Notes under the pieces: model-generated
What the model saw: only the letters and a program-made list of their open reading frames with translations
Databases searched by the model: none
Told to the model about the DNA's origin: nothing
Assembly: GCA_964607655.1 (NCBI GenBank)
Contig: CAZSKX010000001.1
Span: 6,314 to 70,313 of the forward strand
Origin: an uncultured Candidatus Saccharibacteria bacterium
Lineage (GTDB): Bacteria; Patescibacteriota; Minisyncoccia; Phycocordibacterales; Phycocordibacteraceae
Direction of reading: 5' to 3'
Length of the DNA: 64,000 nucleotides
Shown: piece after piece, positions 1 through 64,000 of the stretch
Numbering within the stretch: the first letter of the stretch is position 1
Layout of the letters: each line of letters begins with the position of its first letter
Position numbers and translations under genes: made by a program

Positions 1-46
1 CGGGCAGTCATTTACGGCAGCGTCTGTTGGCTGGACAGGGAACTCT

Positions 47-1516
47 GTGGCGATGTCCGGCTCTGGCCAATACCAGGTGGTGGGCCGAACTTCCAGCGGC
101 CACATTTCGTGGTCAGTCGACTATGGTAAGACTTGGTCGGCAAGTGTGAGCTATGGTGGTGGCGGTTCGGTAAACGGGATGGCGATGTCTTCGGATGGGC
201 GCATCGTTGCGGCAGCCCCAGGCTCTAGCACCACTGGGGTATTCATCGGTGCGGCAAATACCTACTACGCGCCGTCTGTCGTGGGCGCCGGATACTTCGG
301 TATCGGCAATACAGCGCCGGATTATCAGCTTCATGTGGGGAACAGTTCCGTTAGTGGCATAGTCGCAAAGTTTCAGAACTCAACAGGGTTTTGTACGATT
401 AGCCCCACCACGACATCGCTCAGCTGTACGTCAGACGAGCGCCTTAAAAGTGATATACAGGCTCTTGCTCCTGCGCTTTCCCAGGTACGCCTGTTGAATC
501 CTGTAACGTATCAGTGGAACACCGAGAGCGCGTCTACTACCGCACACTCAGGGTTTATTGCACAACAGGTTCAGACCCTTATGCCGGATCTCGTCTCTAC
601 AGATGACGCAGGCTACCTGACCCTCAATTACGCAGGATTGACGACGTACCTCACGAGGGCCATCCAAGAACTCGATGCGCGAGAGCTTACATTCGCAAGC
701 ACCACGACCATGCGACTTGATTCGCTCGAGACGCGACTCGCGATGCTTGAGAGTGGTGCGGTCGCGAGTGGGTCGAGCACAGGTAGTCTAAGCGGCTTCT
801 CCACCTCGAGTCTCGTGGCGGCGCTTGGCAGCCTCGGCGTAGAGATCCAGAACGGCATCGCACAGCTCAAGACCCTGATCGCGCATCGGTTCGTCGCGAG
901 CGTAGCGAGCGACGGGACGAGCTCTGCCGCGACGGTGACGATCGACGCGGGTAGCGAGGGAGTGAAGGTGACCAACTCGCTCGTTGCTCCGTCGACGAAG
1001 ATCTTCGTCACCTTCAACTCGCCCGTGGTAGGGAACTGGTGGGTCGCCGAGAAGCAGGCTGGGTCGTTTAAGATTATGCTCTCGTCGGCGCAGACGAGCG
1101 ATGTCTCCTTCGACTACTTCCTCGTCCAGACTGAGGGTCAGCTCACGACGCCAGAGACGGCGACGAGCTCGCCAGCCTATAGCATCGAGCAGATCGGTGG
1201 TGGCCCGGTACAGATCCCGACCGTTGAGCCCGTGAGTACTCCTCCTACGACCGACGCGGGTGGCGATGCGCCTGCGACCTCGACCCCGCCGACGTCCGCC
1301 GATACCGGTAGCGCGACCTCGACACCGATCACCGTGACGGATGTTCCGCCAGCCGACTCTTCGATGACAACGCCAGACACTACGACCGCCACCGACCCTG
1401 CGCCAGTAGAGGAGGCGCCCGCTCCTGATCCGACACCAGAACCAGTACCGGCAAACGATCTTGCGCCAGCACCCGACACGACCACTACTGATACGAATTC
1501 CACACCCGCACAGTGA
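47..1516 (+). CDS. Secreted or surface protein with an internal peptidase S74 (tail-fibre/endosialidase) intramolecular chaperone-like domain and a Pro/Thr-rich C-terminus. The frame is open back to the window start, so the 5' end may be truncated.
   Basis: The segment SDERLKSDIQALAPALSQVRLLNPVTYQWN...GFIAQQVQTLMPDLV...GYLTLNYAGLTTYL matches the S74 chaperone-domain consensus. The 489-aa ORF has a P/T/D-rich tail. Confidence 0.6.
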   Translation: MAMSGSGQYQVVGRTSSGHISWSVDYGKTWSASVSYGGGGSVNGMAMSSDGRIVAAAPGSSTTGVFIGAANTYYAPSVVGAGYFGIGNTAPDYQLHVGNSSVSGIVAKFQNSTGFCTISPTTTSLSCTSDERLKSDIQALAPALSQVRLLNPVTYQWNTESASTTAHSGFIAQQVQTLMPDLVSTDDAGYLTLNYAGLTTYLTRAIQELDARELTFASTTTMRLDSLETRLAMLESGAVASGSSTGSLSGFSTSSLVAALGSLGVEIQNGIAQLKTLIAHRFVASVASDGTSSAATVTIDAGSEGVKVTNSLVAPSTKIFVTFNSPVVGNWWVAEKQAGSFKIMLSSAQTSDVSFDYFLVQTEGQLTTPETATSSPAYSIEQIGGGPVQIPTVEPVSTPPTTDAGGDAPATSTPPTSADTGSATSTPITVTDVPPADSSMTTPDTTTATDPAPVEEAPAPDPTPEPVPANDLAPAPDTTTTDTNSTPAQ

Positions 1517-1556
1517 TATGATGAGGACATATATTATTACTTAGTACCTTCACAAC

Positions 1557-2573
1557 ATGGCTATTCGCGTTGCAATTAACGGATTTGGGAGAATCGGGCG
1601 CGCCTTCGCGCGTCGAAGTGCGGGGCGAGGGGTCGAGATCGTCGCGATCAATGACCTCGGCTCGATCGACAACCTCGCGTACCTCCTTAAGTACGACACG
1701 GTTTATAAGCGTGCGCCCTTTAATGTCGAGGCGAAGGGGGGCGCACTCTATATCGACGACCACGAGGTGAAGTTTCTTCAGGAGAAGGACCCGTCGAAGC
1801 TGCCTTGGGGTGCGCTTAACATCGACGTGGTGATCGAGTCGACAGGCCTCTTTACCGACTACGCGAAGGCGAAGGTACACCTCGACGCGGGGGCGAAGCG
1901 CGTCGTGATCACCGCGCCGAGTAAAGATGATGACCCGATTGGGGCGACGGTACTTATGGGGATCAACGAAGGACAGCTCGCTACCTGTCAGATTTCTTCA
2001 AACGGGTCTTGCACGACAAACGCGGCGAGTCCAGTCATTGCGATCCTCGACGAGGCACTCGGGATCGAGAAGGCGATCCTCTCGACGACCCACGCTTACA
2101 CCGCGAGTCAGGGAATCGTCGACGGTCCCGCGAAGAAAGATATGAAAGAGGGTAGAGCCGCGGCGCAGAACATCGTCCCGACCTCGACAGGCGCTGCCGT
2201 CTCGGTGACGAAGGCCTATGCACCACTCACCGGTAAGTTCGATGGGATCTCGCTGCGTGTGCCGGTGCCGGCTGGCTCGATCGCGGACGTTACCTTTATA
2301 AGTAAACGAGACACAACTCCCGAAGAGGTGAATGACATCTTGCGTAAGGCGGCGAAGGACCCGCGTTGGGAGGGGGTCTTCACGATCACCGACGAAGAGC
2401 TCGTCAGTAGCGACATCGTGGGCGAGCCGCACGCCTCGATCGCCGACCTCGGGATGACGCGCGTCGTAGGGGGCAACCTCGTGAAGGTCCTCGCCTGGTA
2501 TGACAACGAGATGGGCTACACCGAGGCGCTGGTGCGCCACGTGCTGAAGGCGGGAACGCTCACCGGCTCATAA
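1557..2573 (+). CDS. gap: Glyceraldehyde-3-phosphate dehydrogenase
   Basis: N-terminal INGFGRIGR NAD-binding motif and the catalytic SCTTN motif. 338 aa. Confidence 0.9.
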   Translation: MAIRVAINGFGRIGRAFARRSAGRGVEIVAINDLGSIDNLAYLLKYDTVYKRAPFNVEAKGGALYIDDHEVKFLQEKDPSKLPWGALNIDVVIESTGLFTDYAKAKVHLDAGAKRVVITAPSKDDDPIGATVLMGINEGQLATCQISSNGSCTTNAASPVIAILDEALGIEKAILSTTHAYTASQGIVDGPAKKDMKEGRAAAQNIVPTSTGAAVSVTKAYAPLTGKFDGISLRVPVPAGSIADVTFISKRDTTPEEVNDILRKAAKDPRWEGVFTITDEELVSSDIVGEPHASIADLGMTRVVGGNLVKVLAWYDNEMGYTEALVRHVLKAGTLTGS

Positions 2574-2574
2574 T

Positions 2575-2859
2575 ATGCAGTCAAACCATCAATTATATAG
2601 GCTGCTCAGCATACTTGCTGGCGTTACCTTTGTTCTTCGGGCGCTTTTCTTGGTGGTTTTTTCTAATCCAGGGTTCTACGTTGAGAAAGTGCCTAAATCT
2701 GAATTAGTGTGGTGGGGAGGTTTGCTGGCGGTGCAAGGAATCTGCTTTATTTTGGCGCTTCTATTTAGAAGCAAATCACCATCTGATTATCGAAAAGCTT
2801 CGATTGTGATGGCGGTTGCGTTATTGGCGGGAGTTTTACCATTCGTTTACTCGGCTTGA
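2575..2859 (+). CDS. Hypothetical small membrane protein (3 predicted TM helices)
   Basis: 94-aa hydrophobic ORF whose start overlaps the gap stop (TAATATG). AT-richer codon usage than its neighbours. Confidence 0.4.
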   Translation: MQSNHQLYRLLSILAGVTFVLRALFLVVFSNPGFYVEKVPKSELVWWGGLLAVQGICFILALLFRSKSPSDYRKASIVMAVALLAGVLPFVYSA

Positions 2860-2863
2860 TTGT

Positions 2864-3298
2864 ATGAAAATATATTTTGCATCAGACCACGCGGGTTTTG
2901 AGCTGAAGAAGCTGCTTATCGAGCGCGTGCGAGCATTGGGTCACGAGGTTGAAGATGTGGGCGCAACTGAATATAACGCCGAAGACGATTATCCAGACTT
3001 TATCGCTCCCTGTGCGCAGAAGGTTGCGGCAGAGGATGGGTCCCTTGGGATTGTCCTCGGTAAGTCAGGCCAAGGTGAGGCGATGGTCGCCAACCGGGTA
3101 AAGGGTATCCGCGCGGCGGTCTATTATGGCGGGAATACTGAGCTAGTGAGACTTACCCGCGAGCACAATAACGCGAACGTCCTCTCCCTCGGAGCCGGAT
3201 TTCTGACTCCAGAGGAGGCGGGGGAGGTGGTAGACCGATTCCTTAGTGCCTCTTTTTCACATGACGACCGGCACGTACGCCGTCTGGCGAAGTTTTAG
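2864..3298 (+). CDS. rpiB: Ribose-5-phosphate isomerase B (RpiB/LacAB family)
   Basis: MKIYFASDHAGFELKK N-terminus, typical length ~145 aa. The start was chosen at the internal ATG of the listed ORF. Confidence 0.8.
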   Translation: MKIYFASDHAGFELKKLLIERVRALGHEVEDVGATEYNAEDDYPDFIAPCAQKVAAEDGSLGIVLGKSGQGEAMVANRVKGIRAAVYYGGNTELVRLTREHNNANVLSLGAGFLTPEEAGEVVDRFLSASFSHDDRHVRRLAKF

Positions 3299-3313
3299 GG
3301 CTATACTATATAT

Positions 3314-4030
3314 ATGAAGTTTATTGTGCCGGCGATCTTGCCGAGCTCATATCATGACCTGAAGGAGAAGCTCGTCTTTCTCGATCATATTCCTCCGCGG
3401 CGGGTCCAGATCGATGTGGTTGACGGGGAGTTCGCTTGGCCGCCATCGTGGCCCTTCCTCGCGGGCACAGAACTACACACGCTCGTCGCCCAAGGAGAAA
3501 GTCTTCCACATCTCGACCGGATCGAGTACGAAGCAGACTTGATGTGTAAAGACCCTGAGGCGATCGCGACTGACCTGGTTAATTTCGGCGTCACGCGGCT
3601 CACGCTCCACGTCGAAGGTATGGGTGATATTAAGACAATGCTCGACCGCATGCGCCGCACCTACTCAGCTGAGGCGAACTTCTCGCTCTATCTCTTCTCG
3701 ATGGGGCTCGCCGTTAACGTCGACACCGATGCGTCAGTGCTCGACCCTTTTGTTGATGATCTTGAATACGTGCAGATTATGGGTATCGACAAGATCGGGG
3801 TCCAAGGCCAACCGTTTAATCCTAAAGTGATCGAGAAGGTGCGCGACTTCCGCAGGAAACACCCGAAGATTATTATCCAAATCGATGGTGGCGTCTCGCT
3901 CGAGAATGCACGCGAGCTCGTGGCCGCTGGCGCATCGCGTTTTGTCGTCGGTTCAGCACTTCTGAACTCGATCGATGTCGTGAACACTTTTAAGTCACTT
4001 GAAGCACTGCAAAATCCGTACGGTGAATAA
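3314..4030 (+). CDS. Ribulose-phosphate 3-epimerase-like TIM-barrel protein (divergent; canonical metal-binding His residues substituted)
   Basis: Collinear with Rpe across IVPAILPSSY, IDVVDGEF (DGHF in Rpe), LTLHVEG, IQIDGGVSLENARELVAAGASRFVVGSA. Confidence 0.6.
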   Translation: MKFIVPAILPSSYHDLKEKLVFLDHIPPRRVQIDVVDGEFAWPPSWPFLAGTELHTLVAQGESLPHLDRIEYEADLMCKDPEAIATDLVNFGVTRLTLHVEGMGDIKTMLDRMRRTYSAEANFSLYLFSMGLAVNVDTDASVLDPFVDDLEYVQIMGIDKIGVQGQPFNPKVIEKVRDFRRKHPKIIIQIDGGVSLENARELVAAGASRFVVGSALLNSIDVVNTFKSLEALQNPYGE

Positions 4031-4051
4031 TCAGTACGTTATACTAGAGAG

Positions 4052-4909
4052 ATGAGATTGTTCGATTCGGGGACGAAAGATCTTGAAGAACGGGCGCGTG
4101 CGATCCGCGAGACGATCATCAAGATGCTCGTCGCGGCGGGCAGTGGACACACTGCGGGCCCGCTCGGGCTCGCCGACATCTTCGCAGCGTTTTACTTCAA
4201 CATCCTTAAGCACGATCCGAAGCGGCCGAACTGGAGCGAGCGCGACTGGCTGATTCTCTCAAACGGTCACACCGTCCCCGTCCGCTATGCGGCGATGGCA
4301 CACGCCGGCTACTTCTCCCTTGAGGAGGCTATGACGCTGCGCAAGTTTGGGAGCCGTATCCAAGGCCACCCGGAGCGCACTCGTCTGCCGGGCCTCGAGA
4401 CGACCTCGGGTCCGCTCGGTGAGGGGCTCTCCCAAGCATCCGGTATCGCGTATGCGCACCGCATGGACAAGAAGAAGAACCGCATCTACTGCGTGATGAG
4501 CGACGGGGAACAGGAGGAGGGAAACACCTGGGAGGCGGTGATGTTCGCCGGGAAGTACAAGCTCAGTAACCTCACCGCCGTGATGGACCGTAACAATATC
4601 CAGATCGACGGGATGACTGAAGACGTGATGCCGCTCGACTCGCTCGCTGATAAGTACCGGGCCTTCAACTGGCACGTACTTGAAGTAGACGGACACAATA
4701 TTCGCCAGTTTATCGATGCAGTCGAAGAGGCAAAGGCGATCGTCGAGAAGCCGACGCTTATCATCGCGCACACGATCCCTGGGAAGGACGTCCCCGAGAT
4801 CGAGTACGACTTCCGGTGGCACGGTAAGCCACCGACCAAAGAAGAAGGGAAGCAGTTTTTGAAGGAGTTACGCAGCATGAAAGGGCGCTTGAAACACGAG
4901 TATGCTTAA
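4052..4909 (+). CDS. tkt: Transketolase, N-terminal (TPP-binding) subunit of a split enzyme
   Basis: GSGHTAGPLG and DGEQEEGNTWEA motifs. 285 aa. Overlaps the next gene by 8 nt. Confidence 0.85.
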   Translation: MRLFDSGTKDLEERARAIRETIIKMLVAAGSGHTAGPLGLADIFAAFYFNILKHDPKRPNWSERDWLILSNGHTVPVRYAAMAHAGYFSLEEAMTLRKFGSRIQGHPERTRLPGLETTSGPLGEGLSQASGIAYAHRMDKKKNRIYCVMSDGEQEEGNTWEAVMFAGKYKLSNLTAVMDRNNIQIDGMTEDVMPLDSLADKYRAFNWHVLEVDGHNIRQFIDAVEEAKAIVEKPTLIIAHTIPGKDVPEIEYDFRWHGKPPTKEEGKQFLKELRSMKGRLKHEYA

Positions 4910-5894
4910 CAGCGACGCGGTCATCTCAGATAAAGTATTTACCTCGGCGATCGAGAAGAAGCCGACGCGTGACGGCTTTGGCAAAGGGGTCGTGGTCGCC
5001 GGACAACGCGACCCGAACGTGGTCGTGCTCTGTGCTGACCTGAAGGAATCGACCCGCGCAGAAGAATTTGAAAAAGCCTTTCCCGATCGTTTCGTCGAGA
5101 TGGGCGTGGCAGAGCAGAACATGGCCACGGTAGCCGCCGGGATGGCGCTTGCCGGAAAGGTCCCTTTTATCACGAGCTACGCAGCCTTTAATCCCGGGCG
5201 TAATTACGAGCAGATCCGTACGACCATCGCCTTAAACGACGTGCCGGTGAAAGTCTGTGGTATGCACGCAGGAGTTTCCGTCGGCCCAGACGGCGCGACA
5301 CACCAGATGCTCGAAGATATTGCGATGATGCGCGTACTGCCCAACATGACGGTCGTTGTACCTGCCGATGCTGAAGAGGCACGTAAGGCGACGATCGTCG
5401 CTGCAACAACGGGCAAGCCTATGTACCTTCGCTTCGGACGATCGGCAACGCCGGTGTTCACGACCGTAACCTCGCCCTTCACGATCGGCAAGGCGCTCAC
5501 ACTCTGGAACTGTGACGCGCCACGACTCGCGATCCTCTCGACAGGGTCTACGAGCTACGCAGCACTCGTCGCAGCAGAGAAGCTCTCGCGCGGCGGGATC
5601 GGCGTCATGGTCCTTCACTTCGCGACGGTAAAGCCGCTCGATGAGACGGCGGTCCTCACCGCAGCGAAGCGTGCCGGGCAGGTACTTACAGTAGAAGAGC
5701 ACCAGATAGCGGGAGGGTTCGGCTCTGCGGTGGCAGAGTGCCTCGCCGAGCACGCGCCGACGCGTGTCGTGCGAATCGGTATTCGCGATCAGTTTGGACA
5801 ATCAGGAGATCCTGAGGAGCTACTTACGCACTACGGTATCGACGCTGACGCGATCGAGCGCACTGCGCGGCACATGCTCCACGCTCGCTCTTAG
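4902..5894 (+). CDS. tkt: Transketolase, C-terminal (pyrimidine-binding) subunit
   Basis: FVEMGVAEQNMATVAAGMA motif. 330 aa. Confidence 0.85.
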   Translation: MLNSDAVISDKVFTSAIEKKPTRDGFGKGVVVAGQRDPNVVVLCADLKESTRAEEFEKAFPDRFVEMGVAEQNMATVAAGMALAGKVPFITSYAAFNPGRNYEQIRTTIALNDVPVKVCGMHAGVSVGPDGATHQMLEDIAMMRVLPNMTVVVPADAEEARKATIVAATTGKPMYLRFGRSATPVFTTVTSPFTIGKALTLWNCDAPRLAILSTGSTSYAALVAAEKLSRGGIGVMVLHFATVKPLDETAVLTAAKRAGQVLTVEEHQIAGGFGSAVAECLAEHAPTRVVRIGIRDQFGQSGDPEELLTHYGIDADAIERTARHMLHARS

Positions 5895-6874
5895 AGAGGC
5901 GTGACTACGTAGTCAGCAGGTGCTTCAGCAAGAAGCTTCTCAAGCGCTTCTCGAGAGAGAAGGCCTTTTTGTGCGCCGATTTCTTGTACAACGGCCATCG
6001 AGTTCACTGGGCCCCAGAGCAGAGCCTCGTCAAGCGGTTTCCCGAGCGCGAGGGCGGCCACGATAGTCGAGGTGCACGCGTCACCAGCACCGGTGCGCTC
6101 AAAAGGAGGCTTTGGATCAGGGTACATCGGGACCTTAAGTACGCGCGCGCCGTCTGAGGCGTAGGCACCGCGTGGACCGTCGGTGATCACGACCACCTTT
6201 GGTCCAAGCGTGTGCATTTGTTCGAGCAGAGACTTGAGGTCGGTATCGCCAAGGCCGAGAATACGCTCGGCTTCTTGCTTGTTGCAGGCGAGGAGCTCGG
6301 TCACTTGGTAGAGGGGAGCAAGGGTGTCTTTACCCATTTCGATCTGGAAGGTGCCGGGTTGGAAGGCGAGTTTTGTCTCGGGGTGTGCGGCTATCCACGC
6401 GGCTAGATCAAGATGGAATTGTTTCGAATTAACGCTTGCCGATGAGAGGTAGATCCAGCGCGGGGGAGTGAACCCTTCAGGGATTGCATAGGGATACGCC
6501 TCGTGACGGATGAGGATCGTGCGCTCCTCTTCGTACCAGAGCACGTAGTGGTGATTCGTCGGGAGGTCGCTGTTTACGGCGACGTTGGAGACGTCAACCT
6601 TTTCTTCTTTGAAGTGCTCGAGCGTTAGCCTTCCGTAGTCGTCATTGCCGACGTTTGAGATAAAGCCCGAAGAGAGTCCGAGGCGTGCCGCCGCGACAGC
6701 AGCGTTCGCTGCGTTACCAACACCAGCAAGAAGTACGGAGAATTCAAAAGGAATCTTATCGCCCCACTTCATCGAGATGGTGCAGTTGTCGTTATTGATA
6801 TCGCAGGTGACCTTCGCATCTTTCAGTCGGATAAACTCGTCGGTGGCGGTGTCGCCGATTGCAATGAAATCCAT
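5891..6874 (-). CDS. PfkB/ribokinase-family carbohydrate kinase (possible 6-phosphofructokinase or ribokinase)
   Basis: C-terminal TGAGDA anion-hole motif. The GVGNAANAA segment looks like the family's substrate-binding region. Start placed at the internal MDFIAIGD ATG. Confidence 0.7.
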   Translation of the reverse strand: MDFIAIGDTATDEFIRLKDAKVTCDINNDNCTISMKWGDKIPFEFSVLLAGVGNAANAAVAAARLGLSSGFISNVGNDDYGRLTLEHFKEEKVDVSNVAVNSDLPTNHHYVLWYEEERTILIRHEAYPYAIPEGFTPPRWIYLSSASVNSKQFHLDLAAWIAAHPETKLAFQPGTFQIEMGKDTLAPLYQVTELLACNKQEAERILGLGDTDLKSLLEQMHTLGPKVVVITDGPRGAYASDGARVLKVPMYPDPKPPFERTGAGDACTSTIVAALALGKPLDEALLWGPVNSMAVVQEIGAQKGLLSREALEKLLAEAPADYVVTPL

Positions 6875-6987
6875 ATGGAAGGAGTCTACCACACGCACTC
6901 GCCCAATTTTTTGCTCCTTCGGGCCCTGGCGAGGACTGGGGCAGCCAGTCGCAGAAAAATTGGGCGAGTGCGTGTTACGATACACGC

Positions 6988-7986
6988 ATGACTGATCTTG
7001 TTGCAGGTGCGCGATCGCTTTTTCAACCTGGTAAAGGACTGCTTGCTGCTGATGAGAGCGTGGTGAGTGCGACGAAACGTCTCGCGCAGTACGGCATTCC
7101 TACAAGTGAGGAGATGCGCCGTCTCGACCGAGATCTTTTTCTTAATACCGAAGGGATTGAAGAATATCTCACGGGCGTGATCCTCTTCAGCGAGACGCTT
7201 ACCCAAAAGGGAAATGACAAACTTTTCTTTCCTAAGTCGCTTAAAGACCGTTGGATCCAACCCGGCATCAAGGTAGACCTCGGCATCGAGCCATTTCCGG
7301 CCAGCCCGAAAGAGACGATCACCAACGGCCTGCTTGATTTGCCGCAGCGGCTTGAAGAATATAAAAAGTCAGGAGTTACCTTTACTAAGTGGCGTGCGGT
7401 GATCCGTATCGAAGGCGACCTCTTGCCGTCCTCAAGCGCGATCCTCGAGAACGCGAAGCGTCTCGCGACCTATGCTAAAGAGGTGCAGGCCGCAGGGCTC
7501 GTCCCGATCCTCGAGCCCGAGGTGCTTCTGGAAGGGAAGCATTCTCGCGCCCGCGCTCGCGCGGTGATCGAAGAGGTGATGGGAGTGCTGTTCTCGACTC
7601 TCGAAGAAAACGCCGTCGATCGCGCAAGCGTCGTGCTTAAGACGGCGATGGCGCTCACGGGCGAAGGTGCGGGAGTGCTCGATCTCCCCGATGAGGTGGC
7701 GAAGGATACGGTCGACGCCCTCATGGCGACGGTGCCGCGCCAGATCGCGGGGGTAGTATTCCTTTCTGGAGGACAGACACCCGATCAAGCGACCGAGAAT
7801 CTCGCGGCGATTACCCGCTATGCACGGAAGGTGCAGGCGCCGTGGCCGATGACCTTCTCCTACGCGCGCGCGCTTCAAGAAGAGGCGCTCGCGATCTGGA
7901 AAGGGAAGCCCGAGAATGTCCCTCCCGCACGCGCTGCCTTTATAGAACGACTCAAGAAGGTCTCGGCCGCTGCTGCCGAGGGTTAA
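6988..7986 (+). CDS. fba: Fructose-bisphosphate aldolase, class I (eukaryotic-type)
   Basis: LLAADES, TKWRAV and VFLSGGQT motifs. 332 aa. Confidence 0.8.
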   Translation: MTDLVAGARSLFQPGKGLLAADESVVSATKRLAQYGIPTSEEMRRLDRDLFLNTEGIEEYLTGVILFSETLTQKGNDKLFFPKSLKDRWIQPGIKVDLGIEPFPASPKETITNGLLDLPQRLEEYKKSGVTFTKWRAVIRIEGDLLPSSSAILENAKRLATYAKEVQAAGLVPILEPEVLLEGKHSRARARAVIEEVMGVLFSTLEENAVDRASVVLKTAMALTGEGAGVLDLPDEVAKDTVDALMATVPRQIAGVVFLSGGQTPDQATENLAAITRYARKVQAPWPMTFSYARALQEEALAIWKGKPENVPPARAAFIERLKKVSAAAAEG

Positions 7987-8027
7987 AGTTGCAAAAAAGC
8001 CATTAATACGGCATACTCGCTTCTATT

Positions 8028-8660
8028 ATGATTACGTTACCGGTAGAGAAGCGAGAGGCTGGCGATGCAGCAGAACTGCGTCGAACAGGTAAGGTTCCGG
8101 GTGTTGTTTACGGCGCGCACCACGAGTCGACGCCCATCGCGATAGATGCGGTCGCATTTAGTAAGGCGCTTAAGGCGGCTGGCGAAGCGACAGTGGTGTC
8201 CTTGACTGGTCTCGGGGAGGCTGTGCCAACCCTTATCCACCAGGTTGATCTCGACCCGCTCACGAGCCAGCCACAGCACGTCGACTTCTACGCCGTCACG
8301 AAGGGTGAGAAGGTGCAGGTCCACGTACCGCTCGAGTTTATCGGCGAGTCAGCAGCAGTGAAGGCTGGCGCCAACCTCGTGAAGGTGCTTCACGAGATCG
8401 AAGTCGAGGCCGACCCGATGCTCCTTCCGCGCGATCTTAAGGTCGACCTCGCGATGCTTGTGAATTTGAATGACCAGATCCACGTGCGCGATATTACGAT
8501 CCCTGCCAACGTCACGCTCGTGACGGGTGAAGAGGAAGTCATCGCGATCGCCCAGGAAGTCGCTCAAGAGCGCGAGGAAGTCGCACCAGCAGACATCTCA
8601 GCGGTAGAAATCGAGAAGAAAGGCAAAGAGGAGGAAGCGGCTGCCGCAGAAGCAGCATAA
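8028..8660 (+). CDS. rplY: 50S ribosomal protein L25 / general stress protein Ctc
   Basis: N-terminal REAGDAAELRRTGKVPGVVYG. 210-aa Ctc-type length. Confidence 0.8.
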   Translation: MITLPVEKREAGDAAELRRTGKVPGVVYGAHHESTPIAIDAVAFSKALKAAGEATVVSLTGLGEAVPTLIHQVDLDPLTSQPQHVDFYAVTKGEKVQVHVPLEFIGESAAVKAGANLVKVLHEIEVEADPMLLPRDLKVDLAMLVNLNDQIHVRDITIPANVTLVTGEEEVIAIAQEVAQEREEVAPADISAVEIEKKGKEEEAAAAEAA

Positions 8661-8678
8661 CGCAAGGTTTCGTGTGCG

Positions 8679-8710
8679 TAAGACGGCCCCAACGGGGCCG
8701 TCTTCATTTG
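8679..8710 (+). terminator. Rho-independent terminator after rplY
   Basis: Hairpin AAGACGGCCCC-AAC-GGGGCCGTCTT followed by CATTTGTT. Confidence 0.6.
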
Positions 8711-8725
8711 TTATAATAAAGAACA

Positions 8726-10090
8726 ATGTATCGCCGAACTTTTTTTATTGTGCTCATTGCCGGAGTTCTGGGCATGGGGCTCGTGGCGAGCTGGCAGGTG
8801 CCACTTGTCGCCGCGCAGGAGCTCACGCCTGCTGAGCGGGCAGAACTCCAGCGTCAGTATGATCAGCTCCAGAAGGAGATCGAGCAGCAGCAGGAGATCA
8901 TCAGGCAGACCCAGGCGCAGAAAAATACGCTCCAAGGAGATGTGACGAGTCTGAACGCCAAGATTAAGTCTGCCCAGGCGCAGATTGACGCAAAGAATAT
9001 CCAGATCAGACAGCTCGGCACACAGATCGCACAGAAAAACGTCGTGATCGGACAGCTCTCACAACGGATCGAGAAAGGAAAAGAATCACTCGGGGCGATC
9101 TTGCGCCAGACGCAGATGCTCGACGATTATTCGGTGGTGATGATCGCCTTGAGTAGTGATAGCGTATCGAGCTTCTTTGTAGATCTCGACTCCTTCACTT
9201 CGATTAAGAAACAGATGGCGAATCTTTTTTCTGACATTCGTCACGCTAAGGCTCAGACCGAGACCGAGAAGGCCGACCTAGCCAAGAAGCAGAATCAAAC
9301 TACCGATGCGAGGTACGAGATCGAGACTGAGAAGCAGAAGGTCGCGCAGAATAAAACCGAGAAGCAGAAGCTGCTCACTATCACGGCAAATAAGGAAGTT
9401 GAATATCAGAAAGTGCTTGCAGAGAGACAGGCGAAGGCCGCGGCGATTCGTGCAGCACTCTTCCCGCTGCGCGATGCCGCGGCGATCCCGTTCGGCACAG
9501 CGCTTAAGTATGCCCAAGAGGCCAAGCGTGCGACCGGGGTGAATCCTGCACTCGTGCTCGCTATCCTCACGCAAGAGTCGAACCTCGGCGCGAACGTCGG
9601 GCAGTGTTACCTCCAGAACAACACAACAGGCGCGGGTATCGGAAAAAATACGGGCACAGTGTTCGCCAAGGTAATGAGTCCGACGCGTGACGTGCCACCG
9701 TTTCTTGAGATTGCCTCGAAGCTCGGCTTCGATCCACACCGACAAGTCGTGTCTTGTCCGATCGCTGCTGCCGGTGGATGGGGCGGTGCGATGGGTCCCG
9801 CACAGTTTATCCCGTCGACCTGGAAGATCTATGCGGCTCGGGTCGCGAGTGCAAACGGCGTCTCAGTAGCGAGCCCATGGGATGCTAAGCACGCGGTCAC
9901 TGCCATGGGCTACCTCCTCGCAGACAACGGTGCCTCAGCGGGCGGCTATACAGCCGAGTTTAACGCCGCCGCGCGCTACTACGCCGGGTGGAACGGACCT
10001 CAAATGACGGTCGGTCGCCAATACGCGACCCAGGTGATGGCTCGCGTGGCCGCGCTTCAGAAGAATATTGACTTCTTGGCCGATAATTAG
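8726..10090 (+). CDS. Secreted coiled-coil protein with a C-terminal lytic-transglycosylase (SLT)-like domain
   Basis: Signal/TM N-terminus, ~200 aa of Q/E/K-rich heptad coiled coil, then LTQESNLG ... GAMGPAQF ... AMGYL, which resemble SLT family motifs. Confidence 0.5.
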   Translation: MYRRTFFIVLIAGVLGMGLVASWQVPLVAAQELTPAERAELQRQYDQLQKEIEQQQEIIRQTQAQKNTLQGDVTSLNAKIKSAQAQIDAKNIQIRQLGTQIAQKNVVIGQLSQRIEKGKESLGAILRQTQMLDDYSVVMIALSSDSVSSFFVDLDSFTSIKKQMANLFSDIRHAKAQTETEKADLAKKQNQTTDARYEIETEKQKVAQNKTEKQKLLTITANKEVEYQKVLAERQAKAAAIRAALFPLRDAAAIPFGTALKYAQEAKRATGVNPALVLAILTQESNLGANVGQCYLQNNTTGAGIGKNTGTVFAKVMSPTRDVPPFLEIASKLGFDPHRQVVSCPIAAAGGWGGAMGPAQFIPSTWKIYAARVASANGVSVASPWDAKHAVTAMGYLLADNGASAGGYTAEFNAAARYYAGWNGPQMTVGRQYATQVMARVAALQKNIDFLADN

Positions 10091-10195
10091 GCCAGTTGGT
10101 AGGGCTGAGGTTATCCACTCTTCAGAGGGGGCGTCTCTAGGCTAAGCCTCTATACTGTAGGCATAGTCATTAATCTTTAAGTCATTTATCTATTT

Positions 10196-11065
10196 ATGAA
10201 CGCCCGCCGCTTCCTCTCTACCTCTGCAGTAGCCACCGCTGCCGTATTGATCTCTGCAGGGATCCAGGTACTTGCCTACACTCCACCAAGCACAACCCCG
10301 ACAGGAGGGGACGCTGATGCGCCGCTGAACGTGGGATCAGCTACACAAACCAAAACTGGCGCCCTAAGAGTGAATGGTGCGCTTACCGCAGCGGGCGGTT
10401 TTCTTGCTACCACAATTTCAACAACCGGCGATATTGCGTCGCAGGGAAAAATCACAGCGGACATAGGTGCGGGAGAAGGTTTCTGTCTTGGCTCTTCGTG
10501 TATCACCGCGTGGCCGGCAGCAACTGACACTTCAACCTTCCTCGACACCAGCGCGACGGCTCAAACAAAGGCCGGCGCATTGACGGTCCAGGGCAATCTC
10601 ACTTCCAACAACCTCGTGTCGAACACGAGCGGTAAAGTGATCGTTGGTGGAGGATCAGCTTCTGGGGCATCCGATGTGCCACTCACGGTAAACGGAAGGG
10701 TGAGGATTACGGGAGGCGGACCCGCTCAGTATGCCTACCTGACCGCAGACGGCACCGGAGGCGACGCGTCGTGGCGTCCGTCGAAGTGTGGCTCAGCTTC
10801 TGCTACCGCAGCGTGTGTCAAGTTTCCCAATGGGTCGATGATGACCTGGGGTAATACTGGTACGGGTACTGGGGACCGGACACAGTCTTTCCCGAGCGGT
10901 GTTTCGTTCTCGAACACTAACTACTCTGTCACCATGACGCCTAATAACTCTACTTCCCAAAACTGCGTACCGTCCATAACATCAAAATCATCAACTTCCT
11001 TCGGGTTCAGGACTGACGCAGCCTGCGACACGATCACCTTTAATTGGCAGGCAACAGGCTTCTAG
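10196..11065 (+). CDS. Secreted Gly/Thr/Ser-rich beta-repeat protein (tail-fibre-like)
   Basis: Signal peptide MNARRFLSTSAVATAAVLISAG. Repeated TQTKTGAL(R/T)V(N/Q)G motifs. Confidence 0.45.
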   Translation: MNARRFLSTSAVATAAVLISAGIQVLAYTPPSTTPTGGDADAPLNVGSATQTKTGALRVNGALTAAGGFLATTISTTGDIASQGKITADIGAGEGFCLGSSCITAWPAATDTSTFLDTSATAQTKAGALTVQGNLTSNNLVSNTSGKVIVGGGSASGASDVPLTVNGRVRITGGGPAQYAYLTADGTGGDASWRPSKCGSASATAACVKFPNGSMMTWGNTGTGTGDRTQSFPSGVSFSNTNYSVTMTPNNSTSQNCVPSITSKSSTSFGFRTDAACDTITFNWQATGF

Positions 11066-11071
11066 TCTTCC

Positions 11072-14000
11072 ATGGACGCGACCTCGCCGCATTCTCAGAA
11101 GCACGATACGGTGAAGCGCCAGCTACAAGGGGCGCTCTGGCTTCTGCTTGTTACGGTCGTGGCGACTACGGCGGGGGTGTGGATGAGTCTGAAGTATAGC
11201 GAGCTCGCACACTACGGCCGTAGTCAGCTGGCCGCAGTGGCGGCAGCGCCGGCGGGAACAGTTCCCCTTAGCGGCTGGGCCTGGTCGGGAGGAGACGGCA
11301 CCAAGGGCCCCTACATGGGCTGGATCAGTTTCAGTAGCGATAACGACCCCGCGGGCGCTCCCGTCTACGGCGTCTATGAGAATGTGAGCGACGGCCTGCT
11401 CTCAGGCTACGCCTGGTCAAGTAATCTCGGCTGGGTGAGCTTCAACGCAACAGATGTCGCCACCTGCCCCTCGGGTGGTTCTGCGCCCCGGGTCGATCTC
11501 TCCACTGGTAAAGTGAGCGGATGGGCGCGTGCGTGCTCGGCTTTTTCGGGATCGTATTGTAGCGGAACGCTCGATTCAAGGAGTGGTGGTTGGGACGGAT
11601 GTGTCAGTCTCGCCACCCAGAGTAATGAAACGGTCGCCTATGGAATCACGCAAGACCCGGCGACCTGTAATTGGAGCGGCTACGCCTGGGGGTCCACCGC
11701 GATCGGCTGGGTGAATGTTAACGGAGGTACTACATATGGCGTGAAGTGTGCCAAGCCTGATCTTAGGGCGCAGTATGTTGATCAGATCACAGCTCAAGCA
11801 GGTACGTCGCAGGACTTTACGACCACCGTTTCAAATATTGGAAGCCTTCCGGTCAATGCACCATTTTATAATCTGTTACAGCGCGCAGATACCATTGATG
11901 CAAGTGGTAACGGTATAAATCCACAAACGGCGAACGTGTCGAGTTTTGCCGGCCCTTTCCCAATTTCGGTTAATGGTACGGCAAAAGTTTCGGTACCGTA
12001 CGCTTTTAGCGTGCCTCAAGATGTGGGCACGGTCAGGTATGTCCGTATTTGTGTCGACCAGAATCAACCGGGAACAACTGGAGACATTGCTGAATTAAAC
12101 GAACAGAACAACTGCACGGCATGGAAGGGTATCCAAGTGGGTGGACCTAAGCCAAACCTCCGTGCCTGGGAAGTGACCCCTACGACTGCGAGCGTGGGTG
12201 TTGAGCAGACGTACTCGGCTAAGGTGTCAAACAACGGTGTGGCCGATGTGCCGAACCCATACTATGCTTTGTTCCAGCGCGTAGACGCAATTGACGCTAA
12301 CGGTAACGCCGTCGGGACGCCGCTCGACATTAACGTGCTCGGTATGCCGAGCGGGCTGAAGGTTTCGGCGACAACCACCGTCAATGTCGCCTATACTTTT
12401 CCTCAAGCCGATGCGGGAACTACTCGGTATCTCCGCGTGTGTGCGGATGCGAATTCAAACGCAGTTATTGGCGCACAGAACGACGTCCTCGAATCCTCAG
12501 AGACAGATAACTGTGGTGCGTGGACCGCGGTAGTGGTGGAAGGATCTAATCTCCAGGCAGACGCCATTGGTTACAATGGCGGTGCGCCGACTCCAACGGT
12601 CCCGACGGTATTTTTCGGATCAGTCAAAAATATCGGTACGGCAGGGATCAGTGGTGGTGTCCCGAGTATTCTGAGGATTAAGAGCGACGCTCTCGGATCA
12701 AGAGTCTATGCTCGACTCGATGCGGGAAGTATCCCGTCTATTGCTGCGGGAGCTACAAACGTATCGCTACCTAATAGCAATCTCTCCACCTTTAGCTTCG
12801 CGACCTCATCTACGGGGACGTACTATGCAGATGTTTGTGTGAACATGAACACCGGCGGGACCGTGCCGGTAAACACGGCTGAGCCGTATCCTCCTGCTGA
12901 CAACTGCGGCCAGAATCTGACCGTCGTCGTAAGAGCGCCAAACCTTACCGTCATTCCAGGTACGAGCTATACGGTCGTTATCGGGACCCCTCTTACGGTA
13001 TCTGCGTCTGTGAGAAATATAGGAGATCTAACAACAGGGCAGGGATTCACGGTCAACTTCCAGCGGGGTGATGGAGCTCTCGATGCGAATGGTAATCCTA
13101 CTGGCACCATCACGCCAAGTATCGGTACGGGCAGCGCGACGACCCTAGCGGCAGGAGCCACACAGACAGTGACGATGTCTACGACCTACAGCGGCTTTAC
13201 TACGGACGATGTTGGACAGCCACGTTGGATACGCGCCTGTGCTGATAAGTCGGCGACGATGGCAGATGGCCCCGTCAAAGAATTCGATGTGAAAGGTGCT
13301 GCCGAAGGCGACAATTGTGGTCCGTGGACCGCGGTGACGGTAGGAGGGCTGCCTGACGTGCAAGCGAACGCCGTAACCGCCTCGAAGACCAATCCAACGG
13401 TGAATGAAGCAGTGACGTTTAACACTACCGTAAGCAACCTCCCAACGGCGTCTGGGCCTGCAAACGACTTCCCGACCGTTATTCAAATTGCCAGCCCGAC
13501 TGATCCAGCCACTAATATAAGACGCATTGCCGCCAGTCCGGCCACCACGACGTCGCTTGCTGTGGGTGCTACGACCGGTACACTTTCCGCGAGCTTCGCC
13601 ACCAGCACTCCAGGGCAGTACCGGGTTCGTGCTTGTGCAAATATGTATCCTTCAGGGGCATTAGTGATCCCGGAGAGTAATACAGGCAACAACTGCAGTA
13701 CGTCGTGGGTGTTGATCACGGTGGATTCTGGGGTCGCTGCTCCTACAGTCATCAATCCGACCCATACCGCCATTACGACAACGGGTGCAACACTCGGTGC
13801 AACAGTCTCTTCAAATGGCGGCGCAGCACTCACCGCCAGAGGAACCTGCTGGAGCACGGCTATCAACCCGTCGCTAACTAACGGTGCCAATTGTCTTGCC
13901 GAGGGCGGTACGACAGTCTCAACATTCAGTCATGCACGCACGGGGCTCACTTCGGGAGCAACGATTCACTACCGTGGATACGCCACAAACGCAGTGGGTA

Positions 14001-15457
14001 CGGGTTACACAGCGGACACCGTTTTCTCGACTTCACTGCTTGGTATCACGGTCAGCCCTAAAGCATACTTCTCGCCAGTGTGGTCGCGCACCACTACGGT
14101 CACCTATACACTCACAAACGGCGATTCTGCCAACTCTGTCTGCCGCGCGCTTGATTATGCGAAGAAACCCCTGGGTACGGGTAGTTTCTTTGATTGTACG
14201 GGCGCACGCGCGATCGGATCCTCCTTTATACCGAATGCTATTGGCGAGTATGGATACTATATCCAGGCCTCATCAACCACTACGATGGCGCAACCGGTTG
14301 AGGACAGTCTCACGATCTTTACAACCTCGCCTTTCTTGACTGCAAACGGGCTCTCCGGTCTGCCGAGCACAGCGTCTTTGGGCAGTTCGATTGCTCTGAA
14401 TGGTAGTGTCAATAATGCGAGTACCACGATCCCGAATAACGTGGCCGATGCGTCAAATGTGCCAAGTGTATATCGAGTGAAAACATCGTCGGGCGGGACG
14501 CCTGTCGCATATATCGACGGTGGATCAAAGAATCTTCCAAAGGGTGCGACAGGAGCCTCTGCTGTGGCGCTCAGCGCGGGCTCATATACTCCGACTACCG
14601 CGGGCACCTACTACTTCGATGTCTGTGTCAACATGGGCACGGACACGGTGATACCAAAGGTTTCAGAGTCTAACGCGAGCGACAACTGTGGTCCGGAAAG
14701 TTCTGTCACGGTGGCAGGCACTTGTACTGTGGACGCAACCTGCACATCCGGAGCAAATAACTGTGGCACCACGGCAACGGGCCAATATAACGCAAGCTGC
14801 ATCTGTTCAGCCACCACACCGCCGGATGAAGCAACGTGCGACGGTGGAAGCCCGTCTATAACCTGTACGCGCAACCCTAACACTGCGTCCATAAGTGTAG
14901 GCACACCGGTTACCTTCGACGCAGGTCCGCAAGACGGAGCACAAGGGCCGTATATTTTCAAAAATGGAAGCACTCCTCTGTGTTCTACAACTGGTTCTGC
15001 CTCTTCCTGCCAATGGATCGCCACTGCGGGCAGCTATGACGTAAAGGCTGAGACCTCCTCGGCGAGCCCGACGCCAAACTTGGGCCCCATGCCTTGTGGC
15101 ACAATCTTTACTGTGGGCACCGCAGAAACAGCCCCAGTAATAACCTCCTTCACGGCCGATCCTCTTACGGGTGTTCGGTCAGGCTACACGACTACCCTTA
15201 ACTGGACCTCTAGTGACCCAGCGGCTGTATGTAAGATTGCTCGCTTGGCCGATGCTGCGAACAACGACTCATGGAAGACTGGCCTGCCAGCAAATGACAC
15301 CTCGACTGACGCGGTGACCACGACCGACACGGTTACCAGTGAGACCGTGTACACCCTCACTTGTACGAAGGGTAGTCTTACGAGCAGTGCGGAAGTGGTT
15401 GTTGCCGACGTCTTCCCGTGCTCCGTCGAGATAGGACTCGAATGCCCTGCGGAGTAG
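11072..15457 (+). CDS. Giant membrane-anchored surface protein (1461 aa) with ~7 CARDB-like repeats, an FN3/Ig-like region and a Cys-rich C-terminus
   Basis: N-terminal TM helix. Modules recur ending in the NNC(G/T)AW / NCGPW motif preceded by (T/R)RY(L/V)R(I/V)C(A/V)D. This is a single uninterrupted ORF. Confidence 0.65.
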   Translation: MDATSPHSQKHDTVKRQLQGALWLLLVTVVATTAGVWMSLKYSELAHYGRSQLAAVAAAPAGTVPLSGWAWSGGDGTKGPYMGWISFSSDNDPAGAPVYGVYENVSDGLLSGYAWSSNLGWVSFNATDVATCPSGGSAPRVDLSTGKVSGWARACSAFSGSYCSGTLDSRSGGWDGCVSLATQSNETVAYGITQDPATCNWSGYAWGSTAIGWVNVNGGTTYGVKCAKPDLRAQYVDQITAQAGTSQDFTTTVSNIGSLPVNAPFYNLLQRADTIDASGNGINPQTANVSSFAGPFPISVNGTAKVSVPYAFSVPQDVGTVRYVRICVDQNQPGTTGDIAELNEQNNCTAWKGIQVGGPKPNLRAWEVTPTTASVGVEQTYSAKVSNNGVADVPNPYYALFQRVDAIDANGNAVGTPLDINVLGMPSGLKVSATTTVNVAYTFPQADAGTTRYLRVCADANSNAVIGAQNDVLESSETDNCGAWTAVVVEGSNLQADAIGYNGGAPTPTVPTVFFGSVKNIGTAGISGGVPSILRIKSDALGSRVYARLDAGSIPSIAAGATNVSLPNSNLSTFSFATSSTGTYYADVCVNMNTGGTVPVNTAEPYPPADNCGQNLTVVVRAPNLTVIPGTSYTVVIGTPLTVSASVRNIGDLTTGQGFTVNFQRGDGALDANGNPTGTITPSIGTGSATTLAAGATQTVTMSTTYSGFTTDDVGQPRWIRACADKSATMADGPVKEFDVKGAAEGDNCGPWTAVTVGGLPDVQANAVTASKTNPTVNEAVTFNTTVSNLPTASGPANDFPTVIQIASPTDPATNIRRIAASPATTTSLAVGATTGTLSASFATSTPGQYRVRACANMYPSGALVIPESNTGNNCSTSWVLITVDSGVAAPTVINPTHTAITTTGATLGATVSSNGGAALTARGTCWSTAINPSLTNGANCLAEGGTTVSTFSHARTGLTSGATIHYRGYATNAVGTGYTADTVFSTSLLGITVSPKAYFSPVWSRTTTVTYTLTNGDSANSVCRALDYAKKPLGTGSFFDCTGARAIGSSFIPNAIGEYGYYIQASSTTTMAQPVEDSLTIFTTSPFLTANGLSGLPSTASLGSSIALNGSVNNASTTIPNNVADASNVPSVYRVKTSSGGTPVAYIDGGSKNLPKGATGASAVALSAGSYTPTTAGTYYFDVCVNMGTDTVIPKVSESNASDNCGPESSVTVAGTCTVDATCTSGANNCGTTATGQYNASCICSATTPPDEATCDGGSPSITCTRNPNTASISVGTPVTFDAGPQDGAQGPYIFKNGSTPLCSTTGSASSCQWIATAGSYDVKAETSSASPTPNLGPMPCGTIFTVGTAETAPVITSFTADPLTGVRSGYTTTLNWTSSDPAAVCKIARLADAANNDSWKTGLPANDTSTDAVTTTDTVTSETVYTLTCTKGSLTSSAEVVVADVFPCSVEIGLECPAE

Positions 15458-15496
15458 GCTTGGCGAGCGGTTCTGTCTGTGGTAGGGTAGCAGGAT

Positions 15497-15745
15497 ATGA
15501 AGAAGGACCTGCATCCCGCTGACTACCGCATGGTAGTGTTCGAAGACCTCGCCTCCGGCGCGGCATTCTTGATCGGCTCGACCATCAAGACCTCTGAGAC
15601 GACCCGGTACGAGGGGACTGAGTACCCGAAGGTGACGGTAGAAATCTCGAGCAAGTCACACCCTTTCTATACGGGTGAGGACCGCATGCTCGACAAGACC
15701 GGTCGGGTAGAGCGCTTTAAGCAGCGCGCCGCTAAGAAGAAGTAA
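15497..15745 (+). CDS. rpmE: 50S ribosomal protein L31 (type B, non-zinc)
   Basis: MKKDLHPADY...HPFYTG, 82 aa. Confidence 0.85.
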   Translation: MKKDLHPADYRMVVFEDLASGAAFLIGSTIKTSETTRYEGTEYPKVTVEISSKSHPFYTGEDRMLDKTGRVERFKQRAAKKK

Positions 15746-15756
15746 GTCGCTTCGGC

Positions 15757-15832
15757 GCGTATCGCATTTCTCGGCCTCGCTCGGGGCCCTGCAGCCACTC
15801 GGCGAGAAATGCGATACGCGCCTTTGCGCTAT
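15757..15832 (+). terminator. Long perfect inverted repeat (19-bp stem, ~38-nt loop) between rpmE and prfA. Probable terminator or attenuator.
   Basis: GCGCGTATCGCATTTCTCG ... CGAGAAATGCGATACGCGC, followed by CTTTGCGCT. Confidence 0.45.
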
Positions 15833-15844
15833 ATACTAAGCAGC

Positions 15845-16783
15845 ATGGAATACTCGTCTGAATTTAAGAAGAACTTCTCGACGGCCTATTTAGCCGAGGA
15901 GTACGAGCGTCTTGAGAAGGAGGCGTCTGACGCACTCGCCGCGGCGCAGGGCGACTCTGAGCTCCTCGCGATGGCCGAGGAGGACACAACTCGCGTCCGA
16001 GCACGACAGGCCGACATCCTTCGCGAGATTGAGCAGATCCTAAAGAAGGACGAAGAGGAGGCTTCAGCTCCGGTCTCGGTGGTGATGGAGCTGCGGGCGG
16101 GCGCAGGGGGTGACGAAGCGGCGATCTTCGCGGGAGACCTCCGCGAGATGTACCTGAAGTATGCCGACAGCCAGGGGTGGAAGACGCGTCGCATCGACGA
16201 CCTCACCCTCGAGATCGCCGGGAAGGGTGCGTATGATGCACTCCGCTATGAAACAGGAGTCCACCGCGTTCAGCGTGTGCCGCTCACCGAGAAGTCGGGC
16301 CGCATCCACACCTCGACCGCCTCAGTGGCGGTGCTCCCGATCCGTGCCAAGAGCAAGATTCAGATTAACCCTGCTGATATTGAAATGGAGTTCTCGAGAA
16401 GCGGCGGGGCCGGCGGTCAGAACGTAAACAAGGTGGAGACTGCTGTACGCCTCATCCACACTCCGACCAATATCGACGTCCGTTCGAGCTCAGAGCGTAG
16501 CCAGCTCGCTAACCGCGAGAAGGCGATGCAGATCCTAACCGCGAAGCTCGAGCAGCTTCATGAAGAGGAAGAGGCCAAGAAGCATGCCGCAGAGCGCAAG
16601 GAGCAGATCGGCACCGCTGACCGTTCAGAGAAGATCCGGACCTATAACTACCTCCAAGACCGGGTCACCGACCACCGGATCAACGAGTCCTGGCACAATC
16701 TCCCTAAGCGGATGCTGGGCGACATCGGGGATATCGTGGAGGCATTGCAAAATACGGCAGGTTCAGGTACAGTAGCGGGGTAA
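15845..16783 (+). CDS. prfA: Peptide chain release factor 1
   Basis: GGQ motif ([11 protein letters not shown]) and the RF1-type HRVQRVP(L)TE..GRIHTS block (PLT in place of PAT/PVT). Start moved to the MEYSSE ATG, outside the upstream hairpin. Confidence 0.75.
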
Positions 16784-17481
16784 TGACAGTAAAAAACAGC
16801 TCGGGAGAAGTCGAGCGCCTCTTTAACACGGGGGCGCATTTCGCGCAGGTAAAGAGTCGTCGCCACCCCTCGATGCAGGCCTTCGTGGTGGGCACTAAGG
16901 GTCGCCAGGAGATCTTCGACCTTGCTCAGACAGCTACCCAGCTCGAGAAAGCTAAGAGTATCCTCGAGACTCTCGCTAAGGAAGGGAAGACCGTCCTCCT
17001 TGTCGGCGGCAAGGTCGAAGTCGCCTCACTCGTCAAAAAGGCAGGGCTCGATATGGGCGCACCCTACGTCTCGACGCGCTGGCTCGGCGGTACGATCAGC
17101 AACTGGACTGAGATCAAGAAGCGTATCGCACGCCTCGCTGAGCTCACTGAGACGATGGCCGGCGCTGCGCGTTCTAAGCAGCACACCAAGCTCGAGCTCG
17201 TACGTCTTGATCGCGAGAAGAAGAAGCTTGAAGTGCGTCTCGACGGTCTCACTACGCTCGAGAAGCGTCCGAACGCGCTCTTGGTCGTCGACACGAAGCA
17301 CGAGAAGCACGCAGTAAAGGAGGCACGTGACGCTGGTATCCCCGTGATCGCGATCATGAGCTCAGACTGCAATCTCGCCGACGCGACCTACCCGATCGTC
17401 GCGAACGACACCTCACGCGAGACGGTGAAGTTCATCCTCGGCGAGCTCGCTGCTGCCTTTAAGAAGGGCGTACAGAGCTAA
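16783..17481 (+). CDS. rpsB: 30S ribosomal protein S2
   Basis: LFNTGAHFAQVKSRRHPSM resembles the S2 N-terminus. 232 aa. The TAATG start overlaps the prfA stop. Confidence 0.85.
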   Translation: MTVKNSSGEVERLFNTGAHFAQVKSRRHPSMQAFVVGTKGRQEIFDLAQTATQLEKAKSILETLAKEGKTVLLVGGKVEVASLVKKAGLDMGAPYVSTRWLGGTISNWTEIKKRIARLAELTETMAGAARSKQHTKLELVRLDREKKKLEVRLDGLTTLEKRPNALLVVDTKHEKHAVKEARDAGIPVIAIMSSDCNLADATYPIVANDTSRETVKFILGELAAAFKKGVQS

Positions 17482-17493
17482 GTGCGTCTTCGG

Positions 17494-17520
17494 TACCACG
17501 CGCGTGGTACTATATTTTAA
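17494..17520 (+). terminator. Palindromic hairpin between rpsB and tsf (terminator/attenuator)
   Basis: GTACCACGCGCGTGGTAC, followed by TATATTTTA. Confidence 0.45.
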
Positions 17521-17552
17521 TCATATTTAATTGATGTAGATCATTTGTACTT

Positions 17553-18134
17553 ATGGAGATTTCGATGGATGTTATAAAGGCTCTGCGCGACCGCACCAGC
17601 GTGTCCGTGATGCAGTGCAAGAAAGCGCTCGAAGAGGCGGGCGGCGATATTGATAAAGCAGAAGTCATTTTAAAGAAGCGCTCATCTGAAGCGGCTGAGA
17701 AGAAGGCCGATCGATCTCTGGGCGCAGGCGCTATCGGCATCTATGTCCACGAAGGCGCTATTGGCGCGATGGTGCTCCTCTCCTGTGAGACTGATTTCGT
17801 AGCAAAGAATCCAGACTTCTCTACATTTGCGCGTGAGCTCGCGATGCATGTGGCGGCTACGGACCCTAAGTACACTAGTGCTGAGGAGATCCCCGAGGAC
17901 GTGAAGACGGCGGCGGTGGCCGTGTTTGAGAAGGAGATGGAAGGTAAGCCAGCAGATATGAAAGCCAAGATCATGGAAGGGAAGCTCGCGAGCTACTTCA
18001 GTGATCAGGTGTTCCTCGAGCAGGCGTTTATCAAGGATGAAAGTAAGAAGATCAAAGACCTCCTTAACGAAGCGACACAGAAGTTTGGCGAGCGCGTCGA
18101 GGTAAGCCGCTTCGTGCGCATGTCGGCGCGCTAA
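17553..18134 (+). CDS. tsf: Elongation factor Ts
   Basis: N-terminal UBA-like LRDRTSVSVMQCKKALEEAGGDIDKA. 193 aa (short form). Confidence 0.85.
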   Translation: MEISMDVIKALRDRTSVSVMQCKKALEEAGGDIDKAEVILKKRSSEAAEKKADRSLGAGAIGIYVHEGAIGAMVLLSCETDFVAKNPDFSTFARELAMHVAATDPKYTSAEEIPEDVKTAAVAVFEKEMEGKPADMKAKIMEGKLASYFSDQVFLEQAFIKDESKKIKDLLNEATQKFGERVEVSRFVRMSAR

Positions 18135-18137
18135 TCT

Positions 18138-18557
18138 GTGGCCCACCTCGTATTCATCCTCCTGTCGATCGCGCTCCTGGTAGGATTCTTCCTACTCACG
18201 AGGTCAGAGGCTCAGAGGGGCGTGCGATACCTCGCGCCGCGCCGTAGCGCGCTCGACGCGCAGGTGGGTCGGATCGAATTTATTCTCACGCACGTCGACT
18301 TCGCTTCATTCGCGCGCGAGGAGGGTCGCCGCCTGGTGGGGCGCGTGAGCCACGCGCTCGCACACCTCTCGCTCCAGCTCGTACGCGCTGTAGAGCGACT
18401 CCTTACGCGCGCGGTCCGACGTCTCCGCACTAAGCACCAGGTTGCGGCACCGGCCGCTGGCGGAGAGACACGAGAGTTCGTTAAAACGCTTTCGGACTTC
18501 AAAGGGCGTTTAAAAGACACGATGCCCGAGATGGCGCCCGTAGAGAAACAGGATTAG
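18138..18557 (+). CDS. Hypothetical protein with an N-terminal TM helix (GTG start 3 nt after the tsf stop)
   Basis: 139-aa ORF with GC3-rich codon usage. No recognisable family. Confidence 0.35.
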   Translation: MAHLVFILLSIALLVGFFLLTRSEAQRGVRYLAPRRSALDAQVGRIEFILTHVDFASFAREEGRRLVGRVSHALAHLSLQLVRAVERLLTRAVRRLRTKHQVAAPAAGGETREFVKTLSDFKGRLKDTMPEMAPVEKQD

Positions 18558-18577
18558 GTAGGGTATAGTGCGTTAGT

Positions 18578-18599
18578 GCCGGGATAGCTCAGTTGGTGG
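18578..18599 (+). pseudogene. Truncated tRNA fragment: a 22-nt copy of the 5' acceptor/D-arm of the downstream tRNA-Thr
   Basis: GCCGGGATAGCTCAGTTGGTGG is near-identical to the first 22 nt of the tRNA at 18653. No T-arm or 3' acceptor follows. Confidence 0.5.
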
Positions 18600-18652
18600 A
18601 GGACCTCCGGTCGGTTTTGTTATTGACCTGATTACGCTAGAGTAGAGAATAC

Positions 18653-18728
18653 GCCGGGATAGCTCAGTTGGTAGAGCAGCTGTTTTGTAAACAGCAGGTC
18701 GTCGGTTCAAGCCCGACTCCCGGCTCCA
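18653..18728 (+). tRNA. tRNA-Thr (anticodon TGT), CCA encoded
   Basis: GCCGGGA acceptor stem, GCTC..GAGC D-stem, anticodon stem GCTGT/ACAGC with loop TTTGTAA, T-arm GTCGG-TTCAAGC-CCGAC, then TCCCGGC-T-CCA. Confidence 0.85.
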
Positions 18729-18730
18729 AA

Positions 18731-19423
18731 TTATCTCTTTGTGGGAGTAGAAGTTGAAAGGGCGCCCTTGGGGAAGCGCGCCATAAACTCTTTCAGGTCA
18801 GTGAATCCGTGAGAATATTTCCCATTGATCACGAAGGCGGGCAGCTCGTCGGCTTTCACCTTATCTACGGCCACGAGGGTGCGAAGCGCGCCAAGATCGA
18901 GATGGTAGTCAAAGGAGTAGACGCTGAGGTGTGGGTACGTGTCGCGTAGATACGAGAGCGCATAGCCGGCCTTGTCGCAGTCGGGGCACTCACCCTCATT
19001 GCTGTAGAAGTAGAGGACCGTTACCGGCTTTGTGCCACAGACGGCTGCGAGGCGCTTGGTGGCGAGGTAGTGACGAATCTCAAGGAGAGAATACTGCTTT
19101 TTAAGAAGAATGACTTGCTCATTGGTGCTGCCGAGCTGCTCCTCGGTATAGGCGAGACGGGCGCCGAGGTCGCCGAGTTCGGTGATAAACCCGCCGGTTG
19201 AAGTGGCATTATCGCAGGGTGCATTTTCGAGAAGCGAGAACTGTGTCTCGAGAGAGAGCGCGTCGATGGTGAGCTGGTCCTCGAGGCTCTTAAGCTCAGC
19301 GAGGCGCGCGTTGTTTAGGTAGTTCACCGCGTAGGCGATCGTCGCCGTAAGGAGGACCGTGATGCCGAGTGCGATAAGGGCGTTACGAAGGGGTGTAGAC
19401 ATACAGGGATTATTTCCAGCCAC
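18731..19423 (-). CDS. Membrane-anchored thioredoxin-fold protein (DsbA-like, CPDC motif)
   Basis: N-terminal TM helix and a C-x-x-C (CPDC) motif inside FYSNEGECPDCDKAGY. Overlaps the upstream GT2 gene by 14 nt. Confidence 0.5.
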   Translation of the reverse strand: MAGNNPCMSTPLRNALIALGITVLLTATIAYAVNYLNNARLAELKSLEDQLTIDALSLETQFSLLENAPCDNATSTGGFITELGDLGARLAYTEEQLGSTNEQVILLKKQYSLLEIRHYLATKRLAAVCGTKPVTVLYFYSNEGECPDCDKAGYALSYLRDTYPHLSVYSFDYHLDLGALRTLVAVDKVKADELPAFVINGKYSHGFTDLKEFMARFPKGALSTSTPTKR

Positions 19424-20648
19424 GCTCGATACCGAACACTACGTCAGCCGCCGAACGCATTAGCCAGAGCGGGGCGACAAGGCCGTAGAGGAGGTACGAG
19501 GCGAGGCCGACGCGAAGGTTCATCGGTGTCTTTGAGATACGACGACCGTAGGCGATAAGGCCAAAGGACGCGACCAGAGTGGTCACGCCGAGTAGCGTAA
19601 GGATATTGGTTGGGAAGTAGAACCAGTCGAGCACTGGGTAGCTAGGAGTGAAGGTGTAGGAGAGCGGGATACCAAGACGGACCTCGATCGCTTGGGACGA
19701 TTGGAGGATAAACTGTCCGATAGAGAGGAGAAATAGCCCTGCGGTGCTGACGACGGCGAGGAGCGCGACCGGGAGGATAAGCATTCCTAATGCTCCGTGC
19801 TTGCGGTTAAACACCAGGCTGCGATACTCGCCAAACATGTGGCGCAAGAAGCCGCTAGTCCACCGAGTACGCTGCTTGATAAGCGTGGGGATTGTACGCG
19901 GAGCCTTGGTGTAGACGCGGGCACGTGGGGCGTTCTCGATCTCATAGCCAGCCTTCTGGATGCGAAGCGCCATCTCCATGTCTTCGGTCTGGTGCCCATA
20001 GCGGAACCCGCCAAGCTCCGTAAGCACGCTTTTACGATAGAAGGAAAACGGTCCAGGAGTCACATACAGCGCGTTGATCGAGCTCATCGCGTGACGCATC
20101 GTGATGCCGAAGCTGTATTCAGCATTTTGCATGTGTTCGACGATGTTGCGCGGATTATGGATCGACATCGCCGCAGTGACTGCTGCCACACTTGGTTTAT
20201 CAAAACAAGGGATGATCTCATGCAGCGCTTCAGGGTCAACAAACGAGTCGGCGTCGAGGCAGCCGACAAACTCAGCATCACGCGCGGCGGCGATGCCCGC
20301 GTTCACGGCGTTGTGCTTACCTGGCGTCGCTTCATGGAGCACCTTCACCTGAGGGTGATCCTTGTACCGCGCCATGACCTCGGGGGTGTTGTCGGTCGAG
20401 CCGTTGTCTACAAGGACGATCTGGAGCTTGTCAGCAGGGTAGTCGAGCTTTAGAAGCGACTCCGTGGTCGTGGCGACCGTCTCGCCTTCGTTACGACAGG
20501 GGACAACAACCGCGACCTTGGGGGTCTTGCCGTTCTTCGCGCGGGCACGGGCATCCCTCGCGGGCTTCGAGAGGAGTGTCACGAGGACAAACGACTCGAA
20601 GAAGATCGCGAGGAAGATAAAAGGATAGGCCAGGACCTCTGGACTCAT
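19410..20648 (-). CDS. Family 2 glycosyltransferase, processive beta-glycan synthase type (CesA/NodC/HAS-like), multi-TM C-terminus
   Basis: VVVPCRNEGE, DNGSTD, DADSF and QRTRW (QxxRW) motifs. 412 aa. Confidence 0.75.
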   Translation of the reverse strand: MSPEVLAYPFIFLAIFFESFVLVTLLSKPARDARARAKNGKTPKVAVVVPCRNEGETVATTTESLLKLDYPADKLQIVLVDNGSTDNTPEVMARYKDHPQVKVLHEATPGKHNAVNAGIAAARDAEFVGCLDADSFVDPEALHEIIPCFDKPSVAAVTAAMSIHNPRNIVEHMQNAEYSFGITMRHAMSSINALYVTPGPFSFYRKSVLTELGGFRYGHQTEDMEMALRIQKAGYEIENAPRARVYTKAPRTIPTLIKQRTRWTSGFLRHMFGEYRSLVFNRKHGALGMLILPVALLAVVSTAGLFLLSIGQFILQSSQAIEVRLGIPLSYTFTPSYPVLDWFYFPTNILTLLGVTTLVASFGLIAYGRRISKTPMNLRVGLASYLLYGLVAPLWLMRSAADVVFGIERGWK

Positions 20649-20682
20649 GGCGTAAACTATAGCATTTTGCTATGATTTTTCC

Positions 20683-21441
20683 ATGTCTCTAGACGCGAGC
20701 TCTAAGTCAGTACAAAAAGGTCGTCTCCACCCGATGACGATCGCGATCCGCGAGATCGCCGAGATCTTCGGTCGTATGGGCTTCAGCGTCGCCCAAGGGC
20801 CCGAGCTCGAAGACGATTTTCATAACTTCACGGGTCTGAACATTCCCCCAAATCATCCAGCACGCGGGATGCAGGACACCTTTTGGATCAAGGATAAGGT
20901 GGGAGAGCAAGTTCTGCGAACGCACTGCACGGCCACCTCGATCCGGGCACTTGAGAAGTTGGCAAAGGAAGGTGGGACGAGCGCGCGTGTGATCAGTCCG
21001 GGTAAGGCCTTTCGCAATGAAGCTACTGACATGACGCATGAGGCGCAGTTCTACCAGATCGACGGCTTCGCGATCGGCGCTCCGGGCGAAGTGACGCTCG
21101 CACACCTGAAGGGCACGCTATTAAAGTTCTTTCGCGAATACTTCGGCCCTGACGCGCAGGTGCGTCTTCGTCCGAGCTTCTTCGGTTTCACTGAGCCGTC
21201 AGTGGAGGTGGACGTATGGTTTACCCCGCCTGGTAAGGAGGGTCGCTGGCTCGAGGTGATGGGGGCGGGCATGTTCCATCCAAACGTGATCAAGGCCGCG
21301 GGGCTCGATCCAGAGAAGGTGCAGGGCTTCGCCTTTGGTGGGGGGATCGAGCGTCTTTTGATGATTAAGTACGGGGTGCCCGACGTGCGCCTCTTCCACT
21401 CGGGAGACGTGCGCTTTGTCTACGCCTTTGACGACAAATAG
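20683..21441 (+). CDS. pheS: Phenylalanine--tRNA ligase alpha subunit (short form without the N-terminal extension)
   Basis: FHNFTGLNIPPNHPARGMQDTFWI and class II motifs. 252 aa. Confidence 0.85.
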   Translation: MSLDASSKSVQKGRLHPMTIAIREIAEIFGRMGFSVAQGPELEDDFHNFTGLNIPPNHPARGMQDTFWIKDKVGEQVLRTHCTATSIRALEKLAKEGGTSARVISPGKAFRNEATDMTHEAQFYQIDGFAIGAPGEVTLAHLKGTLLKFFREYFGPDAQVRLRPSFFGFTEPSVEVDVWFTPPGKEGRWLEVMGAGMFHPNVIKAAGLDPEKVQGFAFGGGIERLLMIKYGVPDVRLFHSGDVRFVYAFDDK

Positions 21442-21442
21442 T

Positions 21443-22612
21443 ATGAAAGTCGCACACTCAAAGCTCCAGGAATATTTCGCAGCGCCCTTGCCGTCACTCG
21501 AGGCGGTGGCCGACGCGTTTACTTTTCATACCTGGGAGATCGATGGGATCGAAGGGGAAGTGCTCGATATTAAAGTCCTACCCAATCGCGCGAGCGACGC
21601 GAAGACCGAGCTCGGTATTGCGCGTCAGCTATCCGCGATCCTAAATCAGCCGCTTAAGAGCGAGTATGAAAAGGTAGAGCTAGGCACAATACAAGTGCGC
21701 ACCTCGCTCGCGCAGATTAATGGCACCTTGGGCCTCGACTTGAGCGCTGAGGAAGTCGAAGGCGTCTTCCGTCGGCTTCGTTTCGGCGTTGAGAAAGAGG
21801 GAGAGGCGTACGTGATTTCTGCGCCCGCTGACCGTACCGACCTCACCATCCCCGTCGATATCGCAGAAGAAGTCGGGCAGATCATCGGCTATGATCGTGT
21901 GCCTGAGGTCGAGCTGCCTCCGGCCGCAACACCGGGCGACCAAGCGCGCTATCGCGGTATCGAGCGGATGAAAGATCAGCTCGTCGACGCCGGATTCTCT
22001 GAAGTATCAACGCAGTCGTTCGCTACGCACGGCGATATCGAGCTCGCTAACCCTCTCGATAAGACAAAACCATTTTTACGCACCGCCCTCGAGGAGAATC
22101 TCCAGGAGTCGCTCACGAAGGCGAAGCAGTATGCGCCACTCCTCTATGCGCCAGGGGAGAAGCCAAAACTTTTTGAAGTGGGAAGTGTCTTCCCGAAATC
22201 GGGTGAGTATCTCGAGCTGCGCATGACCGAGGCGGCATGGGAGGGGGTGCCGACTTTTGATAACCTTACCGTCGCCAAGCTCGAGGACTACGGCAAGGAC
22301 TACGAGCCGGTAAAGCACACACTCGGACAGTACAAGCCATTTTCTGTGTATCCATTCATTACTCGCGACATCGCGCTCTGGGCGCCCGCGGGCACCGAGG
22401 CGAGCACGATCGAGGGCCTCATCCGCGAGAACGCCGGCGAGCTTCTCGTGCGCCTCGACCAGTTTGATCGATTTGAAAAAGAGGGGAGAATCTCCTACGC
22501 CTTCCGCATGGTCTATCAAGCCTCTGACCGCACTCTTACTGATGACGAGATTAATCCCGTAATGCAAGGAATCTCCACCGCACTCACTACGCACAGTTAC
22601 GAGATCCGCTAA
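21443..22612 (+). CDS. pheT: Phenylalanine--tRNA ligase beta subunit, strongly reduced (~389 aa)
   Basis: B5-domain-like DLTIPVDIAEEVGQIIGYDRVP and a C-terminal FDX-ACB-like FDRFEKEGRISYAFRMVYQA. The ATG 2 nt after the pheS stop was chosen as start. Confidence 0.65.
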   Translation: MKVAHSKLQEYFAAPLPSLEAVADAFTFHTWEIDGIEGEVLDIKVLPNRASDAKTELGIARQLSAILNQPLKSEYEKVELGTIQVRTSLAQINGTLGLDLSAEEVEGVFRRLRFGVEKEGEAYVISAPADRTDLTIPVDIAEEVGQIIGYDRVPEVELPPAATPGDQARYRGIERMKDQLVDAGFSEVSTQSFATHGDIELANPLDKTKPFLRTALEENLQESLTKAKQYAPLLYAPGEKPKLFEVGSVFPKSGEYLELRMTEAAWEGVPTFDNLTVAKLEDYGKDYEPVKHTLGQYKPFSVYPFITRDIALWAPAGTEASTIEGLIRENAGELLVRLDQFDRFEKEGRISYAFRMVYQASDRTLTDDEINPVMQGISTALTTHSYEIR

Positions 22613-22718
22613 GTTGTTTTTCGGTAAGATTAGGATATAGTGCGCTCGGCACTGCCGGGCAGGGGAGTGACTATAAACCATAGCCGATTCCTTGAATGGA
22701 TAGGTGATTGGAGGTTGC

Positions 22719-23234
22719 ATGGGAAGAGTAGAGTTCTTTTCACCAGGAAGTTTGGCGGCGTACGCACGTCGTCGACTCATTGTGCGCGCTCACGTGCGCA
22801 GTGCAGACGTGGGCGACGCGAAGATCCTGGTCGCGTGTTGTAAAGGCGACGAGATGGAGATCGTCGTGTGGGAGGAAAACAAGCACGTCAACGTTCAGAG
22901 ATTCACCCCGGCTGCAGCTGGCGGGGAGGCATGCCTGAGGATTCTCGGCAGCTTCTGTCACTTGGGCTCTTCGAAATGTCGCGAAATGCTGCACTGGCAT
23001 GTCGAGAGTTCAGGCGTGAGGCACGTCTCAGATCCCTTGCCGCGAGAGATTTCCATGTCGGCGCTGTATCTTTTGCCGGTATACGGCCAGATCAAGGAGC
23101 AGCTTCGGATCATGCGCCAGTGTTCCTCACAAGGAGACGACAGCTGCTTGAGCTTGCTCCAAATGCGTCTCGACGCCTTCATCCGCAGCAGAGTAAGCGG
23201 TCCGATCGAGTTCCTTTCTGATCTTGCGGGTTAG
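22719..23234 (+). CDS. Hypothetical Cys-rich protein
   Basis: GGAGG SD 6 nt upstream of the ATG and an intrinsic terminator immediately downstream. Codon usage is atypical and there are overlapping shadow ORFs. Confidence 0.35.
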   Translation: MGRVEFFSPGSLAAYARRRLIVRAHVRSADVGDAKILVACCKGDEMEIVVWEENKHVNVQRFTPAAAGGEACLRILGSFCHLGSSKCREMLHWHVESSGVRHVSDPLPREISMSALYLLPVYGQIKEQLRIMRQCSSQGDDSCLSLLQMRLDAFIRSRVSGPIEFLSDLAG

Positions 23235-23241
23235 TAATAAA

Positions 23242-23270
23242 GCTCGGTGGCTGCCCCCACCGAGCTTTTT
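23242..23270 (+). terminator. Rho-independent terminator (plus strand)
   Basis: GCTCGGTGG-CTGCCC-CCACCGAGC followed by TTTTT. Confidence 0.7.
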
Positions 23271-23303
23271 CTATATAAAAAGAAAAGGAGCTGGTCAGGC
23301 TCC
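23271..23303 (-). terminator. Rho-independent terminator for purC (minus strand)
   Basis: Minus strand reads GGAGCCTGACCAGCTCC followed by TTTTCTTTTT. Confidence 0.6.
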
Positions 23304-23370
23304 TTTCGCACCTCACAGGATGCTCGGATTCTTTATTGCAGCACGCTGGCTGGACCAGCTGAGGTGATCC

Positions 23371-24270
23371 CTACGCTCGAGCTTCATTCTCGAGACGAGA
23401 GCGCACCTTTTCCTTCAGCAGGGGGAACTGGCTCGTGAGATGGGCCGCGAGCTCGTAGAGCTTCTTCACGCTTGTGGGGTCGTCGCCGTCACGATAGCGC
23501 TGTTTGTCGACGTAGTTCTCGGACCGATCGATGAGACGGCCCGAATCGTTGTCGATCACATCAGCGAGTACGATTTTCCCCCGCGGGTTGATTCCGAACT
23601 CCACCTTGTAGTCGACGTATCGATACCCGAGGATATCGAACGCCACTTCGAGCACGTGGAACGCCTTCGTGGCCTGTGCGGCCATCAGCTCGAAGAAACG
23701 ATCCTCGAACGGGTAGGTGAACACGTGCTCGTCGAGCATCACGTGGAAGGGCTTCTGTCCCTCGATCGGCTTGTGAGGGTCGAAGAGCCTGATCACGCCG
23801 TGTGCAGCGTCGCGAATCATGAGCGGATCATCACACGCGAGCTCAACGTCTGGCTGTATCGGCCACCGTCGACCAGAGGTCTTGAGGTCAAATTCGACCA
23901 CGAGTTCATCGAACCGGTGGCCCTTCGTGAGGTCCGGGCGACGCTGCAGGAACGAGCCGTGTGCCTCGCGCCGGACGATCACCTCGTAGGGGAGCATACG
24001 ACATTTCGATGCGATGAAGGTATTGGGCCCTTCGCGCGCGACGAAGGCGAGCGATACCCACTCCCTGAGCAGCTCGAAGATGTCGCAGGTCATCTGGGTG
24101 ACCAGCGCACCCTTCCCCTCGATGATGTCATGTCGAGCGCCGTCTCCAGCGGTGATGTCGTCCTTGGAGAAGATCTTTACGAGACCAGGCAGTCCGTAGC
24201 GGTCGTGGTGATCGAAGATCTTCTTGGTCTTGCCTTCAGCGATTAAGGCGGGTTTCTGAGTAGTTTCCAT
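23371..24270 (-). CDS. purC: Phosphoribosylaminoimidazole-succinocarboxamide synthase (SAICAR synthetase)
   Basis: ALIAEGKTKKIF...LVKIFSKDDITAGDGARHD N-terminus typical of PurC. 299 aa. Confidence 0.8.
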   Translation of the reverse strand: METTQKPALIAEGKTKKIFDHHDRYGLPGLVKIFSKDDITAGDGARHDIIEGKGALVTQMTCDIFELLREWVSLAFVAREGPNTFIASKCRMLPYEVIVRREAHGSFLQRRPDLTKGHRFDELVVEFDLKTSGRRWPIQPDVELACDDPLMIRDAAHGVIRLFDPHKPIEGQKPFHVMLDEHVFTYPFEDRFFELMAAQATKAFHVLEVAFDILGYRYVDYKVEFGINPRGKIVLADVIDNDSGRLIDRSENYVDKQRYRDGDDPTSVKKLYELAAHLTSQFPLLKEKVRSRLENEARA

Positions 24271-24297
24271 CAGGCACGAAGCCTCCTTCTGAAATAG

Positions 24298-26457
<2,160 letters not shown>

Positions 26458-26480
26458 AGAGATCTTCATACAAAAACAGA

Positions 26481-26514
26481 ATGGCCGCGGATCCGAGAAC
26501 GGATCCGCGGCCAT
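26481..26514. terminator. Perfect 14-bp-stem palindromic hairpin between convergent genes
   Basis: ATGGCCGCGGATCC-GAGAAC-GGATCCGCGGCCAT. Confidence 0.55.
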
Positions 26515-26521
26515 TTGACAT

Positions 26522-26722
26522 TCAGGTTCGCCAGACAGACGGGCATGCGGGCGGGAAGGTGCCGTCTTCGTTTGGTATCGGCACTGTGTAGCAGATGTTC
26601 CTTGTCGCCAGGCGACGCGCCAGGCTGTCCTTGACTCCCTCGAAGGCGAGGGCGCCCGCGCACCATTGTCCTGTTGGTGGGACGAGATAGGGCGGGGTGT
26701 GGGCTGAATCGTCTTTTTCCAT
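26522..26722 (-). CDS. Hypothetical small Cys-containing protein (65 aa)
   Basis: AGGAG SD 7 nt upstream of the MEKDD ATG. Lies between two hairpins. Confidence 0.3.
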   Translation of the reverse strand: MEKDDSAHTPPYLVPPTGQWCAGALAFEGVKDSLARRLATRNICYTVPIPNEDGTFPPACPSVWRT

Positions 26723-26789
26723 CGTCAATCTCCTTATGGGGTACTGCCTGCCCGAGATCATTGCATGTAAGTCTGCAACAGGCAAACAG

Positions 26790-26820
26790 AAACCGCCCGG
26801 GCTTTTAGCCCGGGCGGTTT
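26790..26820 (-). terminator. Terminator for the CARDB-protein gene (minus strand)
   Basis: AAACCGCCCGGGC-TTTTA-GCCCGGGCGGTTT. The minus strand continues TTCTGTTTG. Confidence 0.6.
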
Positions 26821-26830
26821 CTGGAAGGCA

Positions 26831-27571
26831 TTACTTGATGTCTAGGCTAAGCGTCAGGGTATTGTTGTCGAAGTTGACTTCAGAGACATTGCGTCCCTTG
26901 TTCACGATTACCGTGAATATTTTGTTGCTGCCGTTGTCTGCGCGATCGAAACCGAGAGTGAAGTCGACGCTGTCACCGGGTTTAAGCGAGCGCTGGCTGT
27001 CAGAAGTGTAGTTGCCGCCGTTGGTCGTAGGAAGGGTAGCGTTGAAATTCCATGTTCCGGTCCACATTGTGCCGACATTTTTTACGCTAAATTTTACCGC
27101 AGGGCGCTTACCGTCCGGTACCGTCGGGCTTACGATGAAGGAGTCTGTCGAGTTGCTGTTGAGGTAGCCGATAGCCATCGCAGACACCGCTAGATCCGGA
27201 TATCCGTAATAGGTAGGTGTTGTGGTAGCCCAGACGCGGTAGGTCGGCGCTGGTGCAGGGCGCTTTGGTGTTGTGGTTGCCGCAGGCTTGGCGACCGTGG
27301 TTGTGGCGGTGGTCGTCGCAGCCTCTGTCCCGAAGTCGATCGTAGCAGGTGTCGGCGGGGTGGTCGTAGCGATAGCCGGACCTTCGGCAGGTGAGAAGAT
27401 AGAGCCGACATAGACGGCGGCAGTGCCGAGCTTGCCCACGACATTAGGTACGTAGCGGCTTGAGTACACAGCGCCCCAGACGCCTATGGCGAGTAGGGCA
27501 ATAAAACCGACAATAGCAAGGCTATTAATGGCCGTTTGGCGGGTAGTTGGGGTAGGGTGTTGTGGCTCCAT
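26831..27571 (-). CDS. Membrane-anchored surface protein with a Thr/Pro-rich stalk and a C-terminal CARDB/Ig-like domain
   Basis: N-terminal TM helix, TTTPPTPAT...TTTATTTVAKPAATTTP linker, and VKFSVKNVGTMWTGTWNFNATLP...SLKPGDSVDFTLGF. Confidence 0.55.
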   Translation of the reverse strand: MEPQHPTPTTRQTAINSLAIVGFIALLAIGVWGAVYSSRYVPNVVGKLGTAAVYVGSIFSPAEGPAIATTTPPTPATIDFGTEAATTTATTTVAKPAATTTPKRPAPAPTYRVWATTTPTYYGYPDLAVSAMAIGYLNSNSTDSFIVSPTVPDGKRPAVKFSVKNVGTMWTGTWNFNATLPTTNGGNYTSDSQRSLKPGDSVDFTLGFDRADNGSNKIFTVIVNKGRNVSEVNFDNNTLTLSLDIK

Positions 27572-27633
27572 ATGACTCTATATACATACCACGGCTCGAT
27601 TTCATTGTCAAGTCCAGGGGGCTTGACAGAAAG

Positions 27634-27662
27634 AAAAGTTTGGTGTATTGATATAGAGGAGC
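27634..27662 (+). promoter_or_regulatory. Putative sigma70-like promoter for the sortase gene, adjacent to a 7-bp inverted repeat
   Basis: TTGACA-17 nt-TATTGA, then GAGGAG SD and ATG at 27665. The upstream inverted repeat is TGTCAAG...CTTGACA. Confidence 0.35.
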
Positions 27663-27664
27663 AT

Positions 27665-28366
27665 ATGGGGACATTAGTCGAATTCACCGCAGAGATGGTG
27701 CGGGCAGTGCGCCGCGCCTACGAAAAGAAGGGGACCTTCTTGGTGTTTTTTGCGTTGGTTTTCTGGGCTATGATCGTGTTTCTCGGCTGGCTTGACCTCT
27801 TGCCAAACGGGGTAGCGCTTACGAGCCCGAAGAGCTGGCTCGCCCTTTCGGCGGAGGATCTCAAGAAGTCGAGCGCGAGCGCTCTGGTAGCTACCACGAC
27901 GCTTGCGCCCGAGGTCGTCCAAGACCCGATCCGGATCGAGGCGAGTACGATCGGACTTAATGCCTTTATAACCAATGCAACGACGACGAATGTCGAGGCC
28001 CTTGATCGCCTTCTTCTGCAGGGAGCGGTACGCTACCCAACGTCGGCCAAGCTTGGCGAAGAAGGGAACCTGGTTCTCTTCGGCCACTCAAGCTACCTGC
28101 CGGTGGTGGGTAACCAAGCCTATAAGGCCTTTAACGATATCCAGAAGCTTAAGACGGGGGATACCGTCACGCTGTACTCATCAGGTAGGGAGTATACCTA
28201 TGCTGTGCGCAGCGTGACTCGGGAAAATGCTGAGAATAACAGTGCGATCGCGCTTGGTGTGTCGGGACGAGTGCTGACCCTTGTCACCTGTAATTCTTTT
28301 GGCAAAAAGAGTGACCGGTTCGTGGTCACCGCTGAGCTTGTTGAAAGTCACTCGATTGGAGCGTAA
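27665..28366 (+). CDS. Sortase (transpeptidase)
   Basis: N-terminal TM anchor, His motif LFGHSSY, catalytic TLVTC and a downstream conserved Arg (RFVVTAELVE). Confidence 0.85.
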   Translation: MGTLVEFTAEMVRAVRRAYEKKGTFLVFFALVFWAMIVFLGWLDLLPNGVALTSPKSWLALSAEDLKKSSASALVATTTLAPEVVQDPIRIEASTIGLNAFITNATTTNVEALDRLLLQGAVRYPTSAKLGEEGNLVLFGHSSYLPVVGNQAYKAFNDIQKLKTGDTVTLYSSGREYTYAVRSVTRENAENNSAIALGVSGRVLTLVTCNSFGKKSDRFVVTAELVESHSIGA

Positions 28367-28421
28367 GCTCTTGTCGAATGACTCTCCGCAAGGGGGGTGG
28401 GGAATTATTTAAACCAAACTT

Positions 28422-31400
28422 ATGATCACCATTACACAAACCACCGCGTATTTCCGTGCACGACCGATCTTGGTCGGTCTCTTGACCGTACTTGTGACTA
28501 CAGGTATCGGCGCTTCGATCGCGATCTCTACGGGATTCGTTGATCCTTCGTCGGTGTTCGCGAGCGGCAACCCCACCTGCACCCTCGCTGTCGATGAAGT
28601 TGACGAAGCGGCGCTCGACTATGATGACGACGGCGAGTTGACCAGCGATGACGCGCAATATCTGCTCAGAGTAGCTGTCGGCTCGGAAACTTGTCCATCA
28701 GGGAAGATCTGTGACATCAATGGTGATGGCGTTGTGCGCACCGAAAATGAGGAGTCATCACTTGATGCACAGATGCTGCTCGTCTACGTGACAAACAAAC
28801 TCCCCACCTCAGGTCTATACACACTCTCGTGGACTTCGAACAACGCTACCGGCATGTCGATCGATAACGGCATTGGCGCGGTGATCCCCATCGTTCTCGG
28901 ACACGTAGGCGTTTCTCCAACAGAAACCACCACCTACACCGGCACCGCAACGGGTCCTGGTGGTAGCGGCACCTGTTCTGCAACCATCACCATCACCCCT
29001 CCAGGAGCTCCCGATCTCCAAGGTGGTTACATTAATGAGATTACTGCACGAGCGGGTACGCCCAAGGATTTCACTAGTACGATCACAAACGTTGGCACCG
29101 AGCCCGCGGTGAGTCTACTTGGTGACATTTATAATCGTTTTCAGATCACCGAGGGCCCTCTCGATTCAAACGGTGACACAACCACAGCGGTTACTGACAT
29201 TCCTAACGATGTTCCCGTCTCTGGACCACTAGCACCCGCAGCGCCCCAGACGGGCCCCGTAGTGACCAAAACATACACCTTCTCACCCTCAGACATTGGC
29301 TCGAGTGTGGTGGTCCGTTATATGCGGGTGTGTGCGGATTCACCCGACTCTGTGGTTGAATCTGATGAAGACAATAACTGTGGAGCCTGGAAGCCGATCC
29401 AGGTGGCACCAGCTGAAACTACAGCCTCTTCTGACCTCGTCGCTTCAGTTGTCTCTCCCACCACCGCAACTGCCGGTGTGGCAAAGACGTTCTCAGCAAC
29501 TATTTCAAACAACGGCGGCGCAGCAACAGGCGCTCCCTTCTACACCCTCGTCCAGCGCACCAACGCGGTTGACGCTGAGGGCAACGCCACGGGTTCGGTC
29601 ATCATGATCGACACCCTTGGCACCAACCCACTTTCAGCAGGGCAGAGCACGGTCAAGAGTGTCTCGTACACCTTCCCGTCAGCTGACAACGGTACCACCC
29701 GCTACCTTCGCTTCTGTGCCGACAAAACACAGCTCGGTCCTGCAGACGGTGACATCGAGGAGTCTGATGAGACCAACAACTGTGGTCCGTGGACGGCGAT
29801 TACGGTGGGGACACCTACCAATCCTGACCTCGTCGCTTCAGTTGTCTCTCCCACCACCGCAACTGCCGGTGTGGCAAAGACGTTCTCAGCAACTATTTCA
29901 AACAACGGCGGCGCAGCAACAGGCGCTCCCTTCTACACCCTCGTCCAGCGCACCAACGCGGTTGACGCTGAGGGCAACGCCACGGGTTCGGTCATCATGA
30001 TCGACACCCTTGGCACCAACCCACTTTCAGCAGGGCAGAGCACGGTCAAGAGTGTCTCGTACACCTTCCCGTCAGCTGACAACGGTACCACCCGCTACCT
30101 TCGCTTCTGTGCCGACAAAACACAGCTCGGTCCTGCAGACGGTGACATCGAGGAGTCTGATGAGACCAACAACTGTGGTCCGTGGACGGCGATTACGGTG
30201 GGGACACCTCCGGTAGCTACCTGTACCTACACGCAAGGGTATTGGAAGACACACAACGCCTCGTTTACAGGCGGCGCACCGGCTAACCCTACTTGGAACA
30301 GCGTCGGCACGCTCAAGGAGCAGACACCGTTTTATCAGAGCGACAATACCTGGTTTGGCGTGTTCTGGACGCAGCCAGCAGGCAATGCCTACTACACGCT
30401 CGCACACCAGTACATGGCAGCGAAGTTGAACGTCCTCCGTGGCGCACCGATGCCAAGCAACGTGACCACGGCCTTTAACACTGCCACGACACTCTTGTCG
30501 AGCACTGCACCCGACGGCAACACCTCAGGCGATCAGTGGACACAGCTTGCTGGTCTTCTCGGTAGCTACAACGAAGGGAATCAGGGTGTGCCGCACTGTA
30601 GCGAGCCACAGCCGCCACAGCCTGTCGCGCCAACCTGTACCCTCACGGTCACTCCAGGCTCGATCACTGCTGGCGGTAGCGCGACGCTCGCGTGGTCAAC
30701 CACGGGTGCTGCAGCATTCTCTATTAATCAAAACATCGGTGCGGTCTCTACGATCCCGGGCTCTCGATCAGTCTCGCCAAACGTGACGACGACCTACACC
30801 GGTACCGTAACGGGCCCAGGCGGCACCGCAAACTGTAACGTGACACTGACTGTTACGCCGACAGACAATCCGGCACCGACCTGCGCGCTGGTAGCGACGC
30901 CGGGGGCTATTGACTCGGGAGAGAGCTCATCGCTCACTTGGTCGACCACTCGCGCTACGTCGTTCTCTATTAATCAGGGCATCGGCGCGGTAGCTACGAC
31001 GAGCGGTACGCGCACGGTCTCACCGACCGCAACCACCACCTACACCGGTACCGTAACTGGTCCTGGGGGCACGGTAAATTGTGCGACGACGATCGATGTC
31101 GCTCCGCCACCACCACCTCCTGCACCGACCTGTACGCTTGCCGCGACACCAAGTCAGGTAGATTCAGGCGGACGCTCAGTCCTTTCATGGACCACGGCTA
31201 ACGGCGCAGCCTTCTCTATCAACCAGGGCATTGGTGGAGTGTCACCGCTCGCAGCGGGCACGACCTCCACTGCCGTCCTGACTCAAGACACGACCTTTAC
31301 GGGCACTATCACAAGCGCATCCGGACAGACGGCGACCTGTAGCACACAGGTGACGATCAAGACGGGCGGTGGTGGTGGTAACAATCCGACCTGTTCGCTT

Positions 31401-32558
31401 ACCGTCTCGCCATCGAGCTACCGAGAAGATTCAGGCGATTCCGCAACGCTCTCATGGAACGGTAGTAACGTAACGGCGGTAGATATCGATAATGGTATCG
31501 CGACAAACGCATCGATACCGGGCTCTGTCCGCGTGAATCCGTCTGGGGAGGGAACCTACACCTACAGGGGAACCTTCCGTGCGGCGAACGGAACGACCGT
31601 TAACTGTTCTGCAACGCTCGAAGTCACACGACGCTCGAGTGGCGGCAGCAGCCGAAGCAGCAGTGGCTCTCGTCCGAACCCGAGTGTACTCGTGAGCTCG
31701 GTCGCTCATGCAGGGCAGGTGGCCGGCGAGTACGTCTACCTCTCTCAGATGCCGTACACCGGTCTTGATCTCGGTCCAGCGGGCAGTCTCGTATACTGGG
31801 TCCTGCTTATCGGCTGGTCAGCGCTCCTCGCGTACATCGTGCTCTTCAATGGTGTGCCAGCATTGCGCCGATCCCTCATAGATTTCGGCGGTCAGGTACA
31901 GATGATCCTGAATACTCCAACCGCGGGTGGCGCCGCAGCTATGCCGCTCCCCAGCGTGCCAATGGCTCCGGTGATGCGTCAGACTATGACCGAACAAGAG
32001 GATACTCGCGGGTACTCAGCATATGAAGGCTTTAAGTCGTTCGCAAAGCAAGAGACACTCTCAATCGAGGACATCGTAAAGGGTCTTGCTCGCACGCATA
32101 AGATTCCGTCAGCTGCACCGCAGCCTGCGGCCATGCAAGCTCATACGGAGCCTATCTATGAAAATGTTGAGCCGATTGAAGCAGTCCCAGCACAGACCAT
32201 CACTGAGCATGTTGCAGAGGCCTCAGGCATCTCGACTGATGTCCGTGGATTTACCTACGCCCTCCTCGAGGGTGATCGTGAAGGAACGTTTGCAGGGCTT
32301 CGCCAATATGCGCGCGGGGGCGGTAAGCCGGAGACGCTCATCTCGCAGGCAGCCTTCCTGATCGACGACGCCTACCGAGCCCGTGTCGAGGGCGCCGAGT
32401 GTGATGCTGACATCGTGCGTCACGCAGCGCGTCTCTCAACGCCTCAGCTCGAGAAGCTTGTGATCTCACTTACGACGGCGATTGACTCAAGCTACTCAGC
32501 AGGGATCGCAGGGGCAAAGCTCGCCCTTACGCGCGCGCTCGCGGTTCTCGGCGCGTAA
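28422..32558 (+). CDS. Giant surface protein (1378 aa) with an N-terminal dockerin-like pair, CARDB-like modules, five ~75-aa Cys-bounded Ig-like repeats, an internal sorting-signal-like motif (MPYTG plus TM plus RR) and a ~230-aa C-terminal intracellular region
   Basis: Signal/TM N-terminus. Dockerin-like DYDDDGELTSDDAQYLL and DINGDGVV...LDAQMLL. NNCG(A/P)W module ends. Repeats CTLTVTPGS...TYTGTVTGPGGT.NC. Then LSQMPYTG-LDLGPAGSLVYWVLLIGWSALLAYIVLF-NGVPALRRS. Confidence 0.7.
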   Translation: MITITQTTAYFRARPILVGLLTVLVTTGIGASIAISTGFVDPSSVFASGNPTCTLAVDEVDEAALDYDDDGELTSDDAQYLLRVAVGSETCPSGKICDINGDGVVRTENEESSLDAQMLLVYVTNKLPTSGLYTLSWTSNNATGMSIDNGIGAVIPIVLGHVGVSPTETTTYTGTATGPGGSGTCSATITITPPGAPDLQGGYINEITARAGTPKDFTSTITNVGTEPAVSLLGDIYNRFQITEGPLDSNGDTTTAVTDIPNDVPVSGPLAPAAPQTGPVVTKTYTFSPSDIGSSVVVRYMRVCADSPDSVVESDEDNNCGAWKPIQVAPAETTASSDLVASVVSPTTATAGVAKTFSATISNNGGAATGAPFYTLVQRTNAVDAEGNATGSVIMIDTLGTNPLSAGQSTVKSVSYTFPSADNGTTRYLRFCADKTQLGPADGDIEESDETNNCGPWTAITVGTPTNPDLVASVVSPTTATAGVAKTFSATISNNGGAATGAPFYTLVQRTNAVDAEGNATGSVIMIDTLGTNPLSAGQSTVKSVSYTFPSADNGTTRYLRFCADKTQLGPADGDIEESDETNNCGPWTAITVGTPPVATCTYTQGYWKTHNASFTGGAPANPTWNSVGTLKEQTPFYQSDNTWFGVFWTQPAGNAYYTLAHQYMAAKLNVLRGAPMPSNVTTAFNTATTLLSSTAPDGNTSGDQWTQLAGLLGSYNEGNQGVPHCSEPQPPQPVAPTCTLTVTPGSITAGGSATLAWSTTGAAAFSINQNIGAVSTIPGSRSVSPNVTTTYTGTVTGPGGTANCNVTLTVTPTDNPAPTCALVATPGAIDSGESSSLTWSTTRATSFSINQGIGAVATTSGTRTVSPTATTTYTGTVTGPGGTVNCATTIDVAPPPPPPAPTCTLAATPSQVDSGGRSVLSWTTANGAAFSINQGIGGVSPLAAGTTSTAVLTQDTTFTGTITSASGQTATCSTQVTIKTGGGGGNNPTCSLTVSPSSYREDSGDSATLSWNGSNVTAVDIDNGIATNASIPGSVRVNPSGEGTYTYRGTFRAANGTTVNCSATLEVTRRSSGGSSRSSSGSRPNPSVLVSSVAHAGQVAGEYVYLSQMPYTGLDLGPAGSLVYWVLLIGWSALLAYIVLFNGVPALRRSLIDFGGQVQMILNTPTAGGAAAMPLPSVPMAPVMRQTMTEQEDTRGYSAYEGFKSFAKQETLSIEDIVKGLARTHKIPSAAPQPAAMQAHTEPIYENVEPIEAVPAQTITEHVAEASGISTDVRGFTYALLEGDREGTFAGLRQYARGGGKPETLISQAAFLIDDAYRARVEGAECDADIVRHAARLSTPQLEKLVISLTTAIDSSYSAGIAGAKLALTRALAVLGA
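29431..30209 (+). repeat. Perfect tandem duplication, 2 x ~386 bp with a 393-bp period (131 aa), inside the giant protein gene
   Basis: 29431–29816 and 29824–30209 read identically (CTGACCTCGTCGCTTCAGTTGTCTCTCCC...GATTACGGTGGGGACACCT). The translated ORF track also shows the duplication. Confidence 0.85.
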
Positions 32559-32562
32559 TACA

Positions 32563-32608
32563 AACTAACAAAACACCCGGCTCTTTAGAGCCGGGTGTTT
32601 TGTTAGTT
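32563..32608. terminator. Bidirectional terminator: ~21-bp-stem palindrome between the giant gene (+) and the small zinc-ribbon gene (-)
   Basis: AACTAACAAAACACCCGGCTC-TTTA-GAGCCGGGTGTTTTGTTAGTT. Confidence 0.7.
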
Positions 32609-32755
32609 CTTCTTCGTTTTCAGTACGGCTTTATAACAGGCTGCGCAGAGATGGTATTTCTTCACGACAGACTGCTTATTGGGAGGAGAGAAGAGAAGGC
32701 CACCAAATGCGATGAGCTCTTTCTTGCAAAAGTCGCACACGGGTTTAATCGCCAT
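32603..32755 (-). CDS. Small zinc-ribbon protein (50 aa, CxxC...CxxC), translationally coupled to thrS. Possibly Trm112/UPF0434-like.
   Basis: ATG 1 nt after the thrS TAA. MAIKPVCDFCKKEL...KKYHLCAACYKAVLKTKKN. Confidence 0.45.
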   Translation of the reverse strand: MAIKPVCDFCKKELIAFGGLLFSPPNKQSVVKKYHLCAACYKAVLKTKKN

Positions 32756-32756
32756 A

Positions 32757-34499
32757 TTACGCGCGTGTACGGACTTCTTCAGCGACGCGGGCAACAAACT
32801 CAGCCATCGGCACCGCATCTTGCTTGCCGTGGTCGCGACTCTCGACCGTGACAGTCTTGGCTTCCATCTCTTTGTCGCCGACGACGAGCAGGTAGGGAAC
32901 CTTCGAGGTCTTGCCCTCGCGGATCTTCTTGCCGAGTGACTCGTTGCCGTCGTCGAGTGTGGCACGCACACCAGCAGTGGTGAGCGCGTCAGTAATCTCC
33001 TTCGCATACGCAGCATGTCTTTCAGAGACAGACAGGACTTTAACCGTAGTGGGCGAGAGCCAGGCAGGGAAGGTGCCCGCTACGTGCTCAATATAGACCG
33101 CGAGAAAGCGCTCAATCGAGCCCATGATTGCGGCGTGGATCATCACGATCCGTTCCTTCTCGCCCTGTTCGTTGGTGCAGGTGAGGTCGAAATTCTCTGG
33201 CTGGTTGAAGTCGAGCTGGATCGTCGCTACTTGGTGAGTTCGGCCGATCGCGTCTTGGGCGATGAAATCGATCTTAGGGCCATAGATCGCGGCCTCGCCC
33301 TTGCCGTCGATGTAGTCAGTGACGCCTCGCTTCTTTATCAGGTCGAGAATCGCCTGTTCGGCCTTCTCCCAGACACTCGCGTCGCCCAAGTATTTCTCAC
33401 GCTTCTCGGGGTCATGGCGAGAAAGGCGAGGGGTGAGGGTGAAGCCGAAGGTGCCGTAGAAGGTGTTGATAATGTCCCAGATGGCAAAGACTTCCTCTTC
33501 GATCTGGCTTTCGCGGCAGAAGACGTGTGCGTCGTCCTGAGTGATCGCGAGTACGCGGGTGAGGCCTGAGAGCTCGCCTGACTGCTCGTCGCGATAGACC
33601 ATCGTGGTCTCGGCGTAGCGTTGGGGCATGTCGCGGTAGCTCTTCGGCTCAGCATCGAAGATCTGTGCGTGGTGGGGGCAGTTCATCGGCTTCACTGCGT
33701 ACTCAGTACCTTCGCGCGTGTTGATGCGGAAGAGGTCCTCGGCGTACTTGCTCCAGTGGCCGCTCTTCTCATAAAGGTTTTTCTTGGTGAGGTGCGGGAT
33801 CGTCACCTTCTGGTAGCCACGTGCCTTTCGCAGCTCCCATACGAAGTCGTTGAGTGCTTCGCGCAAAAGGGTGCCTTTCGGGGTCCAGAGTGGTAGGCCA
33901 GGGCCTACGAGTTCTGAGAATATGAAGAGACCCGTCTCTTTACCAATTTTACGATGATCGCGCTTCTTTGCCTCTTCGCGTTGGGTCAAGTAAGCATCAA
34001 GCTCCTCCTTGGTATCGAAGGCGAGGCCGTAAATACGGGTGAGCATTGGTTTGGTCTCGTCTCCGCGCCAATAGGCGCCAGCGACACGATCGAGTTTGAA
34101 GGAGTCGGGAGCAATCTCGCTTGCGGGGCTCTCAGCGTGGCCGCCGCGACACAGGTCGGTGAAGCCCCCGCAGCTATAGAGTGTGATAGTCTCGCCGCGG
34201 GCCGCGATCTCTTCAATCAACTCCGCTTTATAGATATTGCCGGCAAAACGTTCAGTGACAGTATTTTTGTCTACTTCTTCGGCGGTGAATTCTTTCCATG
34301 CAGGAAGGTGCTTGCGCATGCTCTTCTCAATTTTTGGTAGATCTGTGTCTGAGATCTTTTCAGTACCAAAATCGACATCATAGTAGAACCCATTATCAAT
34401 AGCGGGGCCGAGCGTGAGTTTGGCGTCCGGATGCTGTTCAATCACTGCCTGTGCGAGCAGGTGGGCGAGGGTGTGGCGCTTGTGTTCAAGAGACGTCAT
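32757..34499 (-). CDS. thrS: Threonine--tRNA ligase (short form lacking the N-terminal TGS domain)
   Basis: The N-terminus begins at the HxxxH editing-domain motif (KRHTLAHLLAQAV). 580 aa. Confidence 0.85.
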   Translation of the reverse strand: MTSLEHKRHTLAHLLAQAVIEQHPDAKLTLGPAIDNGFYYDVDFGTEKISDTDLPKIEKSMRKHLPAWKEFTAEEVDKNTVTERFAGNIYKAELIEEIAARGETITLYSCGGFTDLCRGGHAESPASEIAPDSFKLDRVAGAYWRGDETKPMLTRIYGLAFDTKEELDAYLTQREEAKKRDHRKIGKETGLFIFSELVGPGLPLWTPKGTLLREALNDFVWELRKARGYQKVTIPHLTKKNLYEKSGHWSKYAEDLFRINTREGTEYAVKPMNCPHHAQIFDAEPKSYRDMPQRYAETTMVYRDEQSGELSGLTRVLAITQDDAHVFCRESQIEEEVFAIWDIINTFYGTFGFTLTPRLSRHDPEKREKYLGDASVWEKAEQAILDLIKKRGVTDYIDGKGEAAIYGPKIDFIAQDAIGRTHQVATIQLDFNQPENFDLTCTNEQGEKERIVMIHAAIMGSIERFLAVYIEHVAGTFPAWLSPTTVKVLSVSERHAAYAKEITDALTTAGVRATLDDGNESLGKKIREGKTSKVPYLLVVGDKEMEAKTVTVESRDHGKQDAVPMAEFVARVAEEVRTRA

Positions 34500-34520
34500 G
34501 GGCCTCAGAATACCACAATT

Positions 34521-37500
34521 TTAGAGCGGCTTGAGGTCTTCGATCGCGATGGAGGTCTCGCCGTTACGGATGGTGATTTTTCCTTTAATAAGTAGACAGT
34601 TGCCCGGAGCTACCACTGAGGAGTGTTCTTTAAACAGCTTTGGGAAGATCACCGCCTCAATACTGTCAGAAGTGTCTTCGAGTGTCAGGAAGGACATCTT
34701 CTCTCCGGATTTCGTAAGTAGGGTGCGATTTGCGGTGATGAGTATAGGAAGGATAACCGGGAGTCCGGCCTTGGGATCTTCTTTGATTTTTGCGATCGAG
34801 ATGCCGGCCTTTGCGCGCTTCTCGGCATGCGCGTCGAGAGGGTGGCCGCTCACGTAGATGCCCAACAGTTCTTTCTCCCAGGCGAGCTTGTCGAGGAGCG
34901 ACGTGGGCTCGCCCTTAGGGAGCCGCAGTTCGGCTGGCGCAGCCAACGCACCAAAAAGGGAGTCTTGTGGGGCAACGGTGGTTGCTTCGCGGTGATAGGC
35001 GAGTAGGGTCTCAATGTTTTCGAGTAAGGTGCGGCGGCTTACGTCACCGCGTAGTGAGTCGAGCGCGCCACATTTGATCAATGACTCGAGCGATTTACGG
35101 TTCAGGTTTCTCGAACCAACGCGCGAGAGAAAGTCGGCGAGCGAGGTGAAAGGTCCGTGACCAATACGTTTGTCGAGAATGGCTTTCGCGACCGCGTCGC
35201 CAAAGTTTTTGATCGAGTTGAGTCCGAAACGAATTGCTTTTGGTAGTGTGCTGCTCGACGCGTCTCCTTCCGGGTACGCCATTTCCTTGCTAGGAAATGG
35301 CTCAGTCCTCGCCTCGTCAGTCTGCGGGGCCCCTTCAGTAGACACGTCGTCGCGCACAACTGTTCGGATGGCGGTAAAGTCCGTCCCACTTTCGTTTACG
35401 TCAGGCGGGAGGACGGGGACCCCCATGCGCTTGGCTTCAGCAACGAATGTAGAGATTTGTTCGGTGTCGCCCGCGTCAGCAGTGAGGAGTGCGCAGAGAT
35501 ATTCGACCGGATAATTAGCCTTCATATACGCGGTCTGGTAGGCGACGCGACCATAGCTCGCCGAGTGTGCCTTGTTGAAGCCGTACGCCGCAAATGGTTC
35601 GATCCATTCCCACACCTCCTCAGCTTTTTTACGTGGCCACTTCGAGTGCTCAACACAGCCTTCGATAAACTTATCCTTCTGCTTCTGCATTTCTTCGGGA
35701 ATCTTTTTACCGACAGCCTTACGGAACTTGTCGACTTCACCCCAGGAGTAGCCGGCGAGGTCGTGCGCCATGATCAGAAGGTCGTCTTGGTACACGAGGA
35801 TCCCGTAGGTCGGCTTCAAGATCGGTTCCATCGAGGGGTCGAGGTAGCGGATCATGCGGGGATTGTGTTTACGTTCGATGTACTGCGGAATAAATTGCAT
35901 CGGGCCCGGGCGATAGAGTGCGACCATGGCGTTGATGTCGTGGATCGTGTTGGGCTTCAGCTCCTTAAGCCACCGGGTCATTCCTGAGCCGTTTAGTTGG
36001 AATGTCCCTTCGGTCTCGCCTCGGGCGAGCATTGCGAAGGTCTTCTTGTCGTCGAGGGGAATGTTTTCGATATCGACGTCGATGCCACGCGTTTCTTTCA
36101 CTCGTCGGACGGAGTCGGCGAGGATGGTGAGGTTCTTGATGCCCAGGAAGTCAAACTTGGTGAGACCGACGCCGTCTTCGCCGACTGAGTACATGTCGTA
36201 CTGGGTGATAAGTTTGCCGGTGCCCTTAGGGTCGGGCTGGATCGGTGACCACTCGATAAGCGGGGTCGGTGAGATAACGACTCCGGCGGCGTGCACGCCC
36301 ACGTGACGCACGCAGCCTTCAATACGCTGGGAGAGATCGAGGATCTCTTTCGCGTCCTCGTCTTCGTCGTAGAGCGCCTTCAGATCGGGCTCGAGCTCGA
36401 GAGCGCGGTCGATCGTCATCGGGAACCCTTGTGAGCCCATCGGGATCAGCTTAGCGATGCGATCACCGGTGTTGTAGGAGTGGCCGAGGGCTCGCGAGAT
36501 GTCGCGTACAGCGGCGCGCGCCATCATCGTACCGAAGGTGCCGATCTGCGCGACGTGGTCGATACCGTATTTATTACGGGCGTATTCGATCACCTCGTCG
36601 CGGCGGTCGTCGGCGAAGTCCATGTCGATATCGGGCGCCGAAGGGCGTTCTGGGTTCAAGAAGCGTTCGAACGGGATCTTGTATTCAAGCGGATCAATCT
36701 TGGTGATCTGGAGCAGGTAGGTCGTCATGCTTCCGGCCACCGAACCGCGGATGTTTGTGTAGATCCCGTTTTCGCGCGCGAACCGGATCAGGTCTTCCAC
36801 CACGAGGAAGTAGGCAGCGTAGCCCTTAAAGGCGATGATGCCGAGTTCGTAATTGAGGCGTTCGAGCACGTCCTCCCGCCCCTCGAGACCGCGTGCGTGG
36901 AGGCCCTCCATACAGAGCTCGCGTAAGAGTTCATCAGCGGTCTTACCCTCCGGCAGGACGAAGTTGGGGAAGACAAATTTCCCGAGCGTGAGATCGACCG
37001 AACAGCGATCAGCGATTTTTCGGGTGTTATCGATAGCGTCGGGGGTATCTTTAAAAAGTTTCAATGCCTGCGCCTCGTCGATAAAAGAGAAGTCTTCAGT
37101 CTCGTTGCGCCCCCGCTCTCCATGTTGAATACGACGCATGATCTCCGTGGCGCCTCGATCGTCAGGCTCTAGGTAGTACACGTCGTGCTGCGCGACGAGC
37201 TCGGTATTCGTCTTGCGTGCGAGGGTGATTATTGCTTGCATTAATTCTTCGTGGCCGGGCACGCGCGAGTGACGGGTGATCTCGAGGAAGAGATTCTCTG
37301 CTCCAAAGATTTCTTTAAACTCAGCAATCGCTGCGGCCGCGCCTGCCTCGTCTCTAGCGCGTAGGAGCTGAGCTACGTCTCCAGAGAATGAAGGAATGAT
37401 CGCGATGAGACCATTGTGATATTCACGCAAGAGTTCCTTATCGATTCGCGGGCGTTCAAAAAATCCCTCAGTCCATGACTTGGTCACAAGTGCGAGCAAG

Positions 37501-37802
37501 TTTTTATAACCGTCGTTATTTTCAGCCAGGAGCACAATATAGGAACGTTTAGCGTCGAGGGCTTGGTCCTTGTCGTGTCGTGATCGGGGTGCAAGGTAGG
37601 CGTCAACGCCGAGGATGGGCTTAATGCCCGCTTTCGTTGCCGATTGATAAAATTCAATCGCCCCGTGCATATTCCCGCTGTCAGTCAGAGCGAGTGCGTC
37701 CATGCCGAGTTCTTTAGCTGTGGCCACCAGCTCGTCCACCTTCGGCAGGGCCTGCAAGAAGCTGTAATGGCTGTGCGCGTGCAGGTGGATAAATCGACTC
37801 AT
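34521..37802 (-). CDS. dnaE: DNA polymerase III alpha subunit
   Basis: PHP-domain N-terminus FIHLHAHSHYSFL...ALTDSGNMHGA. 1093 aa. Confidence 0.9.
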   Translation of the reverse strand: MSRFIHLHAHSHYSFLQALPKVDELVATAKELGMDALALTDSGNMHGAIEFYQSATKAGIKPILGVDAYLAPRSRHDKDQALDAKRSYIVLLAENNDGYKNLLALVTKSWTEGFFERPRIDKELLREYHNGLIAIIPSFSGDVAQLLRARDEAGAAAAIAEFKEIFGAENLFLEITRHSRVPGHEELMQAIITLARKTNTELVAQHDVYYLEPDDRGATEIMRRIQHGERGRNETEDFSFIDEAQALKLFKDTPDAIDNTRKIADRCSVDLTLGKFVFPNFVLPEGKTADELLRELCMEGLHARGLEGREDVLERLNYELGIIAFKGYAAYFLVVEDLIRFARENGIYTNIRGSVAGSMTTYLLQITKIDPLEYKIPFERFLNPERPSAPDIDMDFADDRRDEVIEYARNKYGIDHVAQIGTFGTMMARAAVRDISRALGHSYNTGDRIAKLIPMGSQGFPMTIDRALELEPDLKALYDEDEDAKEILDLSQRIEGCVRHVGVHAAGVVISPTPLIEWSPIQPDPKGTGKLITQYDMYSVGEDGVGLTKFDFLGIKNLTILADSVRRVKETRGIDVDIENIPLDDKKTFAMLARGETEGTFQLNGSGMTRWLKELKPNTIHDINAMVALYRPGPMQFIPQYIERKHNPRMIRYLDPSMEPILKPTYGILVYQDDLLIMAHDLAGYSWGEVDKFRKAVGKKIPEEMQKQKDKFIEGCVEHSKWPRKKAEEVWEWIEPFAAYGFNKAHSASYGRVAYQTAYMKANYPVEYLCALLTADAGDTEQISTFVAEAKRMGVPVLPPDVNESGTDFTAIRTVVRDDVSTEGAPQTDEARTEPFPSKEMAYPEGDASSSTLPKAIRFGLNSIKNFGDAVAKAILDKRIGHGPFTSLADFLSRVGSRNLNRKSLESLIKCGALDSLRGDVSRRTLLENIETLLAYHREATTVAPQDSLFGALAAPAELRLPKGEPTSLLDKLAWEKELLGIYVSGHPLDAHAEKRAKAGISIAKIKEDPKAGLPVILPILITANRTLLTKSGEKMSFLTLEDTSDSIEAVIFPKLFKEHSSVVAPGNCLLIKGKITIRNGETSIAIEDLKPL

Positions 37803-37808
37803 GTGCTT

Positions 37809-37880
37809 AGTATACCCCGTGAGATATTTTCTCTAATTATCGAAAAACCGCTTCATCCAGCGTGTATCTCACGGGGTATA
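37809..37880. promoter_or_regulatory. 17-nt inverted repeat pair (34-nt spacer) in the divergent dnaE/rnhB intergenic region
   Basis: AGTATACCCCGTGAGATA ... TATCTCACGGGGTATACT. Confidence 0.4.
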
Positions 37881-37888
37881 CTTATTGT

Positions 37889-38470
37889 ATGAGATTCATG
37901 CTCGGGGTTGACGAGGCGGGTAGGGGACCGCTCGCAGGCCCGGTAGCGGTGGGGGTCGTGGCGGTCCCTAAGGGCTTCGACGTGGAAAAAGAGTTTCCCG
38001 GAGTTGCGGACTCCAAGCGGCTCTCCGAGCAGAAGCGCGAGAGGGTGTTCGAGCTTCTCCTTGCTCGCGCCACAGCGGGAGAGGTGCGCTATACGGTCGA
38101 ATTTTCTACCGCCGCCGAGATCGACACGTACGGGATTGGCAAAGCGATCCATGCGGCAGTCGCACGTGGGGTGTATGCGCTCGCCGCATCTCCAGAAGGA
38201 GTCGAGGTCCTGCTCGACGGCTCGTTGAAGGCGCCACTGGAATATGCTCAAGAGACCATTATCCATGGCGATGCGACGGTACCGATCATTTCTCTCGCAT
38301 CGATCGCGGCGAAGGTGACGCGCGATCGGCTCATGCTCGATTTTGCGCGAGAGTATCCCCGATACGGGTTTGAGTCACACAAGGGATACGGTACGAAGCT
38401 CCACTACGAGGCGCTGAAGCTCTATGGCCCCTGCGCTATCCATCGTTCTTCATTTTTACATTTGACTTAA
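37889..38470 (+). CDS. rnhB: Ribonuclease HII
   Basis: MLGVDEAGRGPLAGPV catalytic N-terminal motif. Confidence 0.8.
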   Translation: MRFMLGVDEAGRGPLAGPVAVGVVAVPKGFDVEKEFPGVADSKRLSEQKRERVFELLLARATAGEVRYTVEFSTAAEIDTYGIGKAIHAAVARGVYALAASPEGVEVLLDGSLKAPLEYAQETIIHGDATVPIISLASIAAKVTRDRLMLDFAREYPRYGFESHKGYGTKLHYEALKLYGPCAIHRSSFLHLT

Positions 38471-38550
38471 TGTCTTAAACACAGTATAACTCTACTGGAG
38501 CTGGGCATAGGGCTCGGCTAATGACACGCTGTTGAGGTGGAGGGTACGAG

Positions 38551-38874
38551 GTGGTATTGGCTTCAGCCAAGAGTACGAAAAAAGCCGGAAAGGGATCCAA
38601 AAAAGTTCGAAAAAGGAAGAAAAAGAAGGAGTCTGAAGTAGACGCCCGACCTCATGTCGTTACGGAGTTCAAAGTAAGGACCTTCGTGGAAGGCTTTGAA
38701 GGTTGCTTTCGCTGTTTGCAGGAGTTGACCATTGTCCACGCCCCAAGTGGGTGTTCGGTGGTCTGCCCAAAAGGCATACTGCAAGGCATCTCAAGGCTGA
38801 AGCGAATGTTGGTCCCGGCCGAGCACGCCGCGACCTGTGACGGCAAGCGCCCCAAGGGCTATACGCTTGAGTAA
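38551..38874 (+). CDS. Possible truncated DUF177/YceD-like protein (Lys-rich N-terminus, Cys motifs)
   Basis: FEGCFRCLQEL and GCSVVCPKG resemble DUF177 CxxC motifs, and the position upstream of rpmF fits the conserved yceD–rpmF pairing. GTG start, atypical codon usage. Confidence 0.35.
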   Translation: MVLASAKSTKKAGKGSKKVRKRKKKKESEVDARPHVVTEFKVRTFVEGFEGCFRCLQELTIVHAPSGCSVVCPKGILQGISRLKRMLVPAEHAATCDGKRPKGYTLE

Positions 38875-38886
38875 CCAAGGGCGAAA

Positions 38887-38929
38887 GGGGCCGTTCTGCG
38901 CGTGCGCAGGGCGGCCCTTCCTCTTTTTT
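38887..38929 (+). terminator. Strong rho-independent terminator immediately upstream of rpmF
   Basis: GGGGCCGTTCTGCGCG-T-GCGCAGGGCGGCCC followed by TTCCTCTTTTTT. Confidence 0.65.
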
Positions 38930-38953
38930 AGGGCTCGTGGTAAAGTGGTCCCC

Positions 38954-39208
38954 ATGTCAGTACGAATGCGCCATACCCGCGGGCACACCAATAACCGCCG
39001 CTCACATCATGCCCTCTCGGAAACGAAGGCTATTAAAGATGCCAAGACGGGCACGCTCCGCCTGCCGCACCGTGTCGACGAATCGACCGGCACCTATCGC
39101 GGTAAGCAGATTGTCCAGGTCAAAGCGAAGAAGATTTCTACAAAGGTGAAAGGACCAAGTGTCGAGGTAGACGCGAAAGAAAAAGTAGAGAAGGCAGAGA
39201 AGTTATAA
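38954..39208 (+). CDS. rpmF: 50S ribosomal protein L32 (with a Lys-rich C-terminal extension)
   Basis: MSVRMRHTRGHTNNRRSHHAL resembles the L32 N-terminus. Confidence 0.8.
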   Translation: MSVRMRHTRGHTNNRRSHHALSETKAIKDAKTGTLRLPHRVDESTGTYRGKQIVQVKAKKISTKVKGPSVEVDAKEKVEKAEKL

Positions 39209-39284
39209 TATTTTTCCCCGTAAATCCCGCAGCTGCGCTTGCGTAGCTGCGGGATTTGCTATACTCAGTCTATAAGATCTTTCA

Positions 39285-40205
39285 ATGGCGAATCGACACT
39301 TAGCACGCTCTGTAGTTCTTCAGACACTCTTCGAGTGGGATACGACGCATGCGTCAGATACAGAAGCGCGCGAGATGCTCGAGCGTAACGTCGCAGAATT
39401 TGGCGGCGGCGACATTGATCGTCCGTTTATGGACAACCTCCTCCTGGGAGTCCTGAGTAAGCAAGAAGACCTAAATACCGTGATCACGAAGGCTGCCCCT
39501 GACTGGCCGCTCGATCGCATCGCACCCATCGACCGTAATATTCTGCGTCTCGGGCTCTTCGAGCTCCTCTTCGCCGATCGTGCGCAGGTCCCAGCCAAGG
39601 TGGCGATCAATGAAGCGATCGAACTTGCCAAGACCTTCGGCGGCGAATCATCAGGTCGTTTCGTAAACGGCGTGCTCGGCGCAGTCTATAAGGAGCTCGG
39701 TGAACCGGGCAAGGACGAACAGGGGAAGAAAAAGGTCAAGCGTGAAGATCTCCCGCTCGAGAAATATGGTGGCGGTATCGCCTATGCTAAACACGACGGT
39801 CAGTACTATCTGGCGCTTGTGCACGACGTCTTCGGGCACTGGACGCTCTCAAAAGGCCATATTGAGAAGGATCCGACGCCGCAGGCAGGAGTGGCGCGCG
39901 TCTTGAAAGAAGAGCTCGGGCTCGACGCGGTCGTCGAAGATCAGATCGGTGAAAACGAGTATATCGCCTCTCACCCCGAGAAGGGCAAGGTCGTGAAGCA
40001 CGTATGGTTCTTCTTGGCGTCCTGCAACTTCGACCCGCTCGTGCTAAAGAAGAGCGGCGGGCTCGACGACGCCAAATGGTTCCGTCTCCAGGACATCATT
40101 GACCTCAATTTCTATGATGATATGCTCCCCATCGTGACCCAGGCTGTTCAGAAGCTGCTCGATCACGCGAGCGCAGAGAAGGCGAGGGTCGCCTCACATG
40201 CCTAA
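39285..40205 (+). CDS. nusB: NusB (antitermination factor) fused to a C-terminal Nudix-hydrolase-like domain
   Basis: N-terminus MANRHLARSVVLQTLFEWD...RFVNGVLGAVYKEL matches NusB. The C-terminus GHIEKDPTPQAGVARVLKEELGL is collinear with the MutT Nudix box. Confidence 0.7.
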   Translation: MANRHLARSVVLQTLFEWDTTHASDTEAREMLERNVAEFGGGDIDRPFMDNLLLGVLSKQEDLNTVITKAAPDWPLDRIAPIDRNILRLGLFELLFADRAQVPAKVAINEAIELAKTFGGESSGRFVNGVLGAVYKELGEPGKDEQGKKKVKREDLPLEKYGGGIAYAKHDGQYYLALVHDVFGHWTLSKGHIEKDPTPQAGVARVLKEELGLDAVVEDQIGENEYIASHPEKGKVVKHVWFFLASCNFDPLVLKKSGGLDDAKWFRLQDIIDLNFYDDMLPIVTQAVQKLLDHASAEKARVASHA

Positions 40206-40890
40206 CTTTCAGCAATTTGCACTACAAAACGGCTTTACCATCGCGAATCTCGGCCTCCTCGCCGAGGCATTTACGCACCGCTCCTATCTAAACGAACATC
40301 GCGAGCACGTGGGCAATCATAACGAACGTCTCGAGTTCTTGGGGGACGCTGTCCTAGAACTGGTCATCACCGACTTCCTCTTTAAGAAGTTTCCTGAGAA
40401 GGATGAAGGTGAGCTGACTAATTATCGTGCCGCACTCGTCAATACGGTCTCACTCGCTGAGACGGCGCAGAAGACCGGCATCAACGACTATCTCTTACTC
40501 TCTAAGGGCGAAGCGAGAGACACGGGCCGCGCGCGCGACGTGATCCTTGCCGACACCTTCGAGGCGGTTATAGGGGCGCTCTTTCTCGACGCGGGATACC
40601 CAGCAGCAGAGAAGTTTATCGGGAAGAGCTTGTACGGAAAAATTGATGAGGTGATCGCCAAGCGTGCGTATCAGGACGCGAAGAGTCGGTTCCAAGAGCT
40701 CGCTCAGGAGAAGAAGGGAATCACGCCGACCTATCAGACGCTTGATGAAGTCGGTCCTGATCATGAGCGCATGTTTACCGTCGGCGTATTCCTCGGGGAG
40801 GACGAAGTGGCTCGGGGCGAAGGACGTAGTAAACAGGAGGCCGAACAGTCCGCTGCTCAGGCAGCGCTCGCCAAAAACGGTTGGGCATGA
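40198..40890 (+). CDS. rnc: Ribonuclease III
   Basis: Catalytic signature ERLEFLGDAVLELVITDFLF and a C-terminal dsRBD. Overlaps nusB by 8 nt. Confidence 0.9.
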   Translation: MPNFQQFALQNGFTIANLGLLAEAFTHRSYLNEHREHVGNHNERLEFLGDAVLELVITDFLFKKFPEKDEGELTNYRAALVNTVSLAETAQKTGINDYLLLSKGEARDTGRARDVILADTFEAVIGALFLDAGYPAAEKFIGKSLYGKIDEVIAKRAYQDAKSRFQELAQEKKGITPTYQTLDEVGPDHERMFTVGVFLGEDEVARGEGRSKQEAEQSAAQAALAKNGWA

Positions 40891-41177
40891 ACTGGAGCGT
40901 AATCGTTGCCGCGGGATTGCTGTTACTTCCTCAAGCCGCTTTAGCAGGGCCTATTTTTTCTTGTGAGGGCCTAAAGGGATTCTTGTTTTGCTCTTACGCG
41001 TTATTCGCCATATTTAGTCCATTTATTGCCCTTGCATTGATGCCCGTGTTTGTTGCTATAGTCATCTATTGGTATTATCGCCCCGGCAGAGTTTCGACGG
41101 TTATAACAGCCTGGATCATTCTTCTCTTGGAAATTGCAGCGCTCGGCGTCTTTATCTATACCCAGGTGGGATTCTGA
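40881..41177 (+). CDS. Hypothetical small membrane protein (3 TM helices)
   Basis: 98-aa hydrophobic ORF overlapping the rnc end. Confidence 0.35.
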   Translation: MGMNWSVIVAAGLLLLPQAALAGPIFSCEGLKGFLFCSYALFAIFSPFIALALMPVFVAIVIYWYYRPGRVSTVITAWIILLLEIAALGVFIYTQVGF

Positions 41178-41215
41178 TCGAGGCAGCTCTGGTTCGTTTG
41201 CTACAATAAAGAGCA

Positions 41216-43426
41216 ATGCTGAAGCGGCTTGAAATAGTCGGGTTCAAATCTTTTGTACGCAAGACCGTGCTCGATTTCTCTGCGTCGACCACCGCGATCG
41301 TAGGGCCCAACGGCTCGGGCAAGAGTAACGTGGCCGAGGCCTTCCGCTTCGCGCTTGGCGAGCAGTCGATGAAGAGTATGCGCGGGAAGCGCGCCGAGGA
41401 CCTGATCTGGAACGGCTCACACACGGTCCCACGCGCGAACCGGGCGGCGGTCGGGATCGTCTTCGACAACCCGATGCGTCACGGCAAGCGGGTCTTCAAT
41501 ATCGACTTCGACGAGATCACGATCGAGCGTGCCGTGATGCGCGATGGTTCGAGTGAATACTCGATCAATGGTTCGCGCGTGCGTTTGCGCGATATTGAGG
41601 AATTGCTTGCGGGAGCAAACATTGGCGAGACGGGACACCACATTATCTCCCAGGGCGAGGCAGACCGGATTTTGTTGGCGAATAACCGCGAGCGTCGCAT
41701 CATGCTCGAGGACGCGCTTGGCTTAAAGCTCTTTGAATTTAAAAAGCAGGAGGCAGAGAAGAAGCTAGAGAAGACCGAGACGAATATCCAGCAGGTTAAT
41801 TCGCTCCGTCGCGAGCTGGCACCCCACCTCCGCTTCCTCGAGCGGCAGGTAGAGAAGCTCGAGCGTGCTGAAGGATTCCGCCGGGAGCTTATTGAACTGG
41901 GGCAGACCTACTTCGCTACGGAAGATGCGTATCTCGCTGACGAGAAAGAGAAAACGATCAAGCGGCGCTCTGAGGCCAAGGAGCGGCTCGCTACAGTGAG
42001 CGCCGAGCTCGCGGCGATCGAAGAGCGGACGATGGTCGACGCTGAGGGCGCAAAACGTCTTGAGACCGTGCGTAAACACGAGCAGCGCGCTGACAAGCTC
42101 GCAGCTGAGCGGAGCACCCTCGCGCGCGATATCGGGCGCGTCGAGGGAGCTCTCTATAGTGCCAAGGAGCGCACTAAGCGGATGGTGAACGATGCCTATG
42201 CGCGCGTCGCGCGCGAGGACTTGAGCGCGCTCGCCGAAGAAGCCCAGAAACACTTAAACCGTTCGGCGAGCGGTGAGACAGCGCTTATCGCGCTGAAGGC
42301 GCTCGTCGATACGATAAAAATGTTTGTTGATCGCTTTATCGCGCCAGGCGATGACGTGCTTTCTGAAGAGGAGCGTTCGGTGTATGGGCTCGAGCAGGAA
42401 CACGAGCAGCTGGTGAAGAAGGATAAGCTCCTTGCCGAAGAGCTCGAAGAGACACGTCTCGCCCTCGCACGCGCTCGCGAAGCGCTCACCGCGCACGATG
42501 AGACGGGGAGGGACTTGCGTCGCCACATTCTCGAATATGCGCAGACAAAGGCACGAGAAGAAAGCGAAGTTGTGCGTCTCGAGGCACGCGAACGAGAACT
42601 CGAGCTTCTGTCCCAACATCTCGATACGGAAAAAGCAGAAGTGGGCGTGCTCGTTGGTCTCGCGGTGACCTCGTACGCAGCGCTCACGAGTCCGCCGTCT
42701 GAGCCACGCGAGAAGCAGGAAGAGCGCAAGCATCAGATCGAACGCCTCAAGATTCGTCTTGAAGAGGCGGGGGGCACCGGCGAAGATATTCGTGCCGAAC
42801 ATAAAGAAGTTTCTGAACGCGAAGCCTTTCTCGCTAAAGAGCTTGAAGATCTCGCCAAGAGCGCCGAGAGTCTTGGTGCACTGATTAATGATTTAAATAC
42901 TGAACTCGCCAAGCACTTCAACGAGGGGCTGATCAAGGTGAACACCTCCTTCAACGAATATTTCGCACTCATGTTTGGTGGCGGCTCGGCACGTCTGGTG
43001 CTCGAAGAGCCAGAGAAAGGGGAGTCAGAAGAAGGGGAGATGCTGGAAGAGGATGAAGATGAGAAAGAGAAGATGGGTATCGAGATCGCCGTAAATCTGC
43101 CCAAGAAGAAAGTGCGCTCACTCATGCAGCTCTCGGGCGGCGAGCGCGCCCTCACGAGCATCGCGCTCATCTTCGCGATGAGCCAGGTCAACCCGCCACC
43201 ATTCCTTATCCTCGACGAGACCGATGCTGCCCTCGACGAGGCGAACTCGCGCCGCTACGGCGATATGATCGAGAATCTCGCGAAGCACTCGCAGCTCATC
43301 GTGATCACCCACAACAGAGAGACTATGAGCCGTGCAGGTATTCTCTACGGCGTCACCATGGGTGGCGACGGTGTTTCCAAACTCCTCTCGGTAAAATTTG
43401 ACGAAGCAGTGTCGGTAGCAAAGTAG
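41216..43426 (+). CDS. smc: SMC-like chromosome segregation ATPase, short (736 aa, no recognisable hinge)
   Basis: N-terminal Walker A IVGPNGSGKSNVAEAFRFALGEQS, a long coiled coil, and C-terminal signature LSGGERALTSIALIFAM plus Walker B FLILDETDAALD. Confidence 0.7.
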   Translation: MLKRLEIVGFKSFVRKTVLDFSASTTAIVGPNGSGKSNVAEAFRFALGEQSMKSMRGKRAEDLIWNGSHTVPRANRAAVGIVFDNPMRHGKRVFNIDFDEITIERAVMRDGSSEYSINGSRVRLRDIEELLAGANIGETGHHIISQGEADRILLANNRERRIMLEDALGLKLFEFKKQEAEKKLEKTETNIQQVNSLRRELAPHLRFLERQVEKLERAEGFRRELIELGQTYFATEDAYLADEKEKTIKRRSEAKERLATVSAELAAIEERTMVDAEGAKRLETVRKHEQRADKLAAERSTLARDIGRVEGALYSAKERTKRMVNDAYARVAREDLSALAEEAQKHLNRSASGETALIALKALVDTIKMFVDRFIAPGDDVLSEEERSVYGLEQEHEQLVKKDKLLAEELEETRLALARAREALTAHDETGRDLRRHILEYAQTKAREESEVVRLEARERELELLSQHLDTEKAEVGVLVGLAVTSYAALTSPPSEPREKQEERKHQIERLKIRLEEAGGTGEDIRAEHKEVSEREAFLAKELEDLAKSAESLGALINDLNTELAKHFNEGLIKVNTSFNEYFALMFGGGSARLVLEEPEKGESEEGEMLEEDEDEKEKMGIEIAVNLPKKKVRSLMQLSGGERALTSIALIFAMSQVNPPPFLILDETDAALDEANSRRYGDMIENLAKHSQLIVITHNRETMSRAGILYGVTMGGDGVSKLLSVKFDEAVSVAK

Positions 43427-43484
43427 ATTTGACCGAAGTCACTTCTGTGGTAATGTATGAACGGATCACCAAGGAGGTGAAATA

Positions 43485-43769
43485 ATGAATCTGATTGAAG
43501 AAGTTCAGAGTCGTCTACTAACGAGGGTGCCGAATGTTGTCATTACGATGCCCGACCGTCCTCTCGGTGAAGATCAGGGGTGGTGGTTCCTCGGTGTCGC
43601 GCAAGGCGAGAAGGGGATGCTCGTGGCCTGGCAGAAAGGGCAGGACTTCGCCTTCACGTATCACGATGGTTGGGAAGAGGAGTTCGCAAACCCCAACCAG
43701 TGCGACGAGGTCGTTCCTGCCGCCGACCTCGACCGCGTCATCGAACGAGTCGTTGAGATCCTTTCCTGA
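43485..43769 (+). CDS. Hypothetical protein
   Basis: Strong SD AAGGAGGTG 7 nt upstream of the ATG. 94 aa. Confidence 0.45.
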   Translation: MNLIEEVQSRLLTRVPNVVITMPDRPLGEDQGWWFLGVAQGEKGMLVAWQKGQDFAFTYHDGWEEEFANPNQCDEVVPAADLDRVIERVVEILS

Positions 43770-43840
43770 AGAAGACGGACGAGGGGGCACCAGCCCCCTC
43801 GCCACGGGCGAGCAATTCCTGACGAAACCGTCGGGATTTT

Positions 43841-44137
43841 TTATTGACTATCGCAACTGTTGGGGAAGAATCCGTTTGGCGTACATGTTCTTGATTTGAC
43901 GACACCGATGCAGTAGCTTTTAAATTCTTCTTCTGCGACCGCATTTCCACTCACGAGTTTGCTGATATCGTTCTGTAGCGTTCTTAGTGTCGTTCGGGTC
44001 TCGATACCGACACATGTGCACGAACGCGTTGCCACAGCCATTCCACTGCCAGAGCAAAGAGGGAATGAGTCAGCCTGGGTCCATACCGCAAAAGTCAAAA
44101 CAACAACAAGAGCGAGCCCGATAAAAAAATTTCTCAT
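43841..44137 (-). CDS. Small secreted cysteine-rich protein (signal peptide, 8 Cys)
   Basis: MRNFFIGLALVVVLTFAVWTQA signal peptide, then paired cysteines. Confidence 0.4.
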   Translation of the reverse strand: MRNFFIGLALVVVLTFAVWTQADSFPLCSGSGMAVATRSCTCVGIETRTTLRTLQNDISKLVSGNAVAEEEFKSYCIGVVKSRTCTPNGFFPNSCDSQ

Positions 44138-44175
44138 ATGCGCAGTATAGCCCAGCCCGCCGACGCAATTCTCTT

Positions 44176-46137
44176 TTATGCAGGAACGAAATCTAATTCT
44201 TTTTCAGCGACGCGAGCGGCCATGAGCGTTACCTTGATCGGGTCGCCGAGCTGGTAGACCTTGCCTGTGCGCTTGCCGACAAGACGGTAGTGTTTTTCAT
44301 CGTATTCAAAGAAGTCGTCGCCGACGTTGCGGACAGCGATCATCCCGTCTGAGTGCGTTGACTGCTCCTCGACGTAGAGGCCGCGGTCGGTCACGCCCGA
44401 GATGACCGCATCGAAGGTATCCCCAATGCGTCCCGCGAGGAACTCGACCTGCTTCATCTTCACGCTGTCGCGCTCGGCCTCAGAAGCGCCCACTTCGCGC
44501 TCGCTCGCGTGGCGCGCGAGCGAATCGAATTCCTGCATCTCTTTGATCGAGACGGGCTCGCCACCGGCATGCGACTTAACGAGGCGATGGATCACCAGGT
44601 CGGGGTACCGGCGGATCGGGCTCGTGAAGTGGGTGTAGTAGTCGAAGGCGAGTCCGAAGTGGCCGATGTTACGCGTGGCGTAGACGGCCTTGCTCATCGA
44701 CCGCAGGGTCGCAGTCTTCACGAGATATTCTTCGGGCTTACCCTTTACCTCTTCGAGAAGCCGGTTGAGCTCTGCGCCCGAGATTTTGCTGCCTTTGAAA
44801 TGAAGATTGTAGCCCATGACGCGTAGGAGCTGCGCGAGATTCTCGAGGCGATCGGCGTCAGGCTCGTCGTGGATACGGTAGAGCGAGAAGCAGGTCGGCC
44901 CGCATTCGTCGGTGAGCTTCGAGAGGTACTTCGCAACGGCTTCATTCGCGAGGAGCATGAAGTCCTCGATCATCAGGTTCGTATCCTGACGAAGCTTTAG
45001 CTTGATCGCGATAGGGTGACCCTCGCTGTCGAGCTCGACCTTTACCTCTGGGGTGTCGAACTCGATCGCGCCCTTCGCCTGACGGCGGGTACGAATCTTC
45101 TTAGAGAGCGCGAGCAGGGTAGCGAGCTCGGCGTGCATCGTGCCCTCGCCTTTATCAAGCACGCCCTGGGCCTCTTCGTACGTAAAGCGTTTGTCTGAGT
45201 GGATCACCGTCTCGCCAAACCACTGGTCAACAATGTTTGCCTCTTTATCGAGAGTGAAAACAGCGGAGACAGAAAGACGGTCCTCGTTTGGGCGGAGAGA
45301 ACAGAGGTCGTTACTAAGTACCTCGGGGAGCATCGGGATCGTGCGGTCGACGAGGTAGACGCTCGTGGCGCGCTCGACGGCCTCAGTATTGATAGCTGTG
45401 CCCGGGCGAACGAAGAATGAGACGTCGGCGATGTGTACGCCCACTTCGTAATTACCATCGGGCAGGGTGCGGATCGAGAGCGCGTCGTCGAAGTCCTTTG
45501 CGTCGAAGGGGTCGATGGTGCAGGTCGGCACACCACGGAAGTCTCTACGACGCCCACTCGCGACTCCTTGTTCGGCTTCTTCAACAAGCGTCACACGTCC
45601 GTTTTCTTCTAGTTTTTTCGCTTCAGCGGCGACGCCGGGCGAGAGCGTGGGCGAGAACCCTTGGCCGAGCGCGAGCGCGCGCATCTCGACGTCGTGCATT
45701 CCTGCGCGACCGATCACCTCCTCGACGACGCCCTCGGGATACTCCATGTCAGCCTCCCATCGGGTGAGTCGTACGAGCACTTTATCGCCGATCGTAGCCT
45801 CGCCGAGGTCTGGCACGAGGATCGGCACATGCATCTTCTTATGGTCAGGGGAGAGGTAGGTGTTGTGGTTCTCGGTATTCTCGAGCAGCGTACCGACGAA
45901 GGTTTCGCGAGCGCGCTTTATGATCTCGATGACCTTGCCTGAGGCGCGCGGCGGCATGCGGCCCATCGGGTCGCTATACATCCCTGTCAGGACGACCTTG
46001 ACCGTGTCGCCGTGGAGCGCGTGGAGGGTGGTCTCGGCAGGGATGAGGAGGTCTTCTTTGCCTTCGCCGATGCTAAAAAACCCGAGGCCCTTGCGGGTCA
46101 TCGTGATGGGGCCTTCGAATACCTTAGGATCGGGCAT
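44176..46137 (-). CDS. rnr: Ribonuclease R (RNB-family 3'-5' exoribonuclease)
   Basis: RNB motif DAKDFDDALSIRTLPDGNYEVGVHIADVSFFV and a C-terminal S1-like domain. 653 aa. Confidence 0.85.
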   Translation of the reverse strand: MPDPKVFEGPITMTRKGLGFFSIGEGKEDLLIPAETTLHALHGDTVKVVLTGMYSDPMGRMPPRASGKVIEIIKRARETFVGTLLENTENHNTYLSPDHKKMHVPILVPDLGEATIGDKVLVRLTRWEADMEYPEGVVEEVIGRAGMHDVEMRALALGQGFSPTLSPGVAAEAKKLEENGRVTLVEEAEQGVASGRRRDFRGVPTCTIDPFDAKDFDDALSIRTLPDGNYEVGVHIADVSFFVRPGTAINTEAVERATSVYLVDRTIPMLPEVLSNDLCSLRPNEDRLSVSAVFTLDKEANIVDQWFGETVIHSDKRFTYEEAQGVLDKGEGTMHAELATLLALSKKIRTRRQAKGAIEFDTPEVKVELDSEGHPIAIKLKLRQDTNLMIEDFMLLANEAVAKYLSKLTDECGPTCFSLYRIHDEPDADRLENLAQLLRVMGYNLHFKGSKISGAELNRLLEEVKGKPEEYLVKTATLRSMSKAVYATRNIGHFGLAFDYYTHFTSPIRRYPDLVIHRLVKSHAGGEPVSIKEMQEFDSLARHASEREVGASEAERDSVKMKQVEFLAGRIGDTFDAVISGVTDRGLYVEEQSTHSDGMIAVRNVGDDFFEYDEKHYRLVGKRTGKVYQLGDPIKVTLMAARVAEKELDFVPA

Positions 46138-46195
46138 GGGGGTAGTGTTTATCGCACTCTAGCAATATTTTACGGGTTCTGCTATAGTCACGAGC

Positions 46196-46771
46196 ATGTT
46201 GATGATTCGATTTCAGCGCATCGGCCGGGCCAACGATCCGGCATTTCGCATTTCCGTCCTCGAGAAGGAGCGTGCCGCACAGGCAGGCAATATCGTTGAG
46301 CTGCTCGGTACATACAATCCTAAGAGCAAGGCCGTAACGCTTAACAAAGAGCGCGTCCTTCACTGGATCTCGAAGGGTGCTCAGCCGACCGACTCGATCC
46401 GTAACCTTCTCATTAACCAGAAGGTCCTCGAGGGCAAGAAGGTAAACGCCCTCCCGAAGAAGACGGTCCAGGTAGACGAGGAGGCTGTTGCAGCAGCGAA
46501 GGCCGCAGAAGAGAAGGCGGCAGCAGAGGCAAAGGCTGCGAAGGAGGCTGAAGAGGCAGCGGCCGCGGCTGCAGCAGCACCGGCTCCTGAAGCCGCTCCT
46601 GCCGTTGAGGAGACTCCAGCTCCTGAGGCTGCGCCAGTAGTAGAGGAGGCTCCGATGCCGACCGAGGCAGAGGTAGTCGCAGAGGCAGAGCCAGCTCCAG
46701 CAGAAGAGGCTCCTTTAGAAGCTGCACCCGCAGAGGAGGTCGCTGCGAAAGAAGAGACTCCAGCCGCTTAA
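46196..46771 (+). CDS. rpsP: 30S ribosomal protein S16 with a ~110-aa Ala/Glu/Pro-rich C-terminal extension
   Basis: MIRFQRIGRANDPAFRISV...GTYNP core, then AAAKAAEEKAAAEAKAAKEAEE...PAPEAAP. Confidence 0.8.
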   Translation: MLMIRFQRIGRANDPAFRISVLEKERAAQAGNIVELLGTYNPKSKAVTLNKERVLHWISKGAQPTDSIRNLLINQKVLEGKKVNALPKKTVQVDEEAVAAAKAAEEKAAAEAKAAKEAEEAAAAAAAAPAPEAAPAVEETPAPEAAPVVEEAPMPTEAEVVAEAEPAPAEEAPLEAAPAEEVAAKEETPAA

Positions 46772-46813
46772 GTCTCCGCGCCACGAGGCGCTTTACTGAT
46801 CTAATACGCTGAT

Positions 46814-47107
46814 ATGGAAACCGATCAAGCATTTCTCGAATACGCAGTGAAGGCACTTGTCGACCACCCTGAGTCGGTCGAGACGACCCGCTCTATCGAC
46901 CAGATGGGCGTACTCCTTACTCTCACCGTACACCCCGAAGACATGGGGAAGATCATCGGCAAGAGCGGCAAGACTGCCGAGGCGCTTCGCATTCTCCTAC
47001 GCGTAGTAGGGATGAAGGGCAATGCGCGCGTGAACCTCAAGATCAATGAGCCGGTGGGTGGTAAGCGCGACGCGAGCGCTCCCGCCGACGAGCCCTACAC
47101 CGACTAA
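46814..47107 (+). CDS. KH-domain RNA-binding protein (UPF0109/YlqC family)
   Basis: GKIIGKSGKTAEALRILLRVV KH motif. Conserved position between rpsP and trmD. Confidence 0.75.
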   Translation: METDQAFLEYAVKALVDHPESVETTRSIDQMGVLLTLTVHPEDMGKIIGKSGKTAEALRILLRVVGMKGNARVNLKINEPVGGKRDASAPADEPYTD

Positions 47108-47218
47108 CGCTCGAAGTTGTTGCTCGGCATGAGCGCGATATTTTCTTGCTAGAAAATTCGCTCTGCTCGGGCCGTCGCCCTGCGCAACTCATTTCTCACA
47201 ACAATATTCTCGCTCACT

Positions 47219-47887
47219 ATGAAATTCCATTTAGTCACCCTATTTCAAGAAGCGTGCGATGCGTACTTGAGCGCGTCGATCATTGGGCGTGCACGAGAGG
47301 AGAAGCAGATCAAAGTTGAGTACCAGAACCCGCGGGACTTTGTCGTGATTCCGAAGGACCGACCGAACCAGAGCTACAAGAAAGTAGACGATCGTCCGTA
47401 TGGCGGCGGCCCGGGGATGGTGATGACGGCTCTGCCCGTAGTGAAGGCGGTTGAGAAGGCGCTTAAGGGTAAAAAGCGGCCAGTGGTTATCTGGTTCTCA
47501 CCGAGTGGAAAACAATTTACGAACAAAGACGCAGACACGCTCGCGAAGAAATACACCGACGTAGTGCTCGTTTGTGGTCGTTATGAGGGGATCGATGAGC
47601 GGGCGAAGAAGCTTATTAAGACCCTCGCGCCGATCAAAGAATTTGCCGTGGGCGAGGCAGTCTATACGGGAGGGGAAGTGCCAGCCCTCGCGATCGTGGA
47701 CGCGGTCACGCGTCGCTTGCCGGGCGTGCTGGGCAAAGACGCGTCAGTCGAAGAGCGCCGCGTCGCCTCCTCGGCGGTCTACACGCGTCCCGAAACGATT
47801 TCATACAACAAGAAGAATTACCGCGTACCGAAGGTCCTCCAAACCGGCCATCATGCTGCCATTGACAAATGGCGTAAAGAGAGGTAA
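47219..47887 (+). CDS. trmD: tRNA (guanine37-N1)-methyltransferase
   Basis: Region GRYEGIDERA...VGEAVYTGGEVPALAIVDAVTRRLPGVLG resembles the TrmD core. Confidence 0.85.
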   Translation: MKFHLVTLFQEACDAYLSASIIGRAREEKQIKVEYQNPRDFVVIPKDRPNQSYKKVDDRPYGGGPGMVMTALPVVKAVEKALKGKKRPVVIWFSPSGKQFTNKDADTLAKKYTDVVLVCGRYEGIDERAKKLIKTLAPIKEFAVGEAVYTGGEVPALAIVDAVTRRLPGVLGKDASVEERRVASSAVYTRPETISYNKKNYRVPKVLQTGHHAAIDKWRKER

Positions 47888-47940
47888 TGTTTTAGGGGCC
47901 CTAGGAGACAATCACATTTAACCCTAGGGAGGAGGTCAGA

Positions 47941-48279
47941 ATGATTCTGTACATTGTCCCTCCGATTCGGCACAAACAAACCGGTAAAACGGTTCGGCTT
48001 ATCCTGTGGTGGCTGCGCGATCGCGTGATCATCAAGGACATGGACGCACCGGACTACCAAGGCCTGCATCTCTTTCCCTCGGGTCGTGAGATCGGTGGAG
48101 ATTCGAACCAGCGTCCCACCATCGATCTCGTGAGATTCCTTCCCAAGGGCATGGGATGGGAGATCACGGGTGAAACTGCGGAAGGGAAGGAATTCACGTT
48201 CGAGATTCGACATGACTTCGTCGAACAACACAGCATTTTCGCGGACGATCCTGTCTATGAAAAGCTGGCCGCGGCCTAG
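47941..48279 (+). CDS. Hypothetical protein (it occupies the position where rplS is usually found but is not L19)
   Basis: GGGAGGAGG SD. 112 aa. A terminator follows. Confidence 0.4.
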   Translation: MILYIVPPIRHKQTGKTVRLILWWLRDRVIIKDMDAPDYQGLHLFPSGREIGGDSNQRPTIDLVRFLPKGMGWEITGETAEGKEFTFEIRHDFVEQHSIFADDPVYEKLAAA

Positions 48280-48297
48280 CAGTAGTCGGCACCGACG

Positions 48298-48327
48298 CCG
48301 CCCCGGTATAAGTGGGCGGTTTTTTTA
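48298..48327 (+). terminator. Rho-independent terminator
   Basis: CCGCCC-CGGTATAAGT-GGGCGG followed by TTTTTTT. Confidence 0.7.
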
Positions 48328-48352
48328 TTTATGAATAGGAGTGAATAACTCC

Positions 48353-48450
48353 TTGACCAGAAAAACTTTAGCGCTATAACTAGCGCAGGAGTGCGGGAGA
48401 TGGTCTTTCGCAGTGGGAGTGGCCACTTAACTTTAAGGTGGCGTGGGGTA
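48353..48450 (+). promoter_or_regulatory. Cassette 1: sigma70-like promoter (TTGACC-16-TATAAC) plus conserved structured 5' leader (hairpin GCGGGAG-ATGGT-CTTTCGC, then a second hairpin with a TTTAA loop)
   Basis: The leader AGGAGTGCGGGAGATGGTCTTTCGCAGTGGGAG recurs in cassettes 2 and 3, with compensatory changes in the stem. Confidence 0.55.
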
Positions 48451-48454
48451 CGAT

Positions 48455-48649
48455 ATGCCAGCTAAGGTGCTGATGATGGGGTGTGCCGAAGGCGCGCAGA
48501 CGGTGGAGCTGAGTCCGATCGAGCGCGAGCTCAGGCGGCAGGAAGAGGAGTGCGAACGGCGCGCGGCGCGAAGAGCTGATGTGCCCGACGACTGGCCGAC
48601 CTTTCCGGCGGGCTGTCGCTGGGTCGGCCACGAGATGGAGCAGAACTGA
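48455..48649 (+). CDS. Small hypothetical protein (cassette 1, ~64 aa)
   Basis: AAGGTGG SD upstream (alternative GTG start at 48443). A terminator follows at 48702. Confidence 0.35.
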   Translation: MPAKVLMMGCAEGAQTVELSPIERELRRQEEECERRAARRADVPDDWPTFPAGCRWVGHEMEQN

Positions 48650-48701
48650 TCGGTTATTTCCCTAGCTGGCAGTCGTTCACTACGACGCTAGACCTTTACA
48701 A

Positions 48702-48745
48702 GATCCCGGTCGCACGTTGGTGCAACCGGGATCTCTATTTGTACA
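48702..48745 (+). terminator. Terminator of cassette 1
   Basis: GATCCCGGTCGCAC-GTTG-GTGCAACCGGGATC followed by TCTATTTGT. Confidence 0.6.
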
Positions 48746-48751
48746 GGGGGA

Positions 48752-48855
48752 TTGACGTATTTGAATAGATGAGTATAATATAACCCAGGAGTGCGAGAGA
48801 TGGTCTTTCGCAGCGGGAAGCGACGTCGTGCTTTAACGACGTGTGGGAGAGGAAG
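48752..48855 (+). promoter_or_regulatory. Cassette 2: promoter (TTGACG-16-TATAAT) plus conserved leader (hairpin GCGAGAG-ATGGT-CTTTCGC, second hairpin CGACGTCGTG-CTTTA-ACGACGTG)
   Basis: The leader AGGAGTGCGAGAGATGGTCTTTCGCAGCGGGAAG lies exactly 400 nt from the cassette 1 copy. Confidence 0.55.
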
Positions 48856-48866
48856 TGGCAAACAAA

Positions 48867-49217
48867 ATGTCTGAACTCACGATGAGGTGGATTGCGACGG
48901 AGATTCTTGCCGAGGCACAGCGGATTGGGACGCACTCCGAGAGGGTGCTCGCCAGCCCGATACTTCGTCGAGTGCTTCTCAATCGTCTGAACGAAGAGAA
49001 ACTCGTCACCGACGAGATGCTCGATAGCTCGAAGGATCTCGCGCGAGTCATCGCACGAAGGCGGGGCGTGTCCTTCGGCACGAAAGAAGAGGATGGCCAT
49101 CGCGCGCTGATCGCAGTTCGTCCTGAGAACTGGGAAGCAGGTCGGGGACGGCAGCGGATCGACAGATTCGTTGACGCTCATCTGGGTCTCCTCCCGAACT
49201 CCGGCGGGCGATCCTGA
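48867..49217 (+). CDS. Small hypothetical protein (cassette 2, 116 aa)
   Basis: GGGAGAGGAAGTGG SD before the ATG. A terminator follows. Confidence 0.4.
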   Translation: MSELTMRWIATEILAEAQRIGTHSERVLASPILRRVLLNRLNEEKLVTDEMLDSSKDLARVIARRRGVSFGTKEEDGHRALIAVRPENWEAGRGRQRIDRFVDAHLGLLPNSGGRS

Positions 49218-49220
49218 ACA

Positions 49221-49270
49221 GTGAAGAGGGGTCCCGACGGCGTAAGCCCGAGGGACCTTCACTTTTCTGT
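49221..49270 (+). terminator. Terminator of cassette 2
   Basis: GTGAAG-AGG-GGTCCCG...CGAGGGACC-TTCAC followed by TTTTCTG. Confidence 0.55.
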
Positions 49271-49345
49271 AGACGTCGAATATTCAGTGTGCATAATTAA
49301 CATGGGTGTGCGAAAGGTGGTCTTTCGCTCTTGGAGTTACGCTAC
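49270..49345 (+). promoter_or_regulatory. Cassette 3: promoter (TAGACG-16-CATAAT) plus conserved leader (hairpin GCGAAAG-GTGGT-CTTTCGC)
   Basis: Leader GTGTGCGAAAGGTGGTCTTTCGCTCTTGGAG. The stem is a perfect complement here and carries G-U wobbles in copies 1 and 2, which is covariation. Confidence 0.5.
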
Positions 49346-49370
49346 TTAAAGGCGAGAAAAGGAACACGTC

Positions 49371-49580
49371 GTGGCAGTTCGAAAAAGAGAGATGGGAGAA
49401 TACGTGAATCCGACCCGGGCGGAGATGCTCGCGGACAATGCCAAGCGCTTGGAGGAGCGGCTCAAGCAGCAGGCGAAGGAAGCTTCAGGAGGTCGTCCTC
49501 CTCGCAGCATCGACCGGTCGCCCGAGAGGGTGCGCAGAAGCGGCGTTATGGCCGCGAGCGTGAGAGAGGGTGGCTGCTAG
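49371..49580 (+). CDS. Small hypothetical Arg/Glu-rich protein (cassette 3, 62–69 aa; start ambiguous, GTG 49371 or ATG 49392)
   Basis: The ORF is followed by a terminator at 49600–49640. Confidence 0.3.
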   Translation: MAVRKREMGEYVNPTRAEMLADNAKRLEERLKQQAKEASGGRPPRSIDRSPERVRRSGVMAASVREGGC

Positions 49581-49599
49581 AGCCGCCCCAAGACCGAAG

Positions 49600-49640
49600 A
49601 GGGCCCAGGAGCTGTCATGCTCCCGGGCCCTTTCTTTGTC
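49600..49640 (+). terminator. Terminator of cassette 3
   Basis: AGGGCCCAGGA-GCTGTCATGC-TCCCGGGCCCT followed by TTCTTTG. Confidence 0.5.
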
Positions 49641-49812
49641 CCCAGGGACGCTTGCCTAGCCGAGAGCCCTTTGCTACACTCAGGGCACAAGATACGGGTG
49701 GGTCACGACGTGCGGCGAGTCTATACATAGGGATTTTTTAGAGAAACGTAAGCGGAAACGCCTTTTTCGTGCGTTTATGTGCGTATTATATTAACCACTT
49801 CACGGCAACCAC

Positions 49813-52992
<3,180 letters not shown>

Positions 52993-53022
52993 ATCTAATT
53001 TATTAACTCTCATATCACCTCT

Positions 53023-56000
53023 ATGGCATTCACTCCCCGCAAACTCCCGATGAAAGATACCTGGAATGGACTCCGGCTGACCCTCGCGTCTCCTGAGCGC
53101 ATTCTCCAGTGGTCGACCGGTGAAGTCACCAAGCCTGAGACGATCAACTACCGCACCCAGCGCTCTGAGAAGCACGGCCTCTTCGACGAGAAGATCTTCG
53201 GTCCTGAGAAGGACTACGAGTGTTACTGTGGTAAGTACAAGGGCATCCGCTACAAGGGTATTGTCTGTGACAAGTGTGGCGTCGAGATCACCCGCTCGAT
53301 CGTCCGCCGCGAGCGCATGGGCCACATCGAGCTCTGCTCGCCGGTCGCACACATCTGGTTCCTTCGCTCAGTGCCGAGCCGCATGGCGCTCCTCCTTGGC
53401 GCGTCAGCAGCTGATGTCGAGAAAGTAGTCTACTTCGCCGGCTACATCATCACCAAGGTCACTGAAGACGAGAAGAAGCGTCTCCTTGCTGAGCTCGAGA
53501 GCGAGTACAAGAGCAAGCACAAGGCTACTGAAGACGAGAAGCTCCGTGAAGAGCTTAAGACGAAGATGAGTCTCGCTAAGGCCGAGATCGAAGGCATTGT
53601 TGTCGGTAAGGTGCTCGACGAGCTCGAGTATCACCGCTACTCAGTGAAGTACGGCGGTCTCTTCGAGGCGCGCATCGGCGCTGAAGCGATCTACGACATC
53701 TTCCGTGCGCTCGACCTGAAGGAGCTTGAGAAGAGCCTTTTGGCGCGCTACGAGAAGGCAGGTGCTGCCGAGCGCGAGAAGCTCGCGAAGCGTCTCTCGC
53801 TCATCGCTGGGTTCATCGCGTCAGGACTTCGCCCCGAATGGCTCTTCCTCACACGCATCCCAGTGATCCCACCAGCACTACGCCCGATGGTCGCCCTCGA
53901 AGGTGGTCGTCACGCGACTTCTGACGTCAACGATCTCTATCGCCGCGTCATCAATCGCAATAACCGCTTGAAGAAGCTCCTCGATATTCATGCACCAGAG
54001 GTGATCCTCCGCAACGAGAAGCGTATTCTCCAGGAGGCGGTTGACGCGCTCCTCGACAACTCGATCCGTAAGGGAGGCGGGACTGCGGGCGCTATGACGC
54101 CAGCTCAGCGCCGTCCGCTTAAGAGTCTCGCAGACTACTTGAAGGGTAAGCAGGGTTACTTCCGCCAGAACCTTCTCGGTAAGCGCGTCGACTACTCGGC
54201 TCGATCGGTGATCGTCGTCGGTCCAGATCTCGAGCTCGACGAGTGTGGTCTGCCGAAGCACATGGCTCTCGAGCTCTTCCGTCCGTTTGTGATCGCCGGA
54301 CTGCTCGAACGCGAACTCGCGTTTAACATCCGCGGCGCAGGACGCCTGATCGAAGACGGTGTCTCTGAAGTATGGGAGATCCTCGAAGAGGCGATTCGCG
54401 GCAAGTACGTGCTCCTTAACCGCGCCCCGACGCTCCACCGTCAGGGTATCCAGGCTTTCCGTCCTCGTCTTATCGAAGGCGACGCTATCCAGCTCCACCC
54501 GCTCGTTTGTAACGCCTTCAACGCAGACTTCGACGGCGACCAAATGGCCGTGCACCTTCCGCTCTCTGAAGAGGCGCAGTGGGAGGCGAAGAACGTGATG
54601 AGTGCCAACAAGAACATCTTGAAGCCAGGTTCAGGCGATATCATCGTGCTCACCGGTAAGCCGCTCGATATTATTCTCGGCGTTTACTGGCTCACGAAGG
54701 CGATCGATGGCGCGAAGGGTGAGGGCGAACATTTCGCCTCGCCAAATGCGGCGATCCTTACGAGTGAGTACGGCGCGATCGATATGCGCGCGAAGATTAA
54801 AGTCTTGCCAGTTGAAGGTAAGGCCAAGTATGCCGCCTACGAGGGCAAGGTCTTCGAGACGACGGTCGGCCGACTTCTCTTCAACACCGTGCTTCCGTCG
54901 GACTATCCGTTTATTAATGACACTATCAGTAAGAAGGTTCTCGCGCGCATCATCGACGACTGCATCAAGCAGTACGGTATCGATGCGGTGCCGGCGATCG
55001 TGAACAAGATCAAGCGCTTCGGCTTCGAGTACGCCACGAAGTCAGGTGTGTCGTGGTCAATCGACGACATCTCTGTCCCGGAGGGTAAGAAGAAAGTTAT
55101 CACTGAGGCCACCGAGAAGGTGACTAAGATTGAAGATGATTATAAGGACGGACTTCTCTCAGCAGAAGAGAAGCGCCGCATGGCGATCGAGGTGTGGCAG
55201 GGTGCTAAGCAGGAGGTTGAGCAGCTCGTGGCCGCAAATCTCGACCCGATGGGATCAGTCGCTGACATGGTGCGCTCAGGCGCTCGTGGTTCGATGGGTC
55301 AGGTGACGCAGATGGCCGGCATGAAGGGCCTTATCCAGAACACCGCTGGCGACACGATCGAAGTGCCGATCACCTCATCCTTCGCAGAAGGATTGAATCC
55401 GGTCGAGTACTTCATGAGTACCCACGGTGCTCGTAAGGGGCTCACCGACACTGCGCTCGGTACCGCAAAGGCCGGGTACCTCACGCGCCGTCTCTTCGAC
55501 GTAGCGCAGGACTCGATCGTTACCGAGAAGGACTGTAAGACGAAGCGTGGCGTGTCGATCAATCGCACCAGCTTCTCGGGTATCCAGATCGACTACGCTG
55601 AGGTGCTTCGCGGTCGCGTCCTCGCAGAAGATGTGAAGGATGCCGCAGGCAACACGCTCTTCAAGCGTGGCCAGTATCTCTTGGCTCCCGACGCAGAGGC
55701 TGTCGCTAAGGAAACATCGATCAATACGGTCATGGCACGCTCGCCGATGAGCTGTGAGACGCGCTACGGCATCTGTCAGACCTGCTACGGCATGGACCTC
55801 ACCACACAGGAGATGGTAGACCTCGGTGAAGCCGTCGGTACGGTCGCCGCACAGGCGATCGGTGAGCCGGGCACGCAGCTCACAATGCGTACCTTCCACT
55901 CAGGCGGTGTGGCGTCGATCGGTGGCGACATCACCCAGGGTCTCCCGCGCGTCGAAGAAATCTTCGAGAAGCGCTCGCCAAAGAATCCGGCTGTTATCTC

Positions 56001-56745
56001 TAAGAGCGACGGCATGGTGATGGAGATCAAGGAGGCTGGTCGCGAAAAGGTGATCGTCGTTGCTCCGGCTGCAGGCCAGGGCAAGAAGGATGGTTCAGCC
56101 TACGAGTACCTCGCGCCGTATCCTCGCGTACCGGTAGTGAAGGTGGGTGACGAGCTCAAGCGTGGCCAGATTGTCACCGACGGCTCGGCTGATCTCGATG
56201 AACTCTTCGAGTACGCCGGTCGCTCAGTGGTGCAGGAGTACATCATCGCGGAAGCGTCGAAGATCTACGAGCTTCAGGGTGCCTCGGTGTCGCGCAAGCA
56301 CCTTGAGGTGGTGGTCAAGCAGATGTTCTCACGCGTGAAGATCACGGACGCGGGCGATACCGAATACTCGGTAGGCGACGTGGTAGAAGATTGGGAATTT
56401 GCAAAGGCTGTACGCGAAATGGAGGAGGCAAACAAGATGCCGCCAAAGAGTAACGACATCGTACTCGGCATCAAGGAGTCGGCACTCAGCCGCCGTTCGT
56501 TCCTCTCGGCAGCGTCGTTCGAGCAGACCACGAAGATCCTCATCAACGCGGCGCTTCGCGGCTCGGTAGACCGCCTGCGTGGCCTTAAGGAGAACGTGAT
56601 CCTTGGGCGCCTGATCCCAGCCGGCACCGGCTTCATGGGTAGCGAGAAGTTCGCGAAGATCGCGAAGCTTCAGGCCGAGCGCCCAGCGCCGGCACCTGCA
56701 ACGGAATTCCGCTCGACGACTAATCGTCCACCACGCGTAATCTAA
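53023..56745 (+). CDS. rpoC: DNA-directed RNA polymerase beta' subunit
   Basis: Zinc finger CYCGKYKG...CDKCGVE and catalytic NADFDGDQMAVH. 1240 aa. Confidence 0.9.
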   Translation: MAFTPRKLPMKDTWNGLRLTLASPERILQWSTGEVTKPETINYRTQRSEKHGLFDEKIFGPEKDYECYCGKYKGIRYKGIVCDKCGVEITRSIVRRERMGHIELCSPVAHIWFLRSVPSRMALLLGASAADVEKVVYFAGYIITKVTEDEKKRLLAELESEYKSKHKATEDEKLREELKTKMSLAKAEIEGIVVGKVLDELEYHRYSVKYGGLFEARIGAEAIYDIFRALDLKELEKSLLARYEKAGAAEREKLAKRLSLIAGFIASGLRPEWLFLTRIPVIPPALRPMVALEGGRHATSDVNDLYRRVINRNNRLKKLLDIHAPEVILRNEKRILQEAVDALLDNSIRKGGGTAGAMTPAQRRPLKSLADYLKGKQGYFRQNLLGKRVDYSARSVIVVGPDLELDECGLPKHMALELFRPFVIAGLLERELAFNIRGAGRLIEDGVSEVWEILEEAIRGKYVLLNRAPTLHRQGIQAFRPRLIEGDAIQLHPLVCNAFNADFDGDQMAVHLPLSEEAQWEAKNVMSANKNILKPGSGDIIVLTGKPLDIILGVYWLTKAIDGAKGEGEHFASPNAAILTSEYGAIDMRAKIKVLPVEGKAKYAAYEGKVFETTVGRLLFNTVLPSDYPFINDTISKKVLARIIDDCIKQYGIDAVPAIVNKIKRFGFEYATKSGVSWSIDDISVPEGKKKVITEATEKVTKIEDDYKDGLLSAEEKRRMAIEVWQGAKQEVEQLVAANLDPMGSVADMVRSGARGSMGQVTQMAGMKGLIQNTAGDTIEVPITSSFAEGLNPVEYFMSTHGARKGLTDTALGTAKAGYLTRRLFDVAQDSIVTEKDCKTKRGVSINRTSFSGIQIDYAEVLRGRVLAEDVKDAAGNTLFKRGQYLLAPDAEAVAKETSINTVMARSPMSCETRYGICQTCYGMDLTTQEMVDLGEAVGTVAAQAIGEPGTQLTMRTFHSGGVASIGGDITQGLPRVEEIFEKRSPKNPAVISKSDGMVMEIKEAGREKVIVVAPAAGQGKKDGSAYEYLAPYPRVPVVKVGDELKRGQIVTDGSADLDELFEYAGRSVVQEYIIAEASKIYELQGASVSRKHLEVVVKQMFSRVKITDAGDTEYSVGDVVEDWEFAKAVREMEEANKMPPKSNDIVLGIKESALSRRSFLSAASFEQTTKILINAALRGSVDRLRGLKENVILGRLIPAGTGFMGSEKFAKIAKLQAERPAPAPATEFRSTTNRPPRVI

Positions 56746-56765
56746 AGTATTTAAAAGGGAATAGA

Positions 56766-56803
56766 AAAACGGCGGGGACCCCGAGGGGTTCCCGCCGTTT
56801 TGA
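56766..56803. terminator. Bidirectional palindromic terminator (copy A of a repeated element)
   Basis: AAAACGGCGGGGACC-CCGAG-GGGTTCCCGCCGTTTT. An identical sequence occurs at 58032. Confidence 0.7.
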
Positions 56804-56814
56804 GACACACGCTC

Positions 56815-57009
56815 TCACGATCGGTTTGGCCGCGATCCTCGGCGCTTGCTATATTTGTATTCTTCTACCGCATCAAACGTTAGAGGAATACCCGTGCCTA
56901 GCACAGCACCGATTGCACCGCTAACCGAGTCGTCGACGAAGGCCCCGCCAAGCATGTAGCCAACAATGCCAGCCAGAACCAAAAGTGTAAGACGAATAAC
57001 TAACTGCAT
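56815..57009 (-). CDS. Small membrane protein (64 aa, Gly-zipper-like TM)
   Basis: AGGAGG SD 7 nt before ATG 57009. MQLVIRLTLLVLAGIVGYMLGG... Confidence 0.45.
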   Translation of the reverse strand: MQLVIRLTLLVLAGIVGYMLGGAFVDDSVSGAIGAVLGTGIPLTFDAVEEYKYSKRRGSRPNRS

Positions 57010-57084
57010 AGAACTTCCTCCTAAAGAACGGATTTGCCAGGGCGTGCGAATACTATGGCATATATGGATTGGGCTGGCAAGCTG

Positions 57085-57122
57085 CCTCGGAAAATGCCGA
57101 GAATAGGCTAAAATTGAGGTGA
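57085..57122. repeat. 38-nt repeat element, copy A (CTCGGAAAATGCCGAGAATAGGCTAAAATTGAGGTGAT)
   Basis: The second copy at 58341–58378 has one mismatch. Each copy contains a small hairpin CTCGG-AAAAT-GCCGAG and lies upstream of both a + strand gene (hicB / dnaG) and a - strand small membrane-protein gene. Confidence 0.6.
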
Positions 57123-57159
57123 TATACATCGATATGAGCCAATATGCTATACTGCGCCG

Positions 57160-57390
57160 ATGAAGCGCAACATCCTACAATTTCAAGTCACCGAGAGTGA
57201 TGGCGGCTACGTCGCCGAGGGGGTGAGTGTGCCGGTAGTCACGCAGGGCGACACGCTCGACGAGCTTGCTGCGAATATTCGCGAGGCAGTCGAGTTATTT
57301 GTTGAAGGGGAAGATCTGTCCGAGCTCGGCTTTACACCCGAGCCTTCCGTACTGGTCAACTTCGAGCTCCCCTCAGTGGTGCATGCCTAA
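57160..57390 (+). CDS. hicB: HicB-family antitoxin
   Basis: Match to the HicB family over ILQFQVTESDGGYVAEGVSVPVVTQGDTLDELAANIREAVELFVEG. Extended -10 TGCTATACT just upstream (short or leaderless mRNA). Confidence 0.75.
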   Translation: MKRNILQFQVTESDGGYVAEGVSVPVVTQGDTLDELAANIREAVELFVEGEDLSELGFTPEPSVLVNFELPSVVHA

Positions 57391-57625
57391 GCCGAAACGA
57401 CTCTCAGGATCAGATGTTGTTCACATTCTCGAAAAGTTTGGATTTAGTATTGAGAGCCAACGCGGCAGTCATATGAAGCTTGTGCGTGCGAGCGTAGGAG
57501 GGAAGCAGGTGTTACTGCTTCCTAAGCATAAAGAATTAAAGACGGGTGCCGTAGTCGCTATTTTCAAACAAGCGTCTCGGTACATTTCAGAAGAGGAATT
57601 GCGGGCATATTTTTATACAACGTAA
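57383..57625 (+). CDS. hicA: HicA-family mRNA interferase toxin
   Basis: LEKFGFSIESQRGSHMKL...AIFKQA. The 8-nt overlap with hicB (GCATGCCTAA) is typical of TA pairs. Confidence 0.75.
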   Translation: MPKPKRLSGSDVVHILEKFGFSIESQRGSHMKLVRASVGGKQVLLLPKHKELKTGAVVAIFKQASRYISEEELRAYFYTT

Positions 57626-57626
57626 T

Positions 57627-57938
57627 ATGCCTAAAACACTTGAAGACCTACTTGTTCGAAAAATCGAGCTCAAAGAGGAGATAGCTGAATTGCTTGCGGC
57701 GAGTGATAGTGATTTTGAATTTAGCGACGTGCTCGATGCGATCTACGATGAAGAGGAGACCCAGGATTATCATAATCTTCTTATGATGTTCGACGATGGA
57801 AATCCTGAGAAGCTGAGTAATGCACTTGAGGTGGCGACTGACGCCTGGAATTGCTTCCCGCATCGAAGTCTCGATGGTTTTTCTCCCGCTGAAATGATTT
57901 TCAAATCTCTCCCACATGGGGATGAAACCCCCAAGTGA
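57627..57938 (+). CDS. Hypothetical acidic protein, translationally coupled to hicA (possible third TA-operon component)
   Basis: ATG 1 nt after the hicA TAA. 103 aa, pI acidic. A hairpin GAGCAAGGGGAACCCTTGCTC follows. Confidence 0.4.
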   Translation: MPKTLEDLLVRKIELKEEIAELLAASDSDFEFSDVLDAIYDEEETQDYHNLLMMFDDGNPEKLSNALEVATDAWNCFPHRSLDGFSPAEMIFKSLPHGDETPK

Positions 57939-58031
57939 AAGTTTGAGCAAGGGGAACCCTTGCTCAGTCGTGAGTCGCGCACGCCTGCGATGCGCCCAGC
58001 ACGGACGTTCTAGAGTTTTACAGAAATAAGA

Positions 58032-58066
58032 AAAACGGCGGGGACCCCGAGGGGTTCCCGCCGTTT
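58032..58066. terminator. Palindromic terminator, copy B (identical to 56766–56803)
   Basis: AAAACGGCGGGGACCCCGAGGGGTTCCCGCCGTTT. Confidence 0.65.
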
Positions 58067-58079
58067 CGCGTCGGTCTGT

Positions 58080-58250
58080 TTACGACCCCGGCGCTCTGGG
58101 CATCTTCAGCTTCTGCGTAAGGAGCGCCATCACGAGCATGAACGTAGCGAACAAACCGAAAGCGAGACTGATACCCGTGTGGCCGTTCGCGGCCGCAACG
58201 ATAGCGAGGACGTAGAACAGAGCGACGTACGTGAGTTGAATGTAGATCAT
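58080..58250 (-). CDS. Small membrane protein (56 aa, 2 TM)
   Basis: GGAGG SD 5 nt before ATG 58250. Same context as 56815–57009. Confidence 0.4.
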   Translation of the reverse strand: MIYIQLTYVALFYVLAIVAAANGHTGISLAFGLFATFMLVMALLTQKLKMPRAPGS

Positions 58251-58340
58251 ACGAGCCTCCAAAGTCCTGATTTGAGTCGCCCCGACAATCGGGCGCTCAT
58301 CAAAATAGGATAGCACGCATGAGTACAAAAGTCAAGCTCC

Positions 58341-58378
58341 CTCGGAAAATGCTGAGAATAGGCTAAAATTGAGGTGAT
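58341..58378. repeat. 38-nt repeat element, copy B. It abuts the dnaG start.
   Basis: CTCGGAAAATGCTGAGAATAGGCTAAAATTGAGGTGAT. The ATG of dnaG follows directly. Confidence 0.6.
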
Positions 58379-60068
58379 GGCGAATAGTACGGGAAATGAT
58401 GCAGTAGCAGAGATCAAAGAGCGACTTTCGATCGTCGACGTGGTGGGGCAGCATGTGAAGCTGACCAAAGCAGGGAAGTCGCTGACAGGGCTCTGTCCCT
58501 TTCATAAGGAGAAGACGCCGAGTTTTCATGTGAGCGTCGATCGTGGGACATACCATTGCTTTGGCTGTGGCGAAGGTGGCGATATTTTCGCGTTTATCGA
58601 GAAGGTTGAAGGAGTAGATTTTAAAACGGCGCTTAAGCAGCTTGCCGAGCGAGCGGGGGTCACGCTCGAGCAGTATCGTGGTGTTCCGGCCGAAGACACG
58701 TCAAAAAAAGATCGTCTGCGCGAAGCGATGGCGCGTGCTGCGCAGTTCTACACTAAGCAGCTCACGGGGAGCGAAGCCGAGAAATACGCCAAGTCTCGAG
58801 GACTTAGTGGTGAGACGATCAAGGGCTGGGGCATGGGCTATGCGCCTGAAGGGTGGCGAGGCCTGCTTGAGGCGCTTGCGAGCGAAGGCTTTAAGACCGA
58901 GGAGTTGCTCACGGCGGGATTGGTAAAGGAAGCCGACGGCAAGCCGGGCACGTACTACGATCGATTCCGCAACCGCCTGATGTTCCCGATCAGTGACGTG
59001 ACTGGTCGCGTCGTCGCGTTTACCGGCCGAGCTTTGTCTAAGGAGGAGCTGGCAAAATATTTAAATAGTCCTGAAACGCCGCTCTACCATAAGTCAGAGA
59101 TTTTGTTCGGCATGCATAAGGCTAAGGACGCGATACGGCTCCGCGGCTTCACGATACTCGTCGAGGGGCAGATGGATGCGCTTCTCGCGCATCAGGCTGG
59201 GTTTGAAAACGTCGTAGCGCTCTCGGGTACGGCGCTCACCGAGCGACACGTCGCGCTTATGAAGCGGTACAGTGAGAACCTTATGCTCGTGCTCGACGCT
59301 GACACGGCCGGTCTCTCGGCGACGGCGAAGTCGGCACATTTGGCGCTGCGCGAAGGACTGCGAGTGAAAGCGGTACGTCTCCCTAAGGGGCAGGACCCGG
59401 CAGATCTTATTCTTAGCGATCCAAAAGATTTTGCACTCCGGGTTAAAGAGGCTAAGCCAGTTGTGGATTTCTTCCTCGCGGTATTGGGTGAGAGTGAGAA
59501 GGATCCCCATCGTCTCCTACGAGTGGCGGAGCAGGTGGTCTTGCCGCTTATTGCCGCCGTGAAGAGCCCGATGGAGCGGGACCACTTTGTCCAATCAGCG
59601 GCGCGTACGCTCTCGCTCTCGACCGAGGCGGTGCGGGAGTCACTGGCGCGGTTGAAACAGGAGCCTCTTTCTGACGTCTCAGTGCAGAGGATTGGTCCAA
59701 AGGAGTCCGTGCGGTCATTGCGCACAGTTCGCGAAGAGCAACTCCTCGCCATCCTCAGGGTTTATCCGAATTCTTCACTTGCTAATCATGTAGAAACAGA
59801 GTATAGTCGCATTACTGGAGTCGCGGTGCCCTCGCTTGAGACTATTCCCGAATCCGCCCTATTTGTAGCGGAACAGACGTATGGGAGTGAGCCAAGTACA
59901 GAGGCAGCTCGCGAACTTCTTCACGCCTTTGAAATAGCGGTACTCCGCGAGGCGTATCAAGAAGCAGTAACAAACTTACGACAAGCAGAAGCAGCTGGGG
60001 AGGCGGCTGCCATTCAACACGCACAAGAGCGGTGTTCTGATTTAAGCAAACGACTCGCAATTCTATAA
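58377..60068 (+). CDS. dnaG: DNA primase
   Basis: Zinc-binding [13 protein letters not shown]...[11 protein letters not shown] and [14 protein letters not shown]. 564 aa. Confidence 0.9.
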
Positions 60069-60084
60069 TCTATTTTTAATTCGC

Positions 60085-61314
60085 ATGGCTACTAAAAAGA
60101 CGAAGAAAAAGGCGCCGGTAAAAAAGGTGTCCAAGAAGCCTGTTAAAAAGGCCGTCAAGAAGACGGTGAAGAAGCCTGTGCGTAAGGCGAAGCCGACGAT
60201 GAAGAAGGTCGTTAAGGCCGCGGCCAATAACGCGAAAACAAAAGCATCGTCAGCCAAGGCGGTCACTGCTGAGACTCTTATTGAGAAGGGTAAGGAGCGC
60301 GGGTACGTTACCTACGCAGAGATTCTAAAATCTTTTCCTCACGTCGAGGAGGATGTGAACTTTCTTGAGTCGCTCTACGAACGTTTTGCGACCGCTGGCG
60401 TCGACGTGCTCGAGGGAGGCATGCTCGAGGACAATGCCGACGAGTACCTCGCGACGCGCAATATCAAGGATCGCCACTCGACGAGCTATGACTCGATTCA
60501 GATCTACCTTCGCGAGATCGGTCAGTATCCACTCCTGACCGCGAGCGAAGAGCGTGATCTCGCTAAGCGCATCGAGAAGGGAGACGGCGAAGCTCGCAAT
60601 ATTCTCGCACGCAGCAACCTGCGTCTCGTGGTGTCGATCGCTAAGAAATATGTCGGCCGCTCGGCAGACCTTACACTTCTTGACCTTATCCAGGAGGGTA
60701 ACTTAGGCCTCTTCCGCGCCGTTGACAAGTTTGACTGGAAGAAGGGCTACAAGTTTTCAACCTACGCGACCTGGTGGATCCGTCAGGCTATCACGCGTGC
60801 CTTGGCCGACCAGTCCCGTACGATCCGTATCCCGGTGCACATGGTCGAGACTATCGCTAAGTATAAGCAGGTCTCGCGCCGCCTCGCGCAGGCGCTGGGT
60901 CGTGACCCACAGCCCGAGGAGATCGCCGTTGAGATGGGTGTTGAGCCTGAGAAGATCTACCAGATCGAGAAGATTAATCAGGACACGCTCTCGCTGGAGA
61001 ACCCGGTTGGCAGTGATGACGACGAGAAGAGCACGCTCGGCGACTTTATCCCTGATGATAAGATCCCGTCGCCAGTACAGGAGTCTTCAGAGCGCATTCT
61101 TACCGAGCACGTGCGCTCGATCTTAAACGACCTCTCGAGCAAGGAGCGTAAGATCCTCGAAATGCGTCACGGCCTCGCCGACGGTATCTACCACACGCTC
61201 GAAGAAGTGGGGAAGGAGTTCGGCGTGACCCGCGAGCGTATCCGCCAGATCGAAGCCAAGGCGCTCGAGAAGATCCGTCTGCACGATAAGGCACGACACC
61301 TGAAGAGTTACTAA
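60085..61314 (+). CDS. rpoD: RNA polymerase sigma factor RpoD (primary sigma70) with a Lys-rich N-terminus
   Basis: Region 2.4 [15 protein letters not shown], region 4.2 [24 protein letters not shown]. Conserved dnaG–rpoD order. Confidence 0.9.
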
Positions 61315-61336
61315 AGATTCTATTTATAAAAAGAAA

Positions 61337-61375
61337 CAAGGTGCGGCGTTTCTACGCCGCACCTTGTGCTTTTGC
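61337..61375. terminator. Bidirectional terminator after rpoD
   Basis: CAAGGTGCGGCG-TTTCTA-CGCCGCACCTTG followed by TGCTTTTGCC. Confidence 0.7.
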
Positions 61376-61387
61376 CGTATCGGCGGG

Positions 61388-61663
61388 TTACGAAGACTTC
61401 TGCGTCGTCTGGCGGGCCGATGCAGGCTTGCGCTTTTTCTGTTTCGGCGGTCCGCAGAGGGGCTCGAAAAGAGCATCGATACCCTCATGAGCAGCTGCCT
61501 TGAGGTCCTCCCGCAGACTCTTCGGCGATTTGGCGACCTTGTCGATCGAAGTCAGCACCTTTTTGCGAAGCTTCGGATCGTCCTTGAGCGCCACCTCGAC
61601 CAGGGTTCTGCCAAGTCCCAGGATTCCTCCAAGGATCTTCTCGGCGTCGGTCTGTCCTTTCAT
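61388..61663 (-). CDS. Hypothetical small basic protein
   Basis: ~91 aa from the MKGQTDAEK ATG. Confidence 0.35.
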   Translation of the reverse strand: MKGQTDAEKILGGILGLGRTLVEVALKDDPKLRKKVLTSIDKVAKSPKSLREDLKAAAHEGIDALFEPLCGPPKQKKRKPASARQTTQKSS

Positions 61664-61747
61664 TCCTGTATCTCCCTGTGTGCTTGTACTTCCACGCACT
61701 CGTTCCGTGGTACTCCTACAATACGGTTCGTACGCAGGGTGTCAACC

Positions 61748-63097
61748 TTACGCGGGGAACTCGACGTAGAAGGTGCTGCCGGTTTCAAGCTCAGACTCTA
61801 CCCAGACCCGACCGCCGTAGAGCGTCGCAATCTGCTGCACGTAGCGGAGTCCCAGCCCTGACCCGTCGGTGGTAAAGGCACGAGCATTTTCAGCTCGATA
61901 ATATCCTTCGAAGATACGGTCGAGGTCTTCAGGGGGCACTCCGATACCCTGATCTTTGATCGAGAAGACGACCTTGCCGGGGCTCTGTGTAGCGGAGACA
62001 ATAATGCGACCGCCTGGTTTAGAATATTTAACCGCGTTTGAAATGAGGTTCGCGAACATGCGTTTGAAGCGGTGATCGTCACCGAGAATAGACACCTCGG
62101 AGCTCACTGAAGGGTCGATGGTGAAGTCGAGCGCCTTACTCTGGAACTCTGCTTCGAAGTGAGCCGCAGCTTCTTTGATGGGCTGTAAGGGCGAGAATCG
62201 TTTGGTGACAATAGAGCCGTGTGAAGCCTTGTCGAGAGCGTTGGTATCGAGGAAGTCACTCACGATGAGGGAGAGTTCGCGTGCTTGTTTCTCCACGAGG
62301 GTGATATCGCTCTTAATGCTATCGGAGAGGCCTGTCGGGTTTTTCAAAAGGCCGTCGGCGATCCAGGCGATGCTGTTAAGTGGCGTGCGTATTTCTTGAG
62401 AGATGATCGATACGAGCTCAGCCCTAAAGTCGAGGAACTTCTGTTCGCGCCGACGCAAGACGTACCCCACGAGAAGCATGATGATGATAAATATGGTCAT
62501 GCCGACCGGGAAGCTGGTATAGAAGTACACCGTGTTGAAGTATTCTGAGGCGTCCATGTCCATCCCCATCAGGGCGATGACGTTGCCGGTGGCTGGGTCG
62601 ACGAGAGGGATGATCGCAGTGAGCCATGTACCCCAACGATCCTGGTAGATCGGCTCGACACGCGGCGCGGTGTCATTCTGCGTGAAGGGATCGCGGAAGG
62701 CGCCTGAGCCCTCGTGGTAGACCTGGCCCGGAGGGGAAAGGTCAGGAGAGTCCTCAGGCTCAGAGTCTACGTAGAAGAAGGGCTCGCCGTCGCGATAGCC
62801 GGTGAAGTAGATAAAGCGGATGTCCGGACGAGCAGAACTTATCTTTATAAGTCGTGCCTTAAGGGCGTTGTAGGTGGGGTTAGCAAGGTCGGCTTCTGCT
62901 CCGGCGAGGTTTTGAAGTTGGCTCTGGTCGATGCTGTACGCTACAGCCGTGGCGTTTTCTAGAAGCGAGCGCTCGAGGGTGGTACCAGCGACCCGGTAGG
63001 TGTAATAGGTGGCCGCAGCACCAAAAACAAGTACCACGATAATCGCGACGGTGTAGTACCAGGAGGTATAGTCATGTCGCACTTTCTGCACTTCCAT
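61748..63097 (-). CDS. Sensor histidine kinase-like protein (N-terminal TM, extracytoplasmic domain, HisKA plus HATPase_c). The H-box reads SQEIRTPL, with Gln at the phosphoacceptor position. Orphan: no response regulator is adjacent.
   Basis: G-box DQGIGV, G2 GSGLGL, H-box-like ISQEIRTPLNSI. Start placed at the MEVQKV ATG; the ORF can extend to a TTG at 63151. Confidence 0.7.
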   Translation of the reverse strand: MEVQKVRHDYTSWYYTVAIIVVLVFGAAATYYTYRVAGTTLERSLLENATAVAYSIDQSQLQNLAGAEADLANPTYNALKARLIKISSARPDIRFIYFTGYRDGEPFFYVDSEPEDSPDLSPPGQVYHEGSGAFRDPFTQNDTAPRVEPIYQDRWGTWLTAIIPLVDPATGNVIALMGMDMDASEYFNTVYFYTSFPVGMTIFIIIMLLVGYVLRRREQKFLDFRAELVSIISQEIRTPLNSIAWIADGLLKNPTGLSDSIKSDITLVEKQARELSLIVSDFLDTNALDKASHGSIVTKRFSPLQPIKEAAAHFEAEFQSKALDFTIDPSVSSEVSILGDDHRFKRMFANLISNAVKYSKPGGRIIVSATQSPGKVVFSIKDQGIGVPPEDLDRIFEGYYRAENARAFTTDGSGLGLRYVQQIATLYGGRVWVESELETGSTFYVEFPA

Positions 63098-63140
63098 CTG
63101 GTCATAGTACCGCGTCTTCCTGGGTTTGTATCTTTTCTGA

Positions 63141-63980
63141 GTGACGTACAATGGGGATATGAAAGGCAGAAAAAAGCCGAAAAAGCCGCCTATTGCGCAC
63201 TGGAGCCACTCTTCGCTCGTCTCCTATCTACGGAATCCCCTGGCGTGGCATAAACGCTATGTGCGAAAGATCTACGACACGCCGTCGAGTCCGGCAGGGG
63301 TGATCGGGCGTGCGGGGCACAAAGCTCTCGAGCACTATTACAGCGGCGCGGCGAAGGAGGTGGCTATACGACTAGGTCTTGAGTATCTCCGGAGCGTCCC
63401 CGACTTCGAGATCAACTTTGGAAAGGCCAAGTCGAAGAAGGCCCAGAAGGTCAAGCGTCAGCTGATGGAGAAGGACTATCTTCAGGCGGTCGGCTTCTAT
63501 CTCGCTCGGGCTCCGCGACACAGGGTGATTGGTATAGAATCATCCGGCGTGGTTGAGGTGAGTGGACATGCGCTACCTCTCAAGGCGATTTCAGATCTGG
63601 TCGTTGAATCAAAAGTGTATCCCGGGTATGTCGACATCGTTGACCATAAGTTCGTGGATTCTTTTAGCAAGAGTAAGGAAGCTAAGCCGCTCTTCGCGAT
63701 CCAGGCAATTTTTAATTACTATGTGACCCGTGAGCTTTTCGGGCGACCGGTGGGTCGATTTATTGTGTATGAATGTAAGAAAAAGAAAAATGCGGATGGT
63801 TCTGGGCAGTTAAGACGGTATGTGCTCGACTTCAATCATATTCAAGATCATTTTGAAGTGTTCCGTCGGCTCATCAACGACGCAACGAAGGAGCTCATGA
63901 GCCGTGAGGTATTTCTTCCTAATCCTTCCGACATGTTTGAAGGAGAAGATTCCTTCGATATGTACCGACTGGGGCTCTAG
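63141..63980 (+). CDS. PD-(D/E)xK nuclease superfamily protein (RecB/Cas4-like without Fe-S cysteines)
   Basis: Motifs HWSHSSLVSYLRNPLAWHKRY, GHKALEHYY, SDLVVE...VDIVDHK and QAIFNYY. Divergent from the kinase gene. Confidence 0.5.
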   Translation: MTYNGDMKGRKKPKKPPIAHWSHSSLVSYLRNPLAWHKRYVRKIYDTPSSPAGVIGRAGHKALEHYYSGAAKEVAIRLGLEYLRSVPDFEINFGKAKSKKAQKVKRQLMEKDYLQAVGFYLARAPRHRVIGIESSGVVEVSGHALPLKAISDLVVESKVYPGYVDIVDHKFVDSFSKSKEAKPLFAIQAIFNYYVTRELFGRPVGRFIVYECKKKKNADGSGQLRRYVLDFNHIQDHFEVFRRLINDATKELMSREVFLPNPSDMFEGEDSFDMYRLGL

Positions 63981-64000
63981 GTAGGCCTACTTTCCGAGTG

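What the first reader, a model, noticed from the sequence alone, without database searches (positions are those of the whole stretch)
47..15457. Phage tail-fibre-type modules in cellular surface proteins, and a CARDB giant protein cluster
The first ORF contains a confident peptidase-S74 intramolecular chaperone-like domain (SDERLKSDI...GYLTLNYAGL), the module that phage tail spikes and fibres use for trimer folding and autoproteolysis. Here it is internal, not C-terminal, and is followed by a coiled coil, a beta domain and a Pro/Thr-rich tail. The protein 10196–11065 has tail-fibre-like TQTKTGALxVxG repeats and is followed by a 1461-aa CARDB-repeat giant protein. No integrase, terminase or capsid genes are present, so these look like domesticated adhesin or tailocin-like components or prophage remnants. 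They probably contribute to host or episymbiont attachment.
Basis: motifs are seen in sequence; the S74 function is established knowledge.
Basis: partly seen in the sequence, partly recalled or inferred. Interest (0 to 1): 0.5.

Follow-up and report, generated by a model that had tools for sequence, protein, structure and literature searches.

The report
Giant self-cleaving surface fibre gene end
The phage-like domain is real, but it sits at the tail end of a giant chromosomal cell-surface fibre gene that tiny Paceibacteria-type (CPR) bacteria keep at one fixed genome position, so it is a bacterial attachment fibre built from phage tail-fibre parts and not a prophage.

Summary
ORF1 (nt 2-1516, cut by the window start) has a Peptidase_S74 domain (E 1.7e-15) with an intact SDERLK Ser-Lys motif, and 277 residues follow it. 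The 289-aa protein ends in a tail-fibre tip domain (Pfam Gp53-like_C; Foldseek hits to R-pyocin and AP22 fibres). The 1461-aa protein carries about six CARDB-like units.

The window holds housekeeping genes only and shows no phage genes. ORF1 is the 3' end of a giant gene. Complete orthologues are 2,800-3,200 aa, and other family members reach 5,473 aa. They read HTH_17-like domain, membrane helix, long fibre, S74 or Peptidase_G2, then a conserved post-S74 module I call module B (coiled coil plus a tailspike-type beta-sandwich), then Ig-like domains or a Pro/Thr tail.

Module B was found in 85 Patescibacteria species genomes and in no IMG/VR viral contig. In 66 of the 80 loci examined the gene lies just upstream of gapA-rpiB-rpe-tkt. 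Against a close relative, similarity starts exactly at the S74/module B junction, so head plus S74 is an exchangeable cassette. In 9 of 80 genomes a split intein breaks the gene at that junction.

The tip protein and CARDB giant form a separate accessory island.

Most likely this is a membrane-anchored trimeric adhesin fibre whose S74 folds it and self-cleaves.

The parts
2..1516 (+). 3' end (504 codons plus stop) of a giant surface-fibre gene; the frame is open to the window edge
   Evidence: Translation. Orthologues at the same locus are at least 1334 aa (L003), and complete ones are 2,791-3,235 aa.
2..271 (+). Variable head: Asp-box/BNR-like beta-propeller blade(s), with SVDYGKTW at aa 38-45
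   Evidence: Motif search. There is 30% identity to the BNR_6-containing P0055 over aa 15-224. The close relative L003 carries a different propeller here.
296..331 (+). Stalk capping-loop motif FGIGNTAPDYQL just before S74
   Evidence: It is the same type as the GNVGIGTTSPxxxL repeats in homologues and the V-G-G/N-x-x-x-P-x-x-x-L loop consensus of Bdellovibrio MAT fibres (PMC10769870).
431..682 (+). Peptidase_S74 intramolecular chaperone/autoprotease domain (aa 144-227); predicted cleavage after Ser144 (nt 431-433), with catalytic Lys149 (nt 446-448)
   Evidence: Pfam E 1.7e-15, PHROG hits, PDB 6f45 alignment. The Ser+Lys pair is kept in 93 of 102 S74 domains that precede module B.
692..1171 (+). 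Module B, the constant module (aa 231-390): coiled-coil helices plus a K1-lyase_C/tailspike-type C-terminal beta-sandwich (aa ~305-380, nt 914-1141)
   Evidence: AlphaFold2 model. Foldseek BFVD gives 19 hits at E<=1e-3 with rmsd 1.4-1.8 A; PDB hits are 7eea, 9k4a, 6cl6 and 4urr. 305 cluster representatives match. DNA identity to L003 starts at nt 692.
1172..1513 (+). Pro/Thr-rich low-complexity tail (22% T, 21% P); it takes the place of the 2-3 Ig-like domains found in most homologues
8726..10090 (+). Secreted coiled-coil plus SLT_2 lytic transglycosylase; a conserved neighbour of rplY and the left border of the accessory island
10196..11065 (+). Small secreted fibre-tip protein: N-terminal hydrophobic leader, invariant N-terminal segment, two QTKxGAL units, and a C-terminal tail-fibre tip lectin-like domain (aa ~180-289, nt 10733-11062)
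   Evidence: Pfam Gp53-like_C E 6e-8. AlphaFold2 model. Foldseek hits: 6ct8 E 1.2e-4, 6cl6 E 4.3e-4, 4mtm E 1.4e-3 with rmsd 2.4 A. Alignment A1.
11072..15457 (+). 1461-aa membrane-anchored protein with GWAWS/GWISF repeats, about 6 CARDB-like units and a Cys-rich C-terminal part; it starts 6 nt after the tip-protein gene
   Evidence: The pairing is conserved in L005 and L006.

Best explanation
ORF1 is the C-terminal ~500 aa of a giant chromosomal cell-surface fibre that is conserved across Paceibacteria-type Patescibacteria at the locus gatB - small HTH_17 gene - giant gene - gapA.

Full-length orthologues have a cytoplasmic HTH_17-like domain and one membrane helix at the N-terminus. About 2,000-3,000 aa of GNVGIGTTSP-type fibre stalk follow, then a variable head, which in the window is an Asp-box propeller. 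After the head comes a phage-type intramolecular chaperone/autoprotease (S74 here, Peptidase_G2 in about a fifth of relatives). Last comes a constant C-terminal module, module B, made of a coiled coil and a tailspike-type beta-sandwich, followed by Ig-like domains or a Pro/Thr tail.

Proposed mechanism (inferred):
- The protein is anchored by its N-terminus, and three chains are registered at the C-terminal end.
- S74 templates trimer folding of the upstream fibre, as it does in phage fibres.
- S74 then cuts after Ser144 using the Ser144-Lys149 dyad.
- The conserved S74 + module B + tail piece is thereby detached as an assembly cap, and the variable head is left as the exposed distal tip that binds the host or partner cell.

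Head plus cognate S74 behaves as an exchangeable cassette recombined onto the constant module.

Separately, the 289-aa protein is a short secreted fibre with a conserved N-terminal docking segment and a variable phage-type receptor-binding tip. I infer that it is displayed on the membrane-anchored CARDB giant encoded 6 nt downstream. These two genes form an accessory surface-protein island.
For: Shown:
- S74 domain and SDERLK motif.
- Ser+Lys kept in 93/102 S74 domains preceding module B.
- Of 129 module B proteins with at least 110 aa of upstream sequence, the nearest upstream domain is S74 in 101, G2-like in 23, a C-intein in 3 and none in 2.
- Module B occurs in 305 cluster representatives up to 5,473 aa long, always 100-290 aa from the C-terminus.
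- 85 genomes carry it, all Patescibacteria; none of the IMG/VR viral contigs does.
- gapA-rpiB-rpe-tkt lies within 6 kb downstream on the same strand in 66/80 loci.
- gatB plus an HTH_17 gene lies upstream in 4/4 loci that have upstream flank.
- An HTH_17-like N-terminal motif followed by a hydrophobic stretch read by eye as a membrane helix appears in 7/7 complete ORFs of at least 2,500 aa; Pfam scans of three of them gave HTH_17 for two.
- DNA identity to the close relative L003 is 82.6% from nt 692 (the end of S74) through gapA, with nothing detectable upstream of that point.
- The closest relatives of the head+S74 segment lack module B.
- The module B beta-sandwich matches phage tailspike C-terminal domains.
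- The window is otherwise housekeeping.
- Tip protein. Its synteny with the giant.

Precedent: Bdellovibrio MAT fibres are cellular S74 fibres with an SDxxxK motif and demonstrated self-cleavage (PMC10769870).
Against: - Cleavage and trimerisation are inferred from motif conservation only; no multimer model or experiment exists.
- The window's own N-terminus is not visible and the source contig could not be fetched. The HTH-TM anchor is therefore extrapolated from orthologues.
- The HTH_17 scores are below Pfam's cut-off (20-27 bits against 27).
- A 350-500 aa cap carrying Ig-like domains is large for something disposable. Strong conservation of module B could instead reflect a conserved binding partner.
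- The domain counts use profiles I built in-session from Pfam-validated seeds, not curated models.
- The docking of the tip protein on the CARDB giant rests only on adjacency and conserved pairing.
Confidence: 0.6

Rival explanations
1. S74 does not release anything. Either it is uncleaved or the halves stay together. Module B with its Ig-like or Pro/Thr tail would then be the permanent distal tip of the fibre, binding a conserved ligand, and S74 would act only as an internal trimerisation node.
For: - Module B contains a tailspike-type C-terminal beta-sandwich, which in phages is a retained terminal domain.
- Most homologues add 2-3 Bact_surface_Ig-like domains after it, which look like functional surface domains.
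- Mean column identity of the beta-sandwich is 62% across the class, which suggests a conserved partner.
Against: - The catalytic Ser and Lys are kept in 93/102 cases, and they are not needed for a purely structural role.
- S74 is interchangeable with Peptidase_G2, another self-cleaving chaperone, at the same position.
- A receptor-binding tip would be expected to vary, yet module B is the most conserved part while the region upstream of it is swapped between close relatives.
- In all studied S74 proteins the fragments separate (PMC10769870, PMC3742440).
Confidence: 0.25
2. MYRF-like tether. The C-terminal module with its Pro/Thr tail holds the protein in the cell wall, and S74 cleavage releases the N-terminal trimer into the medium or onto the host.
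For: - An internal S74 followed by a long C-terminal part is the MYRF layout (PMC3742440, PMC8326128).
- Pro/Thr-rich segments are typical wall-spanning regions (general knowledge).
Against: - No membrane helix, LPXTG or other conserved anchor motif follows S74 in the window protein or its homologues. The C-termini end variably.
- In complete orthologues the membrane anchor is at the N-terminus, so cleavage would free the C-terminal piece and not the fibre.
Confidence: 0.07
3. Prophage remnant or tailocin cargo. ORF1 and the 289-aa protein are leftover phage receptor-binding genes with no cellular role.
For: - S74, Gp53-like_C and K1-lyase_C-like folds are all typical of phage receptor-binding proteins.
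- Bro-N, NYN and IS200-type genes occur beside homologues in some loci.
Against: - No sheath, tube, baseplate, capsid, terminase or integrase gene appears in 64 kb.
- The gene keeps the same position next to gapA in 66/80 species genomes, with gatB upstream.
- Module B is absent from IMG/VR.
- Open reading frames of 2,800-3,600 aa are maintained intact.
Confidence: 0.03

Closest known systems
Bdellovibrio bacteriovorus MAT (mosaic adhesive trimer) fibres, S74 subgroup, e.g. Bd3182 (Caulton et al. 2024, PMC10769870)
   Same: Both are chromosomal, non-phage fibre proteins of a bacterium that lives on other bacteria. Both have a long stalk with V-G-x-x-x-x-P-x-x-x-L type capping loops and an S74 domain with an SDxxxK motif. 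Both show mosaic exchange of tips.
   Different: - MAT fibres are about 1,000 aa, start with a signal peptide plus a conserved ~130-aa beta-rich domain, and end with S74.
- Here the protein is several thousand aa, and its orthologues start with an HTH_17-like domain plus a membrane helix.
- Here S74 is internal, followed by a conserved 160-aa module plus Ig-like domains or a Pro/Thr tail.
- This is one gene at a fixed locus rather than 21 dispersed paralogues.
Phage tail fibre/tailspike C-terminal intramolecular chaperone domains (K1F endosialidase, T5 pb1, S16 gp37; Pfam PF13884)
   Same: The domain is homologous, the Ser-Lys motif is intact, and it lies directly after a fibre/stalk segment.
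   Different: In phages the domain is the extreme C-terminus (the PHROG profile ends) and the gene sits in a virion module. Here 277 more residues follow and the context is cellular.
MYRF (myelin regulatory factor) ICA domain (PMC3742440, PMC8326128)
   Same: S74 is internal in a cellular membrane protein that also carries a DNA-binding-type domain, and self-cleavage separates two functional halves.
   Different: In MYRF the order is DNA-binding domain, ICA, membrane helix. Here it is HTH, membrane helix, giant ectodomain, S74, module B. The HTH would therefore stay membrane-tethered after cleavage, and no membrane helix follows S74.
R-type pyocin and phage AP22 gp53 tail-fibre tips (PDB 6ct8, 6cl6, 4mtm; Pfam PF21882). 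This comparison concerns the 289-aa protein.
   Same: The C-terminal ~100-aa beta-sandwich tip has the same fold (Foldseek prob 1.00, rmsd 2.4-3.5 A) and gives a Pfam match above cut-off.
   Different: The protein is 289 aa with a secretion leader. It has no baseplate-attachment domain and no phage or tailocin neighbours, and it is paired with a CARDB giant.
Fractured genes with split inteins (Dassa et al. 2009, PMC2677866). This comparison concerns related loci only.
   Same: One gene ends in an N-intein, a 2.4-3.4 kb insert with free-standing genes follows, and the next gene starts with the C-intein.
   Different: The host gene here is an exported giant surface fibre, not a DNA-metabolism gene. 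The intervening genes include Bro-N.

Membership tests
Peptidase_S74 / intramolecular chaperone auto-processing domain | Profile match above the curated cut-off | tested here: met
   PF13884 E 1.7e-15, 57.5 bits against a cut-off of 22, profile positions 1-57 of 58.
Peptidase_S74 / intramolecular chaperone auto-processing domain | Catalytic Ser-Lys dyad in an S-D-x-x-x-K motif | tested here: met
   SDERLK at aa 144-149, aligned to SDRRIK of phage S16 gp37.
Peptidase_S74 / intramolecular chaperone auto-processing domain | Located at the extreme C-terminus of the fibre or spike | tested here: not met
   277 residues follow the domain. The phage profiles end with it.
Peptidase_S74 / intramolecular chaperone auto-processing domain | Trimer-dependent self-cleavage | not testable with these tools
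   Only monomer AlphaFold2 was available. This needs expression of the wild type against S144A.
Bdellovibrio MAT fibre family | Signal peptide followed by a conserved ~130-aa beta-rich N-terminal domain | tested here: not met
   The window's N-terminus is missing. Seven complete orthologues start with an HTH_17-like motif followed by a hydrophobic stretch read by eye as a membrane helix; Pfam scans of three of them gave sub-threshold HTH_17 for two.
Bdellovibrio MAT fibre family | Capping-loop stalk repeats plus a terminal S74 or alternative tip | tested here: inconclusive
   The capping-loop-like motif FGIGNTAPDYQL and S74 are both present, but S74 is not terminal.
MYRF-type internal ICA protein | Membrane helix downstream of the S74/ICA domain | tested here: not met
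   By eye there is no hydrophobic helix in aa 228-504 or in the homologue C-termini. No transmembrane predictor was available.
Prophage / tailocin module | Neighbouring virion or contractile-tail genes (sheath, tube, baseplate, capsid, terminase, integrase) | tested here: not met
   Pfam and PHROG scans of the window ORFs found only housekeeping genes. The flanks of orthologous loci are gatB and gapA.
Gp53-like_C tail-fibre tip (289-aa protein) | Profile match above cut-off and matching fold | tested here: met
   PF21882 33.5 bits against 24.9. Foldseek 4mtm rmsd 2.4 A, TM (target) 0.55; 6ct8 E 1.2e-4.
CARDB-domain surface protein (1461-aa protein) | CARDB profile match above cut-off, repeated | tested here: met
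   PF07705 E 3.6e-11, 43.6 bits against 22.7, two stretches. A self-derived profile finds about 6 units.

The most novel reading that the evidence does not exclude
The gapA-adjacent giant gene defines an undescribed class of Patescibacteria host-contact organelle. It would be an HTH-and-membrane-anchored fibre hundreds of nanometres long, whose variable head plus S74 cassettes are swapped onto a constant C-terminal module. The swapping would occur by recombination, and in about 10% of species at the protein level by split-intein trans-splicing of an exported protein. The cytoplasmic HTH domain might couple contact or cleavage at the far end to DNA binding or gene regulation, as in a ToxR- or MYRF-like transmembrane signalling fibre.
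Probability: 0.15. Interest if true: 0.85.

Novelty: new variant of a known kind. Interest (0 to 1): 0.6.

Why it matters
Paceibacteria/Parcubacteria are abundant, uncultured, ultra-small bacteria thought to live attached to other cells. Their attachment machinery and host ranges are unknown.

A single, class-wide, syntenic giant fibre gene with an exchangeable distal head gives a concrete candidate for the host-recognition organelle. It is also a marker locus (between gatB and gapA) that can be compared across genomes to infer host switching.

The design shows that phage self-cleaving chaperone domains (S74 or Peptidase_G2) have been built into the interior of cellular proteins together with a lineage-specific constant module. 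That extends the Bdellovibrio MAT precedent to a very different, Gram-positive-like lineage.

The split intein at the cassette junction of an exported protein, seen in relatives, would be an unusual substrate for protein trans-splicing.

Tried and rejected
- Finding the source contig to read upstream of the window. An exact 50-mer scan of genome contigs and metagenome contigs found nothing. Exact-protein look-ups of GAPDH and of the 100%-identical P0073 returned no DNA. The cluster look-up shows only that the source is an NCBI contig of 464,554 bp. Orthologous loci were used instead.
- Testing whether the module B beta-sandwich and the 289-aa tip domain are the same family. hhalign gave probability 0.9%, so no sequence-level relation, although both hit overlapping sets of phage tip structures.
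- phmmer of the 289-aa protein against PDB sequences found nothing at E<=1.
- PHROG and NCBIfam gave nothing for the 289-aa protein or the CARDB giant.
- Literature searches for S74 with Patescibacteria, and for split intein with CPR, returned nothing relevant. The nearest mention is the 'large >1500 aa putative adhesins' of OD1 (PMC4508563).
- Sortase anchoring was considered. A sortase gene is in the window, but neither ORF1 nor the CARDB giant has a C-terminal LPXTG signal.
- Pfam lists PF16403 for many homologues, but the window protein itself lacks the Ig-like domains.


Full report
**1. The observation**

Reading the + strand from nt 2 gives an uninterrupted 504-codon frame that stops at nt 1514-1516. 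Pfam finds Peptidase_S74 at aa 144-198 (E 1.7e-15, 57.5 bits against a cut-off of 22). More than 25 PHROG tail-fibre, tailspike and baseplate families match aa ~100-227, nearly always against the last residues of the phage profile, for example 1345-1550 of 1567 and 894-987 of 1000. The only solved relative by sequence is the S16 long-tail-fibre gp37 (6f45), where SDRRIK aligns with the window's SDERLK. The domain is therefore real, carries the Ser-Lys motif, and is internal, with 277 residues after it.

An AlphaFold2 monomer of aa 91-400, built on 57 homologues, gives two long helices (aa ~210-250 and 268-298) and a very confident beta-sandwich (aa ~305-380, pLDDT 96-98). The last 114 residues are 22% Thr and 21% Pro.

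The 289-aa protein matches Gp53-like_C (E 6e-8, above cut-off). The 1461-aa protein matches CARDB (E 3.6e-11) and has about six internal CARDB-like units.

**2. Context in the window**

Every other sizeable ORF is housekeeping. Between and after the three genes lie GAPDH, RpiB, Rpe, a split transketolase, PfkB, class I aldolase, L25, L31, RF and S2. Further along come EF-Ts, PheRS, GyrB, ThrRS, DnaE, RNase HII, NusB, RNase III, SMC, RNase R, S16, TrmD, RpoB/C, DnaG and RpoD. Ten unannotated ORFs gave no phage family of known function; the only hit was a weak match (E 1.6e-4) of a 76-aa ORF to a PHROG of unknown function. The region 47-15457 is not one cluster, because 8.7 kb of core genes separate ORF1 from the tip-protein/CARDB pair. 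Homologues and gene content point to a Kaiserbacteria-like member of the Paceibacteria (Patescibacteria/CPR), with GC about 56%.

**3. What ORF1 belongs to**

The 72 word-indexed homologues are all from CPR metagenome bins, and they are mosaics.
- One set shares aa ~13-231 (head, stalk and S74) but has a different post-S74 region and lacks the rest.
- Another set shares aa ~195-390, which I call module B.

A full HMMER scan with module B against 1.84 billion cluster representatives finds 305 proteins (152 at E<=1e-10). Lengths reach 5,473 aa, and module B always lies 100-290 aa from the C-terminus.

I built profiles in the sandbox from Pfam-validated seeds. Among the 129 representatives with at least 110 aa upstream of module B, the nearest upstream domain is S74 in 101, Peptidase_G2-like in 23, a C-intein in 3 and none in 2. 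The S74 Ser and Lys are both kept in 93 of 102 (Pfam confirmation of examples). Two different phage self-cleaving intramolecular chaperones therefore occupy the same slot in front of the same constant module.

**4. Cellular, syntenic and class-wide**

Module B was not found in IMG/VR viral contigs. It was found in 85 GTDB species genomes, all labelled Patescibacteria lineages: Paceibacterota, Kaiserbacteria, Parcubacteria, Minisyncoccia, Nomurabacteria, Wolfebacteria and UBA2103, plus some TPA bins labelled Saccharibacteria.

In 66 of the 80 loci retrieved, gapA-rpiB-rpe-tkt follows within 6 kb on the same strand, often within 100 bp as in the window (first seen). In the four loci with usable upstream flank the order is gatB, a ~270-300 aa HTH_17 protein, then the giant gene.

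Complete orthologues are 2,791-3,235 aa. Their order is N-terminal HTH_17-like domain (20-22 bits, below the 27-bit cut-off, but the same motif appears in 7 of 7 complete ORFs), a basic stretch, one hydrophobic helix, about 2,500 aa without Pfam matches but full of GNVGIGTTSP repeats, one or two S74 domains, module B, and two Bact_surface_Ig-like domains. Every orthologous locus argues against it.

**5. Cassette structure**

L003 is a contig from a close relative. Its GAPDH falls in the same 90%-identity cluster as the window's, and the DNA is 82.6% identical. It carries a gene of at least 1,334 aa at the same place. DNA similarity to the window runs from nt 692 through gapA and is undetectable upstream of nt 692. 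Nt 692 is aa 231, the end of the S74 domain. Upstream, L003 has a different propeller repeat and a divergent S74 (DTSSARFK; Pfam E 4.6e-4).

The head plus its own S74 is therefore exchanged as a unit onto a constant module B. This fits S74 acting as the cognate folding chaperone of what lies N-terminal to it.

**6. Fold of module B**

The beta-sandwich matches C-terminal domains of phage tailspikes and fibres.
- BFVD gives 19 hits at E<=1e-3, with rmsd 1.4-1.8 A over ~73 residues. They include K1-lyase C-terminal-domain proteins and pectate-lyase tailspikes.
- PDB gives Pam1 7eea, K64-1 depolymerase 9k4a, R2 pyocin fibre 6cl6 and Sf6 4urr. Foldseek probability is about 1.0, but E is only 5e-3 to 5e-2.
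- Pfam K1-lyase_C appears below threshold in 5 of 17 members.

Both recognisable parts after the head are thus phage receptor-binding-protein parts, but the combination is specific to this lineage.

**7. Mechanism**

Shown:
- the architecture, the intact dyad and its conservation;
- the interchangeability of S74 with G2;
- the N-terminal anchor in orthologues;
- conserved ends with a variable middle;
- the recombination junction.

Inferred: the fibre is tethered by its N-terminus, and the C-terminal coiled coil and beta-sandwich register three chains. S74 nucleates folding of the upstream trimer and then cuts after Ser144. This releases S74, module B and the tail, and exposes the variable head as the distal, partner-binding tip. 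Self-cleavage of cellular S74 fibres has been demonstrated in Bdellovibrio MAT proteins (PMC10769870).

The main rival is that the pieces stay together and module B, with its Ig-like domains, is a permanent distal element binding a conserved ligand. The size of the putative cap and the conservation of module B (62% mean column identity) keep this alive at about 0.25.

A MYRF-like wall tether is unlikely. No anchor follows S74, and the membrane helix is N-terminal.

**8. The tip protein and the CARDB giant**

The 289-aa family (8 members) has an almost invariant N-terminal 55 aa, consisting of a hydrophobic leader followed by AYTAPSxxPTGGDADAPLNVGSxxQTKTG, and a variable C-terminal half. I read the leader as a signal peptide by eye; no predictor was available.

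Only the C-terminal ~110 aa of the model are confident. That part matches R2/R1 pyocin fibre feet and AP22 gp53 (E 1.2e-4 to 1.9e-3, probability 1.00). A conserved N-terminus with a variable tip is the logic of a phage fibre.

The gene is followed after 6 nt by the membrane-anchored CARDB giant. The order L25, SLT protein, tip protein, giant recurs in L005 (72% identity) and L006 (44%). In L011, L021 and L027, however, the SLT gene is followed directly by rpmE. The pair is therefore an accessory insertion. The CARDB giant has only 24 detectable homologues. That the tip protein docks on the giant is my inference from adjacency alone.

**9. Comparison and novelty**

The closest known system is the Bdellovibrio MAT fibre family. 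The differences are:
- internal rather than terminal S74;
- a conserved post-S74 module;
- an HTH + membrane-helix N-terminus;
- 3-5 times the length;
- a single fixed locus.

Large putative adhesins in Parcubacteria have been noted only generically (PMC4508563). I found no description of this architecture in the searchable library. That library is incomplete, so prior description elsewhere cannot be excluded. I rate it a new variant of a known kind, with interest 0.6.

Noticed in passing
L002:1028-6682; also L009, L016, L017, L019, L025, L035, L041, L042 (split) and L044 (contiguous): In 9 of the 80 species genomes, and also in L002, the giant fibre gene is broken between S74 and module B by a split intein. 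The upstream gene ends with an N-intein (CVVGDTRL...TANHPYL), a 2.4-3.4 kb insert follows (Bro-N and other ORFs in L002), and the next gene starts with a C-intein (VYDIEVEGTHNFVGNDIFAHN|T). L044 has the intein uninterrupted in one ORF. About 25 of the 72 first-search homologues begin with this C-intein.
   Followed up: partly
L011:1520-, L018:3206-, L021:2924-, L026:1217-, L054:2543-, L072:2678-, L078:593-: Complete orthologues of the giant gene begin with an excisionase-type HTH_17-like domain (below the Pfam cut-off), a basic segment and one membrane helix. That places a DNA-binding-type domain on the cytoplasmic side of a giant surface fibre. A separate ~270-300 aa gene with the same HTH lies just upstream, after gatB.
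   Followed up: partly
window 26831-32558: A sortase gene (27536-28366) sits between a small CARDB protein (26831-27571, minus strand) and a second giant CARDB protein (28422-32558, 1378 aa). The giant has an N-terminal membrane helix and a dockerin-like DINGDGVV motif, but I saw no C-terminal LPXTG signal.
   Followed up: partly
window 8726-10090: A secreted protein has ~220 aa of EnvC/PcsB-like coiled coil followed by an SLT_2 lytic transglycosylase domain. It lies immediately after rplY (L25) in the window, in L005 and L006, and in more than 25 of the species loci, so it looks like a conserved cell-wall remodelling gene of this class.
   Followed up: partly
window 4052-5894: Transketolase is encoded as two overlapping genes (N-terminal half 4052-4909, C-terminal half 4902-5894). 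The same split appears in the related loci.
   Followed up: no
L011:1-1260: A second ORF containing module B ends just upstream of the complete giant gene in this genome. This suggests tandem duplication of the fibre gene in some species.
   Followed up: no
L001:2807-7927 and L002:2000-8011: Between the fibre gene and gapA some relatives carry Bro-N, NYN nuclease, IS200-type transposase and toxin-antitoxin-like small genes, and in L001 a 1337-aa Laminin_G_3 protein. The intergenic slot that is only 40 nt long in the window is therefore an insertion hot spot elsewhere.
   Followed up: no

What the first reader, a model, noticed from the sequence alone, without database searches (positions are those of the whole stretch)
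29431..30209. Perfect 393-bp tandem duplication inside the giant adhesin gene
Two head-to-tail copies, 29431–29816 and 29824–30209, read 100% identical. Each encodes a complete 131-aa CARDB-like module (LVASVVSPTTATAGVAKTFSATISNNGG...NNCGPWTAITVGTP). Other modules in the same protein are strongly diverged. Perfect identity therefore implies a very recent duplication, ongoing recombination-driven module-number variation (size-variable surface antigen), or an assembly artefact.
Basis: sequence.
Basis: seen in the sequence. Interest (0 to 1): 0.6.

Follow-up and report, generated by a model that had tools for sequence, protein, structure and literature searches.

The report
Freshly doubled domain in surface protein
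One 128-residue Ig-like (CARDB) domain of a cell-surface protein from an uncultivated ultra-small (Patescibacteria) bacterium is present as two perfectly identical neighbouring copies where relatives have one; this looks real and recent, but it is an ordinary way for bacterial surface proteins to evolve.

Summary
Window 29431-29816 and 29824-30209 are 386 nt each and 100% identical, with a period of 393 nt (131 codons, in frame). The identical part is 386 nt, not 393: a 7-nt spacer (ACCAATC) matches neither flank. The gene (28422-32558, 1378 aa) is large, not giant. It lies between a sortase gene and thrS in a Paceibacterota (Kaiserbacteria-like) genome.

Each copy is one complete CARDB beta-sandwich domain. 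The spacer completes a canonical Pro-ending linker (TNP). Two syntenic orthologues from metagenomes carry one module at this position. More distant relatives carry none, and a third module here (M1) is only 34% identical.

There are no differences over about 100 synonymous sites, against dS 0.76 to the nearest full orthologue. The event is therefore very recent. An in-frame, domain-precise junction with a proper linker argues against a false assembly duplication. Collapse of more than two copies, or of near-identical copies, cannot be excluded without reads.

The spacer rules out a simple one-step duplication followed by clock-like decay. I favour recombinational homogenisation between module copies, in a gene whose N-terminal half is reshuffled among relatives. 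The closest known kind is the "Periscope" surface proteins, but strain-level variation is untested. Interest is modest.

The parts
28422..32558 (+). Gene for a 1378-aa modular surface protein. Order of parts: N-terminal hydrophobic anchor or signal, dockerin-like Ca-binding motifs, Ig-like domain, three CARDB modules, QGYWKTHN domain, four Cys-bracketed Ig-like repeats, Gly/Ser linker, PYTG motif plus TM helix, and a tail of about 230 aa.
   Evidence: ORF list and translation. Pfam finds CARDB only. Hydropathy. The dockerin-like and Ig-like labels are my reading of the sequence, not a tool result. A 100% identical protein, P0001, is on an NCBI contig of 464,554 bp.
29431..29816 (+). Copy 1 of the identical repeat. 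It is CARDB module M2 (aa 338-465) plus the 2 nt before its first codon.
   Evidence: The AlphaFold2 model of M2-linker-M3 shows a beta-sandwich (pLDDT 87).
29817..29823 (+). 7-nt spacer ACCAATC. With the next 2 nt it encodes the linker T-N-P. It is not identical to either outer flank.
   Evidence: The linker resembles the x-K-P linker that precedes this module in the relatives (SKP, AKP, HKP) and in the paralogue (AKP, PKP).
29824..30209 (+). Copy 2 of the identical repeat. It is CARDB module M3 (aa 469-596) and sits in the ancestral position directly before the QGYWKTHN domain.
   Evidence: Orthologues L036 and L037 have their single local module directly before PVATCTYTQGYWKTHN / TPVAGCTYTQGYWKTHN.
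29013..29411 (+). M1, a deeply diverged CARDB module. It is 34% identical (aa) to M2/M3 and absent from all relatives examined. Its tail APAETTASS forms the upstream flank of copy 1.
   Evidence: best outside match 43%. It is absent in L036, L037 and L054.
30210..30626 (+). Domain of about 139 aa beginning PVATCTYTQGYWKTHN. It is the downstream flank of copy 2 and has no Pfam match.
   Evidence: Homologous stretches occur in many phyla. It is conserved in L036 and L037.
31731..31865 (+). Conserved motif YVYLSQMPYTGLDLGP followed by the only C-terminal transmembrane helix. This is the presumed anchoring or sorting region.
   Evidence: It is conserved in L036, L037, L057 and L058.
28464..28535 (+). 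N-terminal hydrophobic segment (signal anchor or signal peptide).
   Evidence: Hydropathy scan. Conserved in L054, L057 and L058.
27536..28366 (+). Sortase-family gene immediately upstream. This pairing is conserved in all relatives.
   Evidence: Pfam Sortase 4e-21. NCBIfam sortase models match below their cut-offs. Synteny in L051, L054-L058 and L061.

Best explanation
The two copies are real. One complete CARDB (Ig-like beta-sandwich) domain of the extracellular part of a sortase-locus surface protein is present twice in tandem, in frame, joined by a normal three-residue Pro-ending linker. The host is a Paceibacterota (Kaiserbacteria-like, CPR) bacterium.

The perfect identity reflects a very recent recombination event between module copies. 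I commit to homogenisation as the most likely mechanism: gene conversion or unequal crossing-over between two modules that were already tandem, that is, concerted evolution. A brand-new duplication is the second choice.

The event sits in a gene whose N-terminal half is a mosaic that is reshuffled among related lineages.

The inferred consequences are two. The ectodomain gains one more domain of about 128 aa, giving a longer reach or one more binding unit. The gene also now holds a 386-bp perfect direct repeat, a substrate for further gain or loss of modules by RecA-dependent recombination or replication slippage.

Shown: the identity, reading frame, domain boundaries, one copy at this position in the orthologues, purifying selection, and recency. 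Inferred: the mechanism, surface exposure, and any role in attachment.
For: - Identity and frame: 386/386 nt, period 393 = 131 codons.
- Domain-precise: each copy is one Pfam CARDB domain. AlphaFold2 on a 12-sequence alignment gives two separate beta-sandwiches, pLDDT 87.
- The junction encodes T-N-P, close to the x-K-P linker that precedes this module type elsewhere.
- Syntenic orthologues L036 (module 90% aa identical) and L037 (80%) have a single module directly before the QGYWKTHN domain, and no M1.
- Kaiserbacteria-like relatives keep the same sortase / surface protein / thrS / dnaE slot but have no CARDB at all.
- Recency: 0 differences over about 100 synonymous sites (dS below about 0.03), against dS 0.76 to L036.
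- The module is functional, not decaying: dN/dS is 0.11-0.16.
- The pair is an outlier. In 34 homologous multi-CARDB proteins, 339 within-protein module pairs have median 48% and maximum 79% aa identity.
- Against plain one-step duplication and for homogenisation: the spacer mismatches both flanks (4/7 against 0/386, p = 3.6e-8).
- In relatives the module also occurs in two contexts with identical sequence. L037 has 117 nt at 100% followed by different downstream sequence. L051 and L036 share 107 nt exactly after different upstream sequence. The contig of the closest relative, L054, stops 24 nt into the module.
Against: - No reads are available, so copy number (2 or more) and exact identity rest on one assembly.
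- The relatives compared are other species, so within-species copy-number variation is not demonstrated.
- Homogenisation requires an older tandem pair, yet every relative examined has only one module at this position. That fits a new duplication in this lineage equally well.
- The 'two contexts' seen in relatives could be mixtures of strains in the metagenomes rather than two copies in one gene.
- Short-read assemblies break on identical repeats, so the background set (maximum 79%) is biased against finding such cases.
Confidence: 0.5

Rival explanations
1. A brand-new duplication in this lineage. A single ancestral module was copied once, very recently. The junction was either imprecise (7 nt of filler that happens to keep the frame), or the duplicated 393-nt unit included an ancestral T-N-P linker and the upstream flank of copy 1 was later replaced when M1 arrived.
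For: All relatives examined have one module at this position. There is zero divergence between the copies. The spacer plus CT encodes T-N-P, one nucleotide from the x-K-P linker (AAT against AAG) that precedes the single module in orthologues. This fits a duplicated unit of linker plus module.
Against: It needs either a lucky in-frame filler or a second rare event (arrival of M1 with a breakpoint exactly at the module start) within the same very short time, dS below 0.03. It does not explain why the module also shows identical sequence in two contexts in L037 and in L051/L036.
Confidence: 0.3
2. The assembly misrepresents the locus. Either a longer array (three or more copies) was collapsed to the minimal two-copy path, or two near-identical copies were made identical by bubble-popping or consensus.
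For: The repeat (779 nt in all) exceeds typical short-read lengths and k-mers. The two-copy path is the shortest one that uses the left flank, the junction and the right flank (inference from how de Bruijn graph assemblers work; no tool result). Contigs of relatives break at this module.
Against: Nothing in the sequence speaks against it. It changes the number or exactness of copies, not the existence of a near-identical tandem array, because the junction sequence can only exist if one module follows another.
Confidence: 0.12
3. False duplication: only one copy exists, and the second was created by mis-joining, scaffolding or gap-filling.
For: Perfect identity is what an artefact would give. 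The protein is a singleton in the database, so there is no independent assembly.
Against: Overlap artefacts duplicate arbitrary stretches without a spacer. Here the period is exactly 131 codons. The boundaries coincide with a folded domain. The 7-nt spacer is unique sequence that completes a canonical Pro-ending inter-module linker. The reading frame stays open for 1378 codons.
Confidence: 0.05

Closest known systems
Periscope Proteins: variable-length bacterial surface proteins with highly identical tandem domain repeats (SasG/Aap, Rib/alpha C, Sgo_0707 SHIRT, Esp, CdrA). Sources: PMC8201768, PMC9704523.
   Same: Single-chain predicted surface protein. Tandem folded domains of more than 50 residues with very high DNA identity. 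Ig-like beta-sandwich fold. A short Pro-containing linker. Copy number differs from relatives. Identical adjacent domains break the usual rule that neighbouring domains diverge.
   Different: Only two identical copies, not an array. No comparison between closely related strains. Rod-like geometry was not tested. The modules lie in the membrane-distal half, between other domains, rather than forming the whole stalk. The anchor is non-canonical (PYTG plus TM plus a long tail). The host is a CPR bacterium. CARDB does not occur in the main text of PMC8201768.
Multi-CARDB (PF07705) surface proteins of Patescibacteria and other bacteria, including the paralogue in this window (11072-15457).
   Same: The same domain family, with the same Cys pair (RxCAD ... 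NNCG) and the same P-[DN]-L module start. Modules are in tandem with 3-6 residue linkers.
   Different: In those proteins the modules are diverged: median 48% and maximum 79% aa identity within a protein across 339 pairs. The paralogue's modules are 41-50% identical to M2. Here two modules are 100% identical at the DNA level.
Hypervariable repeat gene of a Gracilibacteria (BD1-5) genome (PMC6851277).
   Same: A CPR bacterium, a predicted extracellular protein with an N-terminal TM segment, and a repeat region that disturbs assembly and is thought to be under pressure to vary.
   Different: That case is a short 9-nt (Pro-Thr-Asp) repeat with nucleotide hypervariation and a conserved peptide. 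This case is a 393-nt domain-sized unit with no nucleotide variation at all.

Membership tests
CARDB domain (Pfam PF07705) | Score above the Pfam gathering threshold | tested here: met
   68.2 bits against a cut-off of 22.7, three stretches, best at aa 467-585.
CARDB domain (Pfam PF07705) | Ig-like beta-sandwich fold for each repeat unit | tested here: met
   The AlphaFold2 model of aa 335-600 has two all-beta domains with 7-8 strands each, mean pLDDT 87. Foldseek matches only tandem Ig-like sandwiches such as transglutaminase C-terminal domains and integrin calf domains.
Periscope Proteins | Tandem repeats of more than 50 residues with very high identity at the DNA level | tested here: met
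   Two copies of 128 aa plus a 3-aa linker, 386/386 nt identical. This is the minimal array of two.
Periscope Proteins | Repeat number varies between closely related strains | tested here: inconclusive
   Orthologues L036 and L037 have one copy at this position, but they are only about 76-82% identical in nucleotides in the module. The closest relative, L054 (85% nt), ends 24 nt into the module. No same-species genome was found.
Periscope Proteins | Cell-surface attached single-chain protein | tested here: inconclusive
   There is an N-terminal hydrophobic segment and a C-terminal TM helix, and an adjacent sortase gene. No localisation experiment or dedicated predictor was available.
Periscope Proteins | Repeats form an extended rod that projects a distal functional domain | not tested
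   The model shows two separate domains, but pTM is 0.64, so the inter-domain geometry is not reliable. The function of the distal domains is unknown.
Canonical sortase substrate (LPXTG cell-wall sorting signal) | LPXTG pentapeptide | tested here: not met
   The motif is MPYTG (VYLSQMPYTGLDLGP). Relatives have VPYTG, IPYTG or TPYTG.
Canonical sortase substrate (LPXTG cell-wall sorting signal) | Hydrophobic segment followed by a short positively charged C-terminal tail | tested here: not met
   A TM helix is present at about aa 1120-1148, but it is followed by a conserved domain of about 230 aa.

The most novel reading that the evidence does not exclude
The CARDB module may be kept identical between its copies by frequent intragenic recombination, in several related Paceibacterota lineages. 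That would make this conserved sortase-locus protein a copy-number-variable, domain-shuffling ('Periscope'-like) attachment protein of an uncultivated CPR episymbiont. I found no described case in Patescibacteria in the papers searched, and such a protein could be a candidate determinant of host or substrate specificity.
Probability: 0.2. Interest if true: 0.55.

Novelty: new member of a known kind. Interest (0 to 1): 0.3.

Why it matters
If real and variable, the locus would be a simple PCR-sized or long-read marker of strain-level surface variation in a group of bacteria that cannot be cultured. In this group almost nothing is known about how cells attach to partners.

It also flags a conserved gene slot (sortase, then a surface protein with exchangeable ectodomain modules, then thrS) in Kaiserbacteria-like genomes. 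That slot may hold the lineage's main contact protein.

On its own, a two-copy identical domain repeat in a bacterial surface protein is an expected outcome of recombination. It does not open a new question.

Tried and rejected
- Exact look-up of the protein on contigs found nothing. The cluster listing gave no accession or name.
- The genome-contig scan did not find the source genome or any close relative. It returned only the QGYWKTHN domain in unrelated phyla.
- A protein search with the 128-aa module alone returned nothing. This is probably a limit of the word index for short queries.
- Literature searches (CARDB + Patescibacteria, CARDB + tandem repeats + adhesin, sortase + LPXTG + Patescibacteria, Kaiserbacteria + surface protein) gave nothing relevant.
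- Rfam and tRNA scans found nothing in or near the repeat; the only hit is tRNA-Thr at 18653.
- Other reading frames and the opposite strand hold only short mechanical ORFs, so there is no hidden gene or mobile element in the repeat.
- I considered a diversity-generating-retroelement template/variable pair and dropped it without a test. Such pairs differ at adenines and are not tandem domain copies, whereas these copies are identical.
- I considered foreign origin of the module and rejected it. GC is 59% in the module against 58% in the gene, and the module is orthologous in relatives.
- I considered slippage between microhomologies at the module ends. It would give a period of about 384-385 nt, not 393 with 7 unmatched nt (sequence reading).
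- The fold search gave only generic Ig-like matches and no functional lead.

Full report
**1. The observation**

Window 29431-29816 and 29824-30209 are identical at all 386 positions. Tandem Repeats Finder gives period 393, 2.0 copies, 100% matches and score 1558. It is the only repeat of 150 nt or more in the 64-kb window.

The period is 131 codons and the frame stays open.

One correction matters. The identity covers 386 nt, not 393. The 7 nt between the copies (ACCAATC, 29817-29823) match neither the 7 nt before copy 1 (GCCTCTT, 3 of 7 identical) nor the 7 nt after copy 2 (CCGGTAG, 1 of 7).

**2. The gene and the organism**

The repeat lies in ORF 28422-32558 (1378 aa), which is large rather than giant. 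Pfam recognises only CARDB, three times.

Reading the translation, with hydropathy, the protein has these parts in order:
- an N-terminal hydrophobic segment
- two dockerin-like acidic motifs
- a Cys-bracketed Ig-like domain
- CARDB module M1 (aa 198-330)
- the identical modules M2 (aa 338-465) and M3 (aa 469-596)
- a domain of about 139 aa starting PVATCTYTQGYWKTHN, with no Pfam match
- four Cys-bracketed Ig-like repeats
- a Gly/Ser stretch
- the motif VYLSQMPYTGLDLGP and one TM helix
- a tail of about 230 aa

The dockerin-like and Ig-like labels are my reading of the sequence, not tool results.

The neighbouring genes are gyrB, a sortase-family gene directly upstream, and thrS and dnaE downstream on the other strand.

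The identical protein is a singleton on an NCBI contig of 464,554 bp. GyrB is 96% identical to one unnamed Logan protein, 91% to a 'Candidatus Paceibacterota' protein and 87% to a 'Candidatus Kaiserbacteria' protein. The organism is therefore a Parcubacteria/Paceibacterota (CPR) bacterium.

**3. Unit boundaries**

Each copy runs from the D-L that starts this module type to V-G-T-P at its end. An AlphaFold2 model of aa 335-600, built on 12 tandem-module sequences, gives two separate beta-sandwiches (mean pLDDT 87, pTM 0.64). Solved-structure matches are generic tandem Ig-like sandwiches.

The spacer plus the next two bases encodes T-N-P. In relatives and in the paralogue the same module type is preceded by x-K-P (SKP, AKP, HKP, AKP, PKP). 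The junction is therefore a normal inter-module linker. In contrast, copy 1 is preceded by the atypical tail of M1 (APAETTASS).

**4. Relatives**

A metagenome scan with the module found two syntenic orthologues, both with thrS and dnaE downstream:
- L036: module 90% aa identical, gene about 79% nt identical.
- L037: module 80% aa identical.

Both have one module directly between an Ig-like domain and the QGYWKTHN domain, and no M1.

Through GyrB I reached a closer relative, L054 (about 85% nt identity over 13 kb). Its gene matches the window up to the first Ig-like domain. It then has a different Ig-like domain instead of M1, then SKP-DLTASVVS, and the contig ends 24 nt into the module.

Kaiserbacteria-like relatives (L057, L058/L059, L061) keep the same slot of sortase, surface protein, thrS. 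In L057 and L058/L059 dnaE also follows. Their proteins of 687-933 aa share the N-terminal anchor, the Ig-like repeats, the PYTG motif, the TM helix and the C-terminal tail. They have no CARDB module and no QGYWKTHN domain.

The ectodomain of this locus is therefore a mosaic, and the CARDB module is a lineage-specific insert whose number and context vary.

**5. The module occurs in two contexts in relatives too**

- Contig L037 begins with 117 nt that are 100% identical to the end of its own module (835-951). That stretch continues into a different sequence (TVQAPAPTC..., the dockerin-like region) instead of the QGYWKTHN domain.
- L051 comes from the same metagenome as L036. It carries the sortase gene and a different N-terminus that runs into the module start. 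Its last 107 nt are found exactly in L036.

These contigs therefore break at or inside a 384-nt module: L054 ends in it, L051 ends in it and L037 starts in it. This is what identical intragenic copies would cause, but strain mixtures would cause it as well.

**6. Age and selection**

| Comparison with the window | dS | dN/dS |
|---|---|---|
| Module, L036 | 0.76 | 0.11 |
| Module, L037 | 0.95 | 0.16 |
| Rest of the gene | not summarised | 0.09-0.14 |

The domain is under purifying selection.

Between M2 and M3 there are 0 differences over about 100 synonymous sites. This puts dS below about 0.03 (95% bound). The event is younger than about 4% of the divergence from L036.

In 34 homologous multi-CARDB proteins, 339 within-protein module pairs have median 48% and maximum 79% aa identity. 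M1 is 34% identical to M2. The identical pair is a clear outlier. One caveat applies: short-read assemblies tend to break on identical repeats, which biases this background.

**7. Mechanism**

A one-step duplication of a contiguous 393-nt block would leave 393 periodic identities. Here the identity stops abruptly on both sides. The contrast of 4 mismatches in 7 nt against 0 in 386 nt cannot be clock-like decay (Fisher p = 3.6e-8). Three histories remain:

(a) Two modules were already tandem, separated by the TNP linker, and were recently homogenised by gene conversion or unequal crossing-over. The identity then ends where homology ends.

(b) A new duplication of linker plus module was followed by replacement of the upstream flank when M1 arrived.

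(c) A new duplication occurred with 7 nt of filler.

I prefer (a). It needs one recent event. It would also explain identical module sequence in two contexts in other lineages (section 5). However, the relatives' single copy at this position fits (b) or (c) just as well.

Whichever history is right, the present 386-bp perfect direct repeat is a known substrate for RecA-dependent and slippage-type deletion and expansion. That statement rests on my own knowledge of tandem-repeat instability in bacteria. PMC8201768 proposes the same mechanism for identical surface-protein repeats.

**8. Artefact?**

A false duplication from mis-joined overlaps would not be expected to produce all of the following:
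- a period of exactly 131 codons
- boundaries that fall on a folded domain
- a unique 7-nt spacer that completes a canonical linker

The junction sequence can only exist if one module follows another.

What cannot be excluded without reads is the opposite kind of error. Three or more copies may have been collapsed to the minimal two-copy path. Alternatively, a few real differences between the copies may have been erased by consensus.

**9. What it does, and comparison with known systems**

By inference, the protein is exposed on the cell surface and the doubling adds one Ig-like domain, giving more reach or one more binding unit.

The closest described kind is the Periscope Proteins (PMC8201768, PMC9704523). 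These are single-chain surface proteins whose highly identical tandem domains vary in number through recombination.

Features met here:
- high DNA identity between repeats
- domain-sized repeats
- a beta-sandwich fold
- a short linker

Features not established:
- variation among close strains
- rod geometry
- surface attachment

The C-terminal signal is not a canonical LPXTG sorting signal. The motif is PYTG, and about 230 aa follow the TM helix. The finding therefore works like a nascent or minimal Periscope-type array, but membership is unproven.

**10. Verdict**

This is a real, recent, domain-precise doubling in a modular surface protein of a CPR bacterium. It is a new member of a known kind. 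The interest is modest. The locus would become more interesting only if reads or close strains show ongoing copy-number change.

Noticed in passing
window 11072-15457 (+): A second large predicted surface protein (1461 aa) with at least three, probably six, diverged CARDB-like modules. They are 41-50% aa identical to the duplicated module, closer than M1 in the same gene as the repeat.
   Followed up: partly
window 31731-32558 (+); L057 6261-8519; L058 14855-17656: The motif Y[IV]YLS[QE]xPYTGL[DE]LGP, one TM helix and a tail of about 230 aa are conserved across Kaiserbacteria-like relatives, always beside a sortase gene. This is not a canonical LPXTG sorting signal, and the tail has no Pfam or NCBIfam match.
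   Followed up: partly
window 30210-30626 (+): A domain of about 139 aa beginning PVATCTYTQGYWKTHN has no Pfam match. It has 35-57% identical counterparts in Gemmatimonadota, Chloroflexia, Rhodothermales, Acidimicrobiia, Saccharibacteria and others.
   Followed up: no
window 32757-34499 (-) compared with 28422-32558 (+): The housekeeping gene thrS is more diverged from the relatives (60-68% aa identity, dN 0.24-0.31) than the adjacent surface-protein gene is from L036 (dN about 0.09). This is the reverse of the usual expectation. It may mean that the surface gene, or thrS, was exchanged between lineages.
   Followed up: no
window 56750-56800 / 58016-58066 and 57078-57123 / 58333-58378: Two short repeat pairs lie about 1.26 kb apart between rpoC and dnaG. 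One is a GC-rich hairpin followed by a T run, which looks like a terminator (88% identical). The other contains TAGGCTAAAAT ... GAGGTGAT, which looks like a promoter plus ribosome-binding site (96% identical).
   Followed up: no
L037 1-117; L051 1373-1479; L054 13605-13628: Contigs of three relatives start or stop inside the same CARDB module. The stretches of 117 and 107 nt are exactly identical to another context of the module. This hints that the module is repeated, or shared between co-occurring strains, in those samples too.
   Followed up: partly
L055 13752-14750; L056 13397-14365; L057 5283-6236; L058 13747-14754: More distant relatives carry an extra gene for a Cys-rich secreted protein of about 320-335 aa, with no Pfam match, directly after the sortase gene. 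In L057 and L058 the surface-protein gene follows it. This extra gene is absent from the window, L051, L054 and L061.
   Followed up: no

What the first reader, a model, noticed from the sequence alone, without database searches (positions are those of the whole stretch)
39285..40205. NusB fused to a Nudix-hydrolase-like domain, immediately upstream of rnc
The first ~145 aa are a clear NusB. After a Lys-rich linker, a ~140-aa Nudix-fold domain follows. Its Nudix box GHIEKDPTPQAGVARVLKEELGL is collinear with MutT GKLEPGETPEQAVVRELQEEVGI, but two of the catalytic Glu positions are replaced by Pro and Val, while the EE pair is retained. A transcription antitermination factor fused to a (possibly degenerate) nucleotide-pyrophosphatase or RNA-decapping-type domain is unusual. 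The gene overlaps the RNase III gene by 8 nt, placing three RNA-processing functions in one operon.
Basis: motifs are seen in sequence; Nudix box residues are established knowledge.
Basis: partly seen in the sequence, partly recalled or inferred. Interest (0 to 1): 0.65.

Follow-up and report, generated by a model that had tools for sequence, protein, structure and literature searches.

The report
NusB fused to a Nudix domain
This gene joins the rRNA transcription factor NusB to a nucleotide-binding Nudix domain that keeps its ligand pocket but has lost key catalytic residues. The fusion is standard across a large group of ultra-small (CPR) bacteria, and no paper found in the searches describes it.

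Summary
ORF 39285-40205 (+) encodes one 306-aa protein. Residues 7-136 are NusB (Pfam 119.7 bits; TIGR01951 above cutoff). Residues about 158-305 are a Nudix fold (Pfam 39.6 bits, threshold 21.1). A Lys-rich linker joins them.

The fusion is not an assembly artefact. It is intact in 80 of 80 related species genomes (Kaiserbacteria), always within rpmF-nusB::nudix-rnc-smc. It is also found across Paceibacteria/Parcubacteria.

Among 48 deep fused representatives only 6 keep a full Nudix box, against 30 of 43 standalone relatives. The adenine and phosphate contact residues mapped from human NUDT2 are 90-100% conserved.

This matches the pattern of NrtR regulators. My best reading is a NusB carrying a Nudix-derived ligand-binding module that is largely non-catalytic in this lineage. 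It would link rRNA antitermination and RNase III processing to an adenine polyphosphate or an RNA 5' end. The ligand and any residual activity are untested.

The parts
39285..40205 (+). nusB::nudix fusion gene (306 aa plus stop)
   Evidence: ORF list and sequence. Both Pfam domains lie on one polypeptide. Intact in 80 of 80 related genomes.
39285..39704 (+). NusB domain (aa 1-140)
39705..39755 (+). Lys-rich linker (aa 141-157). It begins with the conserved motif G139-E140-P141-G142-K143.
   Evidence: pLDDT below 50 for aa 141-152. G139, E140 and P141 are invariant and G142 and K143 are at least 90% conserved in 149 fusions.
39756..40202 (+). Nudix-fold domain of ApnA-hydrolase type (aa 158-306, including the C-terminal helix 278-305)
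39855..39923 (+). Degenerate Nudix box G191-L213 (GHIEKDPTPQAGVARVLKEELGL): P197 replaces the GX5E Glu and V206 replaces the 'RE' Glu
   Evidence: Read directly from the sequence. In 80 Kaiserbacteria, position 206 is V (60) or I (20), position 197 is never E, and E210 is present in 80 of 80.
40198..40890 (+). rnc (RNase III, 230 aa), overlapping the fusion gene by 8 nt (40198-40205)
   Evidence: Pfam Ribonucleas_3_3, Ribonuclease_3 and dsrm. rnc lies directly downstream in 79 of 80 loci and in Nomurabacteria locus L081. The -8 overlap occurs in 32 of 79 loci.
38837..39208 (+). rpmF (ribosomal protein L32), the conserved upstream neighbour. The listed ORF starts at a GTG; the true start is probably further downstream.
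   Evidence: PF01783 hit at aa 45-94 of the listed ORF. Upstream of the fusion in 78 of 80 loci and in L081.
39220..39259 (+). 18-bp hairpin in the rpmF-nusB intergenic region
   Evidence: RNAfold MFE -33.9 kcal/mol for the 80 nt upstream of the start codon. The equivalent stretch in relatives has a median z of -2.1. Function untested.

Best explanation
The gene encodes this lineage's NusB, the BoxA-RNA and S10-binding subunit of the rRNA antitermination complex. It is permanently extended by a C-terminal Nudix domain derived from a dinucleoside-polyphosphate (Ap4A/Ap6A) hydrolase.

In this lineage (Kaiserbacteria) the domain has lost the 'RE' metal-ligand glutamate (now Val or Ile) and the GX5E glutamate. 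It keeps the Lys, Tyr, Lys, Tyr and Asp residues that hold the adenine and the first phosphate in Ap4A hydrolases.

I therefore propose that it works mainly as a ligand-binding (reader or effector) module rather than as an efficient hydrolase. It would be tethered by a flexible Lys-rich linker to NusB on the nascent rRNA leader. There it would bind an adenine-nucleotide polyphosphate. That could be a free alarmone such as Ap4A or ATP, or the ppp- or Np4-capped 5' end of the transcript that NusB already holds. This would couple antitermination, and the RNase III processing encoded by the next gene, to that signal.

Shown: the fusion, both folds, the ApnA-hydrolase affinity, the fixed loss of catalytic residues, conservation of ligand-contact residues, purifying selection and conserved synteny.

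Inferred: loss of activity, ligand binding, the identity of the ligand and any regulatory consequence.
For: The fusion and both folds are established.

The gene is intact in 80 of 80 species, with the order rnhB-rpmF-nusB::nudix-rnc-smc. The same order occurs around a Nomurabacteria orthologue that has a canonical box.

Both domains are under purifying selection. Median dN/dS is 0.062 for Nudix and 0.075 for NusB. The Nudix domain is slightly better conserved than NusB.

Catalytic residues are lost:
- In 80 Kaiserbacteria, position 206 is V or I and never E, and position 197 is never E.
- Among 48 fused 50%-identity cluster representatives, the 'RE' Glu is kept in 12 and the whole box in 6. 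Among 43 standalone relatives the figures are 33 and 30.
- The human equivalent, E58, appears as the E58A mutant in two deposited structures: 4ijx and 1xsa, whose sequence reads LRATQEE.

Ligand-contact residues are kept. They were mapped from human NUDT2 by MAFFT and hhalign, with roles taken from PMC4734340:
- K42 maps to K190, conserved in 47 of 48 fused representatives.
- Y82 maps to Y226: 43 Y and 4 F.
- K89 maps to K238: 36 K and 8 R.
- F128 maps to Y277, conserved in 45 of 48.
- E130 maps to D279, conserved in 40 of 48.
- All five are 80 of 80 in Kaiserbacteria.

There is a direct precedent. NrtR regulators arose by fusing a Nudix hydrolase to a nucleic-acid-binding domain. Most have randomised signature residues and no activity, yet still bind ADP-ribose as an effector (PMC2330246).

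The antitermination complex is reported to boost co-transcriptional RNase III cleavage (bioRxiv 10.64898/2026.03.17.712431). This makes the nusB-rnc linkage functionally coherent.
Against: No biochemistry exists for any member of this family.

E209, E210 and D261/D262 are fully conserved. D196, conserved in 77 of 80, sits one residue before the lost GX5E glutamate and could substitute for it. Residual or altered catalysis is therefore possible.

About half of the consensus-near fusions (58 of 120, Nomurabacteria-type) keep a canonical box. The ancestral and still common state is probably an active enzyme.

Conserved aromatic and Lys residues could be kept for fold stability or for protein or RNA contacts rather than for a small ligand.

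I had no model coordinates, so pocket geometry was not inspected.

Whether these genomes carry another NusB, another Nudix enzyme or an ApaH/YqeK enzyme could not be checked.
Confidence: 0.45

Rival explanations
1. The Nudix domain is still an active pyrophosphohydrolase of the RppH or ApnA-hydrolase type and NusB delivers it to nascent rRNA. It would remove pyrophosphate or an Np4/NAD-type cap from the 5' end of the leader, or clear Np4A near RNA polymerase. That would license 5'-end-dependent processing alongside RNase III. In Kaiserbacteria, D196, E209, E210 and D261/D262 would be enough for metal binding.
For: Canonical Nudix boxes occur in 58 of 120 consensus-near fusions and in orthologue P0279, which sits in the same operon context. 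E209, E210, D196 and D261/D262 are conserved in Kaiserbacteria. The fold family includes RNA 5'-end enzymes such as BdRppH 3ees and Dcp2. RppH is a Nudix enzyme that removes Np4 caps and pyrophosphate from RNA (PMC8833179).
Against: The 'RE' Glu is V or I in 80 of 80 Kaiserbacteria and is lost in 36 of 48 deep fused representatives. Some of these have also lost one of the EE pair, for example the RVVKKE and RIVKKE boxes. The equivalent human residue E58 is mutated to Ala in the deposited structures 4ijx and 1xsa. In NrtR a perturbed signature goes with undetectable activity, and restoring the signature raised the rate 600-fold. All RppH NCBIfam models score far below cutoff, at most 17.5 bits against 116-139.
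Confidence: 0.3
2. The Nudix domain is a ligand-independent structural module. It would be an extra protein-protein or protein-RNA contact that stabilises the antitermination complex on RNA polymerase. The analogy is the enzyme-fold subunit SuhB in the E. coli rrnTAC. The former active site would be irrelevant.
Against: The best-conserved surface-type residues are exactly those that contact adenine and phosphate in Ap4A hydrolases. A purely structural role does not predict that. AlphaFold gives no fixed inter-domain arrangement (pTM 0.52, disordered linker).
Confidence: 0.17
3. The fusion is an artefact (frameshift, misassembly or wrong gene call), or a recent accidental read-through of two adjacent genes with no joint function.
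For: None was found.
Against: There is one uninterrupted ORF in the window and in 80 of 80 species-level genomes from many independent studies. Thousands of 90%-identity clusters carry both Pfam domains. dN/dS is about 0.06-0.075 in both halves. The linker motif is conserved.
Confidence: 0.01

Closest known systems
NusB (E. coli, Aquifex, T. maritima; TIGR01951 / PF01029)
   Different: Canonical NusB is a single-domain protein of about 130-150 aa. This one carries a C-terminal linker and a 150-aa Nudix domain.
Dinucleoside-polyphosphate (Ap4A/Ap6A) Nudix hydrolases: human NUDT2, C. trachomatis CT771, A. aeolicus aq_158, T. thermophilus Ndx1
   Same: These are the best sequence and structure matches for the C-terminal domain. 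The W-T-x-x-K-G motif, the Tyr downstream of the box, and the Lys and aromatic residues that hold adenine and phosphate are all conserved.
   Different: The 'RE' glutamate (human E58) is Val and the GX5E glutamate is Pro. The domain is fused to NusB. Activity has not been tested.
NrtR (and AraR/NadQ) Nudix-related transcriptional regulators
   Same: A Nudix hydrolase is fused to a nucleic-acid-binding transcription factor. A minority of members keep an intact signature. Most have perturbed catalytic residues but keep ligand binding, and the ligand acts as an effector (PMC2330246). The NrtR Nudix domain is among the top fold hits.
   Different: The partner in NrtR is a winged-helix DNA-binding domain, not NusB. 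The NrtR Nudix domain is of the ADP-ribose pyrophosphatase type and sits at the N-terminus. NrtR regulates initiation at operators, not elongation or antitermination.
RsmB/Fmu (Sun) 16S rRNA methyltransferase with an N-terminal NusB-like domain
   Different: There is no methyltransferase domain here. The N-terminal domain here scores as true NusB, above the equivalog cutoff, and scores far below every RsmB cutoff.
RppH / BdRppH RNA pyrophosphohydrolases
   Same: They are Nudix enzymes related to ApnA hydrolases that act on RNA 5' ends, including Np4 caps (PMC8833179). BdRppH 3ees appears among both sequence and fold hits.
   Different: All RppH family models score far below cutoff. The catalytic 'RE' Glu is missing. 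RppH enzymes are standalone proteins.
SuhB in the E. coli rRNA antitermination complex
   Same: An enzyme-fold protein is recruited to the NusB/NusE/BoxA complex, where it has an architectural or regulatory role.
   Different: SuhB has a different fold (inositol monophosphatase). It is a separate polypeptide that binds NusA and RNA polymerase. No homology to the Nudix domain is implied.

Membership tests
NusB (TIGR01951 / PF01029) | Family HMM score above the curated cutoff | tested here: met
   TIGR01951 124.2 bits against 88.35. PF01029 119.7 bits against 23.1.
NusB (TIGR01951 / PF01029) | All-helical NusB fold | tested here: met
NusB (TIGR01951 / PF01029) | Binds S10 (NusE) and BoxA RNA, and is the cell's antitermination NusB | not testable with these tools
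   Only alignment-level support exists: the Arg-rich N-terminus and F16 at the E. coli Y18 position. No second NusB is present in the 64-kb window.
Nudix superfamily (PF00293) | Family HMM score above the gathering score, and an alpha/beta/alpha Nudix fold | tested here: met
Active Nudix hydrolases | Intact signature GX5EX7REUXEEXGU | tested here: not met
   P197 replaces the first Glu and V206 replaces the 'RE' Glu. This state is fixed in 80 of 80 relatives.
Active Nudix hydrolases | Mg2+/Mn2+-dependent pyrophosphohydrolase activity | not testable with these tools
   This needs an enzyme assay.
ApnA (Ap4A/Ap6A) hydrolase subfamily | Closest sequence and structure relatives are ApnA hydrolases | tested here: met
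ApnA (Ap4A/Ap6A) hydrolase subfamily | Adenine- and phosphate-binding residues (human K42, Y82, K89, F128) | tested here: met
   The equivalents are K190, Y226, K238 and Y277. All are 80 of 80 in Kaiserbacteria and 75-98% strictly conserved (92-98% counting Y/F and K/R) in deep fusions. Residue roles are from PMC4734340.
ApnA (Ap4A/Ap6A) hydrolase subfamily | Catalytic or metal-ligand Glu of the box (human E58) | tested here: not met
   V206 occupies this position.
RppH RNA pyrophosphohydrolase | NCBIfam RppH equivalog models above cutoff | tested here: not met
   The best score is 17.5 bits against a cutoff of 118 (NF001936).
NrtR-type Nudix effector regulators | Nudix domain with a perturbed signature fused to a nucleic-acid-binding regulator | tested here: met
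   The box is degenerate and fused to the RNA-binding NusB.
NrtR-type Nudix effector regulators | C-terminal winged-helix DNA-binding domain, and a Nudix domain of the ADPR-pyrophosphatase type | tested here: not met
   No wHTH domain is present. The partner is an N-terminal NusB, and the Nudix domain is of the ApnA-hydrolase type. The protein works like NrtR but is not a member.
RsmB/Fmu | NusB-like domain followed by a SAM-dependent m5C methyltransferase domain | tested here: not met
   RsmB models match only aa 7-147, at 16-56 bits against cutoffs of 269-540. The C-terminal domain is Nudix.

The most novel reading that the evidence does not exclude
In Paceibacteria, rRNA transcription antitermination is directly controlled by nucleotides or by the RNA 5' end. 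NusB would carry a built-in reader for an adenine polyphosphate, either an Ap4A-type alarmone or the ppp- or Np4-capped 5' end of the nascent rRNA leader. Occupancy of that pocket would tune assembly or stability of the antitermination complex and the coupled RNase III processing. In lineages with an intact box, the same domain would decap or dephosphorylate the leader co-transcriptionally. This would be a new regulatory input into the Nus machinery, and the first Nudix effector domain acting on transcription elongation rather than initiation.
Probability: 0.3. Interest if true: 0.8.

Novelty: new variant of a known kind. Interest (0 to 1): 0.55.

Why it matters
NusB is a universal, normally single-domain core factor of rRNA synthesis. 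A conserved accessory domain on it, across a whole class of ultra-small bacteria with reduced genomes, implies an input into ribosome biogenesis that model organisms lack.

The pattern of lost catalytic residues with a conserved ligand pocket mirrors how Nudix enzymes became the effector domains of NrtR regulators. It gives a concrete, testable hypothesis: rRNA antitermination and RNase III processing are coupled to Ap4A-type alarmones or to the 5'-end status of the transcript.

There is also a practical consequence. Among the hits listed, the entries that carry a source name are labelled only 'NusB', so the Nudix half goes unrecorded.

Tried and rejected
**Origin of the fusion.** I scanned metagenome contigs with P0159, the closest well-covered standalone relative. 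This gave only generic Nudix genes of at most 36% identity. None lay next to nusB, rnc or rpmF. It says nothing about the origin.

**Taxon names for standalone relatives.** The cluster look-up returned almost none.

**A second Nudix or NusB gene.** None is present in the 64-kb window. No second Nudix gene lies in the ±6-kb flanks of 82 loci.

**Unavailable resources.** The afdb50 fold library was not available. The CT771 paper (PMC3956076) is not held, so residue roles came from the P. falciparum and human Ap4A hydrolase paper instead.

**Literature searches.** Searches for NusB with Nudix and fusion, with Parcubacteria, Patescibacteria or CPR, and with RppH found nothing describing this architecture.

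**Readings rejected.**
- MutT, NudG or IDI assignments: these are only weak, sub-cutoff NCBIfam hits.
- A Nudt16-type decapping enzyme: E = 0.028, below threshold.
- NudC-type NAD decapping: it is not among the close matches.
- A frameshift artefact: ruled out.

**Promoter scan.** The sigma-70 promoter and terminator scan gave no more sites than shuffled sequence, so it was not used.

Full report
**1. Observation**

The window has a single ORF at 39285-40205 (+) of 306 aa.
- Pfam places NusB (PF01029, 119.7 bits) on aa 7-136.
- Pfam places NUDIX (PF00293, 39.6 bits against a gathering score of 21.1) on aa 183-275.
- The NCBIfam equivalog TIGR01951 (nusB) scores 124.2 bits against a cutoff of 88.35.

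The Nudix box is G191-L213, GHIEKDPTPQAGVARVLKEELGL. It is collinear with GX5EX7REUXEEXGU. P197 stands at the first Glu and V206 at the 'RE' Glu. The EE pair (E209, E210) is retained.

The next ORF, 40198-40890, is RNase III (Ribonucleas_3_3, Ribonuclease_3, dsrm). Its ATG lies 8 nt before the end of the fusion gene.

**2. It is a real, selected gene**

A scan of one genome per species found at least 200 genomes encoding a relative. The best 80 were kept. They are 76-87% identical and are mostly labelled Kaiserbacteria, Paceibacterota or Parcubacteria.
- In all 80 the fusion is one uninterrupted ORF of 295-313 aa.
- The order dnaE(-) | rnhB - rpmF - nusB::nudix - rnc - smc is conserved. rnc is present in 79 of 80 and rpmF in 78 of 80.
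- The same 8-nt ATGnnTAA overlap with rnc recurs in 32 of 79 loci.

Across these species the Nudix half is at least as conserved as the NusB half. The mean frequency of the commonest residue is 0.898 against 0.884. Median pairwise dN/dS is 0.062 for Nudix and 0.075 for NusB. dS is about 1.4, which is close to saturation, but the ratio is clearly far below 1. A frameshift or misassembly is excluded.

**3. Distribution**

Two protein searches each saturated at 8000 candidate 90%-identity clusters. All 240 listed hits carry both PF01029 and PF00293. Nearly all hits that carry a source name are called 'transcription antitermination factor NusB' or 'N utilization substance protein B' (one partial entry is labelled 'NUDIX domain-containing protein'). 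The taxon labels include Kaiserbacteria, Nomurabacteria, Moranbacteria, Paceibacterota, Minisyncoccia and Parcubacteria.

An exhaustive HMMER search with the Nudix domain alone, against 50%-identity representatives, gave 136 proteins at E <= 1e-10. Of the best 150, 55 also contain a NusB domain, and Nudix-domain identity runs down to about 28%. The fusion is therefore old and widespread within Paceibacteria/Parcubacteria.

A Nomurabacteria orthologue (P0279) sits in the same rpmF - nusB::nudix - rnc - smc context.

**4. Structure**

The AlphaFold2 model was built from 149 fusions. Mean pLDDT is 86.4 and pTM is 0.52. It shows two well-folded domains joined by a disordered linker (aa 141-152, pLDDT below 50).
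- The non-catalytic NrtR Nudix domain also ranks high.

Sequence searches agree. CT771 is the best PDB hit (E 2.1e-5). A profile of the family aligns to human NUDT2 with 96.5% probability. No RppH, MutT or NudG model comes near its cutoff.

**5. The catalytic site is lost but the ligand site is kept**

In the 80 Kaiserbacteria species:
- Position 206 is V (60) or I (20), never Glu.
- Position 197 is A, P, S, T, V or K, never Glu.
- E210 is invariant and E209 is present in 77 of 80.

Among deep representatives, a complete box is present in only 6 of 48 fused proteins, against 30 of 43 standalone relatives. The 'RE' Glu is kept in 12 of 48 against 33 of 43. The standalone class probably contains some N-terminally truncated fusions, so this contrast is conservative.

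On a crude NJ tree, canonical boxes are scattered among degenerate ones (RK, RV/RI, RA, KR, KKE, KDE and others). This suggests repeated independent loss. In the consensus-near set (Nomurabacteria-type), 58 of 120 remain canonical, including P0279. The ancestral fusion was therefore probably an active enzyme.

I checked my recalled human NUDT2 sequence against PDB 3u53 and it is identical. I then mapped residues by MAFFT and hhalign. Their roles come from the human and P. falciparum Ap4A hydrolase structures (PMC4734340). Among the 48 fused representatives:

| Human NUDT2 | Window protein | Conservation in 48 fused representatives |
|---|---|---|
| K42 | K190 | 47 |
| Y82 | Y226 | 43 Y and 4 F |
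| K89 | K238 | 36 K and 8 R |
| F128 | Y277 | 45 |
| E130 | D279 | 40 |
| W38 | W186 | 48 |

All of these are 80 of 80 in Kaiserbacteria.

In contrast, human E58 aligns with V206. E58A is the mutant deposited as 4ijx, and the 1xsa chain also carries Ala at this position. The residues that hold adenine and the first phosphate are thus far better conserved in the fusions than the residues that do the chemistry.

**6. Mechanism**

This is the evolutionary signature described for NrtR. There, a Nudix hydrolase was fused to a nucleic-acid-binding domain. A few members keep an intact signature and their activity. Most have signature residues replaced more or less at random, show no detectable hydrolysis, and bind ADP-ribose as an effector. 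Restoring the signature in Slr1690 raised kcat 600-fold (PMC2330246).

By analogy, I propose that the window protein is the organism's NusB with a flexibly tethered, largely non-catalytic reader domain of ApnA-hydrolase type. NusB-S10 binds BoxA in the nascent rRNA leader. The complete antitermination complex is reported to boost co-transcriptional RNase III processing (bioRxiv 10.64898/2026.03.17.712431). The gene is also translationally overlapped with rnc.

The simplest functional picture is therefore that the Nudix domain brings a nucleotide signal to the rRNA transcription and processing complex. That signal could be free Ap4A or ATP, or the ppp- or Np4-capped 5' end of the leader. Np4 caps and their removal by the Nudix enzyme RppH are documented in PMC8833179 and PMC7044304.

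The ligand, the loss of activity and any regulatory output are inferences.

**7. Rivals**

(a) *Residual or altered catalysis.* D196 is conserved in 77 of 80 and sits one residue before the missing GX5E Glu. E209, E210 and D261/D262 are invariant or nearly so. From general knowledge, Nudix enzymes with variant boxes, such as GDP-mannose mannosyl hydrolase, are active. In canonical-box lineages the domain is probably an NusB-targeted RppH or ApnA-hydrolase.

(b) *A ligand-independent architectural role, like SuhB in the E. coli complex*. The invariant GEPGK linker motif could be part of such an interface.

(c) *Artefact.* This is excluded.

**8. Comparison with known systems and novelty**

The protein is a bona fide NusB by HMM and by fold. 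It is a member of the Nudix superfamily by HMM and by fold. It fails the defining signature of active Nudix hydrolases. It is not an RppH, NrtR or RsmB member.

It works most like NrtR (a Nudix-derived effector domain on a transcription factor). It also resembles RsmB in using a NusB fold as the rRNA-targeting half of a two-domain protein.

Full-text searches found no paper describing a NusB-Nudix architecture. The sequences are public but annotated only as NusB.

I rate it a new variant of a known kind. It is of moderate to good interest because it points to an undescribed input into the Nus/rRNA machinery in CPR bacteria.

**9. Limits**
- There is no biochemistry for any member.
- There was no whole-genome census for other NusB, Nudix or ApaH genes.
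- The trees are crude.
- The counts of fused against standalone proteins are not phylogenetically independent.

Noticed in passing
window 39220-39259 (+): A perfect 18-bp hairpin (GTAAATCCCGCAGCTGCG-CTTG-CGTAGCTGCGGGATTTGC) lies between the rpmF stop and the nusB::nudix start. The MFE of the 80-nt upstream stretch is -33.9 kcal/mol. No U-tract follows the stem. In 79 related loci the equivalent 80 nt fold more stably than shuffles (median z -2.1, with 52% below -2). It could be the rpmF terminator, or an RNase III autoregulatory site ahead of the rnc-containing operon, as in the E. coli rnc leader (from memory, untested).
   Followed up: partly
window 39699-39713 (aa 139-143, GEPGK): The start of the inter-domain linker is invariant or nearly so in 149 fusions. 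G139, E140 and P141 are invariant and G142 and K143 are at least 90% conserved. AlphaFold nevertheless models it as disordered. A conserved motif in a flexible linker suggests a docking or hinge function, which is unexplained.
   Followed up: no
window 40198-40205, and loci L001-L080: The identical 8-nt overlap (ATGnnTAA) between the fusion gene's stop and the rnc start recurs in 32 of 79 Kaiserbacteria loci. The others have gaps from 0 to about 670 nt. This suggests translational coupling in part of the lineage.
   Followed up: partly
window 38837-39208 (+): The rpmF ORF is listed as 123 aa from a GTG, but the L32 Pfam match covers only aa 45-94. The real start is probably the internal ATG giving MSVRMRHTRGH.... 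The protein then has an unusually long Lys-rich C-terminal tail for an L32.
   Followed up: no
window 40881-41177 (+): A 98-aa strongly hydrophobic ORF sits between rnc and smc and overlaps the end of rnc. tblastn found no counterpart in any of the 80 related loci. It may be lineage-specific or not a gene.
   Followed up: no
loci L014, L015, L023, L026 and others; protein P0189: Several public MAG records that carry this Kaiserbacteria-type locus (about 80% identical, same synteny) are titled 'uncultured Candidatus Saccharibacteria'. One fused protein, P0189, is assigned to an 'Alphaproteobacteria bacterium' MAG. These are probably taxonomic mislabels or mis-binning.
   Followed up: no
proteins P0143 and P0145: Some fused lineages have lost two of the three helix glutamates (RVVKKE, RIVKKE). 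Others have swapped R and E for K and R (KRIKEE, 19 of 120). These recurring, non-random variants may mark sub-families with different ligand chemistry.
   Followed up: no

What the first reader, a model, noticed from the sequence alone, without database searches (positions are those of the whole stretch)
48340..49660. Three tandem promoter / conserved structured leader / small ORF / terminator cassettes
Three consecutive units, with promoter starts at 48353, 48752 and 49270, each carry a sigma70-like promoter (TTGACC-16-TATAAC, TTGACG-16-TATAAT, TAGACG-16-CATAAT). Each is followed at about +1 by a ~35-nt conserved leader with the pattern (A/G)G(G/T)GTGCG(G/A)(G/A)AG(A/G)TGGTCTTTCGC(A/T)(G/C)... 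The leader folds into a 7-bp hairpin with a 5-nt loop (ATGGT/GTGGT). The stem shows covariation: GCGGGAG, GCGAGAG and GCGAAAG all pair with CTTTCGC, via two, one and zero G-U wobbles respectively. A second hairpin with a TTTAA-type loop follows in each copy. Each leader drives a different, non-homologous small ORF (about 64, 116 and 62–69 aa, Arg/Glu-rich) and ends in its own intrinsic terminator. The leaders in cassettes 1 and 2 sit exactly 400 nt apart. Sequence conservation confined to the 5' UTR structure, while the ORFs differ, points to a shared cis-regulatory RNA element, a small-RNA family, or a protein-binding leader not obviously matching known motifs. It is not a CIRCE element.
Basis: promoters, motif, hairpins, ORFs and terminators are seen in sequence; the regulatory or structured-RNA interpretation is inference.
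Basis: seen in the sequence. Interest (0 to 1): 0.8.

Follow-up and report, generated by a model that had tools for sequence, protein, structure and literature searches.

The report
Shared two-hairpin leader on small genes
Three neighbouring small genes of an uncultured ultrasmall (Paceibacterota/CPR) bacterium each start with the same promoter-plus-two-hairpin RNA leader; it is conserved in the few known relatives and matches no known RNA family, so it is a real but narrowly distributed candidate control element whose function has not been tested.

Summary
The motif GTGCGRRAGRTGGTCTTTCGC occurs three times (48391, 48791, 49308; 0.01 expected by chance). Each copy lies 11-13 nt after a sigma70-type -10 box and ahead of a different small ORF with its own terminator. 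The host is a Paceibacterota (CPR) bacterium, and the cassettes fill a variable gap between trmD and rpoB. Ten related metagenome contigs gave 17 leaders in all, 12 of them with both hairpins outside the window.

- **Hairpin 1:** pairing is kept only through wobble-compatible changes in its 5' arm. Its 3' arm, UCUUUCGC, is almost invariant.
- **Hairpin 2:** the stem sequence changes completely but stays paired.

Both patterns indicate constraint at the RNA level. ORF1-3 are real genes that evolve fast and have no known relatives. The apparent upstream peptide (MVFRS) is not conserved.

I found no hit in Rfam, and none in 185,579 species genomes, phages, plasmids or elsewhere in the 64-kb window.

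My best reading is a cis-acting 5'-UTR leader in which hairpin 1 is a common recognition site for a shared factor. The rivals are a passive mRNA stabiliser, a DNA operator and a conformational switch. I file it as a new member of a known kind. Interest is moderate.

The parts
48297..48326 (+). Terminator T0 of the upstream variable gene; left boundary of the cassette array
   Evidence: GC-rich hairpin followed by T7. The same sequence is conserved in L027, L132, L099 and L133 even though the gene before it differs.
48353..48380 (+). Promoter P1 (TTGACC-16-TATAAC)
   Evidence: Read in the sequence. 22 of 29 columns are invariant in 4 orthologous cassettes.
48393..48411 (+). Leader 1, hairpin 1: GCGGGAG-ATGGT-CTTTCGC
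   Evidence: CM score for the whole leader is 68 bits.
48416..48442 (+). Leader 1: GGAG linker (48416-48419) and hairpin 2, GCCACTT-AACTTTA-AGGTGGC (48422-48442)
   Evidence: dG is -8.2 kcal/mol. The SD-like GGGG follows at 48445-48448.
48455..48649 (+). ORF1, 64 aa, orphan
   Evidence: Orthologues in L027, L132 and L099 keep the same length and a conserved C-terminal PDDWPxFPxGCRWVGHE. No family hit.
48702..48742 (+). Terminator T1
   Evidence: -26.6 kcal/mol, z -5.1, U-rich tail.
48752..48779 (+). Promoter P2 (TTGACG-16-TATAAT, 11/12 to consensus)
   Evidence: Nearly identical in L027, L028, L031 and L099.
48793..48811 (+). Leader 2, hairpin 1: GCGAGAG-ATGGT-CTTTCGC
   Evidence: CM score for the whole leader is 75.7 bits.
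48815..48842 (+). Leader 2: GGGAAGC linker and hairpin 2, ACGTCGT-GCTTTA-ACGACGT (48823-48842)
   Evidence: dG is -9.4 kcal/mol. SD GGGAG at 48845-48849.
48855..49217 (+). ORF2, 120 aa from the conserved GTG (116 aa from ATG 48867); small orphan family with paralogues
49221..49271 (+). Terminator T2
   Evidence: -26.3 kcal/mol, z -3.9, tail TTTTCTGT.
49270..49297 (+). Promoter P3 (TAGACG-16-CATAAT)
   Evidence: L132 has TGGACG-17-CATAAT at the same place. The promoter is absent in L027 and L028.
49310..49328 (+). Leader 3, hairpin 1: GCGAAAG-GTGGT-CTTTCGC (a perfect palindrome)
   Evidence: CM score for the whole leader is 56.3 bits.
49333..49354 (+). Leader 3: GGAG linker (49333-49336) and hairpin 2, CGCT-ACTTAAA-GGCG (49340-49354)
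   Evidence: The orthologous hairpins are CGCC-ACTTACAA-GGCG (L027, L028) and CGCC-GCAA-GGCG (L132). SD AAGGAA at 49359-49364.
49371..49580 (+). ORF3, 69 aa from the conserved GTG; basic, orphan
   Evidence: Orthologues in L027, L028, L132 and L099 with conserved GEYxNPxRxEML and ERVRR. No family hit.
49597..49639 (+). Terminator T3
   Evidence: -30.8 kcal/mol, z -5.0, tail TTTCTTTGT. Conserved with stem changes in L027 and L099.

Best explanation
The three elements are the 5' untranslated leaders of three separate, strongly promoted, single-gene mRNAs. These sit in a variable gene islet between trmD and rpoB of a Paceibacterota (CPR) bacterium.

Each leader folds into two hairpins. Hairpin 1 has a 7-bp stem and a 5-nt loop and begins about 5 nt after the predicted transcription start. 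A purine-rich GGAG linker follows. Hairpin 2 ends 2-5 nt before the Shine-Dalgarno sequence.

I propose that the leader acts in cis at the RNA level. Hairpin 1 has a near-invariant 3' arm and is shared by non-homologous genes. I read it as a common recognition hairpin for one trans-acting factor, most likely a protein, which sets the translation and/or lifetime of all these mRNAs together. Hairpin 2 is constrained in shape only. It would keep the ribosome-binding site exposed and, with the 5'-proximal hairpin 1, shield the 5' end.

Shown: the elements exist, they are conserved, the pairing is constrained on the sense strand, and their position relative to the promoter and SD is fixed. Inferred: the transcription start, the existence and nature of the factor, and the direction of the effect.
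For: **Non-chance and local.** There are three copies against 0.01 expected. The covariance model finds only these three in 64 kb, at 56-76 bits, with the next hit at 8 bits. In 136 kb of window plus relatives, the hits fall in the trmD-rpoB gap, apart from one 12-bit (E 0.066) match on the minus strand of L027 that I take as spurious.

**Conservation in relatives.** Twelve further two-hairpin leaders occur in L027, L028, L030, L031, L099, L132, L135 and L136. In cassette 1 orthologues the promoter (76% invariant columns) and the leader (60%) are more conserved than the ORF (44%).

**RNA-level constraint.**
- Hairpin 1 is 94.9% paired across 14 copies.
- Variation at its three middle pairs is almost entirely A-U to G-U on the 5' side.
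- L135 has a U.G pair where the others have C-G.
- L030_c2 and L136 have lost one nucleotide in each arm (GCAGAG/CTTTGC).
- L030_c1 carries a bulge.
- These changes keep an RNA helix on the + strand but would degrade a DNA palindrome or alter its spacing.
- Hairpin 2 has changes on both sides in 5 of 7 pairs. Whole-structure pairing is 86% against 77% in shuffles (0/500) and 40-57% in slid controls.
- The hairpin 2 stems are unrelated in sequence: GCCACUU, ACGUCGU, UAUCGU, GCCGCAU, CGCC, UCGUCG.

**Sequence-specific constraint beyond structure.** The 3' arm UCUUUCGC is identical in 13 of 15 copies. This holds even though the paralogous cassettes share no other alignable sequence (spacers, hairpin 2 stems, ORFs).

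**Fixed geometry.** There are 11-13 nt from the -10 box to hairpin 1, and 12-20 nt from hairpin 2 to the start codon, with the SD directly after hairpin 2.

**The genes are real.**

**A precedent for the mechanism.** HTH proteins Aca2 and Aca1 bind conserved 5'-UTR hairpins of operons that encode small, fast-evolving proteins (PMC13551039, read).
Against: - There is no transcript or transcription-start data.
- Only about ten closely related metagenome contigs are available, and many leaders are orthologous, so the counts are not independent.
- Hairpin 1 shows almost no true double (compensatory) substitutions. The pairs counted as changed on both sides come from the most divergent copies and depend on the alignment.
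- No candidate binding protein is identified. ORF2, the only cassette protein with a fold hint, is absent from the gap in L099 and L132, where hairpin 1 is intact.
- One relative (L133/L134) has no such leader in the gap, and another (L127) has a 5' hairpin of a different sequence.
- Recombination between leader copies does occur (L099), so some homogenisation of hairpin 1 cannot be excluded.
Confidence: 0.4

Rival explanations
1. Passive 5' stabiliser and translation-insulator leader. The 5'-proximal hairpin, the SD-like GGAG and hairpin 2 would simply protect the mRNA 5' end from 5'-end-dependent decay and keep the true SD open. No dedicated trans factor is involved.
For: The layout is hairpin - single strand - hairpin - single strand with SD, set behind near-consensus promoters and closed by strong terminators. 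The GGAG has no start codon at SD distance. The SD window and start are mostly unpaired in folds of full leaders. This matches the architecture of the ompA 5' UTR, the aprE 5' stem-loop and STAB-SD, as cited in the review PMC3997798. Relative L127 has a 5' hairpin of different sequence at the same position.
Against: A purely structural element should drift in sequence as hairpin 2 does. Instead the hairpin 1 3' arm is invariant across paralogous cassettes whose other sequences are unalignable. Wobble-compatible C-to-U or U-to-C changes never appear in that arm. The predicted 5' single-stranded tail of about 5 nt is not 'terminal'.
Confidence: 0.2
2. DNA operator. The inverted repeat GCGAAAG-N5-CTTTCGC at about +5 to +24 would be bound by a dimeric repressor, possibly the ORF2 family protein. 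It might additionally act on the RNA, as Aca2 does on acr operons or HrcA/CIRCE on chaperone operons.
Confidence: 0.15
3. Conformational riboregulator. The invariant 3' arm (UCUUUCGCA) would alternate between the 5' arm (hairpin 1, SD free, ON) and the purine tract just after hairpin 2 that contains the SD (OFF). The state would be set by temperature, 5'-end decay or a ligand of the 5' arm.
For: In cassette-2-type leaders, UCUUUCGCA is complementary over 9 bp to UGUGGGAGA/UGUGAGGGA at the SD. RNAfold picks that alternative as the minimum-energy fold in L027_c2 and L028_c2. L132_c3 repeats GCGAAAGG at the SD. Mean duplex energy is -7.7 against -6.2 kcal/mol for shuffled SD regions, aggregate 0.001. 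A strand with two partners would explain why only the 3' arm is invariant.
Against: Individual leaders are not significant (0.07-0.77). The copies are related, so the aggregate is inflated. Cassette-1-type leaders and the L030_c2/L136 leaders have only weak alternative pairing. Any pyrimidine-rich arm will partly match any SD. Hairpin 1 is the more stable partner in most copies.
Confidence: 0.12
4. Upstream leader peptide. The ATG/GTG in the hairpin 1 loop would start a conserved short ORF (MVFRS...) that regulates the downstream gene.
For: In the window all three copies read M-V-F-R-S, with AGT, AGC and TCT all coding Ser, and AGGAG lies 7 nt upstream in copies 1 and 2.
Against: The loop has no start codon in L030_c1 (TAGAT), L135 (ATAGG), L030_c2 (CGGGT) and L136 (CTGGT). 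A 1-nt insertion shifts the frame in L027_c1. The AGGAG is replaced by AGTAG, CAGAT or CAGATA. Codon third positions in the 3' arm never vary.
Confidence: 0.01

Closest known systems
Aca2/Aca1-bound 5'-UTR hairpins of anti-CRISPR (acr-aca) operons (PMC13551039)
   Same: Short conserved hairpin(s) lie between a strong promoter and the ribosome-binding site. The same motif is shared by adjacent operons that encode small, fast-evolving, non-homologous proteins. In that system the hairpin is read by a small helical nucleic-acid-binding protein.
   Different: This locus is chromosomal and sits between core genes, not in a phage. No HTH family is detectable. The repeat lies downstream of the -10 box rather than overlapping the promoter. 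The candidate protein (ORF2) is not always present. Binding is untested.
5' mRNA stabiliser leaders: ompA 5' UTR (two hairpins), B. subtilis aprE 5' stem-loop, cryIIIA STAB-SD (primary papers as listed in the review PMC3997798; their content is recalled from memory)
   Same: A 5'-proximal hairpin, a single-stranded segment with an SD-like purine run that is not used for initiation, and a second hairpin next to the true SD. All are found on highly expressed monocistronic mRNAs.
   Different: Those elements are not sequence-conserved across unrelated genes. Here the hairpin 1 3' arm is invariant in non-homologous cassettes. The transcription start and any effect on half-life are not known here.
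CIRCE / HrcA operator (from memory)
   Same: An inverted repeat between the promoter and the start codon of several operons. It is said to act as DNA and to influence the mRNA.
   Different: The sequence and geometry differ (9-bp arms and 9-nt spacer, TTAGCACTC-N9-GAGTGCTAA, against 7-bp arms and a 5-nt spacer). The downstream genes are not chaperones. The arms here are conserved asymmetrically.
Orphan cis-regulatory RNA motifs found by comparative genomics (the Rfam 'Cis-reg; leader' type)
   Same: A small structured 5'-UTR motif defined by conservation and covariation, with no known ligand.
   Different: It matches none of the 4227 Rfam 15 families. The distribution is very narrow, limited to one genus-level CPR clade and one genomic gap.

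Membership tests
Any Rfam 15 family | Covariance-model score at or above the gathering threshold | tested here: not met
   Only one tRNA is found in the window. At E<=10 on 48250-49850 no hit overlaps a leader.
CIRCE (HrcA operator) | 9-bp inverted repeat TTAGCACTC-N9-GAGTGCTAA upstream of groES/dnaK-type genes (consensus recalled from memory) | tested here: not met
   The repeat is GCGRRAG-N5-CTTTCGC. The downstream ORFs have no chaperone or any other family hit.
Intrinsic-terminator attenuator leader | A leader hairpin followed directly by a U-run, with an alternative antiterminator | tested here: not met
   Hairpin 1 is followed by AGUGGGAG and hairpin 2 by GUGGGG or GUGGGAG. Neither has a U-run.
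Leader-peptide (uORF) control | A conserved start codon, reading frame and peptide | tested here: not met
   The start codon is missing in 4 copies and the frame is shifted in L027_c1.
5' stabiliser hairpin / STAB-SD type leader | A hairpin at or within a few nt of the 5' end | not testable with these tools
   The start site is unmapped. From the -10 position the hairpin would begin at about +5 or +6.
5' stabiliser hairpin / STAB-SD type leader | An SD-like sequence in the UTR that is not followed by a start codon at initiation distance | tested here: met
   GGAG, GGGAG or GGAAG lies 3-6 nt after hairpin 1 in 15 of 17 leaders. The next start codon is more than 30 nt away, beyond hairpin 2.
5' stabiliser hairpin / STAB-SD type leader | It increases mRNA half-life | not testable with these tools
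   This needs decay measurements.
Palindromic DNA operator of a dimeric repressor (including Aca-type) | Both half-sites conserved alike, at fixed spacing | tested here: not met
   The 5' arm varies (GGGAG, GAGAG, GAAAG, GGAGG, a bulge, U for C). The 3' arm is invariant. The loop is 5-7 nt.
Palindromic DNA operator of a dimeric repressor (including Aca-type) | A cognate HTH regulator encoded alongside | tested here: inconclusive
Riboswitch | A conserved ligand-binding core (junction or pseudoknot) upstream of genes of one pathway | tested here: inconclusive
   There are only two simple hairpins. A possible linker-loop pairing, GAG[U/C] with [A/G]CUU, is seen in about 13 of 17 leaders, but it leaves a 1-nt connecting loop. 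The downstream genes are orphans.
Repetitive extragenic / mobile element (REP, MITE, integron attC) | Many dispersed copies, either orientation, terminal repeats or an integrase | tested here: not met
   There are three copies in 64 kb. All are on the sense strand in 5' UTRs at a fixed distance from promoters. No integrase lies in the gap.

The most novel reading that the evidence does not exclude
Hairpin 1 could be the RNA operator, or a dual DNA/RNA operator, of a dedicated small regulator, possibly the ORF2 family protein. That regulator would coordinate a hypervariable chromosomal islet of fast-evolving orphan small proteins in an episymbiotic CPR bacterium. This would be an Aca-like control circuit outside phages, and the islet proteins would be host-interaction or anti-defence effectors.
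Probability: 0.12. Interest if true: 0.7.

Novelty: new member of a known kind. Interest (0 to 1): 0.4.

Why it matters
Almost nothing is known about gene regulation in Patescibacteria (CPR). They have very few recognisable regulators and no genetics for most lineages. This leader is small, well defined and present in front of several non-homologous genes, so it gives a concrete handle on a regulon in such an organism.

The unusual pattern in hairpin 1 (an invariant 3' arm and a 5' arm that changes only by wobble) makes clear predictions that can be tested with in-vitro binding and reporter assays. It also flags the trmD-rpoB gap as a variable islet of highly expressed, fast-evolving orphan proteins.

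The known distribution is very narrow, about ten contigs of one clade, which limits its general importance unless a full-genome search widens the regulon.

Tried and rejected
**Leader peptide MVFRS.** It looks attractive in the window because of the three synonymous Ser codons. The relatives reject it.

**Collection scans for the motif.**
- Genome contigs, with the inner stem left free: 24 hits, all single, in random taxa and mostly coding, at about the expected chance level.
- Viral contigs: 2 chance hits.
- Metagenome contigs, strict pattern: 95 hits, of which only L099 is real.
- Metagenome contigs, by ORF2-family protein patterns: none.

**Known families and mobile elements.**
- Rfam at gathering score and at E<=10: nothing.
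- Pfam, PHROGs, NCBIfam and PADLOC for ORF1-3, orf112 and the relatives' gap ORFs: nothing meaningful.
- PDB by sequence profile: E>=0.4.
- BFVD fold search: nothing at E<=0.001.
- afdb50 was unavailable.
- BLAST of the whole array against phages and plasmids, and tblastn of ORF2 against phages: no match.

**Structural ideas kept only as ideas.**
- Alternative pairing of the 3' arm with the SD region has weak support.
- The linker-loop pseudoknot is suggestive: U-A in most copies, C-G in the window, L027 and L028 cassette-2 leaders, and both partners lost in L099_c3 and L132_c3. However, the connecting loop would be only 1 nt, and the pattern may reflect a single evolutionary event.
- A search for a trans partner of the 3' arm in the window found nothing.

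**Source record.** The look-up of encoding contigs with the window's own TrmD found no record. P0005 shows that the source is an NCBI contig of 464,554 nt, which I could not read beyond the window.
Full report
**1. What is in the window**

The region 48340-49660 contains three head-to-tail transcription units on the + strand. Each unit has the following parts:
- a sigma70-type promoter: TTGACC-16-TATAAC at 48353, TTGACG-16-TATAAT at 48752, and TAGACG-16-CATAAT at 49270. The scan tool finds the last two, with 0.8 expected in 2.2 kb;
- a conserved 21-mer, GTGCGRRAGRTGGTCTTTCGC, lying 11-13 nt after the -10 box. It gives three exact matches against 0.01 expected by chance;
- a second hairpin;
- a Shine-Dalgarno sequence;
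- a small ORF;
- a strong hairpin with a U-rich tail, at -26 to -31 kcal/mol and z -3.9 to -5.1.

**2. Organism and locus**

The array lies between rpsP-khpA-trmD (46196-47887; Pfam) and rpoB-rpoC (49813 onward). TrmD homologues that carry a source name are from Candidatus Paceibacterota, Parcubacteria or Kaiserbacteria. An identical TrmD sits on an NCBI contig of 464,554 nt. The host is thus a CPR/Patescibacteria bacterium with 56% G+C.

**3. Distribution**

- **No known family.** No Rfam 15 family matches, either at gathering score over the whole window or at E<=10 over the region.
- **No further copies in the window.** A covariance model built from 14 copies and run without filters over the 64 kb finds only the three known leaders, at 56-76 bits. 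The next hit scores 8 bits.
- **No copies in species genomes.** A pattern that left the inner stem free was scanned over 185,579 species genomes. It gave 24 single hits in unrelated taxa, mostly inside coding sequence. That is about what chance predicts.
- **No viral copies.** Viral contigs gave two chance hits.
- **One metagenome copy.** The strict pattern gave 95 hits in metagenome contigs, of which only one (L099) is real.
- **More relatives through proteins.** Relatives were reached through ORF2 homologues and TrmD homologues, whose contigs I then fetched.

Leaders occur in L027, L028/L029, L030 (the same sequence as L129-L131), L031, L099, L132, L135 and L136. They are always in the trmD-rpoB gap and always on the sense strand. 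The gap's gene content varies:
- ORF2 is missing in L099 and L132.
- In L099 the cassette 2 promoter and hairpin 1 are joined to ORF3.
- In L027 and L028, cassette 3 has lost the promoter and hairpin 1 but keeps GGAG and hairpin 2.
- L030, L135 and L136 carry ORF2 paralogues.
- L133/L134 has no such leader.
- L127 has a 5' hairpin of different sequence.

**4. The ORFs are genes**

- **ORF2:** it has homologues at 72-82% identity. Differences by codon position are 14/12/40. A conserved GTG start follows GGGAG.
- **ORF1 and ORF3:** they keep frame and length and have conserved motifs. They are only about 45-60% identical between genomes whose TrmD is 88-93% identical. They evolve fast.
- **No known family:** none has a Pfam, PHROG, NCBIfam or PADLOC match, nor a phage or plasmid match.
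- **Size of the ORF2 family:** it has 7 members among 5.8 billion clustered proteins, and 12 cluster representatives at E<=0.001 among 1.84 billion. About nine of those twelve look real.

**5. RNA or DNA?**

Hairpin 1 forms a standard pair in 94.9% of cells across 14 copies. Its variation is very one-sided.
- **5' arm:** it reads GCGGGAG, GCGAGAG, GCGAAAG, GCGGAGG or GUGAAAG, or GCGAG(G)AG with a bulge. Every substitution is A-to-G opposite U, or C-to-U opposite G. All of these keep an RNA pair on the + strand.
- **3' arm:** CUUUCGC is unchanged in 13 of 15 copies.
- **Paralogue leaders:** L030_c2 and L136 have lost one nucleotide from each arm, giving GCAGAG/CUUUGC.

A symmetric DNA operator would not be expected to treat its two halves so differently, or to tolerate bulges and 5-7-nt spacers.

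Hairpin 2 is present in every leader, with unrelated stems (GCCACUU, ACGUCGU, UAUCGU, GCCGCAU, CGCC, UCGUCG). Five of its seven pairs have changes on both sides. Whole-structure pairing, the number of pairs changed on both sides and the covariation score exceed all 500 shuffles and all slid controls.

The copies are related, so these numbers overstate independence. Even so, the direction is clear: the leader is constrained as RNA on the sense strand. The extra constraint on the 3' arm and loop of hairpin 1 acts on the sequence itself. The paralogous cassettes share nothing else that can be aligned, so common descent does not explain it.

**6. Rejected reading: an upstream peptide**

In the window, the loop ATG/GTG opens M-V-F-R-S in all three copies. 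In relatives the start codon is absent from four copies, the frame shifts in one, the upstream AGGAG is not conserved, and codon third positions never vary.

**7. Mechanism**

What is shown is the geometry: promoter, about 5 nt, hairpin 1, 3-6 nt, GGAG, hairpin 2, 2-5 nt, SD, start. The SD and start are mostly unpaired in folds of full leaders.

My best inference is a cis-acting RNA leader in which hairpin 1 is read sequence-specifically by a shared factor (0.4). The rivals are:
- **Passive 5' stabiliser/insulator of the ompA/aprE/STAB-SD kind (0.2).** The references are listed in PMC3997798. This does not explain the sequence invariance.
- **DNA operator, possibly dual DNA/RNA as for Aca2 (0.15).** See PMC13551039. 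It is weakened by the asymmetry of the arms and by the absence of ORF2 in L099 and L132.
- **Conformational switch (0.12).** The 3' arm would alternatively pair with the SD-proximal purine tract. The complementarity is 9 bp in cassette-2-type leaders and is the minimum-energy fold in L027_c2 and L028_c2. Mean duplex energy is -7.7 against -6.2 kcal/mol in shuffles, but individual leaders are not significant.

A possible pairing of the linker GAG[U/C] with the hairpin 2 loop [A/G]CUU is consistent in about 13 of 17 leaders. It includes a U-A to C-G switch. It would leave a 1-nt connecting loop, though, so I keep it only as an idea.

**8. Verdict**

This is a real, conserved, previously undescribed two-hairpin 5'-UTR leader. 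It is confined, as far as the available data show, to one small CPR clade and one genomic gap. It is a new member of the known kind 'structured cis-acting mRNA leader'. Function and mechanism remain untested. I rate the interest as moderate: the element is clean and testable and sits in a poorly understood group of organisms, but its known distribution is very narrow.

Noticed in passing
window 49655-49812: rpoB has its own conserved promoter (TTGCCT-17-TACACT with a TGg extended -10) and a conserved leader of about 125 nt (AGATACGGGTGGGT ... AAGCGGAAACGCC-TTTTT ... CAACCACATG). It is shared by L027, L132, L030, L133 and L127. It contains an invariant GCG-GAAA-CGC hairpin followed by a U-run, which may be an attenuator. 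There is no Rfam hit.
   Followed up: partly
window 47888-49812 and the same gap in L027, L030, L099, L127, L132, L133, L135, L136: The trmD-rpoB gap is a variable islet. The gene directly after trmD differs between close relatives (window orf112 at 47941-48279; 89-aa, about 115-aa, 126-aa or ORF2-paralogue genes elsewhere). Terminator T0 and the rpoB leader stay conserved as the boundaries.
   Followed up: partly
L099 (minus strand) 280-460; L027 3760-3830; L028 715-790: There is evidence of recombination at the leaders. In L099 the cassette 2 promoter and hairpin 1 are fused to ORF3, and ORF2 is deleted. In L027 and L028, cassette 3 lacks the promoter and hairpin 1 but keeps GGAG and hairpin 2, so ORF3 is probably read through from ORF2 there.
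   Followed up: partly
L099 (minus strand) about 1230-1310 and L133 2690-2775: A different conserved leader, with long-range GTCGC...GGCGAC pairing, precedes the about 115-aa first gap gene in these two relatives.
   Followed up: no
window 48371-48386: The palindrome GCGCTATAACTAGCGC overlaps the -10 box of cassette 1. It is kept in L132, imperfect in L027 and lost in L099.
   Followed up: no
window 46196-46771: Ribosomal protein S16 carries a long Ala/Pro/Glu-rich C-terminal extension (191 aa in total).
   Followed up: no
L036, L038, L040, L043, L059, L060, L064 and other loci: The sequence GCGAAAGATGGTCTTTCGC also occurs inside arrays of 'ggcatgtttcg'-type repeats in human-gut metagenome contigs. 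This is an unrelated repeat family hit by chance.
   Followed up: no
L127 6700-6760: A more distant relative (TrmD 85% identical) has a promoter followed at once by a 10-bp hairpin of different sequence (CGACACGAGA-AGTG-TCTCTTGTCG) ahead of an uncalled ORF of about 70 aa. It may be a diverged counterpart of hairpin 1.
   Followed up: no
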